A stretch of 64,000 nt of DNA from Rhodospirillaceae bacterium. Its GTDB lineage: Bacteria; Pseudomonadota; Alphaproteobacteria; DSM-16000; Inquilinaceae. The position numbers were made by a program, and so were the translations under genes. Below, one piece after another: positions 1-64,000 of this stretch; the stretch's first letter is position 1; every line of letters starts with the position of its first letter. Below the pieces are notes generated by a model. That model saw only the letters and a list, made by a program, of their open reading frames with translations, was not told the origin of the DNA and did no database searches. The stretch lies in the NCBI GenBank assembly GCA_020638595.1, contig JACKIG010000018.1, positions 2,532 through 66,531 of the forward strand, given 5' to 3'.

Positions 1-8
1 CCTTCGCC

Positions 9-1085
9 ATGGAACGGTCGCCGATCGAGGCGGTCCGCATCATCGAGAACGGCGAGCTGGAGACCTGGCTGCGCCGCAGCATGGAAGACGAGACGCTGGC
101 CGACCGGGTGCACGAGGGAACGCAGTCGGCCTCGTCGGGATCGGGGGGGACGCTGTCGGACCGGCGGCTGGCGCGCGTGCTGATGGCGCTCGACCCCACC
201 GCCCCGATCCGCTACCGCGGCATCTCGGTCATGCCGGAAGGCATCGGCGTCGCCCTTGCCGAGGCGGTCAGCACCGGCGTCCACGTGCAGGAGGTGGCGG
301 AGGTGATCTCCGCCCAGCTGCCGATCTTCTGGATCAGCGTGCAGGGCGTCTTCAGCCCCGAGCATGTGCCGATCGTGAAGATGTTCGAGACGGCCCGGAA
401 CTACCTGGAACGCATCTCGCCCGGCTTCGGGATCGAGCGCGTGCTCTACCACCTCAATCCCGGCATGCCGTGCATGGGCGCGATGGTGGTCGACGAATAC
501 CCGCAGGAACTGGACGACCTGCTGTACGCCATGGAACGGGCGGCCGAGAGGCCCGACCGGCCCACCGAGCCCCTGGACCGGCACATCATGGCCTTCATCC
601 TGTCGCGCCACGGCGGCATCAACGAGCGCAGCCTGCTGGGCATCGGCCCGACGGGAAAGCCGCTCGAGCGGGTCCTGGGGATCCTGGATATCCTGTTCGA
701 GATCCAGCGCAAGAGTCGGGCCTTCCCGTTGCCGAAGCTGTGCGGCTGGGTTGCCACGATGATGGACCCGGCGATCGAGCGCTATCGCAGCGGCACCCTG
801 CGCGACCGTGTCCGCGACGAACTGGCCAAGCAGGCCGAAACGGGTGCCTTCAAGAACCTCTACGTCATCGTTCAGAACAACAACCTGGTGCAGCGCGACG
901 GCGCCGCGTTCGACCTGGCGAAGCGCGAATACCAGCTGGCGAGGAAGGTGATCCAGCATCGCCAGCGCGAACTTGACCAGCGGGAGAAGTTTACGACCGG
1001 CATCGGGCGCCAGGTCGCGGCGGTGGTGGCCTGCCTGTTGTCGGCGGTCATTCTTGCCGCGATCGTCGTTGGCGGTGTCGCGTAG
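9..1085 (+). CDS. hypothetical protein with C-terminal transmembrane anchor (possibly 5'-truncated by the window edge)
   Basis: 358-aa ORF starting at ATG 9. The frame stays open back to nt 3, so the true start may lie upstream. A coiled-coil-like stretch KREYQLARKVIQHRQRELDQREK is followed by the hydrophobic tail VAAVVACLLSAVILAAIVVGGVA. No family recognised. Confidence 0.5.
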   Translation: MERSPIEAVRIIENGELETWLRRSMEDETLADRVHEGTQSASSGSGGTLSDRRLARVLMALDPTAPIRYRGISVMPEGIGVALAEAVSTGVHVQEVAEVISAQLPIFWISVQGVFSPEHVPIVKMFETARNYLERISPGFGIERVLYHLNPGMPCMGAMVVDEYPQELDDLLYAMERAAERPDRPTEPLDRHIMAFILSRHGGINERSLLGIGPTGKPLERVLGILDILFEIQRKSRAFPLPKLCGWVATMMDPAIERYRSGTLRDRVRDELAKQAETGAFKNLYVIVQNNNLVQRDGAAFDLAKREYQLARKVIQHRQRELDQREKFTTGIGRQVAAVVACLLSAVILAAIVVGGVA

Positions 1086-1093
1086 AGCCTGGT

Positions 1094-1120
1094 CCGGTCA
1101 CGTCGAACCGGCGTGACCGG
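1094..1120 (+). terminator. hairpin downstream of the first CDS (terminator-like, no T-tract)
   Basis: CCGGTCACG (1094-1102), a 9-nt loop, then CGTGACCGG (1112-1120). Perfect 9-bp stem 9 nt after the stop at 1085. Confidence 0.3.
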
Positions 1121-1211
1121 TCAATCAGTCGCTGACTGTTTTGTGAGAGAGGAAGGGTCGGACATCGGGGGCGTCGGCCTGATGTCATCCAGCTTCAGGT
1201 GAGGGTCCGGT

Positions 1212-1784
1212 ATGGCAGCGTCAACAGGCGGTCGCAGCGGGCAGGGGCGCAACCTGCCGGTTCCCGTCGATCAGATCCCCGCGCTCGGCAAGGGCGCGGC
1301 CGTTCCGCGCGCCGGGGCCAAGCGCCCGGCCAACAAGGCGGACAAGGCGGCATTGATCGTGGCCGTCTGCCTGGCGCCACTGGCCCTGTTCGTGTTGCCG
1401 ACGACGGTCCTGTTCTTCGGCGGCATGGTGCCGACGATCGTCTCGTTCGTTGCCGACCGGACGCAGGAAAAGTACCTGCCGATGATCGTCGGCAGTCTGA
1501 ACTTCTGCGGCGTGATGCCGGCGGGCTTCGAGCTGTGGGGTGGCGCCGCCACCACGGACCGGGCCCTGAAGCTGCTGGCCGACCCGTTCAACATGGCCAT
1601 GATGCTGGGCGCGGCGGGCCTGGGCTGGGTCATCTACACCATCGTGCCGGCCATGGTGTCGGCGACCATGGTGTGGCGCAACGAGCAGGACATCGCCCGC
1701 TGGCAGGCCCGCCAGGAGGCCCTGGTCAGCGAATGGGGCCGTGAAGTCACCGGCGACGTCGAGCAGCTGCCCGGGCTGGACTGA
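1212..1784 (+). CDS. hypothetical small integral membrane protein
   Basis: 190-aa ORF with ATG at 1212 and GGTGAGGG upstream. Several hydrophobic segments (ALIVAVCLAPLALFVLPTTVLFFGGMVPTIVSFV, MMLGAAGLGWVIYTIVPAMVSATMV). No family recognised. Confidence 0.5.
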   Translation: MAASTGGRSGQGRNLPVPVDQIPALGKGAAVPRAGAKRPANKADKAALIVAVCLAPLALFVLPTTVLFFGGMVPTIVSFVADRTQEKYLPMIVGSLNFCGVMPAGFELWGGAATTDRALKLLADPFNMAMMLGAAGLGWVIYTIVPAMVSATMVWRNEQDIARWQARQEALVSEWGREVTGDVEQLPGLD

Positions 1785-1828
1785 GCCAGCCGTTTTCCCG
1801 CAGCCCCCACCGCCGCCGGCGGTCTGGG

Positions 1829-2932
1829 TCACAGCGTGGGCTGTACGGCCTGTCCGGTGTCCAGCGACCGATAGGCCGCCAGGGTCAGGGCAAAGGTCTT
1901 CAGGTTGTCGGCGATGTCCGTCTCGAATGCCGCGCCGCTGCGCAGGCATGCGGCGAAATGGGCGATCGTTTCGGAATAGGAACGGGCATACGCATCCGTC
2001 TTGTCGTAGCCCGGGACGATGGTGCGCCTGAGACCGGGCCGGTCCACCTCCACCCGGATGTCGCCGTCGCGTGACAGGAACAGCGCCCCGTCTTCGCCTT
2101 CGATGACGACGCTTTCGCTGGTCGCCGGCGGCGTCGGATGTCCGCGCGAGGCATAGCTGCGCTCGACCACCGCGATCGCATCGCCGAAGCGCAGCATCAG
2201 GCTTGCCATGTCCTCGCCCCGCACATGGGGGCTGATGCGGCGGGCCTGGGCGTACAGGCTGTCGGCCTCCCCCAGCATGCAGCGGGCGACGTCCAACTGG
2301 TGGATGATCGATTCCAGGATGATCAGCGGCGTCATCGTGGCGAAGAACGGTTGGCGGGCGATCGTCCAGGGCCGGTCGGGATGTGCGGCCGTCGTCACCG
2401 TGCCGCCCTGGCGCAGGGTGGAATGGAAGTAGATCGGGCGGCCGATCAGGCCCTCGGCCAGCAGGCGCTTGATTTCCCGGTACCAGACACGGAACCGGAA
2501 GTTCTCGTGAACCATCAGGCGGACGCGATGGCGCGCCGCCGTGGCGGCCATGGCCTTGGCGTCCTCAAGGGTGGTCGCCACCGGCTTCTGGCAGATGATG
2601 TGGATGCCGCGCGCGGCGGCGGCCGCGACCTGGGCGGGGTGCGCCTCGGGCGGGGTGCAGATGTCGACGATGTCCGGGCTTTCACCCTCCAGCATCGTAT
2701 CGAAGTCGTCGTAGACCGTCGGAATGCCGTTGCGGCGCGCCGTTTCTTCCGCCTTGCTGCGTGTCCGCGACTGGAGCGCTGCCAGGGTCACGCCCGGCAG
2801 GGCATGCCACCCCTTGGCGTGATAGGGGGTGACGAAGCCGCCGCCCACCATGACCACCTTCAACGGGCGGTCGCCCAGGGGCACCCCGGGCGTGGACTCC
2901 AGCGGCGATGCGTCCGGCAGGCCAGCGGACAT
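1829..2932 (-). CDS. Gfo/Idh/MocA family NAD(P)-dependent oxidoreductase
   Basis: N-terminal Rossmann motif KVVMVGGGFVTPYHAKGW, then EKPVA-like ICQKPVATTLEDAKAM. Start set at the in-frame ATG 2932 (MSAGLPD...). The longer track ORF to 3277 runs into an AT-rich intergenic region. Confidence 0.85.
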   Translation of the reverse strand: MSAGLPDASPLESTPGVPLGDRPLKVVMVGGGFVTPYHAKGWHALPGVTLAALQSRTRSKAEETARRNGIPTVYDDFDTMLEGESPDIVDICTPPEAHPAQVAAAAARGIHIICQKPVATTLEDAKAMAATAARHRVRLMVHENFRFRVWYREIKRLLAEGLIGRPIYFHSTLRQGGTVTTAAHPDRPWTIARQPFFATMTPLIILESIIHQLDVARCMLGEADSLYAQARRISPHVRGEDMASLMLRFGDAIAVVERSYASRGHPTPPATSESVVIEGEDGALFLSRDGDIRVEVDRPGLRRTIVPGYDKTDAYARSYSETIAHFAACLRSGAAFETDIADNLKTFALTLAAYRSLDTGQAVQPTL

Positions 2933-3077
2933 GAAATGACCCCTTTGCAGCGACGGCCGTCCTGGCAAGAGAGAGGCAGGGGAGACCAGCCGGCCCCCGC
3001 TTGTCAACGGCTCCCCGCCCGCGGTCCCGGCGGCGCAATGCCGGCAGAGCGATTCCGCAGTGCAGTAAAACCGATGC

Positions 3078-3106
3078 TGCGCTGCAATATTCGATGTTGC
3101 AGCGCA
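3078..3106. promoter_or_regulatory. perfect 10-bp inverted repeat (candidate operator)
   Basis: TGCGCTGCAA (3078-3087), 9 nt, then TTGCAGCGCA (3097-3106), in the AT-rich divergent region between the oxidoreductase (start 2932) and the small ORF at 3262. Confidence 0.35.
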
Positions 3107-3123
3107 AATAGTCAGGAGCCTGC

Positions 3124-3140
3124 AATTCAAGTCTTGAATT
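3124..3140. promoter_or_regulatory. 17-bp palindrome (candidate operator)
   Basis: AATTCAAG t CTTGAATT. Perfect 8-bp arms around a single central base. Confidence 0.35.
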
Positions 3141-3261
3141 TCGTTAGATGAAACACGACAATTGTAATGAATAATCATGCAGCCGGCCCCAATAAACTGA
3201 ACAGGGCCGACGGGTGTGGACCACGGGGCTAACCCGCAGTCGGGTGATTGGGAGGAGCGAT

Positions 3262-3507
3262 ATGCCGGAACCGGCAAGGCAAGAGGTCATCGATCCAGAA
3301 GGGATTGGCGAGCGGTTGCCCGATACGGTTTCTGATCTTCGGGCGATGCTGGTCGCGGCGCGTGTGCGTGCGGCGGCGACCCGCGATACACCGGACATGC
3401 GCCGGGCCCAGAGCATCGAGCGCCGGATCCACGAGTTAAGTGCACTAAACGCTTCGAAAGGCACCGAATGGTATGCGGGGCTGCCATGGTGGCCCGGCTA
3501 CCGGTGA
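3262..3507 (+). CDS. small hypothetical protein (81 aa)
   Basis: ATG 3262 is preceded by the strong SD-like GGAGGAG (3251-3257). MPEPARQEVIDPEGIGERLPDTVSDLRAML... No family recognised, and third-position GC is weaker than in neighbouring genes. Confidence 0.35.
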   Translation: MPEPARQEVIDPEGIGERLPDTVSDLRAMLVAARVRAAATRDTPDMRRAQSIERRIHELSALNASKGTEWYAGLPWWPGYR

Positions 3508-3529
3508 ACCTCCGACCGCAGGGCTGCCT

Positions 3530-4966
3530 TCATCGCCCTGCGGTCGCCAGATGCCGGCCCAGGCGCAGACCCCAGGCATAGATTGACAGCGCCGGATTGA
3601 CGCGGCTGGACCGCGGCAGGACGCTGCCGTCGCCGACATACAGCCCGGTCATGCCGTGGACCCGGCCGCAGGCATCGACCACGCTGGCGGCCGGATCGTC
3701 GCCCGTCACCATCGTGCCCAGCGCATGGGCCGTGCCGGCCATCCCCATGTACTTGTCGACGCCGACCAGCCCCGCCGCCAGCAGCCGCACGGTAAAGGCG
3801 CGCACCAGGCGCCGGTGCTCCCGGGCCGCGGGCTTGATCCGCTGGAGGTCGTAGTCCATCAGCGGATAGCTGGCCCCGCCGCCGGAAACGATGCGGTTGT
3901 CGGGGCTGGACCCGTCCTCCGTCGTCACGAAGAAGCCGTAGGCGCGGGCACCCATCGCGCGCGTCACGAATTTCGGCACCGCGGCCGGCAGTTCGCTGCC
4001 CAGGATGTCGCCGTCGATCCAGCCCAGGCACTGCACGGTGCTGTGGGGGTATTGCTCGTTGAAGATGATCGCGGTCTTGCGCAACACGTCCTGGTTGGAA
4101 AACGGTGAAAAGCCGATCAGTGCGCTATTCAGGTGCATCTTGAAATTGGCACCGACCAGCGGCGCGCAGGCAAGCGATGTCTCCAGCCCCGTGGCCGCCA
4201 GATGGTCCTGCAGGATGCGGGATGAGCTCATCGCACCGGCCGCCAGGACGACCGCCGATCCCCGGTGGCTGGACCCGTCGGTGCAGCGGACGCCGGTGAT
4301 GCGGGCCGGGTCGCCGTCGGCATGGATCAGGCCGTTGACGGTCTTGCCCGTCTCGACCCGGAAGGCGGGAGTGTCGCGGATCCTGTCCAGCAGGCTCCAT
4401 TCGGCATCCGATTTGTAGCCGCAGGCCGAAGCGAACCCGTCGAAATGCTTGGCTTCCTGTTCGTCGTTCAGGATCTCGCGCTTCAGCCCCAGCGGCAGCG
4501 GATCGGGCTTCCAGTGGGGATCGGCCCTGACGATCCGGTCGATCAGGGCCTGAAGCTCCGGCTCATTGTCGAAGTGGTTGACGTCCAGCAGGCGTTCGGC
4601 CTCTTCGTAATAGGGCACCAGCTCGCGATAGCCGAACGGCCAGGCCAGGCACTGGTGTTCCTCATCGGCCAGGAATTCGTGCGGGGCATAGCGCAGCAGG
4701 GCGGCGCCGTACCATTTGGTTTTGCCGCCAAGATTGTAGTATTCGCCGGGGATGAAGACCTGGTTCTGCCCGTTCACCCACGGTTCCTTGTTCTTGAACT
4801 GGCCTTCCTTCATCACGCGCTTGACGTCCAGCGTGGTGCCGTCGCGCGGCAGCACGCCGCCTTTCTCCAGCATCAGCACCGGACGCCCGGCGTTGACCAG
4901 CGTGTAGGCGACCGAGGCGCCGCCGGCGCCGGAGCCGACGACGATGACGGGATCGGTATCGGACAT
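3530..4966 (-). CDS. GMC family FAD-dependent oxidoreductase
   Basis: N-terminal FAD fold PVIVVGSGAGGASVAYTLVNAGRPVLMLEKGG. C-terminal GMC signature region ...HALGTMVTGDDPAASVVDACGRVHGMTGLYVGDGSVLP. Confidence 0.85.
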   Translation of the reverse strand: MSDTDPVIVVGSGAGGASVAYTLVNAGRPVLMLEKGGVLPRDGTTLDVKRVMKEGQFKNKEPWVNGQNQVFIPGEYYNLGGKTKWYGAALLRYAPHEFLADEEHQCLAWPFGYRELVPYYEEAERLLDVNHFDNEPELQALIDRIVRADPHWKPDPLPLGLKREILNDEQEAKHFDGFASACGYKSDAEWSLLDRIRDTPAFRVETGKTVNGLIHADGDPARITGVRCTDGSSHRGSAVVLAAGAMSSSRILQDHLAATGLETSLACAPLVGANFKMHLNSALIGFSPFSNQDVLRKTAIIFNEQYPHSTVQCLGWIDGDILGSELPAAVPKFVTRAMGARAYGFFVTTEDGSSPDNRIVSGGGASYPLMDYDLQRIKPAAREHRRLVRAFTVRLLAAGLVGVDKYMGMAGTAHALGTMVTGDDPAASVVDACGRVHGMTGLYVGDGSVLPRSSRVNPALSIYAWGLRLGRHLATAGR

Positions 4967-5170
4967 CGAAAGGGGCCTTTCCTGTTCAGGAGCCCGCCGC
5001 GGGGGCGGCGGTCGCTCGATCGTTGATGCCTTGCGGGGGATGCCGGCTGCCGATCCGGCCTGCTATCCTCCCAAGGCCGGGCGGACTTGGCCGCCGGACG
5101 AAGCAGGGCCGGCGATCGGGGCGGCCCGGAGGAGCGTGGCGTGGGGCAGGCTGCCGATCCGGGATCGCCC

Positions 5171-5659
5171 GTGCGGGGATTGGCTGTCGCCCCGGCCGAA
5201 GCCGCCGATTTCGCCGAGGTGGCCGCCCTGGTCGCCGATGCGACGCGCGAGGCCTTCGCCAGCCCCGGGCTGACGGGCGAGCAGATCGCGGAGAACCGCA
5301 AATGGATCTCCGTCGCCCGGGAGACCTGCCTGGCGGCGATCGCCGACCCCGCCAGGTCCGCCTTCGTCGCGAAGCTGGATGGCCGCCTGGCCGGCTTCGT
5401 CCTTGCCGATCGGCTGGACCCGGATGTCCCGGAGATCGGCTGGCTGATGGTGGCGCCGCGCCATCACGGGATCGGCGTGGCGCAGGCCCTGATGGACGCT
5501 GCCCTGGGATGGATCGGTCCCGGGCTGCCGGTCAAGCTGACGGTGATTGCCGCCAACGCCCGCGCCATCGCCTTCTACCGGAAATACGGCTTCGCCGATG
5601 CCGGCCCGGCCCCGCGCGACTATGCGATCGCGCGGCGGCTGCTGGTCCGCCCGGGGTGA
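5171..5659 (+). CDS. GNAT family N-acetyltransferase
   Basis: Acetyl-CoA motif region IGWLMVAPRHHGIGVAQALMDAAL ... ANARAIAFYRKYGFADAG. The start is uncertain: GTG 5171 gives a typical ~162-aa GNAT, while the track ORF starts at TTG 5087. Confidence 0.7.
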   Translation: MRGLAVAPAEAADFAEVAALVADATREAFASPGLTGEQIAENRKWISVARETCLAAIADPARSAFVAKLDGRLAGFVLADRLDPDVPEIGWLMVAPRHHGIGVAQALMDAALGWIGPGLPVKLTVIAANARAIAFYRKYGFADAGPAPRDYAIARRLLVRPG

Positions 5660-5732
5660 GGCGCAAGGGTCGTGGCCAGCCGAAGGCATGGGCTTTGCGG
5701 ATCCGCCGCGGTCCGGGGATAGGGCCTGAAGG

Positions 5733-6602
5733 TCAGCCGCCTTCCCTGAAACCGGGATACAGCGTCATCCCGCCGTCGATGAACAGGCTGATGCCCGTGG
5801 CATAGTCGGACTCATCCGATGCCAGCCAGACCACCGCCCGGGCGATGTCTTCCGGCTCGCCGATCCGGTTGTAGGGGATCAGCGTCATCAGCGATTGATA
5901 CGCCTCCGGCGTGCCCCAGGCAGGCTGGTTCAAGGGCGTACGGATGGCGCCGGGGCAGACGCTGTTCACGCGGATGCGATGTTCGGCAAGCTCCTGCGCC
6001 ATGCTCTTGGTCATCAGCATGACCCCGCCCTTGGAGGCGGCGTAGTTCACATGGCCGGCCCACGGGATCACCTCGTGGACGGAGCTCATGGACACGATCT
6101 TGCCGGCGGCGGACGAGATCTCCGGCCGCACGCCGCGGCGCAGGAACTCGCGCACGGCCTCGCGCGCACACAGGAACTGGCCGGTCAGGTTGACGTTGAG
6201 CACCAGCGTCCACTGGTCCATCGTCATTTCGTGCAACGGGGCATCGCGCTGCAGGCCGGCATTGTTGACCAGGATGTCGATGGTGCCGAAGGCGTCGATC
6301 ATCCGGGCGAACATCGCCTGGACCTGGTCTTCCTTCGACACGTCGGCCTTGATCGCCATGGCCTTGACCCCGTGCGCCTCGATCGCCGCGACGACGCGCT
6401 GGGCGGCATCCTCGTTGACGATGTAGTTGACGACGACGTCCGCGCCGGCCGCGCCGAGGGCGATGGCCACGGCCTCGCCGATGCCGGAATTGGCGCCGGT
6501 GACAAGGGCCTTCTGGCCCTTCAGCCGCCGCTGCGGGTCCACCGGGCGGGGCATGACCACTGCCGGCGTCTCGTGTTCGGGACCGTTGCTCATCCGTGTC
6601 AT
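5733..6602 (-). CDS. SDR family oxidoreductase, glucose 1-dehydrogenase-like
   Basis: Has TGANSGIGEA and NNAG. The catalytic region SSVHEVIPWAGHVNYAASKGGVMLMTKSMAQELAEHRIRVNSVCPGAIRTPLN closely resembles Bacillus-type glucose 1-dehydrogenase. It lies 61 nt downstream of the GH15 gene on the same strand. Confidence 0.85.
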   Translation of the reverse strand: MTRMSNGPEHETPAVVMPRPVDPQRRLKGQKALVTGANSGIGEAVAIALGAAGADVVVNYIVNEDAAQRVVAAIEAHGVKAMAIKADVSKEDQVQAMFARMIDAFGTIDILVNNAGLQRDAPLHEMTMDQWTLVLNVNLTGQFLCAREAVREFLRRGVRPEISSAAGKIVSMSSVHEVIPWAGHVNYAASKGGVMLMTKSMAQELAEHRIRVNSVCPGAIRTPLNQPAWGTPEAYQSLMTLIPYNRIGEPEDIARAVVWLASDESDYATGISLFIDGGMTLYPGFREGG

Positions 6603-6663
6603 CCCATTTCCAGGGCCGCCGTTCGCCGCCGCGGCCGATGGCGGATTGGCCAGGCCTGCGGCG

Positions 6664-8511
6664 CTATCCGCCCTGATGCCGGTCGCTCAAGGCCCGGTCG
6701 AGATTGAAGGCCGCGCTGATCAGCGAGAGATGGGTGAAGGCCTGGGGGAAATTGCCCAGCGCTTCGCCGCGCTTGCCCGTCTCCTCCGCATAGAGGCCGA
6801 CGTGATTGGCGAAGCCCAGCATACGCTCGAAGATCAGCCGGGCCTCGTCCAGCCACTTGTGGTCGAAGTGCCCGGCCCGCGTCATCGCCTCCACCAGCCA
6901 GAAGGTGCAGATGTTGAAGGTGCCTTCCTCGCCGGACAGGCCGTCTGAGATCTCGCCGATATTGTAGCGGTAGACCAGGCTGTTGGCGACCAGGCCGCCG
7001 TCTTCCGGCGGCTTCAGCGTCTCGCGCAGCGTGCTCAGCATGCGCGGGTCGCTGGGTGCCACGAAGAACACCAGCGGCATCATCAGATTGGCCGCATCCA
7101 GCGCATCGCTGCCATAGGCCTGGACGAAGGCCTTGCGTTCCTCGTTCCAGCCGCGGGTCATGATGTCTTCATAGATCTCGTCGCGCACCTGCTGCCAGCG
7201 CGCCCGGTCGGCGGGGAAGGACCGCTTGTCGGCCAGGCGCAGGCCGCGGTCGATGGCCACCCAGCACATCAGCTTGGAATAGACGAAATCGCGCTGGCCG
7301 CCGCGGACCTCCCACACGCCCTCATCTTGCAGCTTCCAGTTGTCGCAGACCCAGTCGACGAAACGGCGCAGCGGCACCCACATGTCGTAGGAGATGGGCT
7401 CGCCGTTCTTGTTGAAGATGTAGGCCGCATCCAGAAGCTCGCCGTAGATGTCGAGCTGCAGCTGGTCATGCGCGCCGTTGCCGATGCGCACGGGCCTGGA
7501 GCCCCTGTATCCGTCCAGGTGATCCAGCGTCTCTTCCGTCAGGTCCGTGCGGCCGTCGATGCCGTACATGATCTGCAACGGGTAGGCGGCGTCGGCGTCC
7601 TTGCAGAGATGGGACAGGAATCGCATGAACGCCGCGGCTTCCCCGGCAAACCCCAGGCGCAAGAGCGCATAGACCGAGAAGGCGGAATCGCGCACCCAGG
7701 TATAGCGGTAGTCCCAGTTGCGCTCGCCGCCCACGCCCTCCGGCAGGCTGCAGGTGGGCGCGGCGACGATGGCGCCCGTCGGTTCGTAGGTCATCAGCTT
7801 CAGGGCCAGTGCGGACCGGTGGACCATCTCCCGCCAGCGCCCCCGGTAATTGGACTGGCTGAGCCAGTTGCGCCAATAGGCCACCGTCTCGCGGAACAGC
7901 GCCTCGGTCGTCCCCTCGCTCAAGACCAGTTCGCTGCCGAAATCGTCCTCGATCAGCCGCAGCACGAAGATCGCCGACTCCCCCTCCTCCAGGGTGAATT
8001 CCGCTACGGCCGCATCGCCGTCGATCCGCATGTCGATGGTCGTGGCCAGGCCGAGGCTGAGGGACGGGGAGGTGAAGCGGATGCCGCCGGGCACGGCGCT
8101 GGCCTGGTGGCCGTCGCGTGCGAAGTTGAACGCGGGCTTGCAGACGACGCGGAACGTCGTTGTGCCGCGCATGGAGGTCAGGCGGCGGATCAGCTGGCGG
8201 CGCTGGTGCCCGGCCACGGCCGTGGCGCCGATCGGCATGAAGTCGATCAGTTCGGCCGCGCCGGCATGGGCGAGGAAGCGCGTGACCAGCACATTCGTGT
8301 CCGGCCAGTAGAACTGCTTGTTGGTCGTGTCCTCGTCGAGGGCTTCGACGCTGAAATGGCCGCCCTTGCCGTCGTCCAGCATGCGCCCGAACACCGCCGG
8401 CGAGTCGAAGCGCGGCAGGCACATCCAATCGACGGAGCCGTTGATCCCGACCAGCGCGACCGTGTGAAGGTTGCCGATCATGCCGTAGGACTCGATGGGT
8501 TGATAGGCCAT
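6664..8511 (-). CDS. glycoside hydrolase family 15 protein (glucoamylase/trehalase-like)
   Basis: [42 protein letters not shown] is the typical bacterial GH15 N-terminus, followed by ...[14 protein letters not shown].... Start set at ATG 8511; the track ORF extension to 8838 has non-protein-like composition. Confidence 0.85.
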
Positions 8512-8670
8512 GGCCTGCTCGCTCCCCGCTGGACCCTGTCGTGGCGGCCGCGGACGGTGCCGGAGGTCCGGAAATCCTCCCTGCACGGCGCCTTCGATGA
8601 CGGTGGTGCAGAATCGGTTACAGTCAAGCGTGGGTGCCGGCCGGCCGGAGGTCCACGGTCCTGGTGGCCA

Positions 8671-8696
8671 AACGGTGCACCCCCGGGGCGGGTTCC
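8671..8696 (-). promoter_or_regulatory. candidate EcfG-type general-stress-response promoter (GGAAC-N17-CGTT)
   Basis: The minus strand reads ccgcGGAACccgccccgggggtgcacCGTT. GGAAC is at 8696-8692, the spacer is 17 nt, and CGTT is at 8674-8671, about 160 nt upstream of the GH15 start. Confidence 0.45.
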
Positions 8697-8755
8697 GCGG
8701 TTTTCTGGCCACGGCAAGGGGCTGGGGGCGCTCAACAAGGGGGATAACCGTGCGC

Positions 8756-11700
8756 ATGGCCGCGATGATGAAGACGGCGTTGCCGGGCCGGCGTCCCGTG
8801 GGCGTGTGCCGCCGGGCCGTGGGCCTGGCAGGGGTCATGCTGCTTGCCGTCGCGGCAACGTTGCCGGCCGGTCCGGCCGGGGCGCAGCCGGCGGCGTGCC
8901 AGTACAGCGAAGACGGCGATTGCGACGAGCCGTCGATCCTGGGCAGCGGCCTGTGTCCCCGCGGAACCGACCGCAGCGACTGTGCCGCCGCCGACGCCGT
9001 GGCCGCATCCGTACTGGCACCGGATGAGGTAAGCCGGCTAATCGAATTCGGGCGCCAGGTTCAGGAAGCCGAGGACATCGGCGGCGACATCGTGGAGCCG
9101 TTGCTGCGGGGGCTCGGGCTCTTGCAGGCGGCCTATGACCGCGGCGAGGCCGACGCCGCCGACCTGTTCCTGGCGATGCTGATCCGGCTGAACGAGGAAG
9201 GCAGCCGCCGGCGGGATGCGGGCGACTACCGCACCGCCATCCGCCTGTTCGAACGCGGCGCCGGCCTGGCCGCCACCGTCTACGGCGCCGACCGGCCGAT
9301 CGTCGGACGGTTTCTCAACAATCTGGGGCTGGTCTACCAGGAGACCGGGGAGAGTGCCGCGGCCGAGCTGGTCTATCGCCATGGGCTTGCGATCGTCCGC
9401 AATGCCCATGGCGCGGAGAGCGAGGAGGTCGCGGTCGCGCTGGACAACCTGGCCGGCCTGCGCCGCGTCCAGGGCGATCTGGACGCGGCCGCGCGTCTCT
9501 ACCGGCAGGCCATCGACATCCTTGAGGCGACCGCAGGGGCGGACAGCCTGCAGGTCTCGATCTCGCTGAACAATCTGGCGGTCGTCGTCCAGCATCAGGG
9601 GAACTACCCCCTCGCACGCGATCTGCTGCAACGCGTCCTGTCCATCCGCGAACGCACCCTGGGGCCGGACCACCGCGCCGTCGCCACCGTGCTGAACAAC
9701 CTCGCGGCCTTGCATGGCCGCCTGGGGGAATGGGCGGCGGCCGCGACGCTCTATGAACGCGCCCTGGCGATCGTCGAAGGCGAGGGCGGTCCCGACACGC
9801 CGGATGTCGCGACGATCCTGGACAACCTGGCCGACGCCTATCACGGCCGCGGCGACATCGACCGGGCATTGCCGCTTCTGATGAGGGCCCTGATCATCCG
9901 GCGGCAGATGTTCGGGCCGGGGCATCCGGAGACGGCGAGAAGCCTGAACAACCTGGCGGCCCACTACGATGCCATCGGCGCCTGGGATGAGGCAGAGGCC
10001 CTGTACCGCGCGGCGCTGGAGGTGTTCGAGGCCTCCCTGGGGCCGGATCATCCGTCGGTCGCCACCGCCCTGGTCAACCTGGCCATCGCCGAGGGCCGGC
10101 TGGACGGCGCCGCCGCTGCCCCCGCCCCCCTCGAACGGGCCGTCGCGATCCGGCAGCACAGCTTCGGGCCGGACCATCCCGACACCGCAAGCGGCCTGGC
10201 GGACCTCGCGATCGCCTATGACGCCATCGGGGAGCACGAGCGGGCGGGCGATGCGATCGGTGCTGCCCGCGCCGGCTTGCAGCGCTGGCTCAGCCGCCTG
10301 GATGCCGACCGGATGGTGGCGATCGCGGCGTCGCCGACGCCGCAGGACGTGCTTGGCGACGTGCTGTGGCTGTCCGGGCGATGGGCGGGCGAGGCCGAGA
10401 CGGACGCCGAGCGCACCCGCTGGGTCGCCGAGAGCTTCGATGCCGCGCAGCTTCTGCGGTTCACCGCAACCAGCCAGTCCATTGCCAGGATGGCGGCACG
10501 GTTCGCCGCCGGCGACGATGGGCTGGCGCGGCTGGTGCGCGACCGGCAGGAAACGGCGGAACGGCTTGCCGCGCTTCAGGCCGAGCTGGTCGACCTGGTA
10601 TCGTCCGGTGCGTCGGGGGGGGGCGGCGATGCCATCCGCCGCGGCATCGCGGACCTCAGCGGGGCGCTGGCCACGCAGGATGCGGCGATCGCCCGCGATT
10701 TCCCGGCCTATGCCGCCCTGGCGCGGCCGCAGCCCCTGCCGCTGGCCGAGGCGCAGGCCCTGTTGCGCCCGGGCGAGGCGCTGGTCGTGTTCACCGTGCT
10801 TGCCGAGGTGTCGTATGCCTGGGTCGTGCGGCCGCAGGGCGCGGTCATGGCGGTGCTGCCGGTCGGCGAGGACGAGCTTGCCGGCATGGTCACGCTGTTG
10901 CGCCGGTGGCTGGACCCGGCCGCACGGCCGGGGGTGGCGGGCGATGACGACCCGCTGGCCGTGGCGCATGGGCTCTACACATCCCTGTGGCAGCCGCTGG
11001 AAGGGGCGCTGGACGGCGTTGGCCACGTTCTGGCCGTGCCCGACGGGCCGCTGGCCAGCCTGCCCCTTGCCGTCCTGGTGCGCACGCCTGCCGACGGCGC
11101 CGTCGCGGCGGGGCTGACGGCGGACCGGCTCCGCCGCACGGGCTGGCTGATCCGCGATCATGCCTTCACCACGCTGCCTGCCGTCGACTCGCTGCGGGCG
11201 CTGCGCCGGCTGGCGGGCGGACGCACGACGGAGGATCGCTTCATCGGGTTCGGCGATCCGGTGCTGGCCGGCGGGCCGCCGGCCACGCCTGCGGCGCAGC
11301 CCGGCCGGCGCGGCATCGCCACATCCCACGGCCTCAGCCAGCTGCCGCGGCTTCCGGAGACGGCGGAGGAGCTGCTGGGCATCGCCGCGTCGCTGGAAGG
11401 GTGGCGCACCGACCTCTACCTCGACACCCAGGCGACGGAGGCGCGCGTGAAGGCCCTGAGCCGGTCGGGGGCGTTGGGGGCGGCCCGGATCCTGGCGTTT
11501 GCCACCCATGGCCTGATGTCGGGGGAGCTGCGCGGCTTCGACGAGCCGGGACTGGTGCTGACGCCGCCGGCCGACGCCACGGACGACGATGACGGCCTGC
11601 TGGGGGCAAGCGAGATTGCCCGGCTGGACCTGGGCGCCGAATGGGTGGTGCTGTCGGCCTGCAACACCGCGGGCCCGGATGGGCGGCCGGGGGCGGAAGG

Positions 11701-11971
11701 CCTGTCGGGATTGGCGCGGGCGTTCTTCCATGCCGGTGCACGATCGCTGCTGGTGTCGCACTGGGCGGTGTATTCGGAGGCGGCACAGGCGCTGACGACC
11801 GGCACGTTCCACAGGCTGGCGGACGATCCGGCCCTGGATCGGGCAGAGGCGCTGCGCCGGACCATGCTGGCCTTGATCGACGGGCTGCCCGACCCGCATC
11901 CTTCCTATTGGGCGCCGTTCGTCGTCGTCGGCGAGGGCGGAACGGTCGGCAGCGCCGCAGGGCGCGATTGA
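8756..11971 (+). CDS. secreted TPR-repeat / CHAT (caspase-like) domain protein
   Basis: Signal-peptide-like N-terminus [45 protein letters not shown]. Multiple TPR_12-like repeats (e.g. [28 protein letters not shown]). C-terminal CHAT His/Cys dyad context ILAFATHGL and [11 protein letters not shown]. Confidence 0.85.
10615..10623 (+). repeat. G9 homopolymer inside the TPR-CHAT coding sequence
   Basis: tcG GGG GGG GGc encodes SGGGG in ...[16 protein letters not shown]..., between the TPR region and the CHAT domain. Confidence 0.9.
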
Positions 11972-11989
11972 GATGGAAGGGATCAGCAC

Positions 11990-12958
11990 ATGCCGGATGA
12001 GAGGCCCGTGGTCTTCGTCACCCGCCGCCTGCCCGAGGCGGTGGAGGCGCGGCTCATGCGCGACTACCGCGCCGTCCTGAATCGCACTGACCAGCTGTAC
12101 GATCCGGCATCGCTGGCGGAGCGCTGCCAGGGGGCCGATGCCGTGCTGCCCTGCCCGACCGACAGGCTGGACGCCGGCGTGATTGCGGGCCTGCCGGCGA
12201 CGATCCGGGCGATCGCGACCTTTTCGGTCGGCTATGACCACATCGACGTGGCGGCCGCCGTGGCCCGCGGCATCGTCGTCACCAACACGCCCGATGTGCT
12301 GACGGCGGCGACGGCCGACGTGGCCATGCTGCTGCTACTGGCCGCGGCGCGGGGGGCGTATTCCGCCGAGCGGCTGCTGCGGTCCGGCGGATGGACGGCC
12401 TGGGCACCGACCGGCCAGCTGGGGATCCAGCTGACGGGCAAGCGTCTCGGCATCTTCGGCATGGGGCGCATCGGCCGGGCGGTGGCCAGGCGTGCGCGCG
12501 GCTTCGATATGGCCATCCACTACTCCGACGTCGCACCGGTGCCGCCGGAAGACGCTGCCGGTGCCGTCTATCATGCCCGGGCGGAGGACATGCTGCCCCA
12601 CTGCGACTTCCTGACCCTGCATTGCCCGCTGACGCCGCAGACGCGGCGGTTCCTGGACGGCGAACGCATCGGGCTGCTGCCCGACGGGGCGGTGGTGGTC
12701 AATACGGCGCGCGGCGGCATCGTCGATGACGAGGCGCTGATCGCGGCGCTGACCACCGGCAAGCTGGCGGCCGCCGGCCTGGACGTCTTCGACGGCGAGC
12801 CGAAGCTGAATCCCGGCTATCTGGCGCTGGAGAACGCCGTGCTGTTCCCGCATATCGGCAGCGCCACGGTGGAAACGCGCAACGCCATGGGGTTCACCGC
12901 GCTCGACAACCTGGATGCGGTCTTCGCCGGCCGCGAGCCGCCCAACCGCGTGGCGTGA
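11990..12958 (+). CDS. D-isomer-specific 2-hydroxyacid dehydrogenase (glyoxylate/hydroxypyruvate reductase-like)
   Basis: NAD-binding LGIFGMGRIGRAVARRARGFDM, and catalytic region VVVNTARGGIVDDEALIAAL...LDVFDGEP...FPHIGSAT. ATG 11990 is preceded by GGAAGGGA. Confidence 0.85.
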   Translation: MPDERPVVFVTRRLPEAVEARLMRDYRAVLNRTDQLYDPASLAERCQGADAVLPCPTDRLDAGVIAGLPATIRAIATFSVGYDHIDVAAAVARGIVVTNTPDVLTAATADVAMLLLLAAARGAYSAERLLRSGGWTAWAPTGQLGIQLTGKRLGIFGMGRIGRAVARRARGFDMAIHYSDVAPVPPEDAAGAVYHARAEDMLPHCDFLTLHCPLTPQTRRFLDGERIGLLPDGAVVVNTARGGIVDDEALIAALTTGKLAAAGLDVFDGEPKLNPGYLALENAVLFPHIGSATVETRNAMGFTALDNLDAVFAGREPPNRVA

Positions 12959-13014
12959 CGCCGGGCCGTGGCGCGATGCTGCGGCCGGCCCGGTTAGCCC
13001 GATGTCGTCCTGCC

Positions 13015-14703
13015 CTACCGCTGCTGCGTCTGCCAGTGCGGGTGGATCCACACCGGCGCGTCCGACGGCGGCGGCGGCGGCCGGCCGCGGATGGCATCGG
13101 CAAGCTTTTCCGCCATCATGATGGTCGGAATGTTCAGGTTGGCCGAGACGATGTCCGGCATGATCGAACTGTCGACGACCCGCAGGCCCTCGATCCCGTG
13201 CACGCGGCCATAGCCGTCGACCACTGCCCCGCCGGAACCGGGGTCGGCAGAAAAGGGGTCAGACCCCATTTTGCAGGTGCAGCTGGGATGATAGGCGGTT
13301 TCCGCATGCTCGCGGATGGCGGCGTCGATCTGCGCATCCGTCTGCACCTGCGGACCCGGCAGCAGCTCCGGCCCGCGATAGGGGTCGAAGGCCGCCTGGG
13401 CGAAGACCTCGCGCGTCAGCGTCAGCGCCTCGCGGAAATCGCGCACGTCGTCGTCCGTCGACAGATAGTTGGGCTGGAGGATCGGCGCGTCCTTCGGGTC
13501 GGTCGACCGCAATGCCAGCCGGCCGCGGCTGGTCGGGCGCATCGGCCCGACATGGGCCTGGAAGCCGTGGCGGTCCGACGGGTTGCCGCCGTCATAGCGC
13601 ACCGCCATCGGCAGGAAATGGTACTGGATGTCGGGGTGTTCGACGCCGGCCCGGCTGCGGATGAAGCCGCCGGCCTCGAAATGGTTCGTGGCGCCGAGGC
13701 CGGTGCCGGACACCATCCAGCGCACGCCGATGGCCAGCTTGGCCAGCGGGTTCATCACCTTGTAGAGCGTGACGGGCTGGGTGCAGGCGTATTGCAGGTA
13801 GACTTCCAGGTGGTCCTGCAGGTTGCCGCCGACCCCGGGCAGGTCGTTCACGACCGGGATCTTCAGGCCGCGCAGGTCGTCTGCCGGTCCGATGCCGGAC
13901 AGCATCAGCAGCTGCGGGGTGTTGATCGGCCCCGACGACAGGATCACCTCGCGTTCGGCCCTGACACTGCGGACCTCCCCGTCGCGGGCATAGTCCAGCC
14001 CGACGGCGATGCCGTTCTCCACGATCAACCGCAGCGCCAGCGCCCCGGTCAGCACCGTCAGGCCCGGCCGCTTCAGCGCCGGGCGCAGATAGGCGACGGC
14101 GGTGGACTGGCGGCGCCCGCCGGCCACCGTCATCTGCATGTCGCCGAAACCTTCCTGCTGGAACCCGTTCATGTCGTCGGTGAGCGGGTAGCCCGCCTGC
14201 CGGCCCGCCTCGATCCAGGCCCGGTAGAGGGGGTTCCGGTCTGGCCGGCCCGTGGTCACGCCCACCGGCCCGTCGCCGCCGCGCCAGGCATCGGCGCCCT
14301 TGTCGCGCCGTTCCAGCTTGCGGAAATAGGGCAGGCAATGGGCATAGGCCCAGTGTTCCAGCCCCGGACTTTGCGCCCAGCGATCATAGTCGCGGGCATG
14401 CCCGCGGACATGGCACATGCCGTTGATGGATGACGAGCCGCCCAGCACGCGCCCGCGTGGCCAGAACAGACGCCGCCCGTCCATATGCGCCTGCGGTTCG
14501 GTCCAGTACTGCCAGGCCAGCCGCGGGTCGTGCATGGGATAGGCCAGCGCCGTCGGCATGTGGATATAGAGGCTGCGGTCCCGACCGCCTGCTTCCAGCA
14601 GCAGCACCGAGACGCCCGGATCTTCCGTCAACCGGTTGGCCAGCACGCAGCCGGCCGAGCCGGCGCCGACGATCACATAGTCGTATTCGGGCCTGGTCTT
14701 CAT
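13015..14703 (-). CDS. betA: choline dehydrogenase
   Basis: MKTRPEYDYVIVGAGSAGCVLANRLTEDPGVSVLLLEAGG... and ...NLQDHLEVYLQYAC..., HFEAGGFIRS, IQYHFLP, AETAYHPSCTCKMG align along the whole length with E. coli BetA as I recall it. Start set at ATG 14703; the track ORF to 15879 is an upstream open-frame extension. Confidence 0.9.
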   Translation of the reverse strand: MKTRPEYDYVIVGAGSAGCVLANRLTEDPGVSVLLLEAGGRDRSLYIHMPTALAYPMHDPRLAWQYWTEPQAHMDGRRLFWPRGRVLGGSSSINGMCHVRGHARDYDRWAQSPGLEHWAYAHCLPYFRKLERRDKGADAWRGGDGPVGVTTGRPDRNPLYRAWIEAGRQAGYPLTDDMNGFQQEGFGDMQMTVAGGRRQSTAVAYLRPALKRPGLTVLTGALALRLIVENGIAVGLDYARDGEVRSVRAEREVILSSGPINTPQLLMLSGIGPADDLRGLKIPVVNDLPGVGGNLQDHLEVYLQYACTQPVTLYKVMNPLAKLAIGVRWMVSGTGLGATNHFEAGGFIRSRAGVEHPDIQYHFLPMAVRYDGGNPSDRHGFQAHVGPMRPTSRGRLALRSTDPKDAPILQPNYLSTDDDVRDFREALTLTREVFAQAAFDPYRGPELLPGPQVQTDAQIDAAIREHAETAYHPSCTCKMGSDPFSADPGSGGAVVDGYGRVHGIEGLRVVDSSIMPDIVSANLNIPTIMMAEKLADAIRGRPPPPPSDAPVWIHPHWQTQQR

Positions 14704-14925
14704 CGTCGCTTCCCGGTCCATCCTGCCCGATTCCCAAGGGCACCATACGACGCGGATGCGGGCCAGGGCCATGGCGCGGGTGGGGGCCTTTCCCGCCGCC
14801 CGGGCAAAAACCCGTTCCCTCCGGCCGGCAATCGGGCCATCGTAGGCGCGTGGCCGACGAGCCACCACAAGCGGCCGGCGCCGAGGCGCGGCCCTTCCAA
14901 GAAGGCAAGAAACAGGGAGCCAGAG

Positions 14926-15873
14926 ATGATGGTCCGTGAATTTGTCAGGTACGTTGCCGTTGCCGGCGTGGCCGTGTTGCCGGGCCTGGCCCAGGCGGCG
15001 GATCCGGATGCCTGCGGCGTTGTCCGTTTCTCCGATGTCGGGTGGACCGACATCACCGCGACGACGGCGCTGACCAGCGTCGTCCTTCAGGGGCTGGGGT
15101 ACGAGCCGGAGGCGACGGTGCTGTCGGTGCCCGTCACCTATGCCAGCATGGCCAACGGCGACATCGATGTCTTCCTGGGCAACTGGATGCCGACCATGGA
15201 GGGCGATATCGCGGCCTACCGCGAGGCCGGCACCGTCGACATCATCGGCGTCAACCTGGAGGGTGCCAAATACACCCTGGCTGTGCCGACCTATCTGGCC
15301 GACGAGGGGCTGACCGACTTCGCCGATATCGCCGAATTCCACGATGCGCTGGACGGCGAGATCTACGGCATCGAGCCGGGCAACGACGGCAACCGCCTGA
15401 TCCAGGACATGATCGACAACGACACGTTCGGCCTCGGCGGGTTCGAACTGGTCGAATCCTCCGAACAGGGGATGCTGGCCCAGGTGGCCAGGGCGGTGCG
15501 CGGGGAGGATGCCATCGTCTTCCTGGGGTGGGAGCCGCACCCCATGAACGCCAATTTCGACCTGACCTATCTGACGGGCGGGGACGACATCTTCGGCCCC
15601 GATCTGGGCGGCGCCACCATCTATACCAACACGCGGCCCGGCTATGCCGGCGAGTGCCCCAATGTCGGGCAGCTGCTGGGCAACCTCGAATTCTCCCTGG
15701 CGATGGAGAACGAGGTGATGGGCGCCATCCTGGACGACGGCGAGACGCCGGAGGATGCGGCGACGGCCTGGCTGCAAGCCAATCCCGAGGTTCTCGAGAC
15801 ATGGCTGGACGGTGTGACGACCCTGTCGGGCGACCCTGGCCTGCCGGCCGTGCAGGCCCATCTGGGGCTCTAG
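14926..15873 (+). CDS. choX: choline/glycine betaine ABC transporter substrate-binding protein (ChoX-like)
   Basis: Signal peptide MMVREFVRYVAVAGVAVLPGLAQA. VRFSDVGWTDITATTALTSVVLQGLGYE, DVFLGNWMPTMEGDI, IYGIEPGNDGNRLI and FLGWEPHPMNANF resemble Sinorhizobium ChoX as I recall it. RBS AGGGAG at 14914-14919. Confidence 0.8.
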   Translation: MMVREFVRYVAVAGVAVLPGLAQAADPDACGVVRFSDVGWTDITATTALTSVVLQGLGYEPEATVLSVPVTYASMANGDIDVFLGNWMPTMEGDIAAYREAGTVDIIGVNLEGAKYTLAVPTYLADEGLTDFADIAEFHDALDGEIYGIEPGNDGNRLIQDMIDNDTFGLGGFELVESSEQGMLAQVARAVRGEDAIVFLGWEPHPMNANFDLTYLTGGDDIFGPDLGGATIYTNTRPGYAGECPNVGQLLGNLEFSLAMENEVMGAILDDGETPEDAATAWLQANPEVLETWLDGVTTLSGDPGLPAVQAHLGL

Positions 15874-15992
15874 CGGCACCCGATCATCGGGGCGGCCGCG
15901 CGCGATTGCGTGGCCGCCTGACCTTTCCCCCGTGACGCCCCGCGAAGCCCGGCTTCGAAGGACGCCACGCCCGTCGGCGGAGGCATCGGGTC

Positions 15993-16847
15993 ATGGATTG
16001 GCTGACGGACTGGAAGATCCCGCTGGGCAGCTGGGTCCGCGACGGGGTGGGGTTCCTCACGGAGCACGCGGCCGGCGTGTTCGACCTGATCTCCGACGTT
16101 CTCGGCTTCCTGATCGAAGGTCTGATCGACATCCTGGTCTGGCTGCCGCCGCTGGTGGTCGTGGCCGCCGTCGCGGGCCTGGCGTGGTGGCTGCACCGCG
16201 GGTGGAAGCTGCCGCTGGCCGTCGTGCTGTCGCTGCTGCTGGTCATCAATCTCGGCTATTGGAAGGAGACGATGGAAACGCTGGCGCTGGTGGTGTTCGC
16301 CACCGGGGTCAGCATGGTCGTGGGCATTCCGTTGGGGATCGCCGCCGCCCACCGGCCCTGGCTCTATTCGGTGCTGCGGCCGATCCTGGACCTGATGCAG
16401 ACCATTCCCACCTTCGTCTACCTGATCCCGACCTTGATCCTGTTCGGCCTGGGCGTCGTGCCGGGGCTGATTTCCACCGTCATCTTCGCCATTCCGGCCC
16501 CGGTGCGGCTGACCTATCTCGGCATCTCGTCGGTGCCGACGGCCTTGAAGGAGGCGGGGGAGGCGTTCGGCTGCTCGAGCCGTGAGCTCTTGTGGAAGGT
16601 GGAGCTGCCGCACGCCATGCCGACGATCATGGCGGGGCTGACCCAGTGCATCATGCTGTCGCTGTCGATGGTGGTGATTGCGGCCCTGGTGGGGGCCGAC
16701 GGTCTGGGCGAGCCGGTGGTGCGCGCGCTCAACACCGTCAATATCGGCATGGGCTTCGAAGCCGGACTGGCCATCGTCATCCTGGCCATCCTGCTTGACC
16801 GCATCGTCAAGCAGCCCGAGCGGCGGGCCGGCCGCAAGGCCCGCTGA
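15993..16847 (+). CDS. choW: choline/glycine betaine ABC transporter permease
   Basis: ProW/OpuAB-type permease with multiple TM segments and the EAA-like region LKEAGEAFGCSSRELLWKVELPHAMPTIMAG. Confidence 0.8.
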   Translation: MDWLTDWKIPLGSWVRDGVGFLTEHAAGVFDLISDVLGFLIEGLIDILVWLPPLVVVAAVAGLAWWLHRGWKLPLAVVLSLLLVINLGYWKETMETLALVVFATGVSMVVGIPLGIAAAHRPWLYSVLRPILDLMQTIPTFVYLIPTLILFGLGVVPGLISTVIFAIPAPVRLTYLGISSVPTALKEAGEAFGCSSRELLWKVELPHAMPTIMAGLTQCIMLSLSMVVIAALVGADGLGEPVVRALNTVNIGMGFEAGLAIVILAILLDRIVKQPERRAGRKAR

Positions 16848-18055
16848 TGGCGGCCAAGCTGGACAACGCGCCCGTCGCCGTCGATTTCCGCGAGGTCGAC
16901 GTCGTCTTCGGCGACCGCGCCGAAGAGGCGCTGGGCCTGATGGACCGGGGCGCCAGCCGCGATGACATCAACGCCGAAACGGGCGCCGTCGTGGCGGTGC
17001 GCGGCGCCACCATGAGCGTCCGGCGCGGCGAACTGTGCGTGCTGATGGGGCTCTCGGGATCCGGCAAGTCGTCGCTGCTGCGCTGTGTGAACCGCCTCAA
17101 CCACGTCTCGCGCGGGCGGCTGTTCGTCAACGAGGCCGACGGCCGCGGCGGCATCGACGTCACCAGTTGCGATGCGGGCGAACTGCGCCGGCTGCGCACC
17201 CACCGCATCGCCATGGTGTTCCAGCAGTTCGGCCTGCTGCCCTGGCGGACGGTGGCGGAGAACGTGGCCTTCGGGCTGGAACTGCAAGGCACGCCCAAGG
17301 CCCGGCGCCGCCGGGTCGTGGACGAGAAGCTGAAGCTGGTCGGGCTGGAACGCTGGGCCGACCGCTATGCTGCGGAGCTGTCGGGCGGCATGCAGCAGCG
17401 CGTCGGCCTTGCCCGCGCCTTTGCCACGGATGCCGACATCCTGCTGATGGACGAGCCCTATTCCGCGCTCGACCCGCTGATCCGCAGCCACCTGCAGGAT
17501 TCGCTGCTGGAACTGCAGCACGAATTGCAGAAGACCATCATCTTCGTCAGCCACGACCTGGACGAGGCGCTGAAGCTGGGCGACCACATCGCCATCATGC
17601 GCGACGGCGCCATCGTACAGTACGGCACACCGCAGGATATCGTCCTGAACCCGGCCGACGACTACGTCACCGCCTTCGTCCAGCACGTGAACCCGCTGAA
17701 CGTGCTGTGCGGCGACGCGCTGATGCGCCCGCTGGAAGACCTGGCACCCGCACCGGCCGGCGGCGTCGCGCTGGATCCGCTCGCCCGCCTGGCCGCCCGC
17801 AGGAACGGCGACGGCCGCTTCGCCGTCACCTGCGACGGGCGCGCCGTGACCCCGCGCCCGGTGACGGAGGCGCTGACGCCGGCCGATGTGGCTTGCGAGG
17901 ACGTGCTGGCCGCCCCGCTGACCATCCCCCTGCGCCGCGCCATCGAATTCCGCCACCGCAGCGACTGGCCCCTGCTGCTGGTCGAAGACGGCCACCTGGT
18001 CGGCATCGTCGACGACGCCGACATCTACCGCGCCATCATGGGGCGGCGCGGGTAG
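16847..18055 (+). CDS. choV: choline/glycine betaine ABC transporter ATP-binding protein with C-terminal CBS-like region
   Basis: Walker A GLSGSGKSS, signature LSGGMQQRVGLARA and Walker B ILLMDEPYSALD. The start overlaps the choW stop (TGATG at 16845-16849). Confidence 0.85.
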   Translation: MAAKLDNAPVAVDFREVDVVFGDRAEEALGLMDRGASRDDINAETGAVVAVRGATMSVRRGELCVLMGLSGSGKSSLLRCVNRLNHVSRGRLFVNEADGRGGIDVTSCDAGELRRLRTHRIAMVFQQFGLLPWRTVAENVAFGLELQGTPKARRRRVVDEKLKLVGLERWADRYAAELSGGMQQRVGLARAFATDADILLMDEPYSALDPLIRSHLQDSLLELQHELQKTIIFVSHDLDEALKLGDHIAIMRDGAIVQYGTPQDIVLNPADDYVTAFVQHVNPLNVLCGDALMRPLEDLAPAPAGGVALDPLARLAARRNGDGRFAVTCDGRAVTPRPVTEALTPADVACEDVLAAPLTIPLRRAIEFRHRSDWPLLLVEDGHLVGIVDDADIYRAIMGRRG

Positions 18056-18074
18056 CCGGCACGCCGGAGTATTC

Positions 18075-18118
18075 GGGGTCAGGTCTTTCTTCATCACATT
18101 CGATGGAATGACCGCCCC
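18075..18118. repeat. degenerate short copy of the GGGGTCAGGTCTTTC repeat family
   Basis: GGGGTCAGGTCTTTCttcatcacattcgatGGAATGACCGCCCC lies in the intergenic region after choV. The left arm is identical to the termini of the 61.6 kb elements; the right arm is an imperfect complement. Confidence 0.6.
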
Positions 18119-18269
18119 GACCGCATACCTGCCCGGTATCGGCGAACGCATGGTCATCGAAAATCAACAGAAAGAGTCGTGAGAACGGTCATGTATTCGC
18201 AACACGACAATCAACATAGTGTCATGCATTTCCGTCAATCTGGCGTCCACCGCAACAGATACCATCACT

Positions 18270-19196
18270 ATGGCAGAATTCGTGCTGAGCCGGCTGATCC
18301 GCATGACCATCACGATCTTCGTGATTGTCACTGCGGTGTTCTTTGCCACGCGCCTGTCTGGCAATGCCATTGACTTCATCATCGGTGAGGGGATTACGCA
18401 GGAAGACAGGCGGATCCTCACCGTCTACTACGGCCTCGACGCATCGGTGTGGGAGCAGTATTGGCGCTACCTGGGCTCGTTCCTGGACGGCCAGTTCGGC
18501 CTGTCGTTCCATGAACGCCGGCCGGTATCCGCCATCTTCGCGGAACGGCTGGGCCCGACGGCCAGGCTGCTGGCATGCAGCATCCTGTTCACCGTGGCCG
18601 TGTCGCTGCCGTTGGGAATTCTCGGGGCCGTCTACCGGAAGTCGTGGATCGGCAGCGCCGTTATGGCCTTCGCCTTCCTGGGCTATGCCATTCCGAATTT
18701 CGTGCTGGCGACGCTGCTGATCCTGGTCTTCGCCTACACCTTGAACCTGCTGCCGGTGGTGGGCGACGCCACGCCCTGGCACTTCGTCATGCCGACGCTG
18801 GCGCTGTCGCTCTACCTGGTCGCGGGGCTCACGCGCTTCACCCGCAACGCCATGCTGGACGTGCTGAACCAGGACTACATGCGCACGGCCCGGGCCAAGG
18901 GCCTGCCGGAACGCCGGGTGATCCTGAAGCATGGGGCGAAGAACGCTTCGATCACCGTGCTGTCGGTGATCGGCCTGCAAGTCGCCGGGCTGGCGGCGGC
19001 GGGCAATGTGGTGGTGGAGTCGGTCTTTTCCTGGCCCGGCGTTGGCGACCTGCTGGTGCGGGCCGCGATCCTGCGCGACTACCCGGTCCTGCAATTCGGG
19101 GTCCTGGCCGTCTCCATCGCCGTCATCCTGGTCAATACGACCGTCGACATCGCCTATGCGTATGCCGACCCGCGCATGCGGCTGCGGGGGCGCTAG
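18270..19196 (+). CDS. ABC transporter permease (DppB/OppB type)
   Basis: MAEFVLSRLIRMTITIFVIVTAVFFATRL is the typical DppB N-terminus, and the EAA-loop region is DYMRTARAKGLPERRVILKHGAKNA. Confidence 0.85.
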   Translation: MAEFVLSRLIRMTITIFVIVTAVFFATRLSGNAIDFIIGEGITQEDRRILTVYYGLDASVWEQYWRYLGSFLDGQFGLSFHERRPVSAIFAERLGPTARLLACSILFTVAVSLPLGILGAVYRKSWIGSAVMAFAFLGYAIPNFVLATLLILVFAYTLNLLPVVGDATPWHFVMPTLALSLYLVAGLTRFTRNAMLDVLNQDYMRTARAKGLPERRVILKHGAKNASITVLSVIGLQVAGLAAAGNVVVESVFSWPGVGDLLVRAAILRDYPVLQFGVLAVSIAVILVNTTVDIAYAYADPRMRLRGR

Positions 19197-19200
19197 GCCG

Positions 19201-20118
19201 ATGGCGGACCTGGCAAGCCATGGCGGTATCCGCAGCCTGGGGTTGGGGGCTGCCGGCCGGCCGTTGCGCGGCCTCGCCGACCTGTGGGTGGAGGCCGACT
19301 GGATCCGGCGGCTGGCCGCCGTTGCCGGCCTGCTGCTGGTCGCGGTCGCCATCGCCACGCCCATCATCGCCCCCTTCGATCCCGCCGGCCAGAGCCTGCT
19401 GGCACGGCTGCGTCCGCCGATCGGGTTCGAGCGCGCCGTTCCCGACCACCTGCTTGGCACGGACGAGCTGGGGCGCGACGTCCTCTCGCGCTGTCTCCAC
19501 GGCCTCCGGCTGACGCTCGGCCTCGCCCTGTTCGGCTCGTGCATCGGGCTGGTGCTGGGCACGGCCCTGGGGATGCTGGCGGGCACCCTCGGGCGCTGGT
19601 GCGACACCCTGGTCATGGGGCTGGTAGACATCCAGATCGCCGTGCCCTTCACGCTGATCGCGCTGCTGCTGGTGGCGGTGTTCGGCAGCAGCCTGGACGT
19701 TCTGGTCGTCGTCCTGGGCGTCTACGGGTGGGAGCAGTACGCGCGGATCATCCGCGCCGAAGTGCTGAAGCTGCGGGAAATGCCGTTCATCGAATCCGCG
19801 CGCGCCAGCGGCGCCTCGGGCCTGCGCATCGCGGTCAAGCACATCCTGCCCAACGTCGCGTCGCCGCTGGTGGTGATGTTCACGCTCGCCTTTTCCAACA
19901 TCGTGCTTCTGGAATCGACGCTGTCGTTCCTCGGCCTCGGCGTGCAGCCGCCCATCGCCACCTTGGGCTCCATGGTGGGCACGGGCCGGGACTACATGCC
20001 GTCGGCCCCGTGGATCGTCGCCGCGCCGGCCGTCTGCATCCTGCTGGTGACGTTCGTCGTGCAGATGCTGGGCGACTGGCTGCGCGACAAGACCGATGTC
20101 CGTCTCGAAGAACGCTAG
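19201..20118 (+). CDS. ABC transporter permease (DppC/OppC type)
   Basis: ...HLLGTDELGRDVLSRCLHG... and FIESARASGASGLRIAVKHILPNV. ATG 19201 lies 5 nt after the upstream stop. Confidence 0.85.
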   Translation: MADLASHGGIRSLGLGAAGRPLRGLADLWVEADWIRRLAAVAGLLLVAVAIATPIIAPFDPAGQSLLARLRPPIGFERAVPDHLLGTDELGRDVLSRCLHGLRLTLGLALFGSCIGLVLGTALGMLAGTLGRWCDTLVMGLVDIQIAVPFTLIALLLVAVFGSSLDVLVVVLGVYGWEQYARIIRAEVLKLREMPFIESARASGASGLRIAVKHILPNVASPLVVMFTLAFSNIVLLESTLSFLGLGVQPPIATLGSMVGTGRDYMPSAPWIVAAPAVCILLVTFVVQMLGDWLRDKTDVRLEER

Positions 20119-20182
20119 GGGATAGACCAACGGGACGGCCGCCCCCAACGCCTGTTTCGCATCCAACAAGGAGAGTTTGCCC

Positions 20183-21739
20183 ATGCGTGCCCTCAAGCTG
20201 GCGGCGTTCGCGGCATCGATGCTGTCGATGCCGGCGCTGGCCCAGGAGATCACCGTCGGCGCGGCCAACGTGTCGACCTATCTCGACCCCGGCCGCGACC
20301 ATTCCAATGTGGGATCGCAGTTCTACATCAACGTGTTCGACACGCTGGTCGGCAAGGACTACGCCAGCGCGCAGTCCGCGTTCACGCCGACCGGGCTCGC
20401 CACCGACTGGGAACTGGTGGAGCCCACGGTGATGCAGCTGCACCTGCGCCAGGGGGTGGTGTTCCACAACGGTGAGCCGCTGACCGCCGCCGACGTCGTG
20501 TTCTCGCTGAACCGCATGTTCCAGGCGACCTTCCCGCCCTATCAGGTGCGCGCCCGCGACCGGCTGAACAACTTCACCATGGCCGAGGCGGTCGACGACC
20601 ACACGGTCCGCGTCCACGTGGCGCGCGAAGAGCCGCTGTGGGAGACGCTGCTGAACCTGCAACAGCTGATGATCATCCCCGAGGACTATACCAAGGCCCT
20701 GACCGGCGACCCCGATGTCGCCGAGGACGACGACTACGAGGCCTTCTCGCTGGCGCCCGTCGGATCGGGTCCCTACCGGGTCGCGGAATTCGTGCCCGGC
20801 GAGCGCGTGGTGTGGGAGCGGTTCGAGGACTTCTGGGGCGAACGGGCACCCCTGGCGCGTGCCGTCGTCACCCATATCCCGGAGACGGCGTCGCGCATCA
20901 CGGCCCTGCGCACCGGCGAGATCGACATCGCCACCAATATCGCCCCGGACCAGCTGGCACTGATCGAGAACGACCCGGGCATGCATGCCGTGGGCGCGGT
21001 GACGCCGCTGTTCCACGTCATGATCATGAACGTGAACCATCCGCAGCTGCAGGACCCGCGCATCCGCCAGGCGCTGAGCCTGGCCATCGACCGCGACGCG
21101 CTGAACGAGGCGCTGTGGCTGGGCCGTGCCGTGGTGCCGGCGTCCCATACGATGGAGGAGTTCGGCGCCCTCTACATGCCCGAGCTTGAGACCTTCCGCT
21201 ATGACCCCGAGCGGGCGCGGGCGCTGTTGGCCGAGGCCGGATATGACGGCTTCACCGTCACCTTCGACACGCATCCCGTCTACTACACCAACGGCCTTCT
21301 GGCGGCGCAGGCGATCCAGGAGATGTGGGCCGCGGTCGGCATCAATGCGCGCATCGACCTGACGGAGGAGTGGACCGGCAACGATCCGGAACTGATGGTG
21401 CGCAACTGGTCCAACCCGATGTACTTCGCCGACCCGTTCGGCTGCTTCGGCGTCATGTGGGCGCCGGGCGGCCCGTCGGAATCGGAAGGCCGCTTCAACA
21501 CCGATGCCGAGTACGCGGAGATCTGGGAGCGGTTTCGCTTCTCCGCCGACGTGGAGGCGCGCCGGACGGCGTATGCGGAGCTGATGGACCGCATCGCCGC
21601 CGACCCGCCGGTGCTGCCGCTGTACCGGCCCTATGAGTCCTGGGCCGTGCGCAACGGCGTCGAATGGGCGCCGCGGCCGGGGCACATCCCCTATGTCCTC
21701 GACTTCCGGGCCGGCAGCATCTCGGTGTCCGGTACCTGA
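20183..21739 (+). CDS. ABC transporter substrate-binding protein, peptide/nickel family 5
   Basis: Signal peptide MRALKLAAFAASMLSMPALAQE. Family-5 style VVFHNGEPLTAADVVFSLNR. RBS AAGGAGAG at 20168-20175, 7 nt before ATG 20183 (the track starts at TTG 20177). Confidence 0.85.
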   Translation: MRALKLAAFAASMLSMPALAQEITVGAANVSTYLDPGRDHSNVGSQFYINVFDTLVGKDYASAQSAFTPTGLATDWELVEPTVMQLHLRQGVVFHNGEPLTAADVVFSLNRMFQATFPPYQVRARDRLNNFTMAEAVDDHTVRVHVAREEPLWETLLNLQQLMIIPEDYTKALTGDPDVAEDDDYEAFSLAPVGSGPYRVAEFVPGERVVWERFEDFWGERAPLARAVVTHIPETASRITALRTGEIDIATNIAPDQLALIENDPGMHAVGAVTPLFHVMIMNVNHPQLQDPRIRQALSLAIDRDALNEALWLGRAVVPASHTMEEFGALYMPELETFRYDPERARALLAEAGYDGFTVTFDTHPVYYTNGLLAAQAIQEMWAAVGINARIDLTEEWTGNDPELMVRNWSNPMYFADPFGCFGVMWAPGGPSESEGRFNTDAEYAEIWERFRFSADVEARRTAYAELMDRIAADPPVLPLYRPYESWAVRNGVEWAPRPGHIPYVLDFRAGSISVSGT

Positions 21740-21814
21740 CGGCGATCCTCGGGGGCCGGCGTCCGGCCGGCCCCCGCCTTCCGCGTCCCGCTGCAACACC
21801 TGTGAAGGCTTGCG

Positions 21815-22684
21815 ATGCCGAGACTCTGTATCGTCACCGATATCCACCACGGCCCCGACACCTTCACCAAGAAGGGCGCGGCCGCCCCCAGGCTGATGGA
21901 AGGCTTCGCGGGTTTCTGCCGGGCCGAGGCCCCCGATGCGGTCATCGACCTGGGCGACCGCATCTCCGACAGCGATCCCGAAACGGACCGGCGCCTGGCG
22001 CGCGAGGCGGCGGCGATGTTCGCCCCCATCGCAGCGCCCCGGCTGCACGTCTGCGGCAACCACGACCGCGTCCACCTGTCGGTCGAAGAGAACGAAGAGA
22101 TCCTGGGCCAATCCCTTGGCCACCAGACGGTCGATATCGACGGCTGGACCCTGGTGCTCTGGCGTGCGGAGACACGGATCGCCCGCGGGCTGGGCCTCGT
22201 CCTGCGCGAATGCGACCTGACCTGGCTGGCCGGGGTGGTGGCGAGGGCCGAGGGGCCGCTGGCCGTCTTCTCGCATGTGCCGGTGTCCGGCCACGGCCAG
22301 GCGGGCAACTACTACTTCCAGCACAATCCCGATGCGTCGACCTATCCCAATGCGGCCGACCGGGTGCGCGCCGTGCTGGCAACGGCCCGGGTGCCGCTGG
22401 TCTGGGTGGCGGGCCATGTCCACTGGAACACGCTGACGGTCGTCAACGGCCAGCCGCATCTTACCCTGCAATCGCTGACGGAAACCTTCACCACCCATCC
22501 CGAGCCGGCCGGAAGCTATGCCGTGCTGGACCTGGGCGCCGACATCGCCTGGACGGTGCATGGCCGCGACGGGTTGCATGTCCGCCTGCGGGCGGCCGAC
22601 AGCGTCGCCCGCTGGGTCGCGCCCTTGCCCCGGTTCGAGGACCATCCGGAGATCCGGCTGTGGCGACAAGCGGCGGGCCGGTAG
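21815..22684 (+). CDS. metallophosphoesterase family protein
   Basis: Calcineurin-like motifs CIVTDIHHG, IDLGDRISD, VCGNHD and VFSHVP...GH. Confidence 0.75.
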   Translation: MPRLCIVTDIHHGPDTFTKKGAAAPRLMEGFAGFCRAEAPDAVIDLGDRISDSDPETDRRLAREAAAMFAPIAAPRLHVCGNHDRVHLSVEENEEILGQSLGHQTVDIDGWTLVLWRAETRIARGLGLVLRECDLTWLAGVVARAEGPLAVFSHVPVSGHGQAGNYYFQHNPDASTYPNAADRVRAVLATARVPLVWVAGHVHWNTLTVVNGQPHLTLQSLTETFTTHPEPAGSYAVLDLGADIAWTVHGRDGLHVRLRAADSVARWVAPLPRFEDHPEIRLWRQAAGR

Positions 22685-24438
22685 ATCTCTTGCAGGTTCG
22701 CGGGCTGTCGGTCTCGTTCCGCAGCCGCGGGCGAACGACCCAGGCGGTCAGCGACCTGTCGTTCACCGTCGGTGCCGGCGAGACACTGGCGGTCGTCGGC
22801 GAGAGCGGGTCCGGCAAGTCCGTGACGGCGCTGGCGATCATGCGGCTGGTCGAGCGGGAAGGCGGCACGATCGACAAGGGCAGCCTCTTGTTCCGGTGCG
22901 GCGACCGCACGGTCGACCTGGCACGGCTGGACGACCGGCAGATGCGGGCCTATCGCGGCAACGAGATCTCCATGATCTTCCAGGAGCCGATGACCTCGCT
23001 GAACCCGGTGTTCACCGTCGGCAACCAGCTGGTCGAAACGATCCGGCGGCATCGGCCGGTCGGGGCGCGCGCGGCCGCGGACCTCGCGGCCGAGGCGTTG
23101 CAGCGGGTGCGCATGACCGATCCGCTGCGGCGCCTGGCCCAGTACCCGCACGAGCTGTCCGGCGGCATGCGCCAGCGGGTGATGATCGCCATGGCGCTGG
23201 CCTGCTCGCCGCGCCTCTTGATCGCCGACGAACCGACCACCGCCCTGGATGCGACCGTGCAGGCGGAGATCCTGGATCTCATCGGCGAGCTGCAACAATC
23301 GTCCGGCATGTCGGTCATCTTCATCACCCACGACATGGGCGTGGTGGCGGAGATCGCCGACCGCGTCGTCGTCCTGCGCCAGGGCGAGCGGGTGGAAGAG
23401 GCCGATACCCGTTCGCTGTTCGGCCGGCCCCGCGCCGCCTATACCCGCGCCCTGCTGGCCGCCGTGCCCAAGCTGGGCTCCGGCGCGCCGGCGGCGGTGA
23501 CTGTCGCGGATGGTGCGCCGCTGATGGAGGTGGCCAACCTCGTCACCCGTTTTCCCGTGCGCACGGGGCCGTTCAAGCGCCTGGTCGCCCGCGTCCACGC
23601 GGTCGAAGACGTCAGCTTCACGCTGCATCGCGGCGAGACGCTGGGCCTGGTGGGGGAGAGCGGCTCCGGCAAGTCGACCATCGGCCGATCGATCCTGAAG
23701 CTGGTGGAGCCGACCGCCGGTGCCATCCGGCTGGAGGGTCGGGACATCGCCGGCCTTACGCGCGCCGCCATGATGCCGGTCAGGCGGGACATGCAGATGG
23801 TGTTCCAGGACCCCTATGCCAGCCTCAACCCGCGGCTGCCGGTCTCCGAGCTGGTGACGGAGCCCCTGGCGATCCACACCCGCCTGACCCGGCGCCAGCG
23901 GCGCGACGTGGCGGCCGAGCTGTTGCGCCGCGTCAGCCTGCCGCCGGACGCCCTCGACCGCTATCCGCACCAGTTCTCCGGCGGCCAGCGCCAGCGCCTG
24001 TGCATCGCCCGCGCCCTGTCGGTCAAGCCGAAGATGATCGTGGCCGACGAGCCGGTCTCGGCCCTCGACGTGTCGGTCCAGGCCCAGGTGATCGACCTGA
24101 TGAGAGAGCTGCAAGCGACGGACGGTATCGCCTATCTCTTCATCTCCCACGACATCGCCGTGGTCGAGCAGATGAGCCACCGCGTGGCCGTGCTGGAGCA
24201 GGGACGCATCGTCGAAATCGGGCCTACCGATGCCGTCCTTTCCGGCGCGGGCCATCCCTATACCCGGCGGCTGCTGGCCGCCGTGCCGGTGGCCGATCCC
24301 ACGCGGCCGCGCCGGCACCGGCCCGAACGGTTCCGGGCACCGGCGTCGGCCATCTACCCGCTGGACCACAGCGCGCCGCCCATGAGCTATCGCCTGGCCG
24401 GCACCGCCCATTGGGTGGCCGAGGGCGCACCCGGCTGA
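22660..24438 (+). CDS. ABC transporter ATP-binding protein with two fused ATPase domains (DppD/DppF-like, GsiA-type)
   Basis: Two Walker A motifs ([18 protein letters not shown]), two signatures ([16 protein letters not shown]) and two Walker B motifs ([24 protein letters not shown]). The start is uncertain: GTG 22660 overlaps the metallophosphoesterase end, with TTG 22690 as an alternative. Confidence 0.85.
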
Positions 24439-24499
24439 CCGGGCGCGCTGCGATCCTCCGGCCGATCGGCGCCATGCGCGCGGACATGGCGGGGGCGGG

Positions 24500-25330
24500 T
24501 TAGGTTCCCACCTGAAGCACCGCCGTCAGGCGCCGCAAGGTCGCGATGACGCTGAGCGGGGTCAGCCGACCGGTGCGCGGATTGTCGGGCGACGGCACGC
24601 CCTCGATGGTCATGGCGAACCGGGTGCTGTCGGCCTCGACCTCAATGGTATGGGTGTTGCGCGTGACGGTGGGGTCGGCCCACAGCTCGACCGTCGTGCG
24701 GTCGGGGCCGATGCCGGCTAGCGCCAGGGCCGCCGCGACGTTGACGTTGGCGGGAAAGCCTGCGGCGGCTTCGCGGGCGGAGCCTTCGAACACCTTCAGC
24801 GGGGCGGTCAGGCCGTCGATGGCGATGCCATGGCGGTCCAGGTAGGGGGCGCCCTTCAGGCCGGCCGGCGGCTTGCGGGTGGTCAGCGTCACCCGCGCGA
24901 TCTCCCCCTCCGCCGCGGCGCGCACGGCATCGAGGCCCAAGAGCGCGCCCGTCGGCACGATGATGCGGGACCCGGTCGCCCGCGCACGCTCCACCAGGTC
25001 CATGCGCGACAGCAGCGCCCCGACGCTCAGCGTCACCAGCACGCGGCCGGCGGACACCGTGCTTTCCGCCACCTCGGCGAACACGGCGGCGGGTGCGCAT
25101 TCGACCACGACGTCGGCGTGGCCCGCCAGCTCACCCAGCGGCAGCACCGGCACGGGGTCCCGGAAGCCGGCGATCCGCGCCTGCGCCCGCCCAGGGTCGC
25201 GGGCCGAGACGGCGACCAGCCGCAGGCCGTCGATGCCGGCGTCCAGCCGCTTGGCGACCGGCAGTCCGATCGCGCCGAGGCCGCCGATGGCGACCCTCAA
25301 GGGCAAGGTGGGGGGAGGGGGCTTCGTCAT
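24500..25330 (-). CDS. nadX: aspartate dehydrogenase family protein
   Basis: LRVAIGGLGAIGLPVAKRL Rossmann N-terminus. FEGSAREAAAGFPANVNVAAALALAG and IEGVPSPDNPRTGRLTPLSVIATLRRL parallel Thermotoga L-aspartate dehydrogenase motifs as I recall them. Confidence 0.7.
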   Translation of the reverse strand: MTKPPPPTLPLRVAIGGLGAIGLPVAKRLDAGIDGLRLVAVSARDPGRAQARIAGFRDPVPVLPLGELAGHADVVVECAPAAVFAEVAESTVSAGRVLVTLSVGALLSRMDLVERARATGSRIIVPTGALLGLDAVRAAAEGEIARVTLTTRKPPAGLKGAPYLDRHGIAIDGLTAPLKVFEGSAREAAAGFPANVNVAAALALAGIGPDRTTVELWADPTVTRNTHTIEVEADSTRFAMTIEGVPSPDNPRTGRLTPLSVIATLRRLTAVLQVGT

Positions 25331-25506
25331 CGCTGCACCATGCCATGGCGTCCGGGCCATGGTGTCCGGGCCATGGAGTTTCGGGATCCCGCGGGGCCGG
25401 CCGCCGGCCTGCTGCCGACACTAGCGAAGTCGACCGCATCGCGCGAGCCCGGCCCCGTACCGGGGCGGCCCGACCCCGGGGGGGCCGACCGCGGGGCCCT
25501 CCTGAT

Positions 25507-25560
25507 GTGATGATGAAAGACTCGACCCCGGGCATGATGATGAAAGACTCGACCCCGGGC
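25507..25560. repeat. tandem 27-bp direct repeat x2
   Basis: gTGATGATGAAAGACTCGACCCCGGGC (25507-25533) and aTGATGATGAAAGACTCGACCCCGGGC (25534-25560), 26/27 identical. The reverse complement GGGGTCGAGTCTTTCATCATCA resembles the GGGGTCAGGTCTTTCTTCATCA motif at 18075. Confidence 0.9.
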
Positions 25561-25658
25561 ATCAATGCCGCCTGCCGGGGTCGGGCTGCTTCGGCGGGTG
25601 CGCGGGGGGACTGCGGCCAAGGCTCGGTACAGTGGGGCGGCGACCGTCAGTCCAGCGG

Positions 25659-28600
25659 CTACGGGGCTGCCAGCAGGCGCAGGTCCGGCCGGCGCGCCAG
25701 CACGTCGGCCCGCCGGCGGCGGGCGTCCTCGTCCGGCTCGCCGTCGCCTTCGGCGGCGATCCGGTCTTCCGCCAGCCGCAGTTCCCACAGTGCCGCCCCC
25801 TGCTCGTGCGCCAGGTCCTGGGCCTCGGTGGCGATCACCTGGGCCTGGGCCGGGGCCGTCGGGCGCAACAGCCTGGCCCTCAGGCGCTGGATCTCGGGCA
25901 GGCACCACCATTCGCCGGTGCGCTTGATGTGGTTGAGGGCCTCGCTCAACGTGGCCAGCGCCTCGCCCGTGCGGCCGGCGGCGGCCAGCTGTTCGGCGAA
26001 GATCGACAGGTAGAACGGGATCTCGATCTCCACCGCATTGGCCCGGAAGGTCGCAATGGCCTGGGTCATCAGCGTCAGGCCCTTGGCGTCCGCCCCCTCG
26101 CGCGTGGCGAAGAAGCCGCGGTGGAAGCCGACGAGGTGCAGCCAATAGGGAATGCCGCGCGCCTCGGCCAGGCGTTCCAGCCGCTCCAGGCAGTGCAGCA
26201 GCCGGTCGTAGTCGCGGCCCGTCTGCGAGACCAGCGAGGCATTCGCCAGGGTCAGCGACAGCGTGAAGGTCGACTGGGCCGTGGAGACCTCGATGGCCTC
26301 TTCGATATGGGCACGGCTCTGCTCCACCGCGCCCAGCAGCATCTCCGTCCAGGCGAGATAGGTCAGCGGCGTCGATGGGTATTGCAGGTTGGCCAGCTCG
26401 CGCGTGTCCTTCAGCCGCGGCCCGATCTCCAGCGCCCGGGTAAGATGGCCTTGCGCCGCCTCCAGCCGGCCGTGGAAGAACGACATGCAGCCGGAGAACG
26501 ACTCCCCCAGGATCAGGGCGATCGGGTCGCCATGCTGCTCGGCCAGTCGGAACGCCTCGCGGGCGACGCCGATGGCGCCTTCCGGGTCGGGCCGGTTGAA
26601 GTTGATTCCGAATTCCAGCCGCAGAACGCGGATCAGCCGTCGCCGCTCGCCCAGGCGGTCGCACAGCGCCCGCGCCCGCCGGCAGGCCTGGCGGGCGTCG
26701 TCGCCGGCGGTGAAGCGGGCCGACCGCAACGTCTCTGCCAGCATGATCTGCAGCGGCAGTTCCAGGCGCGCGCGGGCCTCGTCGTCGGGAAGCGGCGCCA
26801 GCAGGCGCAGGCCGGCGTCCAGATGGCTGCGCGCCTCGCCGTAGGCGCCGCGCCGGGTGGCCCGCTTGCCCGCCTCCAGCCACAGGGCGCAGGCCCGGTC
26901 GACGCGCCGGGCTTCGGTGTAGTGGCGGGCCAGCACCTCTGGCCGGTTCTCGCCGATCTCGGGCAGCACTTCCTCGATCCGCTCCGCCACCCGGCCGTGC
27001 AGGTCCTCGCGCGTGCGCCGCAGCAATGTGTTGTAGACCGCCTCGTGCAGCAGGCCGTGCCTGAAGGCATAGGCTTCCAGCTGGGGCCCGTGCTCGCGCA
27101 CGATCAGCGAGGCCGCTACCAGAACGTCCAGCGAGGCGCGCAGCGCGGGTTCCGGAACCGGCATGACGCCGGCGAGGACGGGCACGGAGAATTCGCGGCC
27201 GATGACGGAGGCGACCTGCGCCACCTGTTTGGACGCTTCGTCCCGGTCCAGGCGCGACAGCAAGGTGTCGTGCAGCGTCTCCGGCACCGTCACGTGCATC
27301 TCGCCTTCCACCGGCACCAGCCGGCCGTCGATCTCGCGCATCCGGTCGGATTCGAGGATGGCCTGGACCACCTGCTCGATGAACAGCGGCACGCCGTCGG
27401 TCTTCTCGACGATCTCGTCGAAGACCGCTTCCGGCAGCTGGCGTCCCTCCAGCTGGCTCAGGACCATCGAAGCCGCCTGGGCGCGGGTGAGGTGGCTGAG
27501 CTTCAGCAACGTCACGTTCTGCAGGTGTGCCCAGGGGCAGGCGAAATCGGGCCGGTAAGTGACCAGCACCATGGCCGGGACCTCGGCGATCCGCGCGATC
27601 ACATGGCCGACCAGGTCGGCCGTGGACGGGTCGCTCCAGTGGGCGTCCTCCACCACGAACAGGACCGGCCTCGTCCGCGCCGCTTCGACGATACGCTCCG
27701 TCAACGCCGAGATGACCTGGCGGTGCAGATGCTCCGGCACGACCTCGGCGCCATCGCGGCCGCGGTCGCGCAGGGACAGCAGCAGCTCGAAGCTCTCCAG
27801 CTGCGACACCGTCGCCGGCACGGCGTTCAGCAGCGATTGCAGCTTTTCGCGCCGCATCTCCAGCGGGTCGTCCGGGGTGAAGCCGGCCGACAGCTCCAGT
27901 TGCCGGATCGCCGGGAAGAAGGCGCTGTCGCCGTAATGCGGCCAGCACTGATAGGCCAGGCGGAAATGCGGCTCGGCCTCGACGTGGTCCAGCAGGTCGC
28001 TGACCAGCCGGGACTTGCCGATGCCGGGTTCGCCGGCCAGCAGCACGGCCTGTCCCTCGCCGGACTTGGTCATCGCCCAGCGTTCCACCAGCAGCGCCTT
28101 TTCCTGGATGCGCCCGATCATCGTGGCGACCTGGCGGGGATGGGTGGCGGCGAACCGGCTCTCCACCACCCGCTCCCCCAGGACGCGCCAGACCTCCACG
28201 GGTTCGGCATAGCCCCGCAACGTGAAGCCGCCCTTGAATTCGAACTCGAACAGGCCGCCGGCGAGCCGCCGGGTCATGGCGCTGATCAGGATCTGGTCGG
28301 GTTCCGCCATCATTTGCAGGCGCGACGCCAGGTTGGGCGTGTCGCCCACGGCCGCACGCTCCTGGGCCGCCCCCTCGCCGACCAGATCGCCGACCACGAC
28401 CAGGCCGGTGGCGATGCCGACCCTCACCTCCGGCGGCCAGCCCAGGGACGACGGCAGGCGCCGGACCGCGTCGACAACGGCGATCCCGGCCCTGACCGCC
28501 CGTTCCGCCTCGTTCTCGTGCGCCTGGGGATAGCCGAAATAGGCGATCGCCGCGTCGCCCACATATCTTGCGACATGGCCGCCGAACCGGACGATGGCCT

Positions 28601-29009
28601 CCGTGCAGGTCTCGTGGAAGCGGCGGATCACCTCGCGCGTCTCTTCGGGGTCGAGTTGCGCTGCCATGGCGGTGGAGCCGACGAGATCGCAGATCAGCAC
28701 CGTCAGCGTCCGCCGCTCCGCCTCGCCGACGACGCCGGCTTCGTCCGCCGGGCGGGCGGCAGCCCTGCCGGCGGCCGGCAGCGGGCCAGGCGCGGCCGCT
28801 GTGACGGCGACGGGTGTCTGCGTCAATTCGGTGATGGCGGTCCGCAGCCTGCGGCGGTGGCCGACCTTGGTCACGCCGATCTCGCGCAGGTCGTCGTCGG
28901 TCAGTCCGCCCAGGACCTGGGCGTCGATGGCGTGCTCGCGGAAGGCCGCGGCGTATTCCCCCAGGCCCAGGCCCGCCAGCCAGGCATCGATATCGATCGG
29001 TGCAGACAT
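25659..29009 (-). CDS. multidomain signalling protein: SAM domain - class III adenylate/guanylate cyclase - P-loop NTPase (STAND-like) - TPR-like C-terminus
   Basis: SAM-like IDAWLAGLGLGEYAAAFREHAIDAQVLGGLTDDDLREIGVTKVGHRRRLRTAI. Cyclase RTLTVLICDLVGSTAM...RYVGDAAIAYFGYP...GDTPNLASRLQ. Walker A LLAGEPGIGKSRL. Long helical-repeat tail. Start set at ATG 29009. Confidence 0.85.
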   Translation of the reverse strand: MSAPIDIDAWLAGLGLGEYAAAFREHAIDAQVLGGLTDDDLREIGVTKVGHRRRLRTAITELTQTPVAVTAAAPGPLPAAGRAAARPADEAGVVGEAERRTLTVLICDLVGSTAMAAQLDPEETREVIRRFHETCTEAIVRFGGHVARYVGDAAIAYFGYPQAHENEAERAVRAGIAVVDAVRRLPSSLGWPPEVRVGIATGLVVVGDLVGEGAAQERAAVGDTPNLASRLQMMAEPDQILISAMTRRLAGGLFEFEFKGGFTLRGYAEPVEVWRVLGERVVESRFAATHPRQVATMIGRIQEKALLVERWAMTKSGEGQAVLLAGEPGIGKSRLVSDLLDHVEAEPHFRLAYQCWPHYGDSAFFPAIRQLELSAGFTPDDPLEMRREKLQSLLNAVPATVSQLESFELLLSLRDRGRDGAEVVPEHLHRQVISALTERIVEAARTRPVLFVVEDAHWSDPSTADLVGHVIARIAEVPAMVLVTYRPDFACPWAHLQNVTLLKLSHLTRAQAASMVLSQLEGRQLPEAVFDEIVEKTDGVPLFIEQVVQAILESDRMREIDGRLVPVEGEMHVTVPETLHDTLLSRLDRDEASKQVAQVASVIGREFSVPVLAGVMPVPEPALRASLDVLVAASLIVREHGPQLEAYAFRHGLLHEAVYNTLLRRTREDLHGRVAERIEEVLPEIGENRPEVLARHYTEARRVDRACALWLEAGKRATRRGAYGEARSHLDAGLRLLAPLPDDEARARLELPLQIMLAETLRSARFTAGDDARQACRRARALCDRLGERRRLIRVLRLEFGINFNRPDPEGAIGVAREAFRLAEQHGDPIALILGESFSGCMSFFHGRLEAAQGHLTRALEIGPRLKDTRELANLQYPSTPLTYLAWTEMLLGAVEQSRAHIEEAIEVSTAQSTFTLSLTLANASLVSQTGRDYDRLLHCLERLERLAEARGIPYWLHLVGFHRGFFATREGADAKGLTLMTQAIATFRANAVEIEIPFYLSIFAEQLAAAGRTGEALATLSEALNHIKRTGEWWCLPEIQRLRARLLRPTAPAQAQVIATEAQDLAHEQGAALWELRLAEDRIAAEGDGEPDEDARRRRADVLARRPDLRLLAAP

Positions 29010-29059
29010 CGCTCCCCATCGTCCGCTTCCGCGGTCGCCGGGGCCGCGGAATGCCCAAA

Positions 29060-30871
29060 TCAGCCGGCCGCGAGCGCCGCGGCCGGGATGCGGTAGAACG
29101 AAACCGGCTCCGCCAGGCCCTTCAGGACGCAGCTTTCCCGGCGGATGTCCATGCCGTCCAGCAATGCCGACACATCCGGATCGGCCATCATCTCGCCCGA
29201 CAGCACGATGTCGCCGCCGGTGCTGCGGCTTTGCAGCCGCGCCGCCATGTTGACCGCGCTGCCGAAATAGTCCAGCCGGTCGTTCAAGGTGACGGCCACG
29301 CACGGCCCGCGATGCAGGCCCAGCTTGATGACGAGCGGCTCGCCCCCGCGCTGCCGGTTGAATCCCGCGACCGCCCGCTGGATGGCGATCCCGGCCGCGG
29401 CGGCGCTGGCCGGGTCGCTGAAGACCGCCATCACCGCATCGCCGATGGTCTTCACGATACCGCCGTCATGGGCCCGCACATGGCCGGCCAGGAAGCGGAA
29501 ATGCTCGCGCACCAGCGCATAGGCCGGGGCGTCGCCGATCCGCTCGTACAGCTCCGTCGAATCCTTCAGGTCGGTGAACATCAGCGTGGCCTGCGAGATC
29601 GGGGCCTCGTCGCCGGGGCGCAGTCCGGCATCGGGGAAGAGGTCGCGAAAGGTCTGCAGGGCGGTGACGCGGTCGGCCGTCAACGCGTCCCGCAGCCAGG
29701 TCCGGTCCTCGATCACGGCGGTGAGGGGGCGGTCTTCCCGGTTGATCAGCCGAAGGCGGCCCGGCGGGGCCGGCGGGCCCATGCGCACGGTGCCGTCTTC
29801 CAGCACCAGCTCGGGGAACGGGCCGTCCTTCCAGGACAGGTCGGTGGCGCCGCCGATCTCGAATGTGCGCAGCCGATAGTCGCCGGGCGGGAATGCAGCC
29901 TCGACCTCGCGCGTCAGGCCCGGGCCGACCGTGACCTGGGCGCGGATGTGGGGGGTGGTCATCGGCCCGAGCAGGCAGTACTCGCCGTCGGGGATCGGCC
30001 GCAGCCAGGTTGCCGGCCGGAACGTCACCTCCACATTGCGGGCGAACTCGCGGTCGTAAGTGATATTGCAGCTTTCGCAATGGGCGCGGGTCGGCAGGCG
30101 GTCGAGGCTGATGACCGACATCTTCGCGCCGCGGCAGCGTGGGCAGAGCAGGTCCCACCGCAGTTCCAGCACCCCGTCGACGACGGCTTGCAGGCACAGC
30201 TCGACGACGTGGCGCGTCCGGCAGCCCCAGTGTGCGGCCAGCGGATAGGGGCGCAGGCGGACCAGGTCCATCTCCATCGCGCGCGCCAGATGGTCGGTCA
30301 GCCGGCGCGCCAGGCCGTGACCGTTGCCGGATGCCTCGATGCTGTCGATGGCCGCCGACAGCCGGTCCTGCCGGCCCCCGGCCAGGCGATGGGGTGTCGT
30401 TTCGAAGGCGGTGTCGCGCCGGTGTGCGGCCCAGTCGCGGGCCAGGTCGGCCAGGCGCGTGAATGTCCGGCGGGTGGAGGCGAAGAAGGCGGTGGCCAGC
30501 AGGATGCGGCCGAACAGGGTCCTCGGTTCGGCGTCCACCGTGTAGTGCCCGACCGCGCCCGTGCCGTCGGGTCGCAGCCTCAGCGTCGCGACAAGGCGCG
30601 CCAGCGGCCCGCGGCTGAACACGCGTTCATGGCGAAACCACTGGGCATGGATCCATTCTACGGGAACTTCTTCCCAGTCCAGGTGGACCGGACCCTTGCG
30701 CGCGTGGGCGGTGATGCGGACGGATCCGTCGGGGCGCACGGTCTCGACGATCGTGTGCTTGGGCAGTCCGGCAGCCTCGTTGGCACGGGCGGTGTCCGCC
30801 AGTGCCGGCCAGACGGCCTCCGGCGGACTGTCGAACCGCCAGACGAAGGTGCGGGATTGCAGCCGTGCCAT
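29060..30871 (-). CDS. class III adenylate/guanylate cyclase with N-terminal SRPBCC-like domain and CxxC...CxxC zinc-ribbon-like segment
   Basis: C-terminal cyclase ATLMFTDLKDSTELYERIGD...KTIGDAVMAVFSDP...DYFGSAVNMAARLQ. Central LLCPRCRGAKMSV...AHCESCNITYD. Start set at ATG 30871. It lies 50 nt upstream of the next cyclase on the same strand. Confidence 0.8.
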   Translation of the reverse strand: MARLQSRTFVWRFDSPPEAVWPALADTARANEAAGLPKHTIVETVRPDGSVRITAHARKGPVHLDWEEVPVEWIHAQWFRHERVFSRGPLARLVATLRLRPDGTGAVGHYTVDAEPRTLFGRILLATAFFASTRRTFTRLADLARDWAAHRRDTAFETTPHRLAGGRQDRLSAAIDSIEASGNGHGLARRLTDHLARAMEMDLVRLRPYPLAAHWGCRTRHVVELCLQAVVDGVLELRWDLLCPRCRGAKMSVISLDRLPTRAHCESCNITYDREFARNVEVTFRPATWLRPIPDGEYCLLGPMTTPHIRAQVTVGPGLTREVEAAFPPGDYRLRTFEIGGATDLSWKDGPFPELVLEDGTVRMGPPAPPGRLRLINREDRPLTAVIEDRTWLRDALTADRVTALQTFRDLFPDAGLRPGDEAPISQATLMFTDLKDSTELYERIGDAPAYALVREHFRFLAGHVRAHDGGIVKTIGDAVMAVFSDPASAAAAGIAIQRAVAGFNRQRGGEPLVIKLGLHRGPCVAVTLNDRLDYFGSAVNMAARLQSRSTGGDIVLSGEMMADPDVSALLDGMDIRRESCVLKGLAEPVSFYRIPAAALAAG

Positions 30872-31604
30872 GTCCGGGCAAGGATAGGGATGCAACGGGG
30901 GCGCCAATGTGGCGCGGGTCGCATCGGCAGGGCAAGCCGGTGCGGGGCGGCTTCGGCGGGTCGGCGCGCGCGGGATCGGGGACGACACCGGCTTGCGATG
31001 ATACCAACGGGCCGATGAAATCCAGACCGTCTCGCCCATTTATGGTCGCTTGAGATTAACTCTATCTTAACCCAACATTCGGCGACGGAACCTAATCAAA
31101 GGCCTGATGTCCGGCGGGTCCGGTTCGCGCGTTGTCTGTGCAGTGTGGCCATTTCACGTGAGACTAAGTTGAAACGTTCTCGCGAAATCCGCATGAGCGG
31201 TACGTCGGCGAGCCGACGACCTGGATAATTTGAAGACGTAGTTCGTCGGGTTGAAATGATGTCTTTCCGCCTCGCAGGGGCATGAATTCGATGGTGGGCG
31301 CACTGAATGAAGTGGTCAATTTGACTTCAGGTAGTATCAACGAGATGTGCGAGCACATTCAGTCATTGAGAGCACCTTCAAATCGCGCATCAGTATTTGA
31401 TAAATGTTTCTCGGTCGATGTTGTGGCTGTCGGTGATTAACTAATATCATTCCATTCATTAACCAATAATATCGCTAAAATGCGATCTAAAGGGATGACG
31501 ACGGCGGTCCGGCGAAGTAGTGTAACCGGCGAGGGAATACGTGTGTCCGGGGCCGTTGCGTGTCGCGAGCGGCGAAACTCCGGGGGCAAAGGGGGAACCA
31601 AGCA
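30872..31604. promoter_or_regulatory. divergent control region with an AT-rich core (about 31040-31520)
   Basis: 733 bp between the cyclase start (30871, minus) and the giant gene start. The base composition drops sharply: 20 G/C in the 60 nt at 31441-31500 by my count, against a clearly GC-rich surrounding sequence. ATTAAC/CTTAAC strings recur (31051-31070, 31435-31465). Confidence 0.5.
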
Positions 31605-34600
31605 ATGACCAGCCGTCGCAATCGAGCTGAGACTAGGGTCCATGGTCCTGCCGACGCCCGGCGGACACCCTTGGGCAGGCTCGGGCTTGGGGCCCCGCAT
31701 GACCCCACATGGCGATTCGCGCGGATGCGCCCCTTGGGGCGATCGCCGGTGCTGCGCACGGCGCTGGTCGGGTCGACCGCGCTGACGGCGGCCGGTGTCT
31801 GCGGCCACCTGTTCCTTTCCGACGCCGCCATGGCGCTGCCGACGGACGGCACCGTGGTCGAGGGCCAGGCGGAGATCATTTACGGCGAGAACTCGGTCAC
31901 GATCCAGCAAGGGTCCGATCGTGTCATCATTGAATGGCAGACCTTCGACATCGCGGGGCATGAAAGCGTCGACTTCATCCAGCCCTCCGCCTTTGCTGCC
32001 GCCCTCAATCGCGTCCTCTCCGGTGCCCCCTCGCAGATCCTCGGCTCGCTGACCGCCAACGGGCAGGTCTTCATCTCCAACCCCGCCGGCATCAATTTCG
32101 GCCCCAATGCCAATGTCGACGTGGCGTCCATCGTGGCGACCTCGCTCGACATCATGAACCGCGACTTCATGGAAAGCCGGCTGGACTTCAACATCGCCGG
32201 CGACCCGACGGCGGTGATCGAGAACCACGGCGCGATCCGGGCCAGCGGCCTGGCGGCGCTGGTGGGCCCGGGTGCCCGCAATGCCGGGGTGATCGTCGCC
32301 GACGTGACGATCCTGGGCGGCGGCCAGGGCTTCGCGCTGGACTACTACGGCGACGGGCTGGTGAACTTCACCATCACGGACCCGACGACGGCGCAGCCGA
32401 TCGATGCGGACGGCAACCCGCTGGCGGCGCTGGTGGTCAACGACGGGACGATCATGTCCGATGGCGGGCAGGTGATCCTGGCGGCCGATGCGGCGGCGGG
32501 GGTGATCGACAACGTCATCAACCTGGACGGCGTCGTGATGGCGCGGTCGATCGCGACAGAGGGCGGGCAGGTGGCCCTGGTCGGCGGCGACGAAGGTGCG
32601 GTCGTGGTGGCCGGCACCATCGAGGCGACCGGCGACGACGACGGCGAAGCAGGCGGCACGGTCCATGTGCTGGGCGACACGGTGGTGCTGGCCGACGGGG
32701 CGGTGATCGACGTGTCGGGCCGGGCCGGCGGCGGCACGGCGCTGATCGGCGGCGATCAGGGCGGCGGCGCCCATGTGCCGACGGGGTCGCTGGCGTATCT
32801 GGCACCGGCGGCCGGCGGCCGCTCGGGCACCACCATCGTGGTGGATGCCGCGTTCGAAACCGACGGCTTCATCCCCGAGGCGGACATCGTCTATGTCGAA
32901 GGCGGGTCCGTGGTGGCGGCCGATGCGACCGATACCGGCGACGGCGGCACAGTCGTGGCCTGGGCGAATGACGAACTGGAATTCCACGGGTCGATCAGCG
33001 CCGGAGGCGGCGCCAACGGCGGCGACGGCGGGCTGGTCGAACTGTCCGGCGGTACCCTTGTCGCGGATGGGGCCGTTGAACTCCGCGCCGCCTTGGGCAA
33101 GGCCGGAAGCCTGATCCTCGATCCGACCGTCCTCCTCGTGTCCGAAGTCAGTGGCACGATCGACAGCGTTCTTGGCGTGGGCGGCAGTGGCGGCACGGTC
33201 AACCTGACGGCGACCGAGGCAATCATTGTCGACGTAGCGATCGACACCTCGGGGTCGGCGGTTGCCGGGACGTTGAATTTCGATGACCAGGATGACGACA
33301 ACGCGCTGACGGTCAACCTGGACAACCCGATCACGCTGGGCGCGGCGCAGGGCATCACCGGCGAAGCCACCATCGTCAACATTTCCACGACGCTGGGCGA
33401 TGCCATCCAGGACGGCATCGACATGTCCGCCGCCGGCGCGACCATCAATGTCGCCCCGGGCACCTATGTGGAGAATGTGACCATCGACCGGTCGTTGACC
33501 CTGGTGTCGACCGACGGGCGCGACGTCACCACGATCGAGGGGATCTCCGGCGCCGGATCGCTGGGGACGGTGGTCATCGTCCCGAATGTCAACGACGTGC
33601 AGATCGGTGATATCGGCCACGGATTCACCATCGAAGGCATCGATAACGGCAGTCCGGGGATCGAAAACGCGGCCGTCTACCTGCAGGGCAGCCACGACGG
33701 TATCGACATCATCGGCAACGACATCGTCGCCAACGGCGATGCGGGCCTGCTGAGCGAAAACACGGCCACGGTCAACGACGTCGTCGTCGACAACAACATC
33801 TTCTCCGGCCAGACATTCGAAGGGTCGGCCCCGGCCGGCGACGGCTTCGGCCAGCAGTTCACGCTGCCGAACGTGCCGCGCCAGCTGGTGACGTTGAGCG
33901 GTCCCAATACATCGAACGTCGCCTTCACCAACAACGAGATCACCGGCACCGCCGGCGGCACCAATGCCGGCGGCAACCCCCAGGGCAATACGCTGGTGAC
34001 GATCGATGCCACCAACGCGACGATCACCGGCAACATCTTCAACGGTGTCACGTCGCGGTACGGGACCAGCCTGCGCGCGCGCGGCACCAACACCCTGATC
34101 AGCGGCAATACGTTCCATGCCGCGGGCCTCACCGACACCAACGGCCACCTGTTCGTCCACGAGACGATCTATACCGACCTGCCTGCGGGCGCCCCGTCGA
34201 ACATCGTTGAGATCTTCGAGGCCAACACCTTCGTCGGGCGTGCAACCGTCACCAGCGACGACGGAAATGTCGGCGCGGACGGCATCGGACTGACGATCCA
34301 GGGTGCGATCGACGCCTCCGTTGCCGGGGCGACGGTTCACGTCAATGACGGCCTCTATGAGGAAAGCATCGTCGTCGACCGGGCGCTGACCGTCGCCGGC
34401 GGCGGCATCGGCAACACGACGACGGTGGCTGTCGAGGCCGGCAGCGTCGGCATGACCATCACCAGCAGCGACGTCACGGTGACGGGCATCGAATTCGACG
34501 GCCAGGATCAAGCCAATACGACCGGCGTGCTGGTCGAAGCCGACGGCAGCAATGTCGAAGACGTGACGCTTCAGGCGGTGGCCTTCACCGACCTGACGAC

Positions 34601-37600
34601 CGCATTGCGCACCACCGGCAGCAGTGGCGGCGTGCGGCGCGTCGATGTCACCAACAGCATGTTCGACGGCATCTCCGGTGTCGTCTTCGACCTGGACGGC
34701 GGGTCGTTCGCCGACACGTTCACCGTGTTCAACAACCGTATCATCATCGCCGATCTGGATGCCGATCTGCTGCGCCGGCCTTTCAACCGCGTCCTGAACG
34801 CCAGCGGCAACTTCTGGGGCGTCGAGGACGGCAGCCCCGAGGGCTTCCGCATCCTGTCGGAAACCGAGGTCGCCGAGCGCGTGGTCGACGGCAGTGGAAC
34901 CGTCGTGTCCGGCCGGCTGGACTTCACGCCCTTCCTGACCAGCGCCGAGGATACGGATGCGGCCGACGGCTTCCAGGGTGATTTCAGTGAACTGTTCGTG
35001 ACCACCCTGGGCGGGCAGTCGGGCAGCACCGGCCGCATCCAGGAGGGCATCGACCTCGTCAGCGGCAGCACGGTGCTACTGGGCGCGGGCACCTTCGTCG
35101 ATCCGACGCAGGTGGTCATCGGCGCCGACATCACCATCCAGGGCCAGGGCGCCGGCACGACCATCGTCACGCCCGGTTTCGATACCGGCACCAGCGGGCG
35201 TTCGCGGGCCTGGTGGGTGGTGGAAGACGGCGTGGTTGCCGACATCAGCGGCTTCACCATGGACGGCAGCGGGCACCAGATCTTCACCGCGCTGATGCAC
35301 CATGGTTCGGGCACGATCGACGAACTCGCGTTCGAGAACATCCGCTACAGCACCTATCTCGGCTTCGGCGTCATGGTCCGCGAGGACTATCTGACGCCGG
35401 GCGCCGGGACGCCGCGCGTCGTCAATGTCACCAATTCGACCTTCAGCAATATCGAACGGGTCGGCATCCACTATTTCGACGACGGCACCACCGGCACGAT
35501 CAGCGGCAACACCTACACCGGCAAGGGCGCTGTCGATGCGCTCGACTACGGGATCGAGCTGGGCGGCGGCGCGGTGGCCGACATCATCGCGAACACCATC
35601 ACCAACAATATCGCGGAGGCGTCGACCGATCACTCGAGCTCGGCCGCTATCCTGATTTCGACGTATTTCGGGCCGGGAACGGCAGCGACCATCGAAAACA
35701 ACGTGCTGACGGGCAACACGATCGGCGTGGCCGTCGGTTTCGACAGCTCCGACACCAGCGCCGTCACCATCTTCAACAACGACTTGAGCGGCAACACGTT
35801 TGGCGTGACGTCAAGCGCACCGGTCGTCGATGCGTCCGGCAACTGGTGGGGCACGGATGACGAGGAGCAAGTCCGCGCGCTGACGAGCGGCGCGGTCGAC
35901 TTCACGCCGTTCCTGACCAGCGGCGGCGACACGGATGTGGCCGACGGCTTCCAGGGCGATTTCTCCACGCTGTTCGTCACCGCCTTGGGTGAGCAGAGCG
36001 GCGGCATCGGCCGCATCCAGGAAGGCGTGGACCTGGTGAGCGGCAGCACGGTGCTGGTCGGTGCCGGAACGTTTGTCGGCAACGTCGTCATCGACAAGAC
36101 ACTGACGCTGTCGGGCGCCAATGCGGGCATCGATCCCAACACGGGCACGCGCGGGCCCGAGACGATCATCGTGCCGGGGACGTCGGACCTGGATGCCGTC
36201 ATCGGCGTGACGGCGGACGGCGTGACCATCGACGGCGTGACCATCGACGGCGACAACACCGCACTGACCACCGCGACGATCGACGACCACACCAACGGCA
36301 GCGATCCGGATGCCTATTACGGCGTCGCCAATACGGACAATGCCGGCACCTACACGGCGATCGACAACCTGACGATCACCAACAGCATCATTACCAACCT
36401 GACGGATGCGCCGGACGGCGGCTACGAGGGCTGGGGCGTGGTGTTGTGGACGCCGTCGGGCACGGCGATGTCCGGCAACCTGATTTCCAACAGCCTGTTC
36501 GACTATGCGGGCGGGCGCTCGATCGTGCTGCTGTGGAACGGCTATGCCAGCGTTACGGACAACGTCATCCGCAACACGCCGGTCGGCATCTATTCGGAGA
36601 ACATGTACCGGGCATCCGCCGGTCCATGGTCCTGGACGGGCAACCAGGTGTCGGCCAGCATCGCCGGCATCTGGCACAACCTGGCCTATCAGGATGCGAC
36701 AACGCTGACGATTGCCGGCAACACCGTCACTGCCGAAGCGGCACCGGCGGCCCTGGGCGTTGACGCGCGGCGCTGGGCCGGCGTGTGGGTCAGTTCGATC
36801 CAGAACGCCGTCGACGTCGTGATCCAGGACAACATCATCGACGCCATCGCGCTGGCCGGCAGCCGGCTGACGACCGGCTATGAGATGTGGAACCTGCCCA
36901 CGACGGCGGACATCGCCATCGAAGGCGGCACCGTCTCGCATGTCGACTACGGCGTCTGGGTGCAGAATTTCTCGCCGTCGTTCAATGCCGGCGGTGATAC
37001 CGCGGTGACGATCACCGGCCTGACGCTGGAAGACTTCAATGCGGGCGGCGTGGGCGTCTTCGTCGACGACGATCCGTCCGGCACGGCGTCCGTGTCGGCC
37101 AACCTGCTGAATACGCCCAATATCATCGACGGCGACGGCGGGATGGCGGTCGGCATCCTGGCCGAGGGGGCATTGGCCTCCCTCACCTTCACCGGCGCGA
37201 CGCCGGTTCAGTTCGTCAATTTCGACGACCCGGGCCAGAACTACATCGCGCTGCGTGACGGCGCCATGGCTGGGCAGGAAATCGATGGCAGCGGGCTGAC
37301 CTTCGAAGGCCTGACGGCTGCGGCACTGGGCGATGACGCGGCCGGCCGGGCAGCGGGCTTCAACCTCGAAGACCGCATCGAACACTACCTCGACAACGAG
37401 GGCGTCGGGTTCGTTCGCCTGGATGCCGACCGGATCTGGGCCACCGTCTCCGACAACCACACCACCAATCCGGGCGCCGTGCGCCGCGCGGTGGAGCAGA
37501 GCGTGCCCGGCGGCACGGTGTTCCTGGCCGACGACGTCTTCCAGGAAGACGGCCAGATCGTGATCGCCGACACCCTCACCGTTCGCGGCGAGGGCATGGA

Positions 37601-40600
37601 CGCGACCGTCGTGCAGTCGGTGTTCGATACCGGGTCCTCGGGCGACAACCGGGCATGGTGGCTGGTGGATACGGGCGTGGAGTTCCACCTGAGCGGCCTG
37701 ACCCTGGACGGCAACGGCCAGCAGGTCTACCAGGCGATCCGCCACAAGGGCAGCGGCACCGTCGATGGTGTCCGTTTCACCGACATCCAGTTCAATGCGG
37801 GCGGCCCGACCTATCAGGGGACGGCCATTGCTGCGTTCGGCGATGGTGCGGTGGATGTCACCGGCTCTGTCTTCGAAGACATCGGGCGCGTCGGCGTCCT
37901 GTACTACGGCGCCGGCGTCAGCGGCAGCGTCTTCTCCGGCAATACCTATACCGGCAAGGGCGCGGGCGACTGGCTGGACTATGCGCTGGACATCAGCAAC
38001 GGCGCCCAGGTGACAGTCACCGCCAACACGATCACCAACAACCTGGGCGTGGCGTCGTCCGATAGTTCGACCTCGGCCGGCATTCTGGTCTCGACCTTCT
38101 TCGGGCCGGGGACCTCCGCGCTCATTCAGAACAACTTCATCACCGGCAATTCGACCGGCGTGTTCGTTGGTTTCGATGCGTCGGATACCAGCACAGTCAC
38201 CGTTTTCAACAACGACCTGTCCGGCAATGGTGCCGGTGTCCGCAGCACGGCGGCCCTCGTCGACGCATCGGGCAACTGGTGGGGCACGGATGTCGAGGCA
38301 GACGTCCTGGCGCTGACCAGCGGCGCGGTCGACTTCACCCCGTTCCTGGTGAGCGGCACGGACGGGGATGACCTGGCATCGACCGGCTTCCAGGGCGACT
38401 TCTCGACGCTGTTCGTCACCACGCTGGGCGAGCAGAGCGGCAGCGTCGGCCGCATCCAGGAAGGTGTGGACCTGGTGACGGCCAGCCGCGTGATCGTGGG
38501 GGCCGGCAGCTATATCGAGACGGTGCTGATCGACAAGTCGCTGGAGCTGGTTGGGGCGAACAACGAGCACGTGAGCCCGGACGACATCCTCCGCGGGGCA
38601 GAGAGCGCGATCATCGGCGGCATCCAGGTGGGTGCCGGCATCAGCGGCGTGACCATCGACGGCCTCAGCATCATCGATGGGGCGGCCATCCTGGGTGAGA
38701 CGGCGGGTATCTATCTGAACAACAACGCCGACGACGTCACCATCGCCAACACGATCTTCACGCGCACGGGTGCGCCCGGCTTGGCGCGCGGCATCATCAC
38801 GTCCGGCGCCGGGGTGTCCCATGTGGACATCACCGACAACAGCTTCACCGGCTGGGCGACCGGCGTCTATGTGAACCCCAATGCCGATGACGTGGAGGTC
38901 GGCGGCAACCTGTTCGACGGCAACACCGTCGGCATGTCGGTCGACGGCCCGTCTGGGGCGGGCGGCGTCACCATCGACGGCAACACCTTCACGAACAGCA
39001 CGTTCGAGGGGCTGGGCATCGGCCCCGATGCGGCGCCGACGATCCAGAACAACCACTTCGCCGACAACGCCGTGCATATCGGCGTGTACGGCACGGGGTC
39101 CGTGCCCGACATCAATACGCTTCTGGGCGCGGGCAACACCTTCGACCGCTGGGTGACGATCAGCGCCGGCCAGGGCGGGGCGTGGGACCGGCAGGCGGGG
39201 TCCGTCTACGGGATGATCCAGCCGGCGATCGACGATGCCGGCATCGGCGCCACCGTGCTGGTGGGCCCGGGGACCTATGCGGAAAGCCCGCTGATCGACA
39301 AGTCGCTGACGCTGACTTCGGACCAGGGGCGCGATGCCACCTTCATCCAGCTGCAGACGGGGCCGACCTATCTGGGCTCGCTGACGATCGGCGGCGACGA
39401 CGTCACGGTCGACGGGTTCACCATCATCGGGCGGGACGGTACGCCGGGGCAGATCGGCGCGGCGAACATCTGGGTGATGGCGGGGCTGAACGAGATCGTC
39501 ATCTCCAACAACCGCTTCCAGGTGGGGCAGTTCGACGCCGGCAGCACCAACGGCGAAGACGGCATCGGCATCCTGACGACCTATGACGTCAGCGGCACGA
39601 ACGACGTGGCCAGCCTGACGGTGACGGGCAACATCTTCGAACCGCTGAACGGCAGCGGACGGCGGGCGTTCTACATCAACCCGGGGGTGCAGGACTTCGA
39701 GTTCTCGAACAACAGCATCCTGGGCAACTTCACCAGCACGGCGATCACGCAGGCCAGGAACGGGCTGGTGGCGTACAACACCGTCACGGGCAACGGCAGC
39801 TCGGCGACGCTCGCCACCTGGGGGTATCCGGATCCGGACGTCTTCGGCCGGACGACGTTCCGCGGCAACACGATCTCGGGCACGGCCGCGGGCCTCATCG
39901 TGTACGAGACCAACAACGTCACGATCGAGCATAATTTCATCGACGACGTCGGCACCGGTATCCGGGTTCTGGATCTCGGAAGCTTCAGCGGCGACCTCGA
40001 CGGGTCGACGATCACGATCTCCGACAACAGCGTCACCAATGTTGCCGGCCTGCTGGTCGAGAATACCTATTCGACCACGGTGAACGCCTCGGGCAACTGG
40101 TGGGATTCCACGGACGAGTCGGTCATCGCCGGGCGGATGTCCGCCCTGGTCGACTTCACGCCGTTCCTCATGAGTGGCACGGACACGGATAGCCTGGCGT
40201 CGACCGGCTTCCAGGGTGATTTCTCGACCCTGTTCGTCACCACGCTGGGCGAGCAGACCGGCAGCACGGGCCGCATCCAGGAAGGTATCGACCTGGTCAC
40301 GGCGAGCACCGTGATCCTCGGTGCCGGAACCTTCACCGATCCGGCCCAGGTGGTGGTCGACAAGGACGTGGTCATCTACGGCCAGGGGCCGGGGACGACC
40401 ATCATCACGCCCGGATTCGACACCGGCAGCAGCGGCAATGCGCGCGGGTGGTGGCTGGTCGAGAGCGGCGTCGACCTCCAGCTCTCCGACGTGACCTTCG
40501 ACGGTGCGGGGCACCTCGTCTGGCAGGCGATCCGCCACCAGGGGTCGGGCAGCATCGACAACGTCGCGTTCCAGAACATCCTGTTCAATCCGTCCTCCAG

Positions 40601-43600
40601 CTATGCGGGCACGGCGGTGGCCGCGTTCGGCACCGGCGCGGTGGACGTCACCAATTCCACGTTCACGAATATCGGCCGCATCGGCGTGCAGTATTTCGGG
40701 GACGGCGTGGACGGCAGCGTGTTCGCCGGCAACACCTACACCGGCAAGGGTGCCGGCGACTGGCTGGACTACGCGCTGGATATCGGCAGTGGTGCGGAGG
40801 TCACGGTCCTGAACAACCGCGTCGAGAACAATCTCGGCGTGGCCGACAGCGACGGCTCGATCTCCGCCGGGTTCCTGGTCAGCACCTATTACGGCCTGGG
40901 GACGGGCGCCGTGTTCGGCGGCAATACGCTGGAAGACAACACCGTCGGCATCGCCGTCGGCTATAACTCGGCAGACGAGAGCACGGTTCAGTTCCTGGCC
41001 GACGGTACCGTGGTCGGGGCCTACACGGTGGCGGGCGCCAACACCTTCATCGGCGGTGACACCGGCATCTTCTTCTCCGGCAACGGGCAGGCGATCGTCG
41101 GCGACACCTTCGCCGACGCCGTGTTCCGCGGCCAGAGCGACCTGTTCATCCAGCTGCACAACGATGCGCTGTCCGACCCCGGCACGGTCCGCGTGCTGGA
41201 TGCCTCCGGCGTCAGCTTCTTCACGGATACGGCCGGGACGACGGCGGCCACCGGCTTCGAGATCGAGGCCGGGCTGGAGCACTTCCTCGACGATCCCGAC
41301 AAGGACCTGATCGACTACACGTCCGCCGGCGGCGGGCTGTTCGTGACCGACGGCAACAGCATCCAGCTTGCCGTCGACGCCGCCGGTGCCATCGGCGGCG
41401 CGCAGACGGTGACGGTGGGCGCCGGCAATTTCGGGGGCCGCATCCGCATCGACTTCAACGACATCACCCTGTTGGCCGACCCGACGCTGGGCGACGGCGC
41501 CGTGGTGATCGACGCGGCGACGTCCGATGCGTTCGGGCGCGCGCCCAACGGCGTGCTGGGCAGCGGCGCCATCGCCGGCATCGACCCGGTGGCCATCTGG
41601 GTCGGCCGCGAGGACGGCGCGGGCGGCGGCACGCTGACCGGCGTGACCATCGACGGCTTCACCTTCCAGCAAAGCACGGCGGGCGACTTCGTCGGCGTCT
41701 TCGTCGAGGCCAACGAACAGCGTGTCGGCACGGTGCGGATCCTGGCCAACACCTTCGACGGGCTGACCACGGCGATCGGGTCGCGGCGCGACGTGCCGGG
41801 GCTGGGCGTCGACAACCTGATCGTCCGCAACAACTTCTTCGATGGCATCACCGGGACGGTGTTCGACTTCCGCACCGGTTCCGTCGCCAACCAGTACGAG
41901 GTGTTCAACAACCAGGTGATCCTGGCGGACCTGGGCGGTGTATTGGTGCGTCGTGGCGCGACGACCGTGCTGCAGGCCAGCGGCAATTTCTGGGGCGTGG
42001 CCGACGGTGGCGGTTTCGTGGCTCTGAGCGAACAGCAGATCGCGGAGCGCATGGTCGACCAGAACGGCGCCATTGCGACCCAGCGCGTCGACTTCACACC
42101 CTACCTCGATATCGGCGGCGATACCGACGCGGGGACGCGCGGCTATCAGGGCGACTACTCCACCCTGCATGTCTCCGCCCTCGGCTCCCAGGTCGGGACC
42201 GTCGGGCGTATCCAGGAAGGCGTGAACCTGCTGTCGGCCAGCACCTTGCTGATCGAAGCCGGGACCTATTTCGAATCCAACATCACGGTCGGCCTGTCGG
42301 CCACCATCCTCGGCAACGGCGCCTCCCGCGCCGACGTGATCATCGCGCCGGAGGCGGAAGACAGCCACGACAGCAGCACCTTCGGCGGCGTCGCGCAGAA
42401 CGCCTTCATCATCGCGGCCGACAACGTGACGATCGGCAACCTGACCATCGACGGGCAGGCCAATCCCACTCTGACGGCGGGGCGCAACAACTTCCGCACC
42501 GGCATCACCCATGACAACACCGCCGGCGATTTCGGCGGGCTGGTGGTGGACAATGTGGAGATCCGCAACGTCTTCCGGCGCGGCATCCAGATCTTCGGTG
42601 ACGGCAGCTTCACCAGCGTCGGCAATGTCGTGCGCAATTCGACCATCACCAATGTCGAACAGCGCGCCGGCATCCTGGTCGCCTATGCCGAAGCGCTGCT
42701 GGAAGACAACATCATCACCGGCGTGAACGAAGGCATCCACGTCTTCAACTTCGGTGGCGATGTGCCGGTCACGGTCAGGCGCAACCAGATCACGCCCAAC
42801 GCCGGCGGCCTGGGCATGCAGCTGGTGGGCCTGGGCACCGGGTCGATGATCGGCGGCGCCACGGACGCCGACGGCAACGTGATCAGTCTCGAGACGACGA
42901 CGGACGGCGAAATCGGGATGATCGTCCAGTACACCGATCACACGGTGTATGTGGATCACAACACCATCACCGCCGACGGCACCGATGTCGCCATCTGGCT
43001 GTTCCACAACGAGGATGACAGCGCGTTCCCGATGGTCCGCAACAACACGCTGACCTCCACGGACAGCGTGTCCGGCGGCTTCGGCGAGGGCGTCGGCATC
43101 TTCATGACAGAGGACGGCACCTTCTTCGGTGACGAGGACGGCGCCGGCTACGCCGCACTGGAAGGCAACAGGATCACCGGGTTCGACCGCGGCATCCAGC
43201 TGTACCGCAGCGGCGGGGCGACTGGGACGGCGCGCGAACTGGCGGCCAGCCTGACCGGCAATACCATCACGTCCAGCGTCGACGGCATCGGCATCCATAT
43301 GGTCGACGAGGGCAATGCCGGTACCGGGCCCGCGTCTCTGGCCTTTATGGGCGGCACCACCATCGACGGCGGCGTCGACGGCCTGGTCGTCTCGGGTGAA
43401 AACACCCTCCTGGTTGGCGATACGCTGGCCGACACCGTGTTCACCAACCAGACGGGTGACTTCGTCCGCTTCGAAAACGCAGCCCTGTTCGAGCCGGGAC
43501 AGCCGACGGTCATCGATGCCACGGGCGTCGATTTCGACGGGCTGACCGATCCGCTCCAGATCGAGAGCCGCGTGGTCCACTACCTCGACACCGGCGATGT

Positions 43601-46600
43601 CGGCCTGTTGTACTACGGGGCGTTGGCAGTCACCGACGGCAACAGCATCCAGCTGGCGGTGAACGCGGCCGGGGCGTTGGGCGGTCCGCAGACCGTAACC
43701 GTGGGCGCCGGGACGTTCGGCGGCAGCGTCGAGGTGTGGGTGGACGACCTGACCCTGGTGGGTGCCGGCGTCGGCAACACCATCATCGACGTGACCGACC
43801 CCGATGCTTTCAGCAACTTCGCGACCAACCTCGACACCGGCTTCGTCATCGGCGACCTGGCCGAGGGCCCCAGTGGCGGAAGCCTGCTGGACCACGTGAC
43901 CGTCACCGGCTTCACCTTCGACGGCAGCGCGGACCCGGCCGGAACCACCGGTATCTACGTTGCCACGGAAGGCTTCGATACCCAGGACATCACGCTCGAC
44001 GCGCTCGGCTTCTACGACCTGGGCACCGGCCTGCGTACCGGGCGGGAGAGCGGCGACGGCTTCATCCGCCGGGTCGACCTGACCAATAGCTTCCTGGAGG
44101 GGATCACCGACTACGTCTTCGATCTGGAGACCGGGACCTATACCGACACCTTCACGGTGTTCGAGAACCGCATCGTCGCCGCCGATCTCGGCACCGTGCT
44201 GCTGCGGCGCGGCTACGACCGGCCCTTGCAGGCCAGCGGCAACTTCTGGGGCGTCGTCGACGGCAGCGAACGCCGCATGACGGAGGCGGAGATCGCTGCG
44301 CGGGTGGTCGACGAGAACGGTGTCGTCGATTCCGACCGCATGGACTTCACGCCGTTCTTGATGAACGGCGCGGACACCAATGGCGACGTGGCGAACGGCT
44401 TCCAGGGTGATTTCAGCGAGTTGTTCGTCTCCGCGCTCGGCGCGCAGTTGGGTGGCACCGGCCGCATCCAGGAAGGCATCGACCTGGTCAGCAACAGCAC
44501 CGTGCTGGTGGGTGCGGGCACCTTCGTGGAGAATGTCCACATCTACAAGGCGTTGGAGCTGATCGGCACGGTCGACGGGAGCGACACACCGCTGACGATC
44601 CTTCAGCCCGACAGCGGCGTCGGCATCCTGATCGACGACTCCGCGGGGATGTTCGAAGTCACCGACGCGGTACTGATCGAGAACTTCGTGTTCCAGGGCG
44701 ACAACGCGACCGTCGACCCGACGACCTATGGCATCCGTGTGGAAGACAATGCCGTCTTCGATACGCTGACCGTCGACAACGCTTCGTTCAGCGGCTGGAC
44801 CTACATCGCCTACTACCAGGAAGGCAACCCGGTCACGGGCCAGGGGATCGACCACACCATCCTCAACGACCTGCACTTCCAGGACAATGGCCGCGCCAAC
44901 AGCGGCGGCACCGGCGACATCAGCTTCTGGGAGTTCAATGAGGACGCAACGCTGACCAATCTGACCCTGGTCGGGTCGCGTGACGGCGTGAATTCGTTCG
45001 AACGCTCGGGTATCCAGTTCCGCGGCGTCGGCGGCGGTGACGGCGCCGGTGTCATGGACGCGGGCACCGTGGTCCTGAGCAATGTCGACATCTCGGGTAC
45101 CTACCAGACCCAGATGATCGGCATCCAGCGGTACCTGGACGTCTCGGACTTCAGCTTCACCGACGTCGCCCTGGGTGGCGCCGCGTCGGGGATCACCGGC
45201 AGCTTCGGTGCGGCCCTGCGCTTCGACCTGGTGGGGCAGGTGGGGGCCGGGTCGACGATCGACCTCGGCAACATGCATTTCCGCGGCGGCGGTGCCGCCG
45301 GGGCGCTGCCGAACGACATCGAGTTCGCGCCGGACAACAGCTTTTCGTATCTCACGGCGGATGCCACCGACACGATCTGGGATGGTACGGATGCCGACGA
45401 CCTGACGCGGGCGCAGCTGTTCGACGTCGAAGACCGCATCCTGCATGCTCTCGACTTCAACGCGACGCACAGCCACATCCACAACGGCCTGGCTGTCGTG
45501 CGCGCCGACAATGTCTACGTGACGCAGAACAGCGGCAGCATCCAGCGCGGCGTCGATGCGGCGTCGGCGGGGTGGACCGTCAATGTCGACGACGGGACGT
45601 TCACCGAGAACGTGGTGATCGACAAGTCGCTGACCCTGCTGGGCAACGGTACGACGGCGACCACCGTCCTGATGGGCACGGGCAGCGGCATCGGCTTTGC
45701 TGTGGCGGCGGACGATGTCACGATCGACGGCTTCATCGTCGAGAACTTCGTCAACGGCATCAGCCCGACCACCAGCGTGGCCAACCTGACGCTGAACGAC
45801 GTGCTGGCGCGGGACAACACCTCCGGCTTCCGTGTGGGCAGCGGCGTCACGGTCGACGGTCTGACGGTGACTGACAGCCACTTCGACAGCAACACCTTCG
45901 GCTGGTACCTGGCCAAGGACAACGGGACGTTCGGCAACCCGGTGGCGGACGCATCGACGGTGACGAATGTCGTGGTGACGGACACCACCTTCGACGACAA
46001 CGCGCTGAAGGGCATCTATGCCGAGAAGCTGGACAACGCGATCTTCACCGGCATCGACGTCATCGGCAGCGGCATCGACGCCGGGTATGCGTTCAATGCC
46101 GGTATCGACATCAATCTCAAGAACGGCATCTACGACACCATCACCTTCATCGACCTGACAGTCACCGGCTCGGGCCTGAACGGCACCGGGACGGGGACGG
46201 CAGTGTGGATCAAGGCCAGGGACGACGGCGCGACGTACGGCGCCTACCCGGCCTCGCTGTCCGGCGTGACCATTCAGGGCAGCCGCATCGAAGCCGCCGG
46301 CGATATCGCGCTGCGGATCGACAACAATGTTGATGGTGTCCTGGTCGACGGTTCGACGATCTCCGGACCGGCCGCCATCCATTCCGAGGGCGGCGTCGAG
46401 GGGCTGACCTTCACCGGCAACACGATCGCGTCGACGGGGGCGCTCACCGGGGCGACGCCGGGCGATGGCTATGGCATCGGCCTGTTCGATGTCGCCGGCG
46501 GCATCAGCCTGACCGACAACGACATCACGTTGAACGCAGCCGGCATCGGCCTTTCGGTCGACACGCCGAATGCGGCACTGGTGACGATCGGGGTGGACAA

Positions 46601-49600
46601 CACCTTCGACGGTGGCACCGACGGCATGGTGTTCAGCGGCCCGGCGATGGACTTCGCCGGCACGCCGACGCTGGAAAACACGGCATTCACCGGTCAGACG
46701 GGCGACTATGTCCGCCTGGTCAATGGCGCCTTCTTCCAGCCCGGGGAACCCACGATCATCGACGCAACGGCGGTCCGTTTCGACGGCGTCACCTGGGCGT
46801 CGGCGACGCCGCTGCAGCAGGCGACGATCGAAGACAAGGTCGTGCACTATCTCGATACGGGCAACGTGGGCCTGCTGTTCTTCGGCAGCCTGGTCGTCAA
46901 CGACGGCGGCAGCATCCAGCTTGCGGTGAATGCGGCCGGCCTGCTGGGCGGCGCACAGACGATCACCGTCAATCCGGGCACCTATGGCGGCAGCGTCGAG
47001 GTGTGGGTCGACGGGCTCAAGCTTGAAGGTGTCGCGGGCGCCACCATCAACACCTCCGTCGCCGACCTGTTCGCGAACAACGGCGATGTGGGCAACGGCT
47101 TCTATGTGGCCGATCTCGGCGATATCGGTGACGGCAGTGCCGAGGCGGCGCTGTCGGACGCACACACGACGAATGGCCGCGTGGTCAGTGGCGTCAACAT
47201 CGACCCGTTCACCATCACCGGCTCGGGCATCGGCATCGAACTGGGCGGTGCCACCGCCCTTGGTGCGGCGCCGGACGCGGCGGTCGACACGGTCGTCGAC
47301 GGCAATACGGTCGACGTCGCCGGCCACGGCATCGTGGTCCACACCGTCGGCGGCACGACGACGCTGACGAACAACGACGTCACCGCGGGCGGCCACGGCA
47401 TCCTGTTCACGCGGGTGCTGGCGGACGTGACGGTCGATATCCGCAGCAACACGGTCGACGCCGGCCGGGATGGCATTCGCTTCAACGGTGCCATCGACGA
47501 TGCGACGATTGCGGTCGGGACGTTGTGGGACCCGAACACGATCACGGCGGACGACTCCGGCGTCGTGTTCGTCCAGTCGGTGCTTTCCGACAGCTACATC
47601 ACCGTGAGCGGCAACCAGATCACGGCGGGGCCCAGCCTCGGCGATCGCGGCGTCGAATTCCGCAACGGCATCGAAGACAGCTTCGTCTGGGTCAGCCTCA
47701 ATGCGATCGGTGCCGGCGATGACGGTATCGCCTTCTACGACCTCAACGGCGGGGCGAACGGCAGCGGCGTCCGGGCGATCGCGGGCAACAGCGCCGTCAT
47801 CGTGACCGGCAACGTCATCGGGACGGAGGCCGACCCGGTCGGCCAGGAGGGCCTGGACTTCGACGAGATCACCGGCACCTCCGCCGTGGTCATCATGGGC
47901 AACACGATCTACGCGGCCCGCGACGGCATGCAGTTCGACCGCGACATCGACACGACCGGCATCGCCTACGCCACCCCTGGGGTTGGCCTGCAGTCCATCG
48001 GTTCGGTTGCCGTGCTGGACAACGAAGTTTTCGCCGGCCGTCATGGCGCGTTCTTCGACAACGAGATCGCAGGTTCGGACATCGTCTTCGGCGAGAACGA
48101 TTTCGGATCCGATGCCGACCCCCTGGGCGGCGACGGCGTCCGGTTCAACCGGATCAGCGGCGATGCGGTGGTCAGTTTCGAACGCGAGCACATCGATGCG
48201 GCGGGCAATGGCGTCTCCGTCACCGGCGGCATCGTGGACACAGCCAGCCTGGACTTCCGCCAGGCGCGCGTGCCGACCATCGCGGACGGGCGTGACACCG
48301 ATATCAATGCCGGCGGCATCGCCGTCGACGTCACCAACCTGCAGTCGCCGACGACGCTCAGCTTTGCGGGCGGCAGCTTCACGGGCGGGGATGTCGCGCT
48401 CAACGTCGACAATACCGGCCTGCCGGCCGGCACCGCGGGCACGGTGGCGTTCAGCAACGCCCCGCTGTTCTCGGTGACGAACCCCGGCGGTACGGTGGCG
48501 CAGTTCCTGACCGACGGTACCGGACCGGGCATCAGTATCGACTTCGGCACGGCGACGGCCGGCTTCAGCGGCGGCGCCAACGGCATCGTCTTCTCCGGCA
48601 CCGGCATCGACATCCTGGGCGGCGGTTCCGGCTTCGGCGGCAGCCTGGGGTCGATCGTGTTCGACGGCCAGACGGACCAGTTCGTGTCGCTGGTCAACGG
48701 TGCGGAGTTCGCGCCGGGCAACCCGACGGTGATCGACGCCAGCTCCGTCGACTTCGACGGCGCCGACCTGGCGGACCCGCCGGCGGTTGCCACCCTGGAA
48801 GCCAAGCTGACGCACTTCCTCGACAGCGGCGCCGACGGGCTGCTGTACCTTGGCGAGATCATCGGCGTTGCCGATGGCCAGAGCATCCAGCTGGCGGTGA
48901 ATGCGGCGGAGCATGCCCGCTTCGCCCTCAACGACGTGGGCGCGGTGACGCAGGTGGCCGTCGGGTCCGGCACCTACGGCGGCAATATCGAGCTGTGGGT
49001 CGACGACCTGAAGCTGACGGGCGTGGACACCGGCGGCGGCGACCCGGTGATCGACCTGGTGAACGGCGGCAACGGCGGTGTCGACCCGTACTCCAACAAC
49101 TCGGGCTCCCAGCCCCATGCCTTCCTGGTCGGCGATTTCGGGGTGATCGGCGACGGGACTTCCGGCGACGTTGCGGGGCAGGCGTTCGGCTCTTACGCCA
49201 ATGGCAACGACGTCAGCGGCGTGTCGATCGATCCGTTCACCGTGCTGGGTGACGGCACGACGGCATCCTCCGGGATCATCCTTGGCCTGCCGGAAGTCCC
49301 CGGTATCTCGCCGGCAAGTGTCGCCATCGACACGACCGTCGACGGCAATACGCTGGGGACCGCCGCGGCGCCGCTGGGCACCGGCATCGTCGTCAACGCC
49401 ATCGGCGGCACGACGACAATCATCAACAATGCCATCGTCGCCTACGGGCACGGCATCCGGTTCGTCACGGCGCTCAGCGACGGCCAGGTCGTCGCCATCC
49501 ACGACAACGTCATCGCGGCCAACGAGGATGACGATGACGAAGGCAGCGGCATCTACTTCGCCGCGGTGGTGGACGACGCCACGGTGCAGATCGGCGACGG

Positions 49601-52600
49601 GACGGGCGGCAGCCTCGGCAGCGGCTTCTCCAACGTCATCACGGTGGGCGGCACTGCCGGCAACCCGGCGGAGCTTGACGCCATCCACTTCCATTCGACG
49701 GTGGGCGGCGACGCGTCGATCGTGATCGACGGCAACCGGCTGGGTTACACCGCCGGCCCGATCGCGGCGGCGCAGTTGCCGGACAACGGGATCGAATTCC
49801 ACGGTGCCGTCACCGGCTCGGCCGATATCGACATCACCGACAACTGGATCCTGGCGGCCGACGACGGCGTGCAATTCGCCGCCCCGGTGGACGTCACCGC
49901 GAACATCCTGATCGGCGGTGCTTCCGACGGCAACACCATCGAAGCGGGCGGCGACGGCATCGCGTTCCTGGCGACGCTGACCGGCCAGGCGCTGGTGGAC
50001 ATCAGCCATAACGACGTCGACGCCGACGGCAACGCCCTGTTCTTCCAGGGGCGGGTCGACAACGCCCAGGACCCGGCGGTGAGCGGGCAGGAGCTGTTCA
50101 TCCACCACAACAGCCTGGTCGGCGGCGACAACGGCATCCTCTTCGCCGGCGGCATCTCCGGCGCACGTCACGACACGCGGATCGCCGACAATTCCCTGAT
50201 CGACGGCGACGGGCGCAGCGCCATCCGCGTGGAGGGCGGCATCAACGATGCAGAGGTGCGGATCCTCGCCAACACGGCGATCGTGGGTGCGGTCGACGGC
50301 GTCGATATCCTGGGTGGCGTGAGCGGCACCGCGCTGGTGCGCATCGCCGACAACATGTCCATCGAGGGCGAGGGCGATGACGCCATCGACTTCGCCGATG
50401 CGGTGGATAACAGCGTGATCCAGATCGTCGACAACGGCGTGATCACCGGTGCCGGCAACGGCATTGAAATCGCGAACGTGACCGGCGGCGCCACCGTCCT
50501 GATCCAGGGCAACGACGCCGGCATCTTCGGCGGGATCGACGGCATCCAGTTCGCCGGTGCGGTCACGGGGTCGACCGTGACCGTGTCGGAGAACATCATC
50601 GAGGCCGAAGGCGACGGTGTGGAGTTCGCGGGCGCGATCGGTGGCGGCAGCACCGTGACCATCAGCGACAACGCGCGGATCCTCTCGACCGTCGATGCTG
50701 ACGGAGTTGATGACGACGGCATCGCCTTCGAAGGGCCGATCACCGGGGCGACGACGTCGATCCTGATCACCGGCAATAGCCGGATCGAGGGTCAGGACCG
50801 CGGCATCTCGTTCGATTTCGGCGGCTCCATCACCGATGCGTCGGTGACGATCAGCGCCAATACGATCGCTGCCCTGGAATTCGACGGCATCCTGTTCAAT
50901 GCGACGATGACGGACGCGACGATCCTGATCGGCGGCCCGACGGATGCCGACGGCAACACCATCACCGGCGAGGACGAGGGCATCGACATCGACCGGATCG
51001 TCGGCGGATCGTTCACCGTCTCGCACAACACGCGGATCGAGGGCACCACCGGCGACGGCGTCGAGTTCGAGGCGGCGATTTCCGACAATGCGGCGATCGC
51101 GGTCATCGACAACCACGATATCGTCGCGGGGTTGACCGGCATCACCTTTGAATCGACGGTCGGCGGCGGTTCGACCGTGCTGATCCAGGGCAACAACGAC
51201 GGGATCGTGGCGGGCAACCACGGCGTCGCCTTCTTCGGGTCCGTCGCCGGTTCGACCCTGGACATCCACGACAACATCATCGAGGCCAACACAGACGAGA
51301 ACGGCATCGGCGCCGGCGTGTTCTTTGCGGTCGACGTGACCGATGCACACATCGACATCGGTGACGGCACGCTGGGCGGTGCCCCGTCGAACATCATCAC
51401 TGTGCACGGCAATTCCGTCGTCCCGGCCGACGCGGCCGATCTCGACGGCATCCTGTTCGCGGGCGGGCTTGGCACCGGTGCGGACATCCTGATCGACGGC
51501 AACCGGATCGGCTTCGAGGCGGGGACCCTCGCCAACGCCGATGTGGCGGACGACGGCATCGAATTCCGCGGTGGCGTCGGGTCCGATGCCAGCGTGGAGA
51601 TCACGGACAACCGGATCCGCGCGCTGGATGGCGGCGTGCAGTTCACGTCCATCGTGGATGGGACCGCTACCATCATCATCGGCGAGACGCCGACGGACGC
51701 CGACGGCAACATCATCGTTGCCGGCGGTGACGGCATCGCGTTCCTGTCGTCGCTCACGGGGCAGGCGCTGGTGGACATCAACCACAACGACGTGACCGCG
51801 GTCGGCAACGCGTTGCTGTTCCAGGGCGTGGTGAACAACGCACTGGTCCCGGAGACGAGCGAGCAGGAGCTGTTCATCCACCACAACAGCCTGGTCGGCG
51901 GCGACAACGGCATCTTCTTCGCCGGCGGCATCGCAGGCCTGAACCACGATACGCGGATCAGCGCGAACACCCTGATCGAAGGGCAGGCTCGCAATGCCAT
52001 CCGGGTGGAAGGCGGCATCGTCGAAGCGCAGGTGCGCATCCACGACAATGCGCACATCGAAGGGGCGGAGGACGGCATCGACATCCTGGGCGGCGTGGGC
52101 AACGCAGCACTGGTGCGCATCGCCGCCAACACCGCGATCATCGGTACGGGTGACGACGGCATCGATTTCGAAGACGACGTGACCGGCGCCGCGGTGGTGG
52201 AGATCGACGCCAACGACTCCATCCAGGGCATCGGCGGCACGGGTACCGGCGGCGGTGGCAGCCACGGCATCGAATTCGCGTCGATCCTGGATGCCGGCAC
52301 GCATGTGGCCGTGACCGGCAACCACGACATCACCGCAACGGTGGACGGCGTGCATGTGGGCGGTGCGATCACTGGCGCCAGTGTCGACATCTCCGCCAAC
52401 AACGACGGGATCACCGCCGGTGTGCATGGCGTGTTCGTGGGCGGCGCGATCACCAATGCGCTGGTCAACGTGTCGGGCAACGTCATCGATGCGGGCAACA
52501 CGGCCGGCGCCAACGGCGATGGCGTGCACTTTGCCGCAGCGGTCGCGGACTCCGTCGTGACCGTGGGTGACGCCGCCGGCAACGGCAACACCATCACCGT

Positions 52601-55600
52601 CGGCCCGGCGGCGGCGGGGAACGGCACACTGCATGACGGCGTCTATTTCGGCGGCGCCATCACCGGTGCGACGCGGGTCCTGATCGGCTGGAACGACATC
52701 GACGTGCTGACGACGACGGGCGGCGGCGGGACGTCGTTCGGCGACATGGGCATCCGCTTCGACGGGTTCGTCAACACCGCACCGGGCGGGACGACGGGTG
52801 TGGGCATCGTCCATAACCTGATCGATGCCGGCGGCGGCAAGGAAGACCGCGGCATCTCGTTCTGGGACGGCATCGGCGGCCAGTCGACGGTGCGTATCGC
52901 CGGCAACACGATCCAGGCCGGCGACGACGGCATCGGCGTGTTCGACGTGTCCTTCGTGGGCGATGCGGCCGGCACCAACGAGTCCGTGCGCGGCAGCGCG
53001 GTCGTGCTGATCGAGGACAACGACATCGGCACCACGCTCGACCCGGTGGGCCAGGCGAGCCCCGGGACACCGGGCGACGGCAACGGCATCGACTTCCAGT
53101 CGGTGACGGGGGCCTCGCATGTCGTGATCCGCAACAACACGGTGTTCGCTGCGGACAACGGGATCGAGTTCGACAAGATCGTCGATACGACGTTCGGCAA
53201 TGCCACGACCTTCCCGGACCTGGAATTCGGGGTGGAGATCACGGACAACCACGTGGTGTCGCAGGACGAGGACGGCGTTCAGTTCGCGCAAGGCGTGGAC
53301 GGCAGCCATGTGCTGATCGACGGCAATGACGTCGCAGGCCACATCCATGGCGTCAGCTTCGGGCTGGATCACCATGGCTTCACCGGCGGCGGCATCACCA
53401 ACGGTGCGCTGGTCGCGATCACGCGCAATGCCATCGACGGTGCGACCGGCGACGGCGTGCATGTGGACGGCGAAGTGCTGGGCTCCACGGTGGGCCTGGT
53501 TACGAACGCGATCCAGGGCGGCCTGAACGGCGTGTTCTTCGGTGGACCGGTGTCCGGGTCGGACATCTACATCCTGTGGAACCCGCACATCGTCGGCGAG
53601 ACCGAGGACGGCATTCACGTCGACGACGATGTCGAGGACAGCCTGGTCGTCATCTCGGCCAACGGCTGGACCGCGGACGACGATGATGCGCCGGACGCCG
53701 ATGCCGTGGCCGCGAGTGTGGGCGAGGCGGGCAGCCTGGTGGCGACGCCGACGGACGCGCCGTGGGACGGGTGGACGCTGGCGGGCGGCATCGTCGGGCA
53801 GCGGGACGGCATCGACTTCGACGGCGTGGTCGAAGACGCCAGCGACGTCAGGATCGGGTGGAACCGGTTGATCCTCGGCTACGGCGACAGCGGTATCGAG
53901 TTCAGCGGCGTCAGCGGTCCGGAGACCGGCGTCCTGATCCACACCAATGGCGTCATCATCGGCGCGGGCAACGGGATCCAGTTCCGCCGGCCGGACGGTG
54001 AGCTGATGATGTCGAGCCCCGGCGGGTCGGGCATCGGCTGGGCGATCGATCAGGCTAGCGTGACGATCGGCGGCAATTGGCTGATCGCAGGGGTGTCCCA
54101 GGACGGCATCCAGGTGAACGGGGTGCACGGATCGGGCGTCAGCGCGACATCGGCGTATTTCGACGACGACGAGGAGTCGGAGACGTTCGGGACGATCGTG
54201 CCGGTGGCGACGGACCCGTCGCAGCCGAACCTGCTGATCGAAGAGAACACGACGATCGTCGGCCAGCGCGACGGCATCCATTTCGGCCTCGGGTTCGACG
54301 CCGCCACGGATGATGTCTACCGGCCGGATACGGTAGTGCTGGACGAGGTGGGCAGCCCCGGCATCGGTGCGAGCGTGAACGGCGCCCTGGTCGTGATCGA
54401 CCTGAACGGGCAGGCGGACTACCAGGCGGACCCGGATGAAGACGGGCCGGCAGTGATCGGGGATCTCTATGATCCGGCGATTGCCGTGGTGCTGTCGGAC
54501 CTGGACTTCGGCTTCGGGCTGTTCGACCTGGGCGGCCGCGTGGCCGGGGTCACGGGCGACGGCATCGACTTCGCGGGCCAGATCCACGACGGGTCGACGG
54601 TGCAGATCCAGCGCAACATGCTGACGGGCAGCGGCGACAACGGGATCGAGTTCGCCGGCATCGGCGAGCCGGAGACCCTGTCGGCGGGGCTGGCCCTGGT
54701 CGAGGACGAGGCGTTCGGCCCGACCAGCGTGTTCATCCACAACAACTTCATCGTCGACAACGGCCGGTCGCTGGCTAGCGAGGAGCCGGACGAAGGCCTG
54801 ACCTCGGCGACGCTGGTGGACAGCTCCTACGCGGGCTCGGGCATGACGGTGGGGGCCGGCATCCTGTTCGAACAGGGCGTGGGCAATGTGTTCGGCAGCG
54901 ACGAGGAGAGCGACGGCGGCGGCGTGGAGGTGTTCCAGAACTTCATCGCCGGCAATGGCGGGCCGGGCATCCAGATCGGCTTCCCGGAGGAGGCGACGAG
55001 CGAGGAATTCCTGGCGCTGGCGGATTACAGCTACGGGGACGACAACGAACGCCTGTACGACGGCGTGGTATCGGCGGACAACCTGTCGGTGATCCACAAC
55101 TACCTGCCGGGCGGCGTGGACGAATTCGACGATCGTCCGAACGGACGCTTCGGGGTGGCCAACTACGCCAACGACGGCAGCGCGGTGTTCGCACCGGAAA
55201 ACTGGTGGGGCACGTCGGCGTCGGCGGCGGCCGTGTCGGCACAGACCTTCGGGGCCGTGACCGTGTCGCCGTACCTGGAGACGGGCGAGGACAGCAACGA
55301 GGAGCGCATCCCCGGCTTCACCGGGCTGGGTCCGTTCGCCTTCCAGCCGGGGCCGACGGTGGGTCCGTCGATTGAGGATCTCTTTGCCGGCTTCCCGGTG
55401 GATCCGGACGCGCTCCGGTTCTTCGCCCGCACGGCCTTGAGCTCGCTGGACCGTCCGGGTGGGGCGCAGTACTTCACCAACGAGCTGGGCGAGCCGTACC
55501 AGACCAACGTGTTCGGCCCGACCTACGGCATCGGCGAGCTGGGCGATGGCCCGGGCGGTTTGCAGCCGGCGGCCGGTGGGCAGCAGCAAGACACGTGCGA

Positions 55601-55781
55601 GGACGGTGACGAGACCTGCGAGCAGGGGCAACAGACCCCGCCGCAGGGACCGCAGGGTCCGATCAACCTCGGCAACCTGACGCCGGCGGCCGGCCCCGGC
55701 AGCCAGCAGGTGCAGAATGCCGATACCTGCGTTGCCGCGTTCCTCGGCGACTTCTGGGGTGCTGCGGCGGCCTGCCAGTAG
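31605..55781 (+). CDS. giant two-partner-secretion (TpsA / filamentous-haemagglutinin-like) exoprotein, ~8,058 aa, made of parallel beta-helix cassettes
   Basis: One uninterrupted, strongly GC3-biased frame. SD-like AAGGGGGA (31589-31596) sits 8 nt before ATG 31605; alternative in-frame starts are GTG 31560 and ATG 31725. Signal-like [37 protein letters not shown] is followed by the TPS-domain start [10 protein letters not shown]... The body is rich in G/D/T/N/V/I/A with PbH1-like repeats such as GDDGIDF..V.I..N.I. Confidence 0.88.
   Translation: [8058 protein letters not shown]
31836..33130 (+). other. TPS (haemagglutination-activity) secretion domain and conserved N-terminal beta-helix of the giant protein
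   Basis: [96 protein letters not shown] (NPNGI-type motif, here NPAGINFG). Later [38 protein letters not shown]...GSLILDPT. Confidence 0.85.
49435..50420 (+). repeat. copy 1 of an in-frame 1,776-nt-offset internal duplication in the giant gene
   Basis: Matches 51211-52196. The 51-nt string caggagctgttcatccaccacaacagcctggtcggcggcgacaacggcatc occurs at 50088-50138 and again at 51864-51914. gacggcatcgcgttcctg occurs at 49953 and 51729. Both offsets are 1776 nt (592 codons). Confidence 0.85.
51211..52196 (+). repeat. copy 2 of the in-frame 1,776-nt-offset internal duplication
   Basis: Protein-level parallel: [35 protein letters not shown]...[40 protein letters not shown] versus [35 protein letters not shown]...[40 protein letters not shown]. 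Confidence 0.85.
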
Positions 55782-55842
55782 GGGGCCGGCGCCAACCCGG
55801 ACCCCGGCACCGGGGTCCGTTTCCCGGGGATGACACACCAGC

Positions 55843-55875
55843 GGGGCCGCCCATCGGGCGGCCCCGTTCTTGTCG
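55843..55875 (+). terminator. rho-independent-type terminator after the giant gene
   Basis: GGGGCCGCCC (55843-55852), loop ATC, GGGCGGCCCC (55856-55865), then GTTCTTGTCGT. A perfect 10-bp GC stem about 60 nt after the stop. Confidence 0.65.
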
Positions 55876-56276
55876 TACTCCAGCACCGGGAATGCGGGCG
55901 GCGGGTCGTCAAGATCATGGCGGCGTCGTGAACGAAAACTCTAATATTACCAAATATTCGACAGGATTCGCGCATTCATTGTCCGGACCCTGGGCCTGTC
56001 CGGCAGGGCCAGTGGGTGCGCGCCCGGTGGCTTTGATGCCGGCATTGCCGGCAATCCGGCAGGAATGCTTGCATGCCGAAACAAACCGACCGGGTTGCCA
56101 AGGGAAATGGAGTTGCGTTATGCAGGATGTGCGTTAGCTTGCTTAACCTTCCGCATGCTTGGGCAGTCGGGCAAAGTCTAGGACGATGGCGGTGGGGTGG
56201 CGGGCGTGGGCTTGTGCCCAATCGCCGGGATTGCCCGACGATTGAATTCGAATACGGTTTCGGGGGGTGAAGACGA

Positions 56277-56831
56277 ATGGCGGACGATCAGGATCCAAAG
56301 AAGACGACCACTTTGCAGGATGGCGACATCCAGAGCCGGTCTGCGCTGCCGCGGCGTTCGCTGTTGCGCCTGGTCGGGCACGGCGCCGTGGGGGCCACGG
56401 CACTGGTGGGGGCCAGCCGCGAGGCGTATGCCATCACCGACAATGACAGCGGGCCCTGCGCCGATCCGGTGAATGCAGGGCGCGGCTATTCCGGCATCAC
56501 CGACAACGATACGGGTACCTGCGCGGATCCGGGGGGGCGTGGCCGCGGTGGCGGCGGATACACGCCCGGGTATACCGGCATCACCGACAGCGATTCCGGC
56601 GCCTATGCCGATGCCGCCGGCTATGGCCGCGGCCGCGTCGTGCGCGTCAACCAGCTTGTGCTGTCGATCCAGACGAACCTGGCCAATCTGGGCTTCAATC
56701 CGGGCCCGATCGACGGCGTCTTCGGCCAGCGGACGCAGGCTGCCATCATCGCCTTCCAGCGGACCTATGGCTATCCCGTCACCGGTGCGGCCGACCAGGT
56801 GACGATGGCGCAGCTGCAGCAGGTGCGCTGA
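56277..56831 (+). CDS. small exported protein: twin-arginine-like signal, three ITD(N/S)D(S/T)G..AD repeats, C-terminal peptidoglycan-binding (PG_binding_1-like) domain
   Basis: SRSALPRRSLLRLVGHGAVGATALVGASREAYA. Repeats ITDNDSGPCADP / ITDNDTGTCADP / ITDSDSGAYADA (about 56433-56640). C-terminus LVLSIQTNLANLGFNPGPIDGVFGQRTQAAIIAFQRTYGYPVTG. Confidence 0.7.
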   Translation: MADDQDPKKTTTLQDGDIQSRSALPRRSLLRLVGHGAVGATALVGASREAYAITDNDSGPCADPVNAGRGYSGITDNDTGTCADPGGRGRGGGGYTPGYTGITDSDSGAYADAAGYGRGRVVRVNQLVLSIQTNLANLGFNPGPIDGVFGQRTQAAIIAFQRTYGYPVTGAADQVTMAQLQQVR

Positions 56832-56972
56832 CCGGACCGGCGGTCCCGGCACTTCGGCGGCGCAACCCGCCGGAGCGCCGGGACGGCGCGGGCGCAAGAC
56901 GACACCAGGCCGATCCGGCCCGGTGTCGGACCCCCGTTTGCATTTCCAGATCGTTATGGCCGGATCCGGCCC

Positions 56973-57920
56973 CTAACGGGCGTCGCCGACCGGACCGGCC
57001 ACCCGGTACAGCGGCGTCACCGTGTTCGGCAGGTTCAGCACGATGACCCCGGCCAGGGCATGCAGCGCGGCGCGGCGGGGAAAGCTGCGGCGGAACACCA
57101 GCCGCACCGTCCGCTTGGCGTTCGGGGAATCGATGGGCCGGGCGATGATGCCCATATCCGTCAGCCACGGGCCACGCACGGCAAGCGCCGGCATCAGCGT
57201 GCAGCCGTAGCCTGCGGCGACCATGTTCAACAGCGTCTCCAGGCTGGACGCGCGCAGGTCGCCAAGCCCGCTGTCGGTCTGCCGCGCCGGGCGGCTGCAC
57301 AGGTCCAGCGCCTGGTCGCGCAGGCAGTGGCCATCGGTCAGCAGCAGCATCTCGACCTCCTGAAGGTCGCGCTCCATCACCTTGTCCAGCCTGCTCAGCG
57401 CGTGCCCCCGCGGGAATGCCACCCAGAACGGTTCCTCGAACAGGGGCAGCGTCTCCAGCTCGTGGTCGTCCGTGTCCGTGGCAAGCAGGGCTGCATCGAT
57501 CTCGTGGCCCTTCAGCCGATCGGCCAGCGTTTCCGTCACTTCTTCCGACAGCACCAGCCGGATCGCCGGGCAGGCGGTCCGCAGCGGCATCAGCACCGAC
57601 GGCATCAGGTAGGGACTGACGGTGGGGATCACGCCCAGCCTCATCGGCCCGGCCAGGGGGTCGCTATGGGCCTGCGCCAGGTCCTCGATCATTTCCGCCT
57701 GTTCCAGCGCCAGGCGTGCGTGCTTCAGGATCTCCGCCCCGGCGGGCGTGACCGAGACGGACCGGTTCGTACGCTCGAAGATGGCGACACCCAGCTGGTC
57801 CTCCAGTCGCTTGATCTGCCCGCTCAATGTCGGCTGGCTGACATGGCACGCTTCCGCAGCCCGGCCGAAATGCCGCTTCTCGGCGACCGCGATCAGGTAT
57901 TTCAGGTCACGCAGGTTCAT
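56973..57920 (-). CDS. oxyR: LysR-family hydrogen peroxide-sensing regulator OxyR
   Basis: MNLRDLKYLIAVAEKRHFGRAAEACHVSQPTLSGQIKRLEDQLGV, plus the redox cysteine context LLLTDGHCLRDQALDLCS (matching the C199/C208 spacing). Divergent from a catalase gene. Start set at ATG 57920. Confidence 0.85.
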   Translation of the reverse strand: MNLRDLKYLIAVAEKRHFGRAAEACHVSQPTLSGQIKRLEDQLGVAIFERTNRSVSVTPAGAEILKHARLALEQAEMIEDLAQAHSDPLAGPMRLGVIPTVSPYLMPSVLMPLRTACPAIRLVLSEEVTETLADRLKGHEIDAALLATDTDDHELETLPLFEEPFWVAFPRGHALSRLDKVMERDLQEVEMLLLTDGHCLRDQALDLCSRPARQTDSGLGDLRASSLETLLNMVAAGYGCTLMPALAVRGPWLTDMGIIARPIDSPNAKRTVRLVFRRSFPRRAALHALAGVIVLNLPNTVTPLYRVAGPVGDAR

Positions 57921-58030
57921 CGGGCGCTTTCGCACGGCTGCGGATGCCGGGGCGGGTGCCGCAGGTCCGGCGAGGGCCGCCATGACGCCCTGGGCATGCC
58001 CGGAATGACATCGATCGACTATATCAATTG

Positions 58031-58066
58031 CAACGATTTGAACAATCGATTTTCACAATCGTTTAT
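58031..58066. promoter_or_regulatory. AT-rich phased repeats in the oxyR-katA intergenic region (candidate OxyR operator)
   Basis: cAACGATTT (58031-58039), ACAATCGATTTT (58042-58053) and CACAATCGTTTA (58055-58066), spaced about one helical turn apart. Confidence 0.35.
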
Positions 58067-58173
58067 CCCCACTTACCGTCTGGGTATTGCTCTTCAACAC
58101 CAAGGCACGGGCGGTCCATCCCGTCTCCGCTCGGGTTCCTGGGGCAAGTATCGCAGAACGCAGGGGAGATCCC

Positions 58174-59634
58174 ATGGCGGACGCCAAGACCATGACGACG
58201 ACGGCCGGTGCGCCGGTTTCCGACAACCAGAACTCCGTCACCGCGGGGCCGCGGGGGCCGCTCTTGATGCAGGACTACCAGCTGCTGGAGAAGCTGGCCC
58301 ACCAGAACCGCGAACGCGTGCCGGAGCGCGTGGTGCATGCCAAGGGTTCCGGCGCGTACGGCACGTTGACGATCACCAACGACATCACGCGCTACAGCCG
58401 CGCCAGCATCTTTTCCGAAGTCGGCAAGACAACCGCGATGCTGGCGCGCTTTTCCACCGTCGCCGGTGAGCGCGGGGCGGCGGATGCCGAGCGCGACGTC
58501 CGCGGGTTCGCCCTGAAGTTCTATACCGAGGAAGGCAACTGGGACATGGTGGGCAACAACACCCCCGTGTTCTTCATCCGCGATGCGCTGAAGTTCCCGG
58601 ACTTCATCCACACCCAGAAGCGCCACCCCAGGACCAACATGCGCTCGCCGACGGCGATGTGGGACTTCTGGTCGCTGTCGCCGGAAAGCCTGCACCAGGT
58701 GACGATCCTGTTTTCCGATCGTGGCTTGCCGCGCGGCTTCCGCTTCATGAACGGCTACGGATCGCACACCTATTCGTTCCTCAATGCTGCGGGCGAGCGG
58801 TTCTGGGTCAAGTTTCACTTCAAGACCGCCCAGGGCATCCGTACCTGGACCAACCGCGAGGCCGAAGGCGTCGTCGCCACCGACCGCGAGAGCTCGCAAC
58901 GCGACCTGTTCAACGCCATCGAGCGGGGCGACTTCCCGCGGTGGCATTTCTTCGTCCAGGTCATGCCGGAGGCCGAGGCGGCCACAACGCCCTACAATCC
59001 CTTCGATCTGACCAAGGTGTGGCCGCATGGCGACTATCCGCTGATCGAGGTCGGCGTGATGGAGCTGAACCGCAATCCGGAGAACTATTTCGCGGAGATC
59101 GAGCAATCGTCCTTCAGTCCGTCGAATGTGGTGCCGGGGATCAGCTGGTCCCCCGACAAGATGCTTCAGGCGCGCATCGTCTCCTATGCCGATGCGCACC
59201 GATACCGGGTGGGCACGCATTACGAGATGCTGCCGGTCAACCGGCCCCATGTGCCGGTCAACACCTATCACCTGGACGGTCCCATGCGCTTCGACGCGCC
59301 CGGGGCTACGGATGCCTATTACGAGCCGAACTCCTTCGGTGGGCCGACGCAGAACCCGGCCTATGGCGAACCGCCGCTGGCGATTGCCGGCGATGCCGGC
59401 CGCTATGACCATCGCGACGGCAACGACGACTATGGCCAGGCAGGGGCGCTGTTCCGCCTGCTGCCCCAGCCGGAGAAGGAGCGGCTGTTCCGCAACATCG
59501 CGGAGGCAATGGACGGCGTGCCGAAGCAGATCGTGGAGCGCCAGCTGCGCCATTTCGATGCAGCCGACCTTGCCTATGGCAGCGGTGTCAGGCGGGCATT
59601 GGCCGCGCAGCTTGCGCCGGAACCGGTGAAATAG
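58174..59634 (+). CDS. katA: monofunctional haem catalase (small-subunit type)
   Basis: [93 protein letters not shown]-like [21 protein letters not shown] at 58162-58168. Start set at ATG 58174. Confidence 0.9.
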
Positions 59635-59752
59635 TTCTGTTAACCAAGACGTGCTAAGACGTTGTGCCGCCTTTGTGAGCCGGCGGCATAGGGGAACCCT
59701 GCCTTGCGCCATTGGCGCATGGCAGGCGACCCCGAAGACGTGCTAGACCGGG

Positions 59753-60229
59753 ATGACCATGGACCTGGAATTGCGGAAGGACGTGCGGGCGGGAACCGCC
59801 TGGGGCGTGGTGGGCCGGCACGGGCTGCGCGGCCTGGGTGTGCTTGCCTTCGCGATCGGGACCGTGGGGATCTTTGTGCCGTTGCTGCCGACGACGATCT
59901 TCTGGATCGCCGCGGCGGCGTGTTTCGCCCGGTCGGAGCCGCGATGGCAGCGCTGGATCTTCGAACATCCGCGCTTCGGGGCCCCGGTGCGGGACTATTT
60001 GAGGGCCGGCGTCGTCCGGCGGGAGGCAAAGTTGGCCGCAATCGCAGGGCTGGCGGCGTCCTTCTGCATCACGGCATTCGTCTCCGGCCTGAACCTGGTG
60101 GGGCTGTGCGTCCTTGCCGCCACGCTGACGGCCGTCGCCGTCTACGTGGTCAGCCGGCCGGAACGCCTGCCTCCTTCCCTGTCGCCGGATGGCGCCGCGT
60201 CACCGCGACCGACACCACCGTTGAGCTGA
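59753..60229 (+). CDS. YbaN/DUF454 family inner membrane protein
   Basis: [55 protein letters not shown] matches the YbaN-family pattern as I recall it. Its stop lies 5 nt before hemA. Confidence 0.7.
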
Positions 60230-60234
60230 GGTCG

Positions 60235-61488
60235 ATGGACTATCCCCGTATCTTCGAAGACGCAATCGACAGCCTGAAGCAGGAACGGCGCTATCGCGTG
60301 TTCGCCGACCTGGAACGCGTTGCCGGGCGCTTCCCGCACGCCGTCCACCACACGCCGTCCGGGCGGCGCGACGTGGTGGTCTGGTGTTCCAACGATTACC
60401 TGGGCATGGGCCAGAATGCCGGCGTCATCCGCGCCATGCAGGACACGGCCGGCCGCATGGGCACCGGTGCCGGCGGCACGCGCAACATCTCCGGCACCAA
60501 TCACCCGCTGGTGGAGCTGGAGGCGGAACTGGCGGACCTGCACGGCAAGCCGGCGTCGCTGGTGTTCACGTCGGGCTTCATTTCCAACGAAGCGTCCATC
60601 AGCACCATCGCGCGGCTGATCCCCGACTGCCTGATCCTGTCGGACAGCCTCAACCACGCCTCGATGATCGCCGGCATCCGCCACAGCGGCGCGGAAAAGC
60701 GCATCTTCCGCCACAACGACCTGGAGCACCTGGAAGACCTGCTGCGCCGCGCCGGGCGCGAGCGGGCGAAGCTGATCGTCTTCGAATCCGTCTATTCCAT
60801 GGACGGCGACATCGCCCCGATCGCGGCGGTCTGCGACCTGGCCGAGCGCTACGGCGCCATGACCTATCTGGACGAAGTGCACGCCGTCGGCATGTACGGC
60901 CCGCGCGGCGGCGGCATCGCCGAGCGTGACGGCGTCATGGACCGTGTCGACGTGATCGAAGGCACCCTGGCCAAGGCCTATGGCACGCTGGGCGGATACA
61001 TTGCGTCGTCGACGGCGATCTGCGATGCCGTCCGCTCCTACGCGCCGGAGTTCATCTTCACCACGGCGCTGCCGCCGGCCATCGCCGCGGCCGCATGCAC
61101 CAGCGTGCGCTATCTCAAGCGTTCCGGCGCCGAGCGGGCGGCCCACCAGGCCAATGCCGCCCGCACCAAGGCGGTGCTGCGCGCCGCCGGCCTGCCGGTC
61201 ATGCCGTCCGAGGCGCATATCGTCCCGGTGCTGGTGGGCGATCCTGCCCGCTGCAGGGCGGCGACGGAGCGGCTGTTGAACGGGCATGGCATCTATATCC
61301 AGCCGATCAACTACCCGACCGTGCCGCGGGGGACGGAACGCCTGCGCATCACCCCCACACCCTGCCACACAGACGCGATGCTGGCGGCCCTGGCCGATGC
61401 CCTGGTCGCCGTCTGGCAGGAACTGGACCTGCCCCTGGGCGGCGACGCCGTCGCCCCCCCGCTGGAGGCGCTGGCCGCCGTTCCCTGA
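60235..61488 (+). CDS. hemA: 5-aminolevulinate synthase
   Basis: [36 protein letters not shown]...[14 protein letters not shown]...[21 protein letters not shown]...[14 protein letters not shown]...ESVYSMDGD. Confidence 0.9.
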
Positions 61489-61556
61489 GCGGGAAGGCTT
61501 CGCAAGCCCCTCGCACCCGCGCGGTCGCCGCACGTGAAGGCGCGTCGCCGTCATCA

Positions 61557-61650
61557 GGGGTCAGGTCTTTGATTGATGCATAGCCGGTTGACTCCGGAGA
61601 CCGGACAAGCCGGTCGGCTTTCACTGTGCGATAAGGAAAGACCTGACCCC
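61557..61650. repeat. MITE/REP-like element 1 with perfect 14-bp terminal inverted repeats
   Basis: GGGGTCAGGTCTTT (61557-61570) ... AAAGACCTGACCCC (61637-61650). The internal part includes TCCGGAGACCGGACAA. Confidence 0.8.
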
Positions 61651-61675
61651 ATAGATAGGATGCGCTCGAGGGGTT

Positions 61676-61772
61676 GGGGGTCAGGTCTTTGATTGATGTA
61701 CTGCTTGGCCGCTTCCGGACACCGGACAAATCGGTTGATCCTCATCATGCGATATAGAAAGACCTGACCCCC
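61676..61772. repeat. MITE/REP-like element 2, a diverged tandem copy
   Basis: GGGGGTCAGGTCTTT (61676-61690) ... AAAGACCTGACCCCC (61758-61772). The interior shares GATTGATG, CCGGACACCGGACAA and TGCGATA with element 1. It lies in the convergent intergenic region between hemA and the YeiH-like gene. Confidence 0.8.
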
Positions 61773-61823
61773 AAAGGCCGCGATACCCCCAAAGGCCGAC
61801 CCCCAGAGGCTGGTCGTCGGCCG

Positions 61824-62870
61824 TCAGGGTGATATCGCCAGGACGGCGACCGCCAGTCCGGCGATCCAGGCCGTCTCCGCAACCAGCAGCACCAGCGCCC
61901 GCAGGCCGACCGAGGCGAGGTCCTTCAGCGACGTGCGGATGCCGAGCGCGGCGATGGCCGCCACCAGTGCCCAGCGCGATACGTCGATCAGCACCAGGCG
62001 CAGCGGTTCGGCAATCCATCCCAGGCTGTTGGCCCCGACCAGGGCGACGAAGACGGCGAGAAACAGCGGGAAGGGCGGGCGCTTGGCCGACTGTCCGCTG
62101 CCCCGGAACAGCACGAGCGTGATCGCCAGCACCACCGGCACCAGCATCGCAACGCGCAGCAGCTTGGTCAGCGTCGCCGTGTCGCCGGCTTCGGCCGAAA
62201 CGCTGTAGCCCGCCCCGACGACCTGCGCCACATCGTGGATGGTGGCCCCCAGGAAGATGCCCGCGATGCGGTCGTCAAGGCCCAGTGCACCAACGGCCAG
62301 CGGGTAGACCACCATGGCGATGGTGCTGAGCGTCGTCACCCCCAGCACCGTGAAGATGGTGTCGCGCTCGGTGATGCCACGCTCACCCTTGGGCAGGACA
62401 GACGCGATGGCCAGCGCGGCCGAAGCGCCGCAGATACCGACCGCTCCGCCGGTGAGGATGCCGAAGTCGCGGCTGAACCCCATGCGCCGCGCCAGCCAGC
62501 CGCCGAACACCAGCGTCAGCGACACGCCGGCCACCGCCACCAGGATCGGGGCGATGCCCAGGGCAACCGCGCCCTCGACCGTGATGCGCACGCCCAACAG
62601 GGCGACGCCGATCCTCAAGACCGTGCGCGAGGTGAAGCCCACCCCTTCCACGCACCGGCCTTCCTGCGACAGGAAATTGAAGGCCATGCCCAGCAGCAGG
62701 GCGAACAGCATCACCGGCCCGCCATAGTGGTCGGACAGGAATGTGGCGGCCAGACTGATGGTACCGCTGACCAGCACCCCGGGTGCCAGCGCTTTCGCCG
62801 TCGCGCGGGCGCTGCGCAGCCTGAGCGACCAGTCCGGCCTCACGGCTGGCGCCGTGGGTGGGCAAGGCAA
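61824..62870 (-). CDS. YeiH/UPF0324 family putative sulfate-exporter-type membrane protein
   Basis: Polytopic protein with ...ISLAATFLSDHYGGPVMLFALLLGMAFNFL... and GATIHDVAQVVGAGY. The track start is a TTG (62870), so the true start is uncertain. Confidence 0.75.
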   Translation of the reverse strand: MPCPPTAPAVRPDWSLRLRSARATAKALAPGVLVSGTISLAATFLSDHYGGPVMLFALLLGMAFNFLSQEGRCVEGVGFTSRTVLRIGVALLGVRITVEGAVALGIAPILVAVAGVSLTLVFGGWLARRMGFSRDFGILTGGAVGICGASAALAIASVLPKGERGITERDTIFTVLGVTTLSTIAMVVYPLAVGALGLDDRIAGIFLGATIHDVAQVVGAGYSVSAEAGDTATLTKLLRVAMLVPVVLAITLVLFRGSGQSAKRPPFPLFLAVFVALVGANSLGWIAEPLRLVLIDVSRWALVAAIAALGIRTSLKDLASVGLRALVLLVAETAWIAGLAVAVLAISP

Positions 62871-62934
62871 GGCATGTCCATCGTCATAGCGCCCCGGCGC
62901 GCCGTCGCAAAGCCCGATGCCACCCGCGTGCCCC

Positions 62935-63978
62935 CTATCCCGGAAGCCTGGCGGCCGTGCGCAGCAGGGCGACGAAGCCGGGATGCGGATGGGCCGGCGT
63001 CGACTGCAATTCCGGATGCCCCTGGAAGCCGAGAAACAGCTTCGCCGTCGGCGCTTCGAGGACGTAGGCGACCTGGGCTTCGGCGTCCTCCGCCGTCACC
63101 GACAGGCCGGCATGGGTCAGGTCCCGGCGGTAGCGCGGGGCCAGGCCATAACGGTGGTTCGTCCGTTCCACCAGACTGGACGGATCGCGCCCGCTGGCAT
63201 GCAGGATCCCATGCAGCCGGCTGCCGGGGCGCACCACGACCGTGCGGTCGCCCATCCGGTGTTGCGGCCGGCCGGACGGGTCGATCAGACGCTCGAACAG
63301 CTTGATCGGGGCATCGGGTGCGGCTTCCTCCAGCTCCGCCTCCGGCAGGCCTGCGCGGGTGCGGGCGACGGCCAGCGCCATGGACTGCATGCCCAGGCAA
63401 AGCCCCAGCGTCGGGATGCCGCCGTTGAGGGCCGCGGTCGCGGCCGCCACCTGGCCGGGAACCTCGTCCAGGTCGGCGCCGCCCGGCAGCACCAGCCCCT
63501 GGGCCTGCGCCAGCATGTCGGCCGGTGCCTCGCGAACGTCGCCCGACGAAACGACGTCGACGGTGACGTCGACGGCCGCCCTGTCGGCGGCGTCGCCGAG
63601 GGCGGCAAGCACGGCGGCGTAGACGCGATGGAGGCGGTCCCGGTCGCCGACGACCGCGATCGTCACCTGCGGCCTTGCCCCGCCGCCTGTGCGGACCGCC
63701 GGGCCTGCGCGCCCGAAGGGATCGACCGCGATGGGGCCGTGGACGTCCAGTTCGGCTGCATCCGGGCCGTCGACGATCAGCCGTCCATCCGGGGCGACGT
63801 CGACCCAGGAATGGCCGGTCGACACGGCCGGCCGGCGCAGTTCCCGCCCGTCGGCGAACAGGTCGGGATCGACGGCGACGACCGCGGTGCCCGGCAGGGC
63901 CAGCAGGTCGCCGCTCCAAGGCTCCGTCGTCTCGACGGCAAGGCCGGCCCTGTCGCCCCACAGCCGGAAGGTCTCCAC
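62935..63978 (-). CDS. class I glutamine amidotransferase related to the CTP synthase C-terminal domain (N-terminus uncertain / may extend beyond the window)
   Basis: GIPTLGLCLGMQSMALAVAR (nucleophile elbow GLCLGMQ), HRYGLAPRY and GFQGHPELQS (His-Pro-Glu). The listed start is GTG 63978 and the frame remains open to nt 64000. Confidence 0.6.
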   Translation of the reverse strand: METFRLWGDRAGLAVETTEPWSGDLLALPGTAVVAVDPDLFADGRELRRPAVSTGHSWVDVAPDGRLIVDGPDAAELDVHGPIAVDPFGRAGPAVRTGGGARPQVTIAVVGDRDRLHRVYAAVLAALGDAADRAAVDVTVDVVSSGDVREAPADMLAQAQGLVLPGGADLDEVPGQVAAATAALNGGIPTLGLCLGMQSMALAVARTRAGLPEAELEEAAPDAPIKLFERLIDPSGRPQHRMGDRTVVVRPGSRLHGILHASGRDPSSLVERTNHRYGLAPRYRRDLTHAGLSVTAEDAEAQVAYVLEAPTAKLFLGFQGHPELQSTPAHPHPGFVALLRTAARLPG

Positions 63979-64000
63979 CAGGCGGCCATCGGCGGTGGCA

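Follow-up and report, generated by a model that had tools for sequence, protein, structure and literature searches.

The locus examined here raises the question of how a giant TpsA-type exoprotein might leave its cell when no TpsB transporter is encoded beside it, and whether a novel mode of export is to be considered on that account. The window, by which we mean the whole 64-kb stretch of DNA that was analyzed, constitutes most of a 70.7-kb contig in a fragmented MAG of a Rhodospirillaceae bacterium. The gene at issue is an uninterrupted open reading frame on the plus strand that ends with its stop codon at 55781 and may begin at either 31560 (GTG) or 31605 (ATG), the latter start agreeing with the "MS.RR..." N-termini of its relatives. 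Counted from this ATG (31605..55781), the product has 8,058 aa, a mass of 817 kDa and a pI of 4.05, and probably corresponds to the NCBI protein MCB9948049, as judged from the accessions of its neighbors (MCB9948028 to MCB9948051). The assembly bears locus tags of the H6842_ series, and the organism is present in SRR12358675, SRR12358676 and SRR15882951. Halophily was considered as a reason for the acidity of the protein and ruled out, given the median pI of 6.4 among its neighbors; a search for riboswitches, promoters and terminators around the gene returned nothing over noise.

Based on the intact frame, its Pfam and NCBIfam matches and a GC content by codon position of 0.63/0.48/0.89, which identifies both frame and strand as coding, we conclude that the 8,058-aa product is a real protein of the well-known two-partner secretion type, probably a surface fiber. 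A 6,691-aa antisense ORF is a shadow and not a gene, as codon-position GC favors the plus strand. Such chance ORFs, which high GC allows to run long, together with the MAG origin of the contig and the many paralogs found in relatives, could raise the suspicion of an assembly chimera of several paralogs or of a decaying, functionless pseudogene. We give this suspicion almost no credence, for the coding GC3 pattern persists throughout one unbroken 24.2-kb frame with a single TPS end and a single C-terminal end, both properly placed, and relatives of 4,370-5,144 aa are known. Moreover, assembly collapse or chimerism is unlikely because the DNA repeats within the gene are at most 82 % identical, each over no more than 300 nt.

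The protein begins with a long N-terminal signal region (aa 1-77; 31605..31835, plus strand) that is conserved across the clade. Its variable extension is rich in Arg, its h-region (ALVGSTALTAAGVCGHLFL) is conserved, a hydrophobic window spans aa 52-72, and the A-x-A site reads AMA followed by LPTDG. By inspection, we infer a Sec-type signal peptide that would be cleaved between AMA and LP, directly ahead of the TPS fold; in an AF2 model of the N-terminus order begins only at about aa 78. No match to ESPR (PF13018) was obtained in the protein. The ensuing TPS domain (aa 77-339; 31833..32621, plus strand) is recovered by PF05860 with an E-value of 1.9e-28 and 100.5 bits (cut-off, 33.5), and by TIGR01901 with 72 bits; the motifs on which the preliminary description had based its recognition of a TpsA-type exoprotein lie within both matches, and that recognition is borne out. 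Sequence searches of PDB with this region recovered EtpA (E 7e-51), the HMW1 pro-piece and HxuA, and the domain, modeled by AF2 with pLDDT above 90, was matched by Foldseek to the EtpA secretion domain with TM scores of 0.92-0.94 and to HMW1 with 0.85. The structures matching at the level of TPS subtype (2odl, 4i84 and 4rm6) are those of the HMW1/HxuA type. Thus, the giant protein carries a bona fide TPS domain, with the conserved NPxGI-type motifs and a modeled TPS beta-helix fold, and is a TpsA passenger of type Vb secretion.

The closest solved TPS domain is that of EtpA from enterotoxigenic E. coli (PDB 8cpk/8vba), with 34 % identity, and the resemblance continues into a post-TPS beta-helix extension (aa 340-512; 32622..33140, plus strand) that is conserved in the alignment of relatives. 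This extension includes the block ...DGG.VV.W....F.G.I.A.GG..GG.GG.VE.SG...LDP, aligns with EtpA residues 371-464 and has high pLDDT at aa 425-510. Both passengers are beta-helical and repetitive. EtpA, however, is a released protein of 1.7 kaa whose gene shares the etpBAC operon with those for its TpsB and for a glycosyltransferase, whereas the window protein has about five times that length, no TpsB gene linked to its own and a terminal Cys loop, and the genes of the window include none for a glycosyltransferase, whether of the HMW1C/EtpC type or any other.

Between its two ends lies a hypervariable, Cys-free body (aa 513-7924; 33141..55376, plus strand), delineated from internal repeats, NosD matches and a motif map. 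It consists of long, diverged internal repeats (40-71 % aa identity, up to 82 % at the nucleotide level) and several NosD/PbH1 beta-helix modules of the pectin-lyase fold, whose starts fit the pattern G[TS][YF].E.V.ID[KR].L.L at aa 619, 1488, 2301, 4305 and 4664, and is alignable to relatives only in part. Downstream of the TPS region the Pfam and NCBIfam matches are exclusively of the NosD/PbH1 type, without Fil_haemagg, FHA-1 or FHA-2 repeats or PT-VENN, so that the earlier impression of a protein unlike classical FHA or CdiA holds. With FhaB/FHA and CdiA it shares a TPS domain at the N-terminus, an elongated beta-helix and, presumably, reliance on a TpsB, but it differs from them in its NosD/PbH1-type body and in having neither prodomain homology nor a VENN/toxin/immunity cassette. 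Type I-secreted RTX adhesins are likewise a poor comparison, as the protein has a signal region and a TPS domain, contains a single GG.G.D match where about three are expected by chance, and the ABC systems of the window are binding-protein-dependent importers.

The very large size, variable body and distinct C-terminal region of this TpsA might nevertheless suggest CdiA-like contact-dependent inhibition, or another form of toxin delivery, with the C-terminal module as the effector. We regard this as very improbable: no toxin, immunity or RTX features were seen in the protein, its lone VENN (aa 3073) sits within a PbH1 repeat, and no small immunity-type ORF follows either the giant gene or the family genes arrayed in tandem in relatives. 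Furthermore, the C-terminal module spans just ~130 aa, is partly of low complexity and is conserved across paralogs, as opposed to being polymorphic like a CdiA toxin.

That module (aa 7925-8058; 55377..55778, plus strand) emerged from family alignments and displays the motifs DRPGGAQ[FY]FTNELGEP[FY]Q..VF ... LQPAAG ... GP[IV]NLG.L.PAAGPGS, ahead of a terminal Cys loop. The absence of any matching family in Pfam or NCBIfam agrees with the preliminary view that this class of protein is uncharacterized. It has no match among PDB sequences even at an E-value of 10, and among 1.84 billion clusters it was detected in only 17 representatives, where it invariably forms the very C-terminus of a protein with a TPS domain. 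A metagenome scan with the module found nothing, and one with the N-terminus of the giant protein recovered only relatives of 44-46 % identity. The family, as defined by its shared N- and C-terminal ends, comprises these 17 representatives (1,245-5,144 aa) and the loci L007-L009, L089 and L090; it was found by an exhaustive search of cluster representatives, a word-indexed search with the N-terminal 700 aa having missed it (returning only proteins of up to 1,225 aa). Its members are rare, multi-copy TpsAs of 1.2-8 kaa in which a hypervariable beta-helix body joins a conserved TPS end to the shared ~130-aa C-terminal module, which is missing from a 2,183-aa member of the L090 array. The giant protein is the largest known member of this TpsA family, which occurs in some Alphaproteobacteria (Rhodospirillaceae-like MAGs).

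The module closes with a Cys-x14-Cys loop (C8042...C8057; 55728..55775, plus strand) and one trailing residue, a spacing that is exact in 16 of 16 family sequences; elsewhere in the mature giant protein the only cysteines are a window-specific pair, C7998/C8005. Here the pertinent comparison is with HMW1/HMW2 and HxuA of Haemophilus influenzae, which have the same TPS subtype and likewise bear, in a passenger poor in Cys, a Cys pair at the very C-terminus. The pair of HMW1 and HxuA closes a disulfide loop in the periplasm by which the protein is locked in its TpsB, the precedent for C-terminal disulfide anchoring (PMC5422565, PMC8151025, PMC13192263). In light of this, we propose that the terminal Cys loop of the giant protein is a putative periplasmic disulfide plug or anchor. 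The comparison is one of position, Cys pair and EtpA/HMW1/HxuA-type TPS domain, and the anchor role rests on this analogy because the module is without PDB similarity and without a usable model: the model of the C-terminal 450 aa is unusable at pLDDT 27, with an alignment of only two sequences. The Haemophilus proteins differ in showing no demonstrable sequence similarity to the module, which is longer (~130 aa) and has conserved motifs of its own, in that the hmw and hxu genes are operonic with those for their TpsBs, and in that HMW1 requires HMW1C, whereas the absence of an HMW1C-type glycosyltransferase near the giant gene counts somewhat against the analogy.

Alternatively, the exoprotein could depend on a TpsB and yet be released, the fiber or an enzyme array acting in the medium or matrix and the C-terminal module being used otherwise: as a cleaved periplasmic prodomain of the FhaB kind, as an intramolecular chaperone, or for processing recognition at the repeated xPAAG motifs. 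EtpA, the nearest relative with a solved structure, is itself a released adhesin, processing could take place at the pair of conserved L[QE]PAAG motifs and the linkers of low complexity in the module, and NosD/PbH1 folds are found also in polysaccharide-active enzymes. We nonetheless think release unlikely, since no catalytic-domain match was found in the giant protein and an invariant Cys pair at the end of an otherwise Cys-free passenger is the reported hallmark of tethered TpsAs, absent in released ones such as ShlA (PMC13192263). The invariant Cys-x14-Cys module is a candidate for a general TpsA anchoring signal beyond Haemophilus.

We then turn to the missing transporter. An adjacent or same-operon cognate TpsB (POTRA_2 plus ShlB) was not encountered within the 64 kb, as the preliminary description had noted: none of the ~26 credible genes of the window has a POTRA_2, ShlB or Omp85 Pfam match, a profile built from 63 TpsBs matched none of the window ORFs of at least 120 aa, and six-frame tblastn was empty for all five TpsB probes, among them three specific to the family (best E 0.25-1.5). 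The 1.3 kb known past the left end of the window holds no TpsB either, encoding a 689-aa protein that is not Omp85-like, and a search via NCBI accessions for a TpsB of the source MAG found none, the only TpsB match labeled "Rhodospirillaceae bacterium" coming from another assembly. However, because the source MAG is fragmented and the contig is only 70.7 kb long, the orphan status amounts merely to absence on one contig.

Examination of related genomes puts this absence in context. Most family copies in them are dispersed or arranged in tandem arrays without a TpsB, and separate from such copies is a core locus comprising a Sel1/PG-binding gene, a conventional TpsB and a family TpsA. Canonical POTRA_2+ShlB TpsBs are encoded directly upstream of family members with the C-terminal module or its variant at L092 (P0136) and L094. 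The MAG GCA_028281925.1 combines both arrangements: it contains unlinked copies closely related to the window protein (L008 and L089) with no nearby TpsB and, on another contig, a core locus (L096) in which the TpsB P0141 is followed by a family TpsA whose TPS region is 62 % identical to that of the window protein and 57-66 % identical to those of the unlinked copies. A second assembly holds a TpsB that is 96 % identical. One further family copy (P0137) has no TpsB within 10 kb on either side and one 43 kb away on the same contig. Across the wider TPS subfamily no TpsB lies nearby in 16 of the 62 loci whose upstream flank extends over at least 5 kb (~26 %). Adjacency of TpsB to tpsA is thus usual, not obligatory. 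The claim of an orphan gene therefore stands as far as the window is concerned and gives way otherwise to an ordinary split TPS system, seen directly in relatives and presumed for the source genome; the suggestion that the missing TpsB signals an unconventional export partner finds no support, given the canonical TpsBs at L092, L094 and L096 and the fragmentation of the source MAG. For annotation, this means in practice that tpsA genes are often "orphans", about a quarter of them in the subfamily, and that such cases should not be taken for signs of new export routes, especially on MAG contigs.

The lack of any TpsB in the 64 kb, in the 1.3 kb past its left end and among what was recovered from the source MAG could also be read literally, as a genome without a dedicated TpsB from which the protein exits by BamA/TamA, another Omp85 protein or a route involving the PG-binding neighbor. 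This we hold to be quite improbable in view of the fragmentary assembly and the canonical TpsBs at separate loci of relatives, including the MAG with the closest unlinked copies. Additionally, the TPS domain is strongly conserved relative to the body across relatives, as one would expect of a domain still docking on POTRA domains, and a Logan TpsB (P0140) diverges from P0141, at 79 % identity, as expected for the lineage of the window. The giant protein is consequently an unusually large member of a new TpsA subfamily, and a new export system is not indicated.

Putting these observations together, we favor as probable a model of Sec export, secretion via a shared TpsB encoded elsewhere and tethering by a disulfide loop as in HMW1/HxuA. 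The precursor would cross the inner membrane by Sec by means of its long signal peptide, and the EtpA/HMW1-type TPS domain, itself evident, would dock on the POTRA domains of a conventional Omp85-family TpsB. The acidic, Cys-free passenger of ~7,400 residues would then thread out and fold outside into a beta-helical fiber of NosD/PbH1-type modules, which, scaled from the ~50 nm of FHA, might reach ~150-200 nm if fully helical. At 817 kDa, the protein is above the published TpsA range (CdiA, 180-650 kDa; PMC5422565) and stretches the load expected of a 16-stranded TpsB pore without an external energy source. Finally, the C-terminal Cys-x14-Cys loop would form a periplasmic disulfide that blocks at the pore and tethers the fiber via its TpsB. 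Of all these steps, the function is the most speculative: the fiber may be a surface adhesin or may bind matrix or glycans.

The transporter itself, located beside other family members in relatives, would in the source genome similarly be encoded at a separate core locus and not beside the giant gene, with a single core-locus TpsB serving several dispersed or tandem paralogs. We infer such sharing among paralogs whose TPS regions are ~57-78 % identical. It could explain the architecture of the family: both ends of the protein would be conserved, and the middle free to vary and to grow by internal duplication, because one TpsB serves many paralogs. Bordetella FhaS is served by FhaC, which is encoded elsewhere, and Neisseria meningitidis TpsAs are served by the promiscuous TpsB2. 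For Burkholderia BcpB, relaxed specificity and cross-secretion are reported (PMC10449530), and a review describes TpsBs that are promiscuous or export several TpsAs (PMC5422565). Precedents for both multi-substrate TpsBs and the C-terminal disulfide anchor are found in the literature (PMC5422565, PMC8151025, PMC13192263). The FhaS/FhaC, TpsB2 and BcpB systems resemble the window family in having one transporter for several TpsAs and tpsA genes without an adjacent tpsB; they differ in that the family appears to have a much higher TpsA:TpsB ratio, at least 4-7 family TpsAs being encoded per genome for the one TpsB of the family type that has so far come to light, and in that its paralogs are giant and lie in tandem arrays or dispersed loci. 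This apparent setup of one transporter and many substrates could help to define what TpsB specificity requires, and the family can be viewed as a natural experiment on modularity, in which two short conserved ends, one a handle for secretion and the other a putative disulfide plug, flank a body of ~0.6 to 7.4 kaa that varies by duplication. More tentatively, and as a possibility that we do not favor although it is more probable than export without any dedicated TpsB, a single TpsB might support at least 4-7 giant fibers as an interchangeable arsenal, the same disulfide loop plugging each of them and cyclic-nucleotide signaling possibly acting as the switch.

The immediate neighbors, correctly described at the outset, may bear on regulation and accessory functions. 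Upstream and divergently transcribed are two class-III nucleotidyl cyclase genes (25659..31039, minus strand; PF00211), one product combining SAM, cyclase and AAA_16 domains and the other SRPBCC, DUF5939 and cyclase domains. The region is syntenic with L007 at 74 % nucleotide identity, and non-orthologous cyclases also precede the family arrays in L089 and L090; judging from this placement, the cyclases are possible candidate regulators of the giant gene. Downstream, 495 nt from the end of the giant gene, begins a gene (56277..56831, plus strand) for a PG_binding_1 protein of 184 aa whose leader is twin-arginine-like (PF01471, 63.5 bits). In sequence and domain it resembles the Sel1+PG_binding_1 proteins flanking the family TpsB at L094 and L096, and it is a possible candidate accessory gene of the giant tpsA. 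The recurrence of such PG-binding neighbors could also be fitted to a scheme in which the source genome has no dedicated TpsB and the giant paralogs are exported and held at the surface by a general Omp85 protein (BamA/TamA) or by a partner acting with these neighbors, the Cys-loop module being the recognition or anchoring element, to which we assign only a slim chance. A TPR+CHAT gene in the window (8.9-12.0 kb) was considered as a third partner and ruled out, as L092, L094 and L096 are without CHAT and the window copy is 20 kb off; TpsB-TpsA-CHAT triads do recur in a sister subfamily.

The giant gene occupies an unbroken forward-strand frame from a GTG at 31560 or an ATG at 31605 to 55781, and the 'MS.RR..' starts of all relatives agree with the ATG, from which a protein of 8,058 aa is counted. 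Its codon-position G+C (0.63/0.48/0.89) matches that of the real genes of the window (G+C 64-74 %). The alternative that it is an artefact or pseudogene has to be set beside this intact frame; moreover, its body is built of long internal repeats that have diverged to 40-71 % amino acid identity and at most 82 % nucleotide identity, which makes an assembly artefact unlikely. An antisense ORF (35811-55886, reverse strand, 6,691 aa) spanning most of the gene was rejected, its codon-position GC marking it as a shadow frame, open because the sense codons are repetitive and GC3-rich. The predicted protein (817 kDa, pI 4.05) contains 15.6 % Gly, is rich in Asp, Thr and Val, and has 0.3 % Lys and 3.1 % Lys+Arg. 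As the median pI of neighbouring proteins is 6.4, the acidity belongs to the giant secreted protein, ruling out a halophile proteome as its source. There are five cysteines, one in the signal region, which is conserved among relatives, and four within the last 61 residues, leaving the beta-helical passenger cysteine-free.

In the Pfam and NCBIfam scans, aa 77-339 match a TPS domain (PF05860, E 1.9e-28, 100.5 bits; TIGR01901, 72 bits), and by sequence the secretion domain of EtpA (E 7e-51), the HMW1 pro-piece and HxuA are the closest solved structures. For the first 600 aa, an AlphaFold model based on an alignment of 20 sequences has pLDDT > 90 over aa 78-385 and 425-510, and its TPS domain superimposes on that of EtpA with a TM score of 0.92-0.94 and on that of HMW1 with 0.85. 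The preliminary description's assignment to the TpsA class thus holds in both profile and fold: the giant is a member of this class and works likewise. Its further claim, that the protein does not resemble FHA or CdiA past the TPS domain, also stands, with the remainder matching only NosD/PbH1-type beta-helix families in the same databases. A CDI-like toxin is one rival reading of the giant, and these scans recovered no FHA- or CdiA-type domains anywhere in it.

A word-indexed protein search retrieved only TPS domains 35-52 % identical to that of the giant. Scanning with the TPS alignment, one genome per species, yielded 80 loci, the best three being L007 (73 % identity) and L009 (69 %), both from one MAG, and L008 (60 %), from an Alphaproteobacteria MAG. 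L007 shares synteny with the window, including the same two cyclases upstream (74 % nucleotide identity), and its family gene codes for at least 3,096 aa before being interrupted near the contig end; the L008 ORF has 3,945 aa, and L009 is a tandem array with one complete copy of 1,333 aa. The giant, the longest copy in the family, has a body enlarged relative to these relatives through internal duplication, and shares with all three a conserved module at the C-terminus as well as the N-terminal region. When its last 200 aa were searched exhaustively with HMMER against 1.84 billion cluster representatives, only 17 proteins were recovered, all of 1,245-5,144 aa, with the module at the extreme C-terminus and the same TPS start. 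The module has no match in Pfam, NCBIfam or the PDB. Main-branch proteins end in ...CV..[FY]....W.....C-x (16 of 16), their terminal cysteines exactly 14 residues apart with one residue following, while in a side branch the loop is Cys-x11-13-Cys and the tail is longer. The giant's module also carries an extra Cys-x6-Cys pair (TCEDGDETCE, 55596-55619, aa 7998-8005) in a Gln/Gly/Pro-rich insertion missing from all relatives. The MAG with L007, L009 and a further family locus, L090 (GCA_028285185.1, JANQQD01), is labelled 'Anaerolineae bacterium'; given the ~64-66 % G+C measured for the L007 and L009 contigs, the synteny of L007 with the Rhodospirillaceae window and the proteobacterial TPS genes, these contigs are probably mis-binned or mislabelled.

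The absence of a TpsB from the 64 kb, noted previously, is fully confirmed. Pfam scans of all ~26 credible window genes, chosen by GC3, revealed no Omp85, POTRA or ShlB protein, a profile of 63 TpsBs matched none of the window ORFs of at least 120 aa, and five TpsB probes, three from the giant's own family, had no match in the six frames of the window. Upstream of the giant lie sugar and redox enzymes, a GH15 enzyme, a TPR+CHAT protein (~8.9-12.0 kb), two ABC importers, an aspartate dehydrogenase and two class-III cyclases (25659-31039, reverse strand); downstream are a Tat-type PG_binding_1 protein (56277-56831, forward strand), a LysR regulator, a catalase, an aminotransferase, a YeiH-like protein and a GATase. 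The Pfam scan accordingly agrees with the immediate neighbours originally described, two cyclases and a small Tat/peptidoglycan-binding protein. The ORF truncated by the left edge (3-1085, forward strand) encodes the C-terminal half of a protein of 689 aa, complete in another locus (L005, 332-2401), which has no Pfam match and no Omp85 similarity; kinase-like motifs (HGCINPTNIF) are present, and a transmembrane helix lies at its C-terminus. The next gene codes for a membrane protein of 190 aa, likewise without a family match.

From this absence the preliminary description had raised the possibility of a genuine orphan that is exported by an unconventional partner, a reading that the relatives do not bear out. 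Several are likewise without a TpsB within 10 kb on either side: two tandem genes in GCA_028281925.1 (L089), three in GCA_028285185.1 (L090), P0131 (ERZ25074506, L091; 4,740 aa, with a 2,411-aa TPS gene 2.5 kb downstream) and P0137 (GCA_016307145.1, L093; 2,512 aa). P0136 (GCA_028284045.1, L092; 4,370 aa, with the same C-terminal module), however, is directly preceded by a POTRA_2+ShlB gene, which itself follows a Sel1 gene. Using this TpsB as query, we recovered P0141, a 55 % identical TpsB on a different contig of the MAG that holds the unlinked L008 and L089; its locus (L096) is syntenic with L092, running from Sel1+PG_binding_1 through tpsB to a gene encoding 3,035 aa or more, with 62 % identity to the giant in the TPS region. 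A second assembly holds a TpsB 96 % identical to P0141. A further TpsB, P0150 (L094), lies 43 kb from the 'orphan' P0137 on one contig, flanked by a Sel1+PG_binding_1 gene and followed by two TPS genes, one ending in a variant Cys loop. By these placements, the family combines a single core locus carrying a conventional TpsB with unlinked paralogues, either dispersed or in tandem. Of the wider subfamily's 62 loci whose upstream flank spans at least 5 kb, 46 have a TpsB nearby and 16 are without one. An adjacent tpsB is the one usual TpsA feature that the giant gene lacks, and is common in the class, not defining; some TpsBs serve several TpsAs (PMC5422565). The window, whose proteins are MCB9948028 to MCB9948051, lies on a single 70,679-nt contig of a MAG, so absence from it says little about the genome. 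None of the TpsB homologues recovered is assignable to this MAG; P0140 (Logan, contig of 10,937 nt) is 79 % identical to P0141, a divergence comparable to that between the window and its MAG relatives, which makes it a candidate for the organism's own transporter. The inference of novel export from orphan status is therefore most probably an artefact of viewing one contig of a split system.

Based on these observations, we propose that the precursor would cross the inner membrane by Sec, and that its TPS domain would dock on a TpsB whose gene lies elsewhere and which the paralogues share. The TPS end is strongly conserved (57-78 % identity) while the body is poorly alignable, a contrast that fits such docking. 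The passenger would then fold outside the cell into a beta-helical fibre, roughly 150-200 nm long if scaled from FHA. The C-terminal loop would be oxidised in the periplasm and, unable to pass the pore, would hold the fibre at the surface. Retention by such a disulfide loop has been described for HMW1/HMW2 and HxuA, and ShlA and other released TpsAs are without such C-terminal cysteines (PMC5422565; PMC8151025; PMC13192263); a released giant with a processed C-terminus, the rival here, would have to be squared with the conserved cysteine loop. As our weakest inference, the NosD/PbH1 (pectin-lyase-fold) modules make a role as an adhesin, or as a fibre that binds matrix or glycans, the most plausible one for this protein.

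Among known systems, the giant resembles HMW1/HxuA in TPS subtype and, by analogy, in its apparent terminal disulfide logic. However, homology between their anchors and its module is not demonstrable, so they are not grouped on that ground, and both their operon structure and glycosyltransferase are missing from its locus. It is unlike FHA, CdiA and RTX proteins. What is new is the TpsA subfamily itself, rare and seen only in a few MAGs of Alphaproteobacteria, the undescribed module at its C-terminus and that module's invariant Cys-x14-Cys end, the many paralogues per apparent TpsB, and the record size of the window copy.

Further contextual associations emerged. In a sister TPS subfamily (~45 % TPS identity) the order TpsB, TpsA, TPR+CHAT (caspase-like) protein recurs (L001, L003, L023, L038, L047, L061, L065, L066; also L022, L032, L078). 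The window's TPR+CHAT gene (~8900-11971, forward strand), 34 % identical over 512 aa to that of L001, is 20 kb from the giant gene, and the giant family's core loci contain none. A literature search found no paper joining CHAT domains with two-partner secretion. Peptidoglycan-binding proteins repeatedly adjoin the giant's family: a Sel1+PG_binding_1 gene flanks its TpsB in L094 (8753-9853) and L096 (8252-9439), only a faint Sel1 is recorded in L092 (6016-7239), and PG_binding_1 genes lie upstream of P0137 (L093, 4852-8600). The window's small PG_binding_1 protein, with a Tat leader and three 'ITDNDSG.CADP'-like repeats, has only that domain in common with them (45-49 % identity over ~55 aa). 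Class-III nucleotidyl cyclase genes are the immediate upstream neighbours of family tpsA genes in two settings that are not orthologous, namely two large, divergently transcribed multidomain cyclases (the window pair; L007, 4022-9258) and a small same-strand cyclase with a periplasmic binding protein (L089, 2856-3884; L090, 300-1334). They may reflect cyclic-nucleotide control, or chance in cyclase-rich genomes. Near core loci we also observed PAS-HD_5 (L092, L096) and a cNMP-binding gene (L094).
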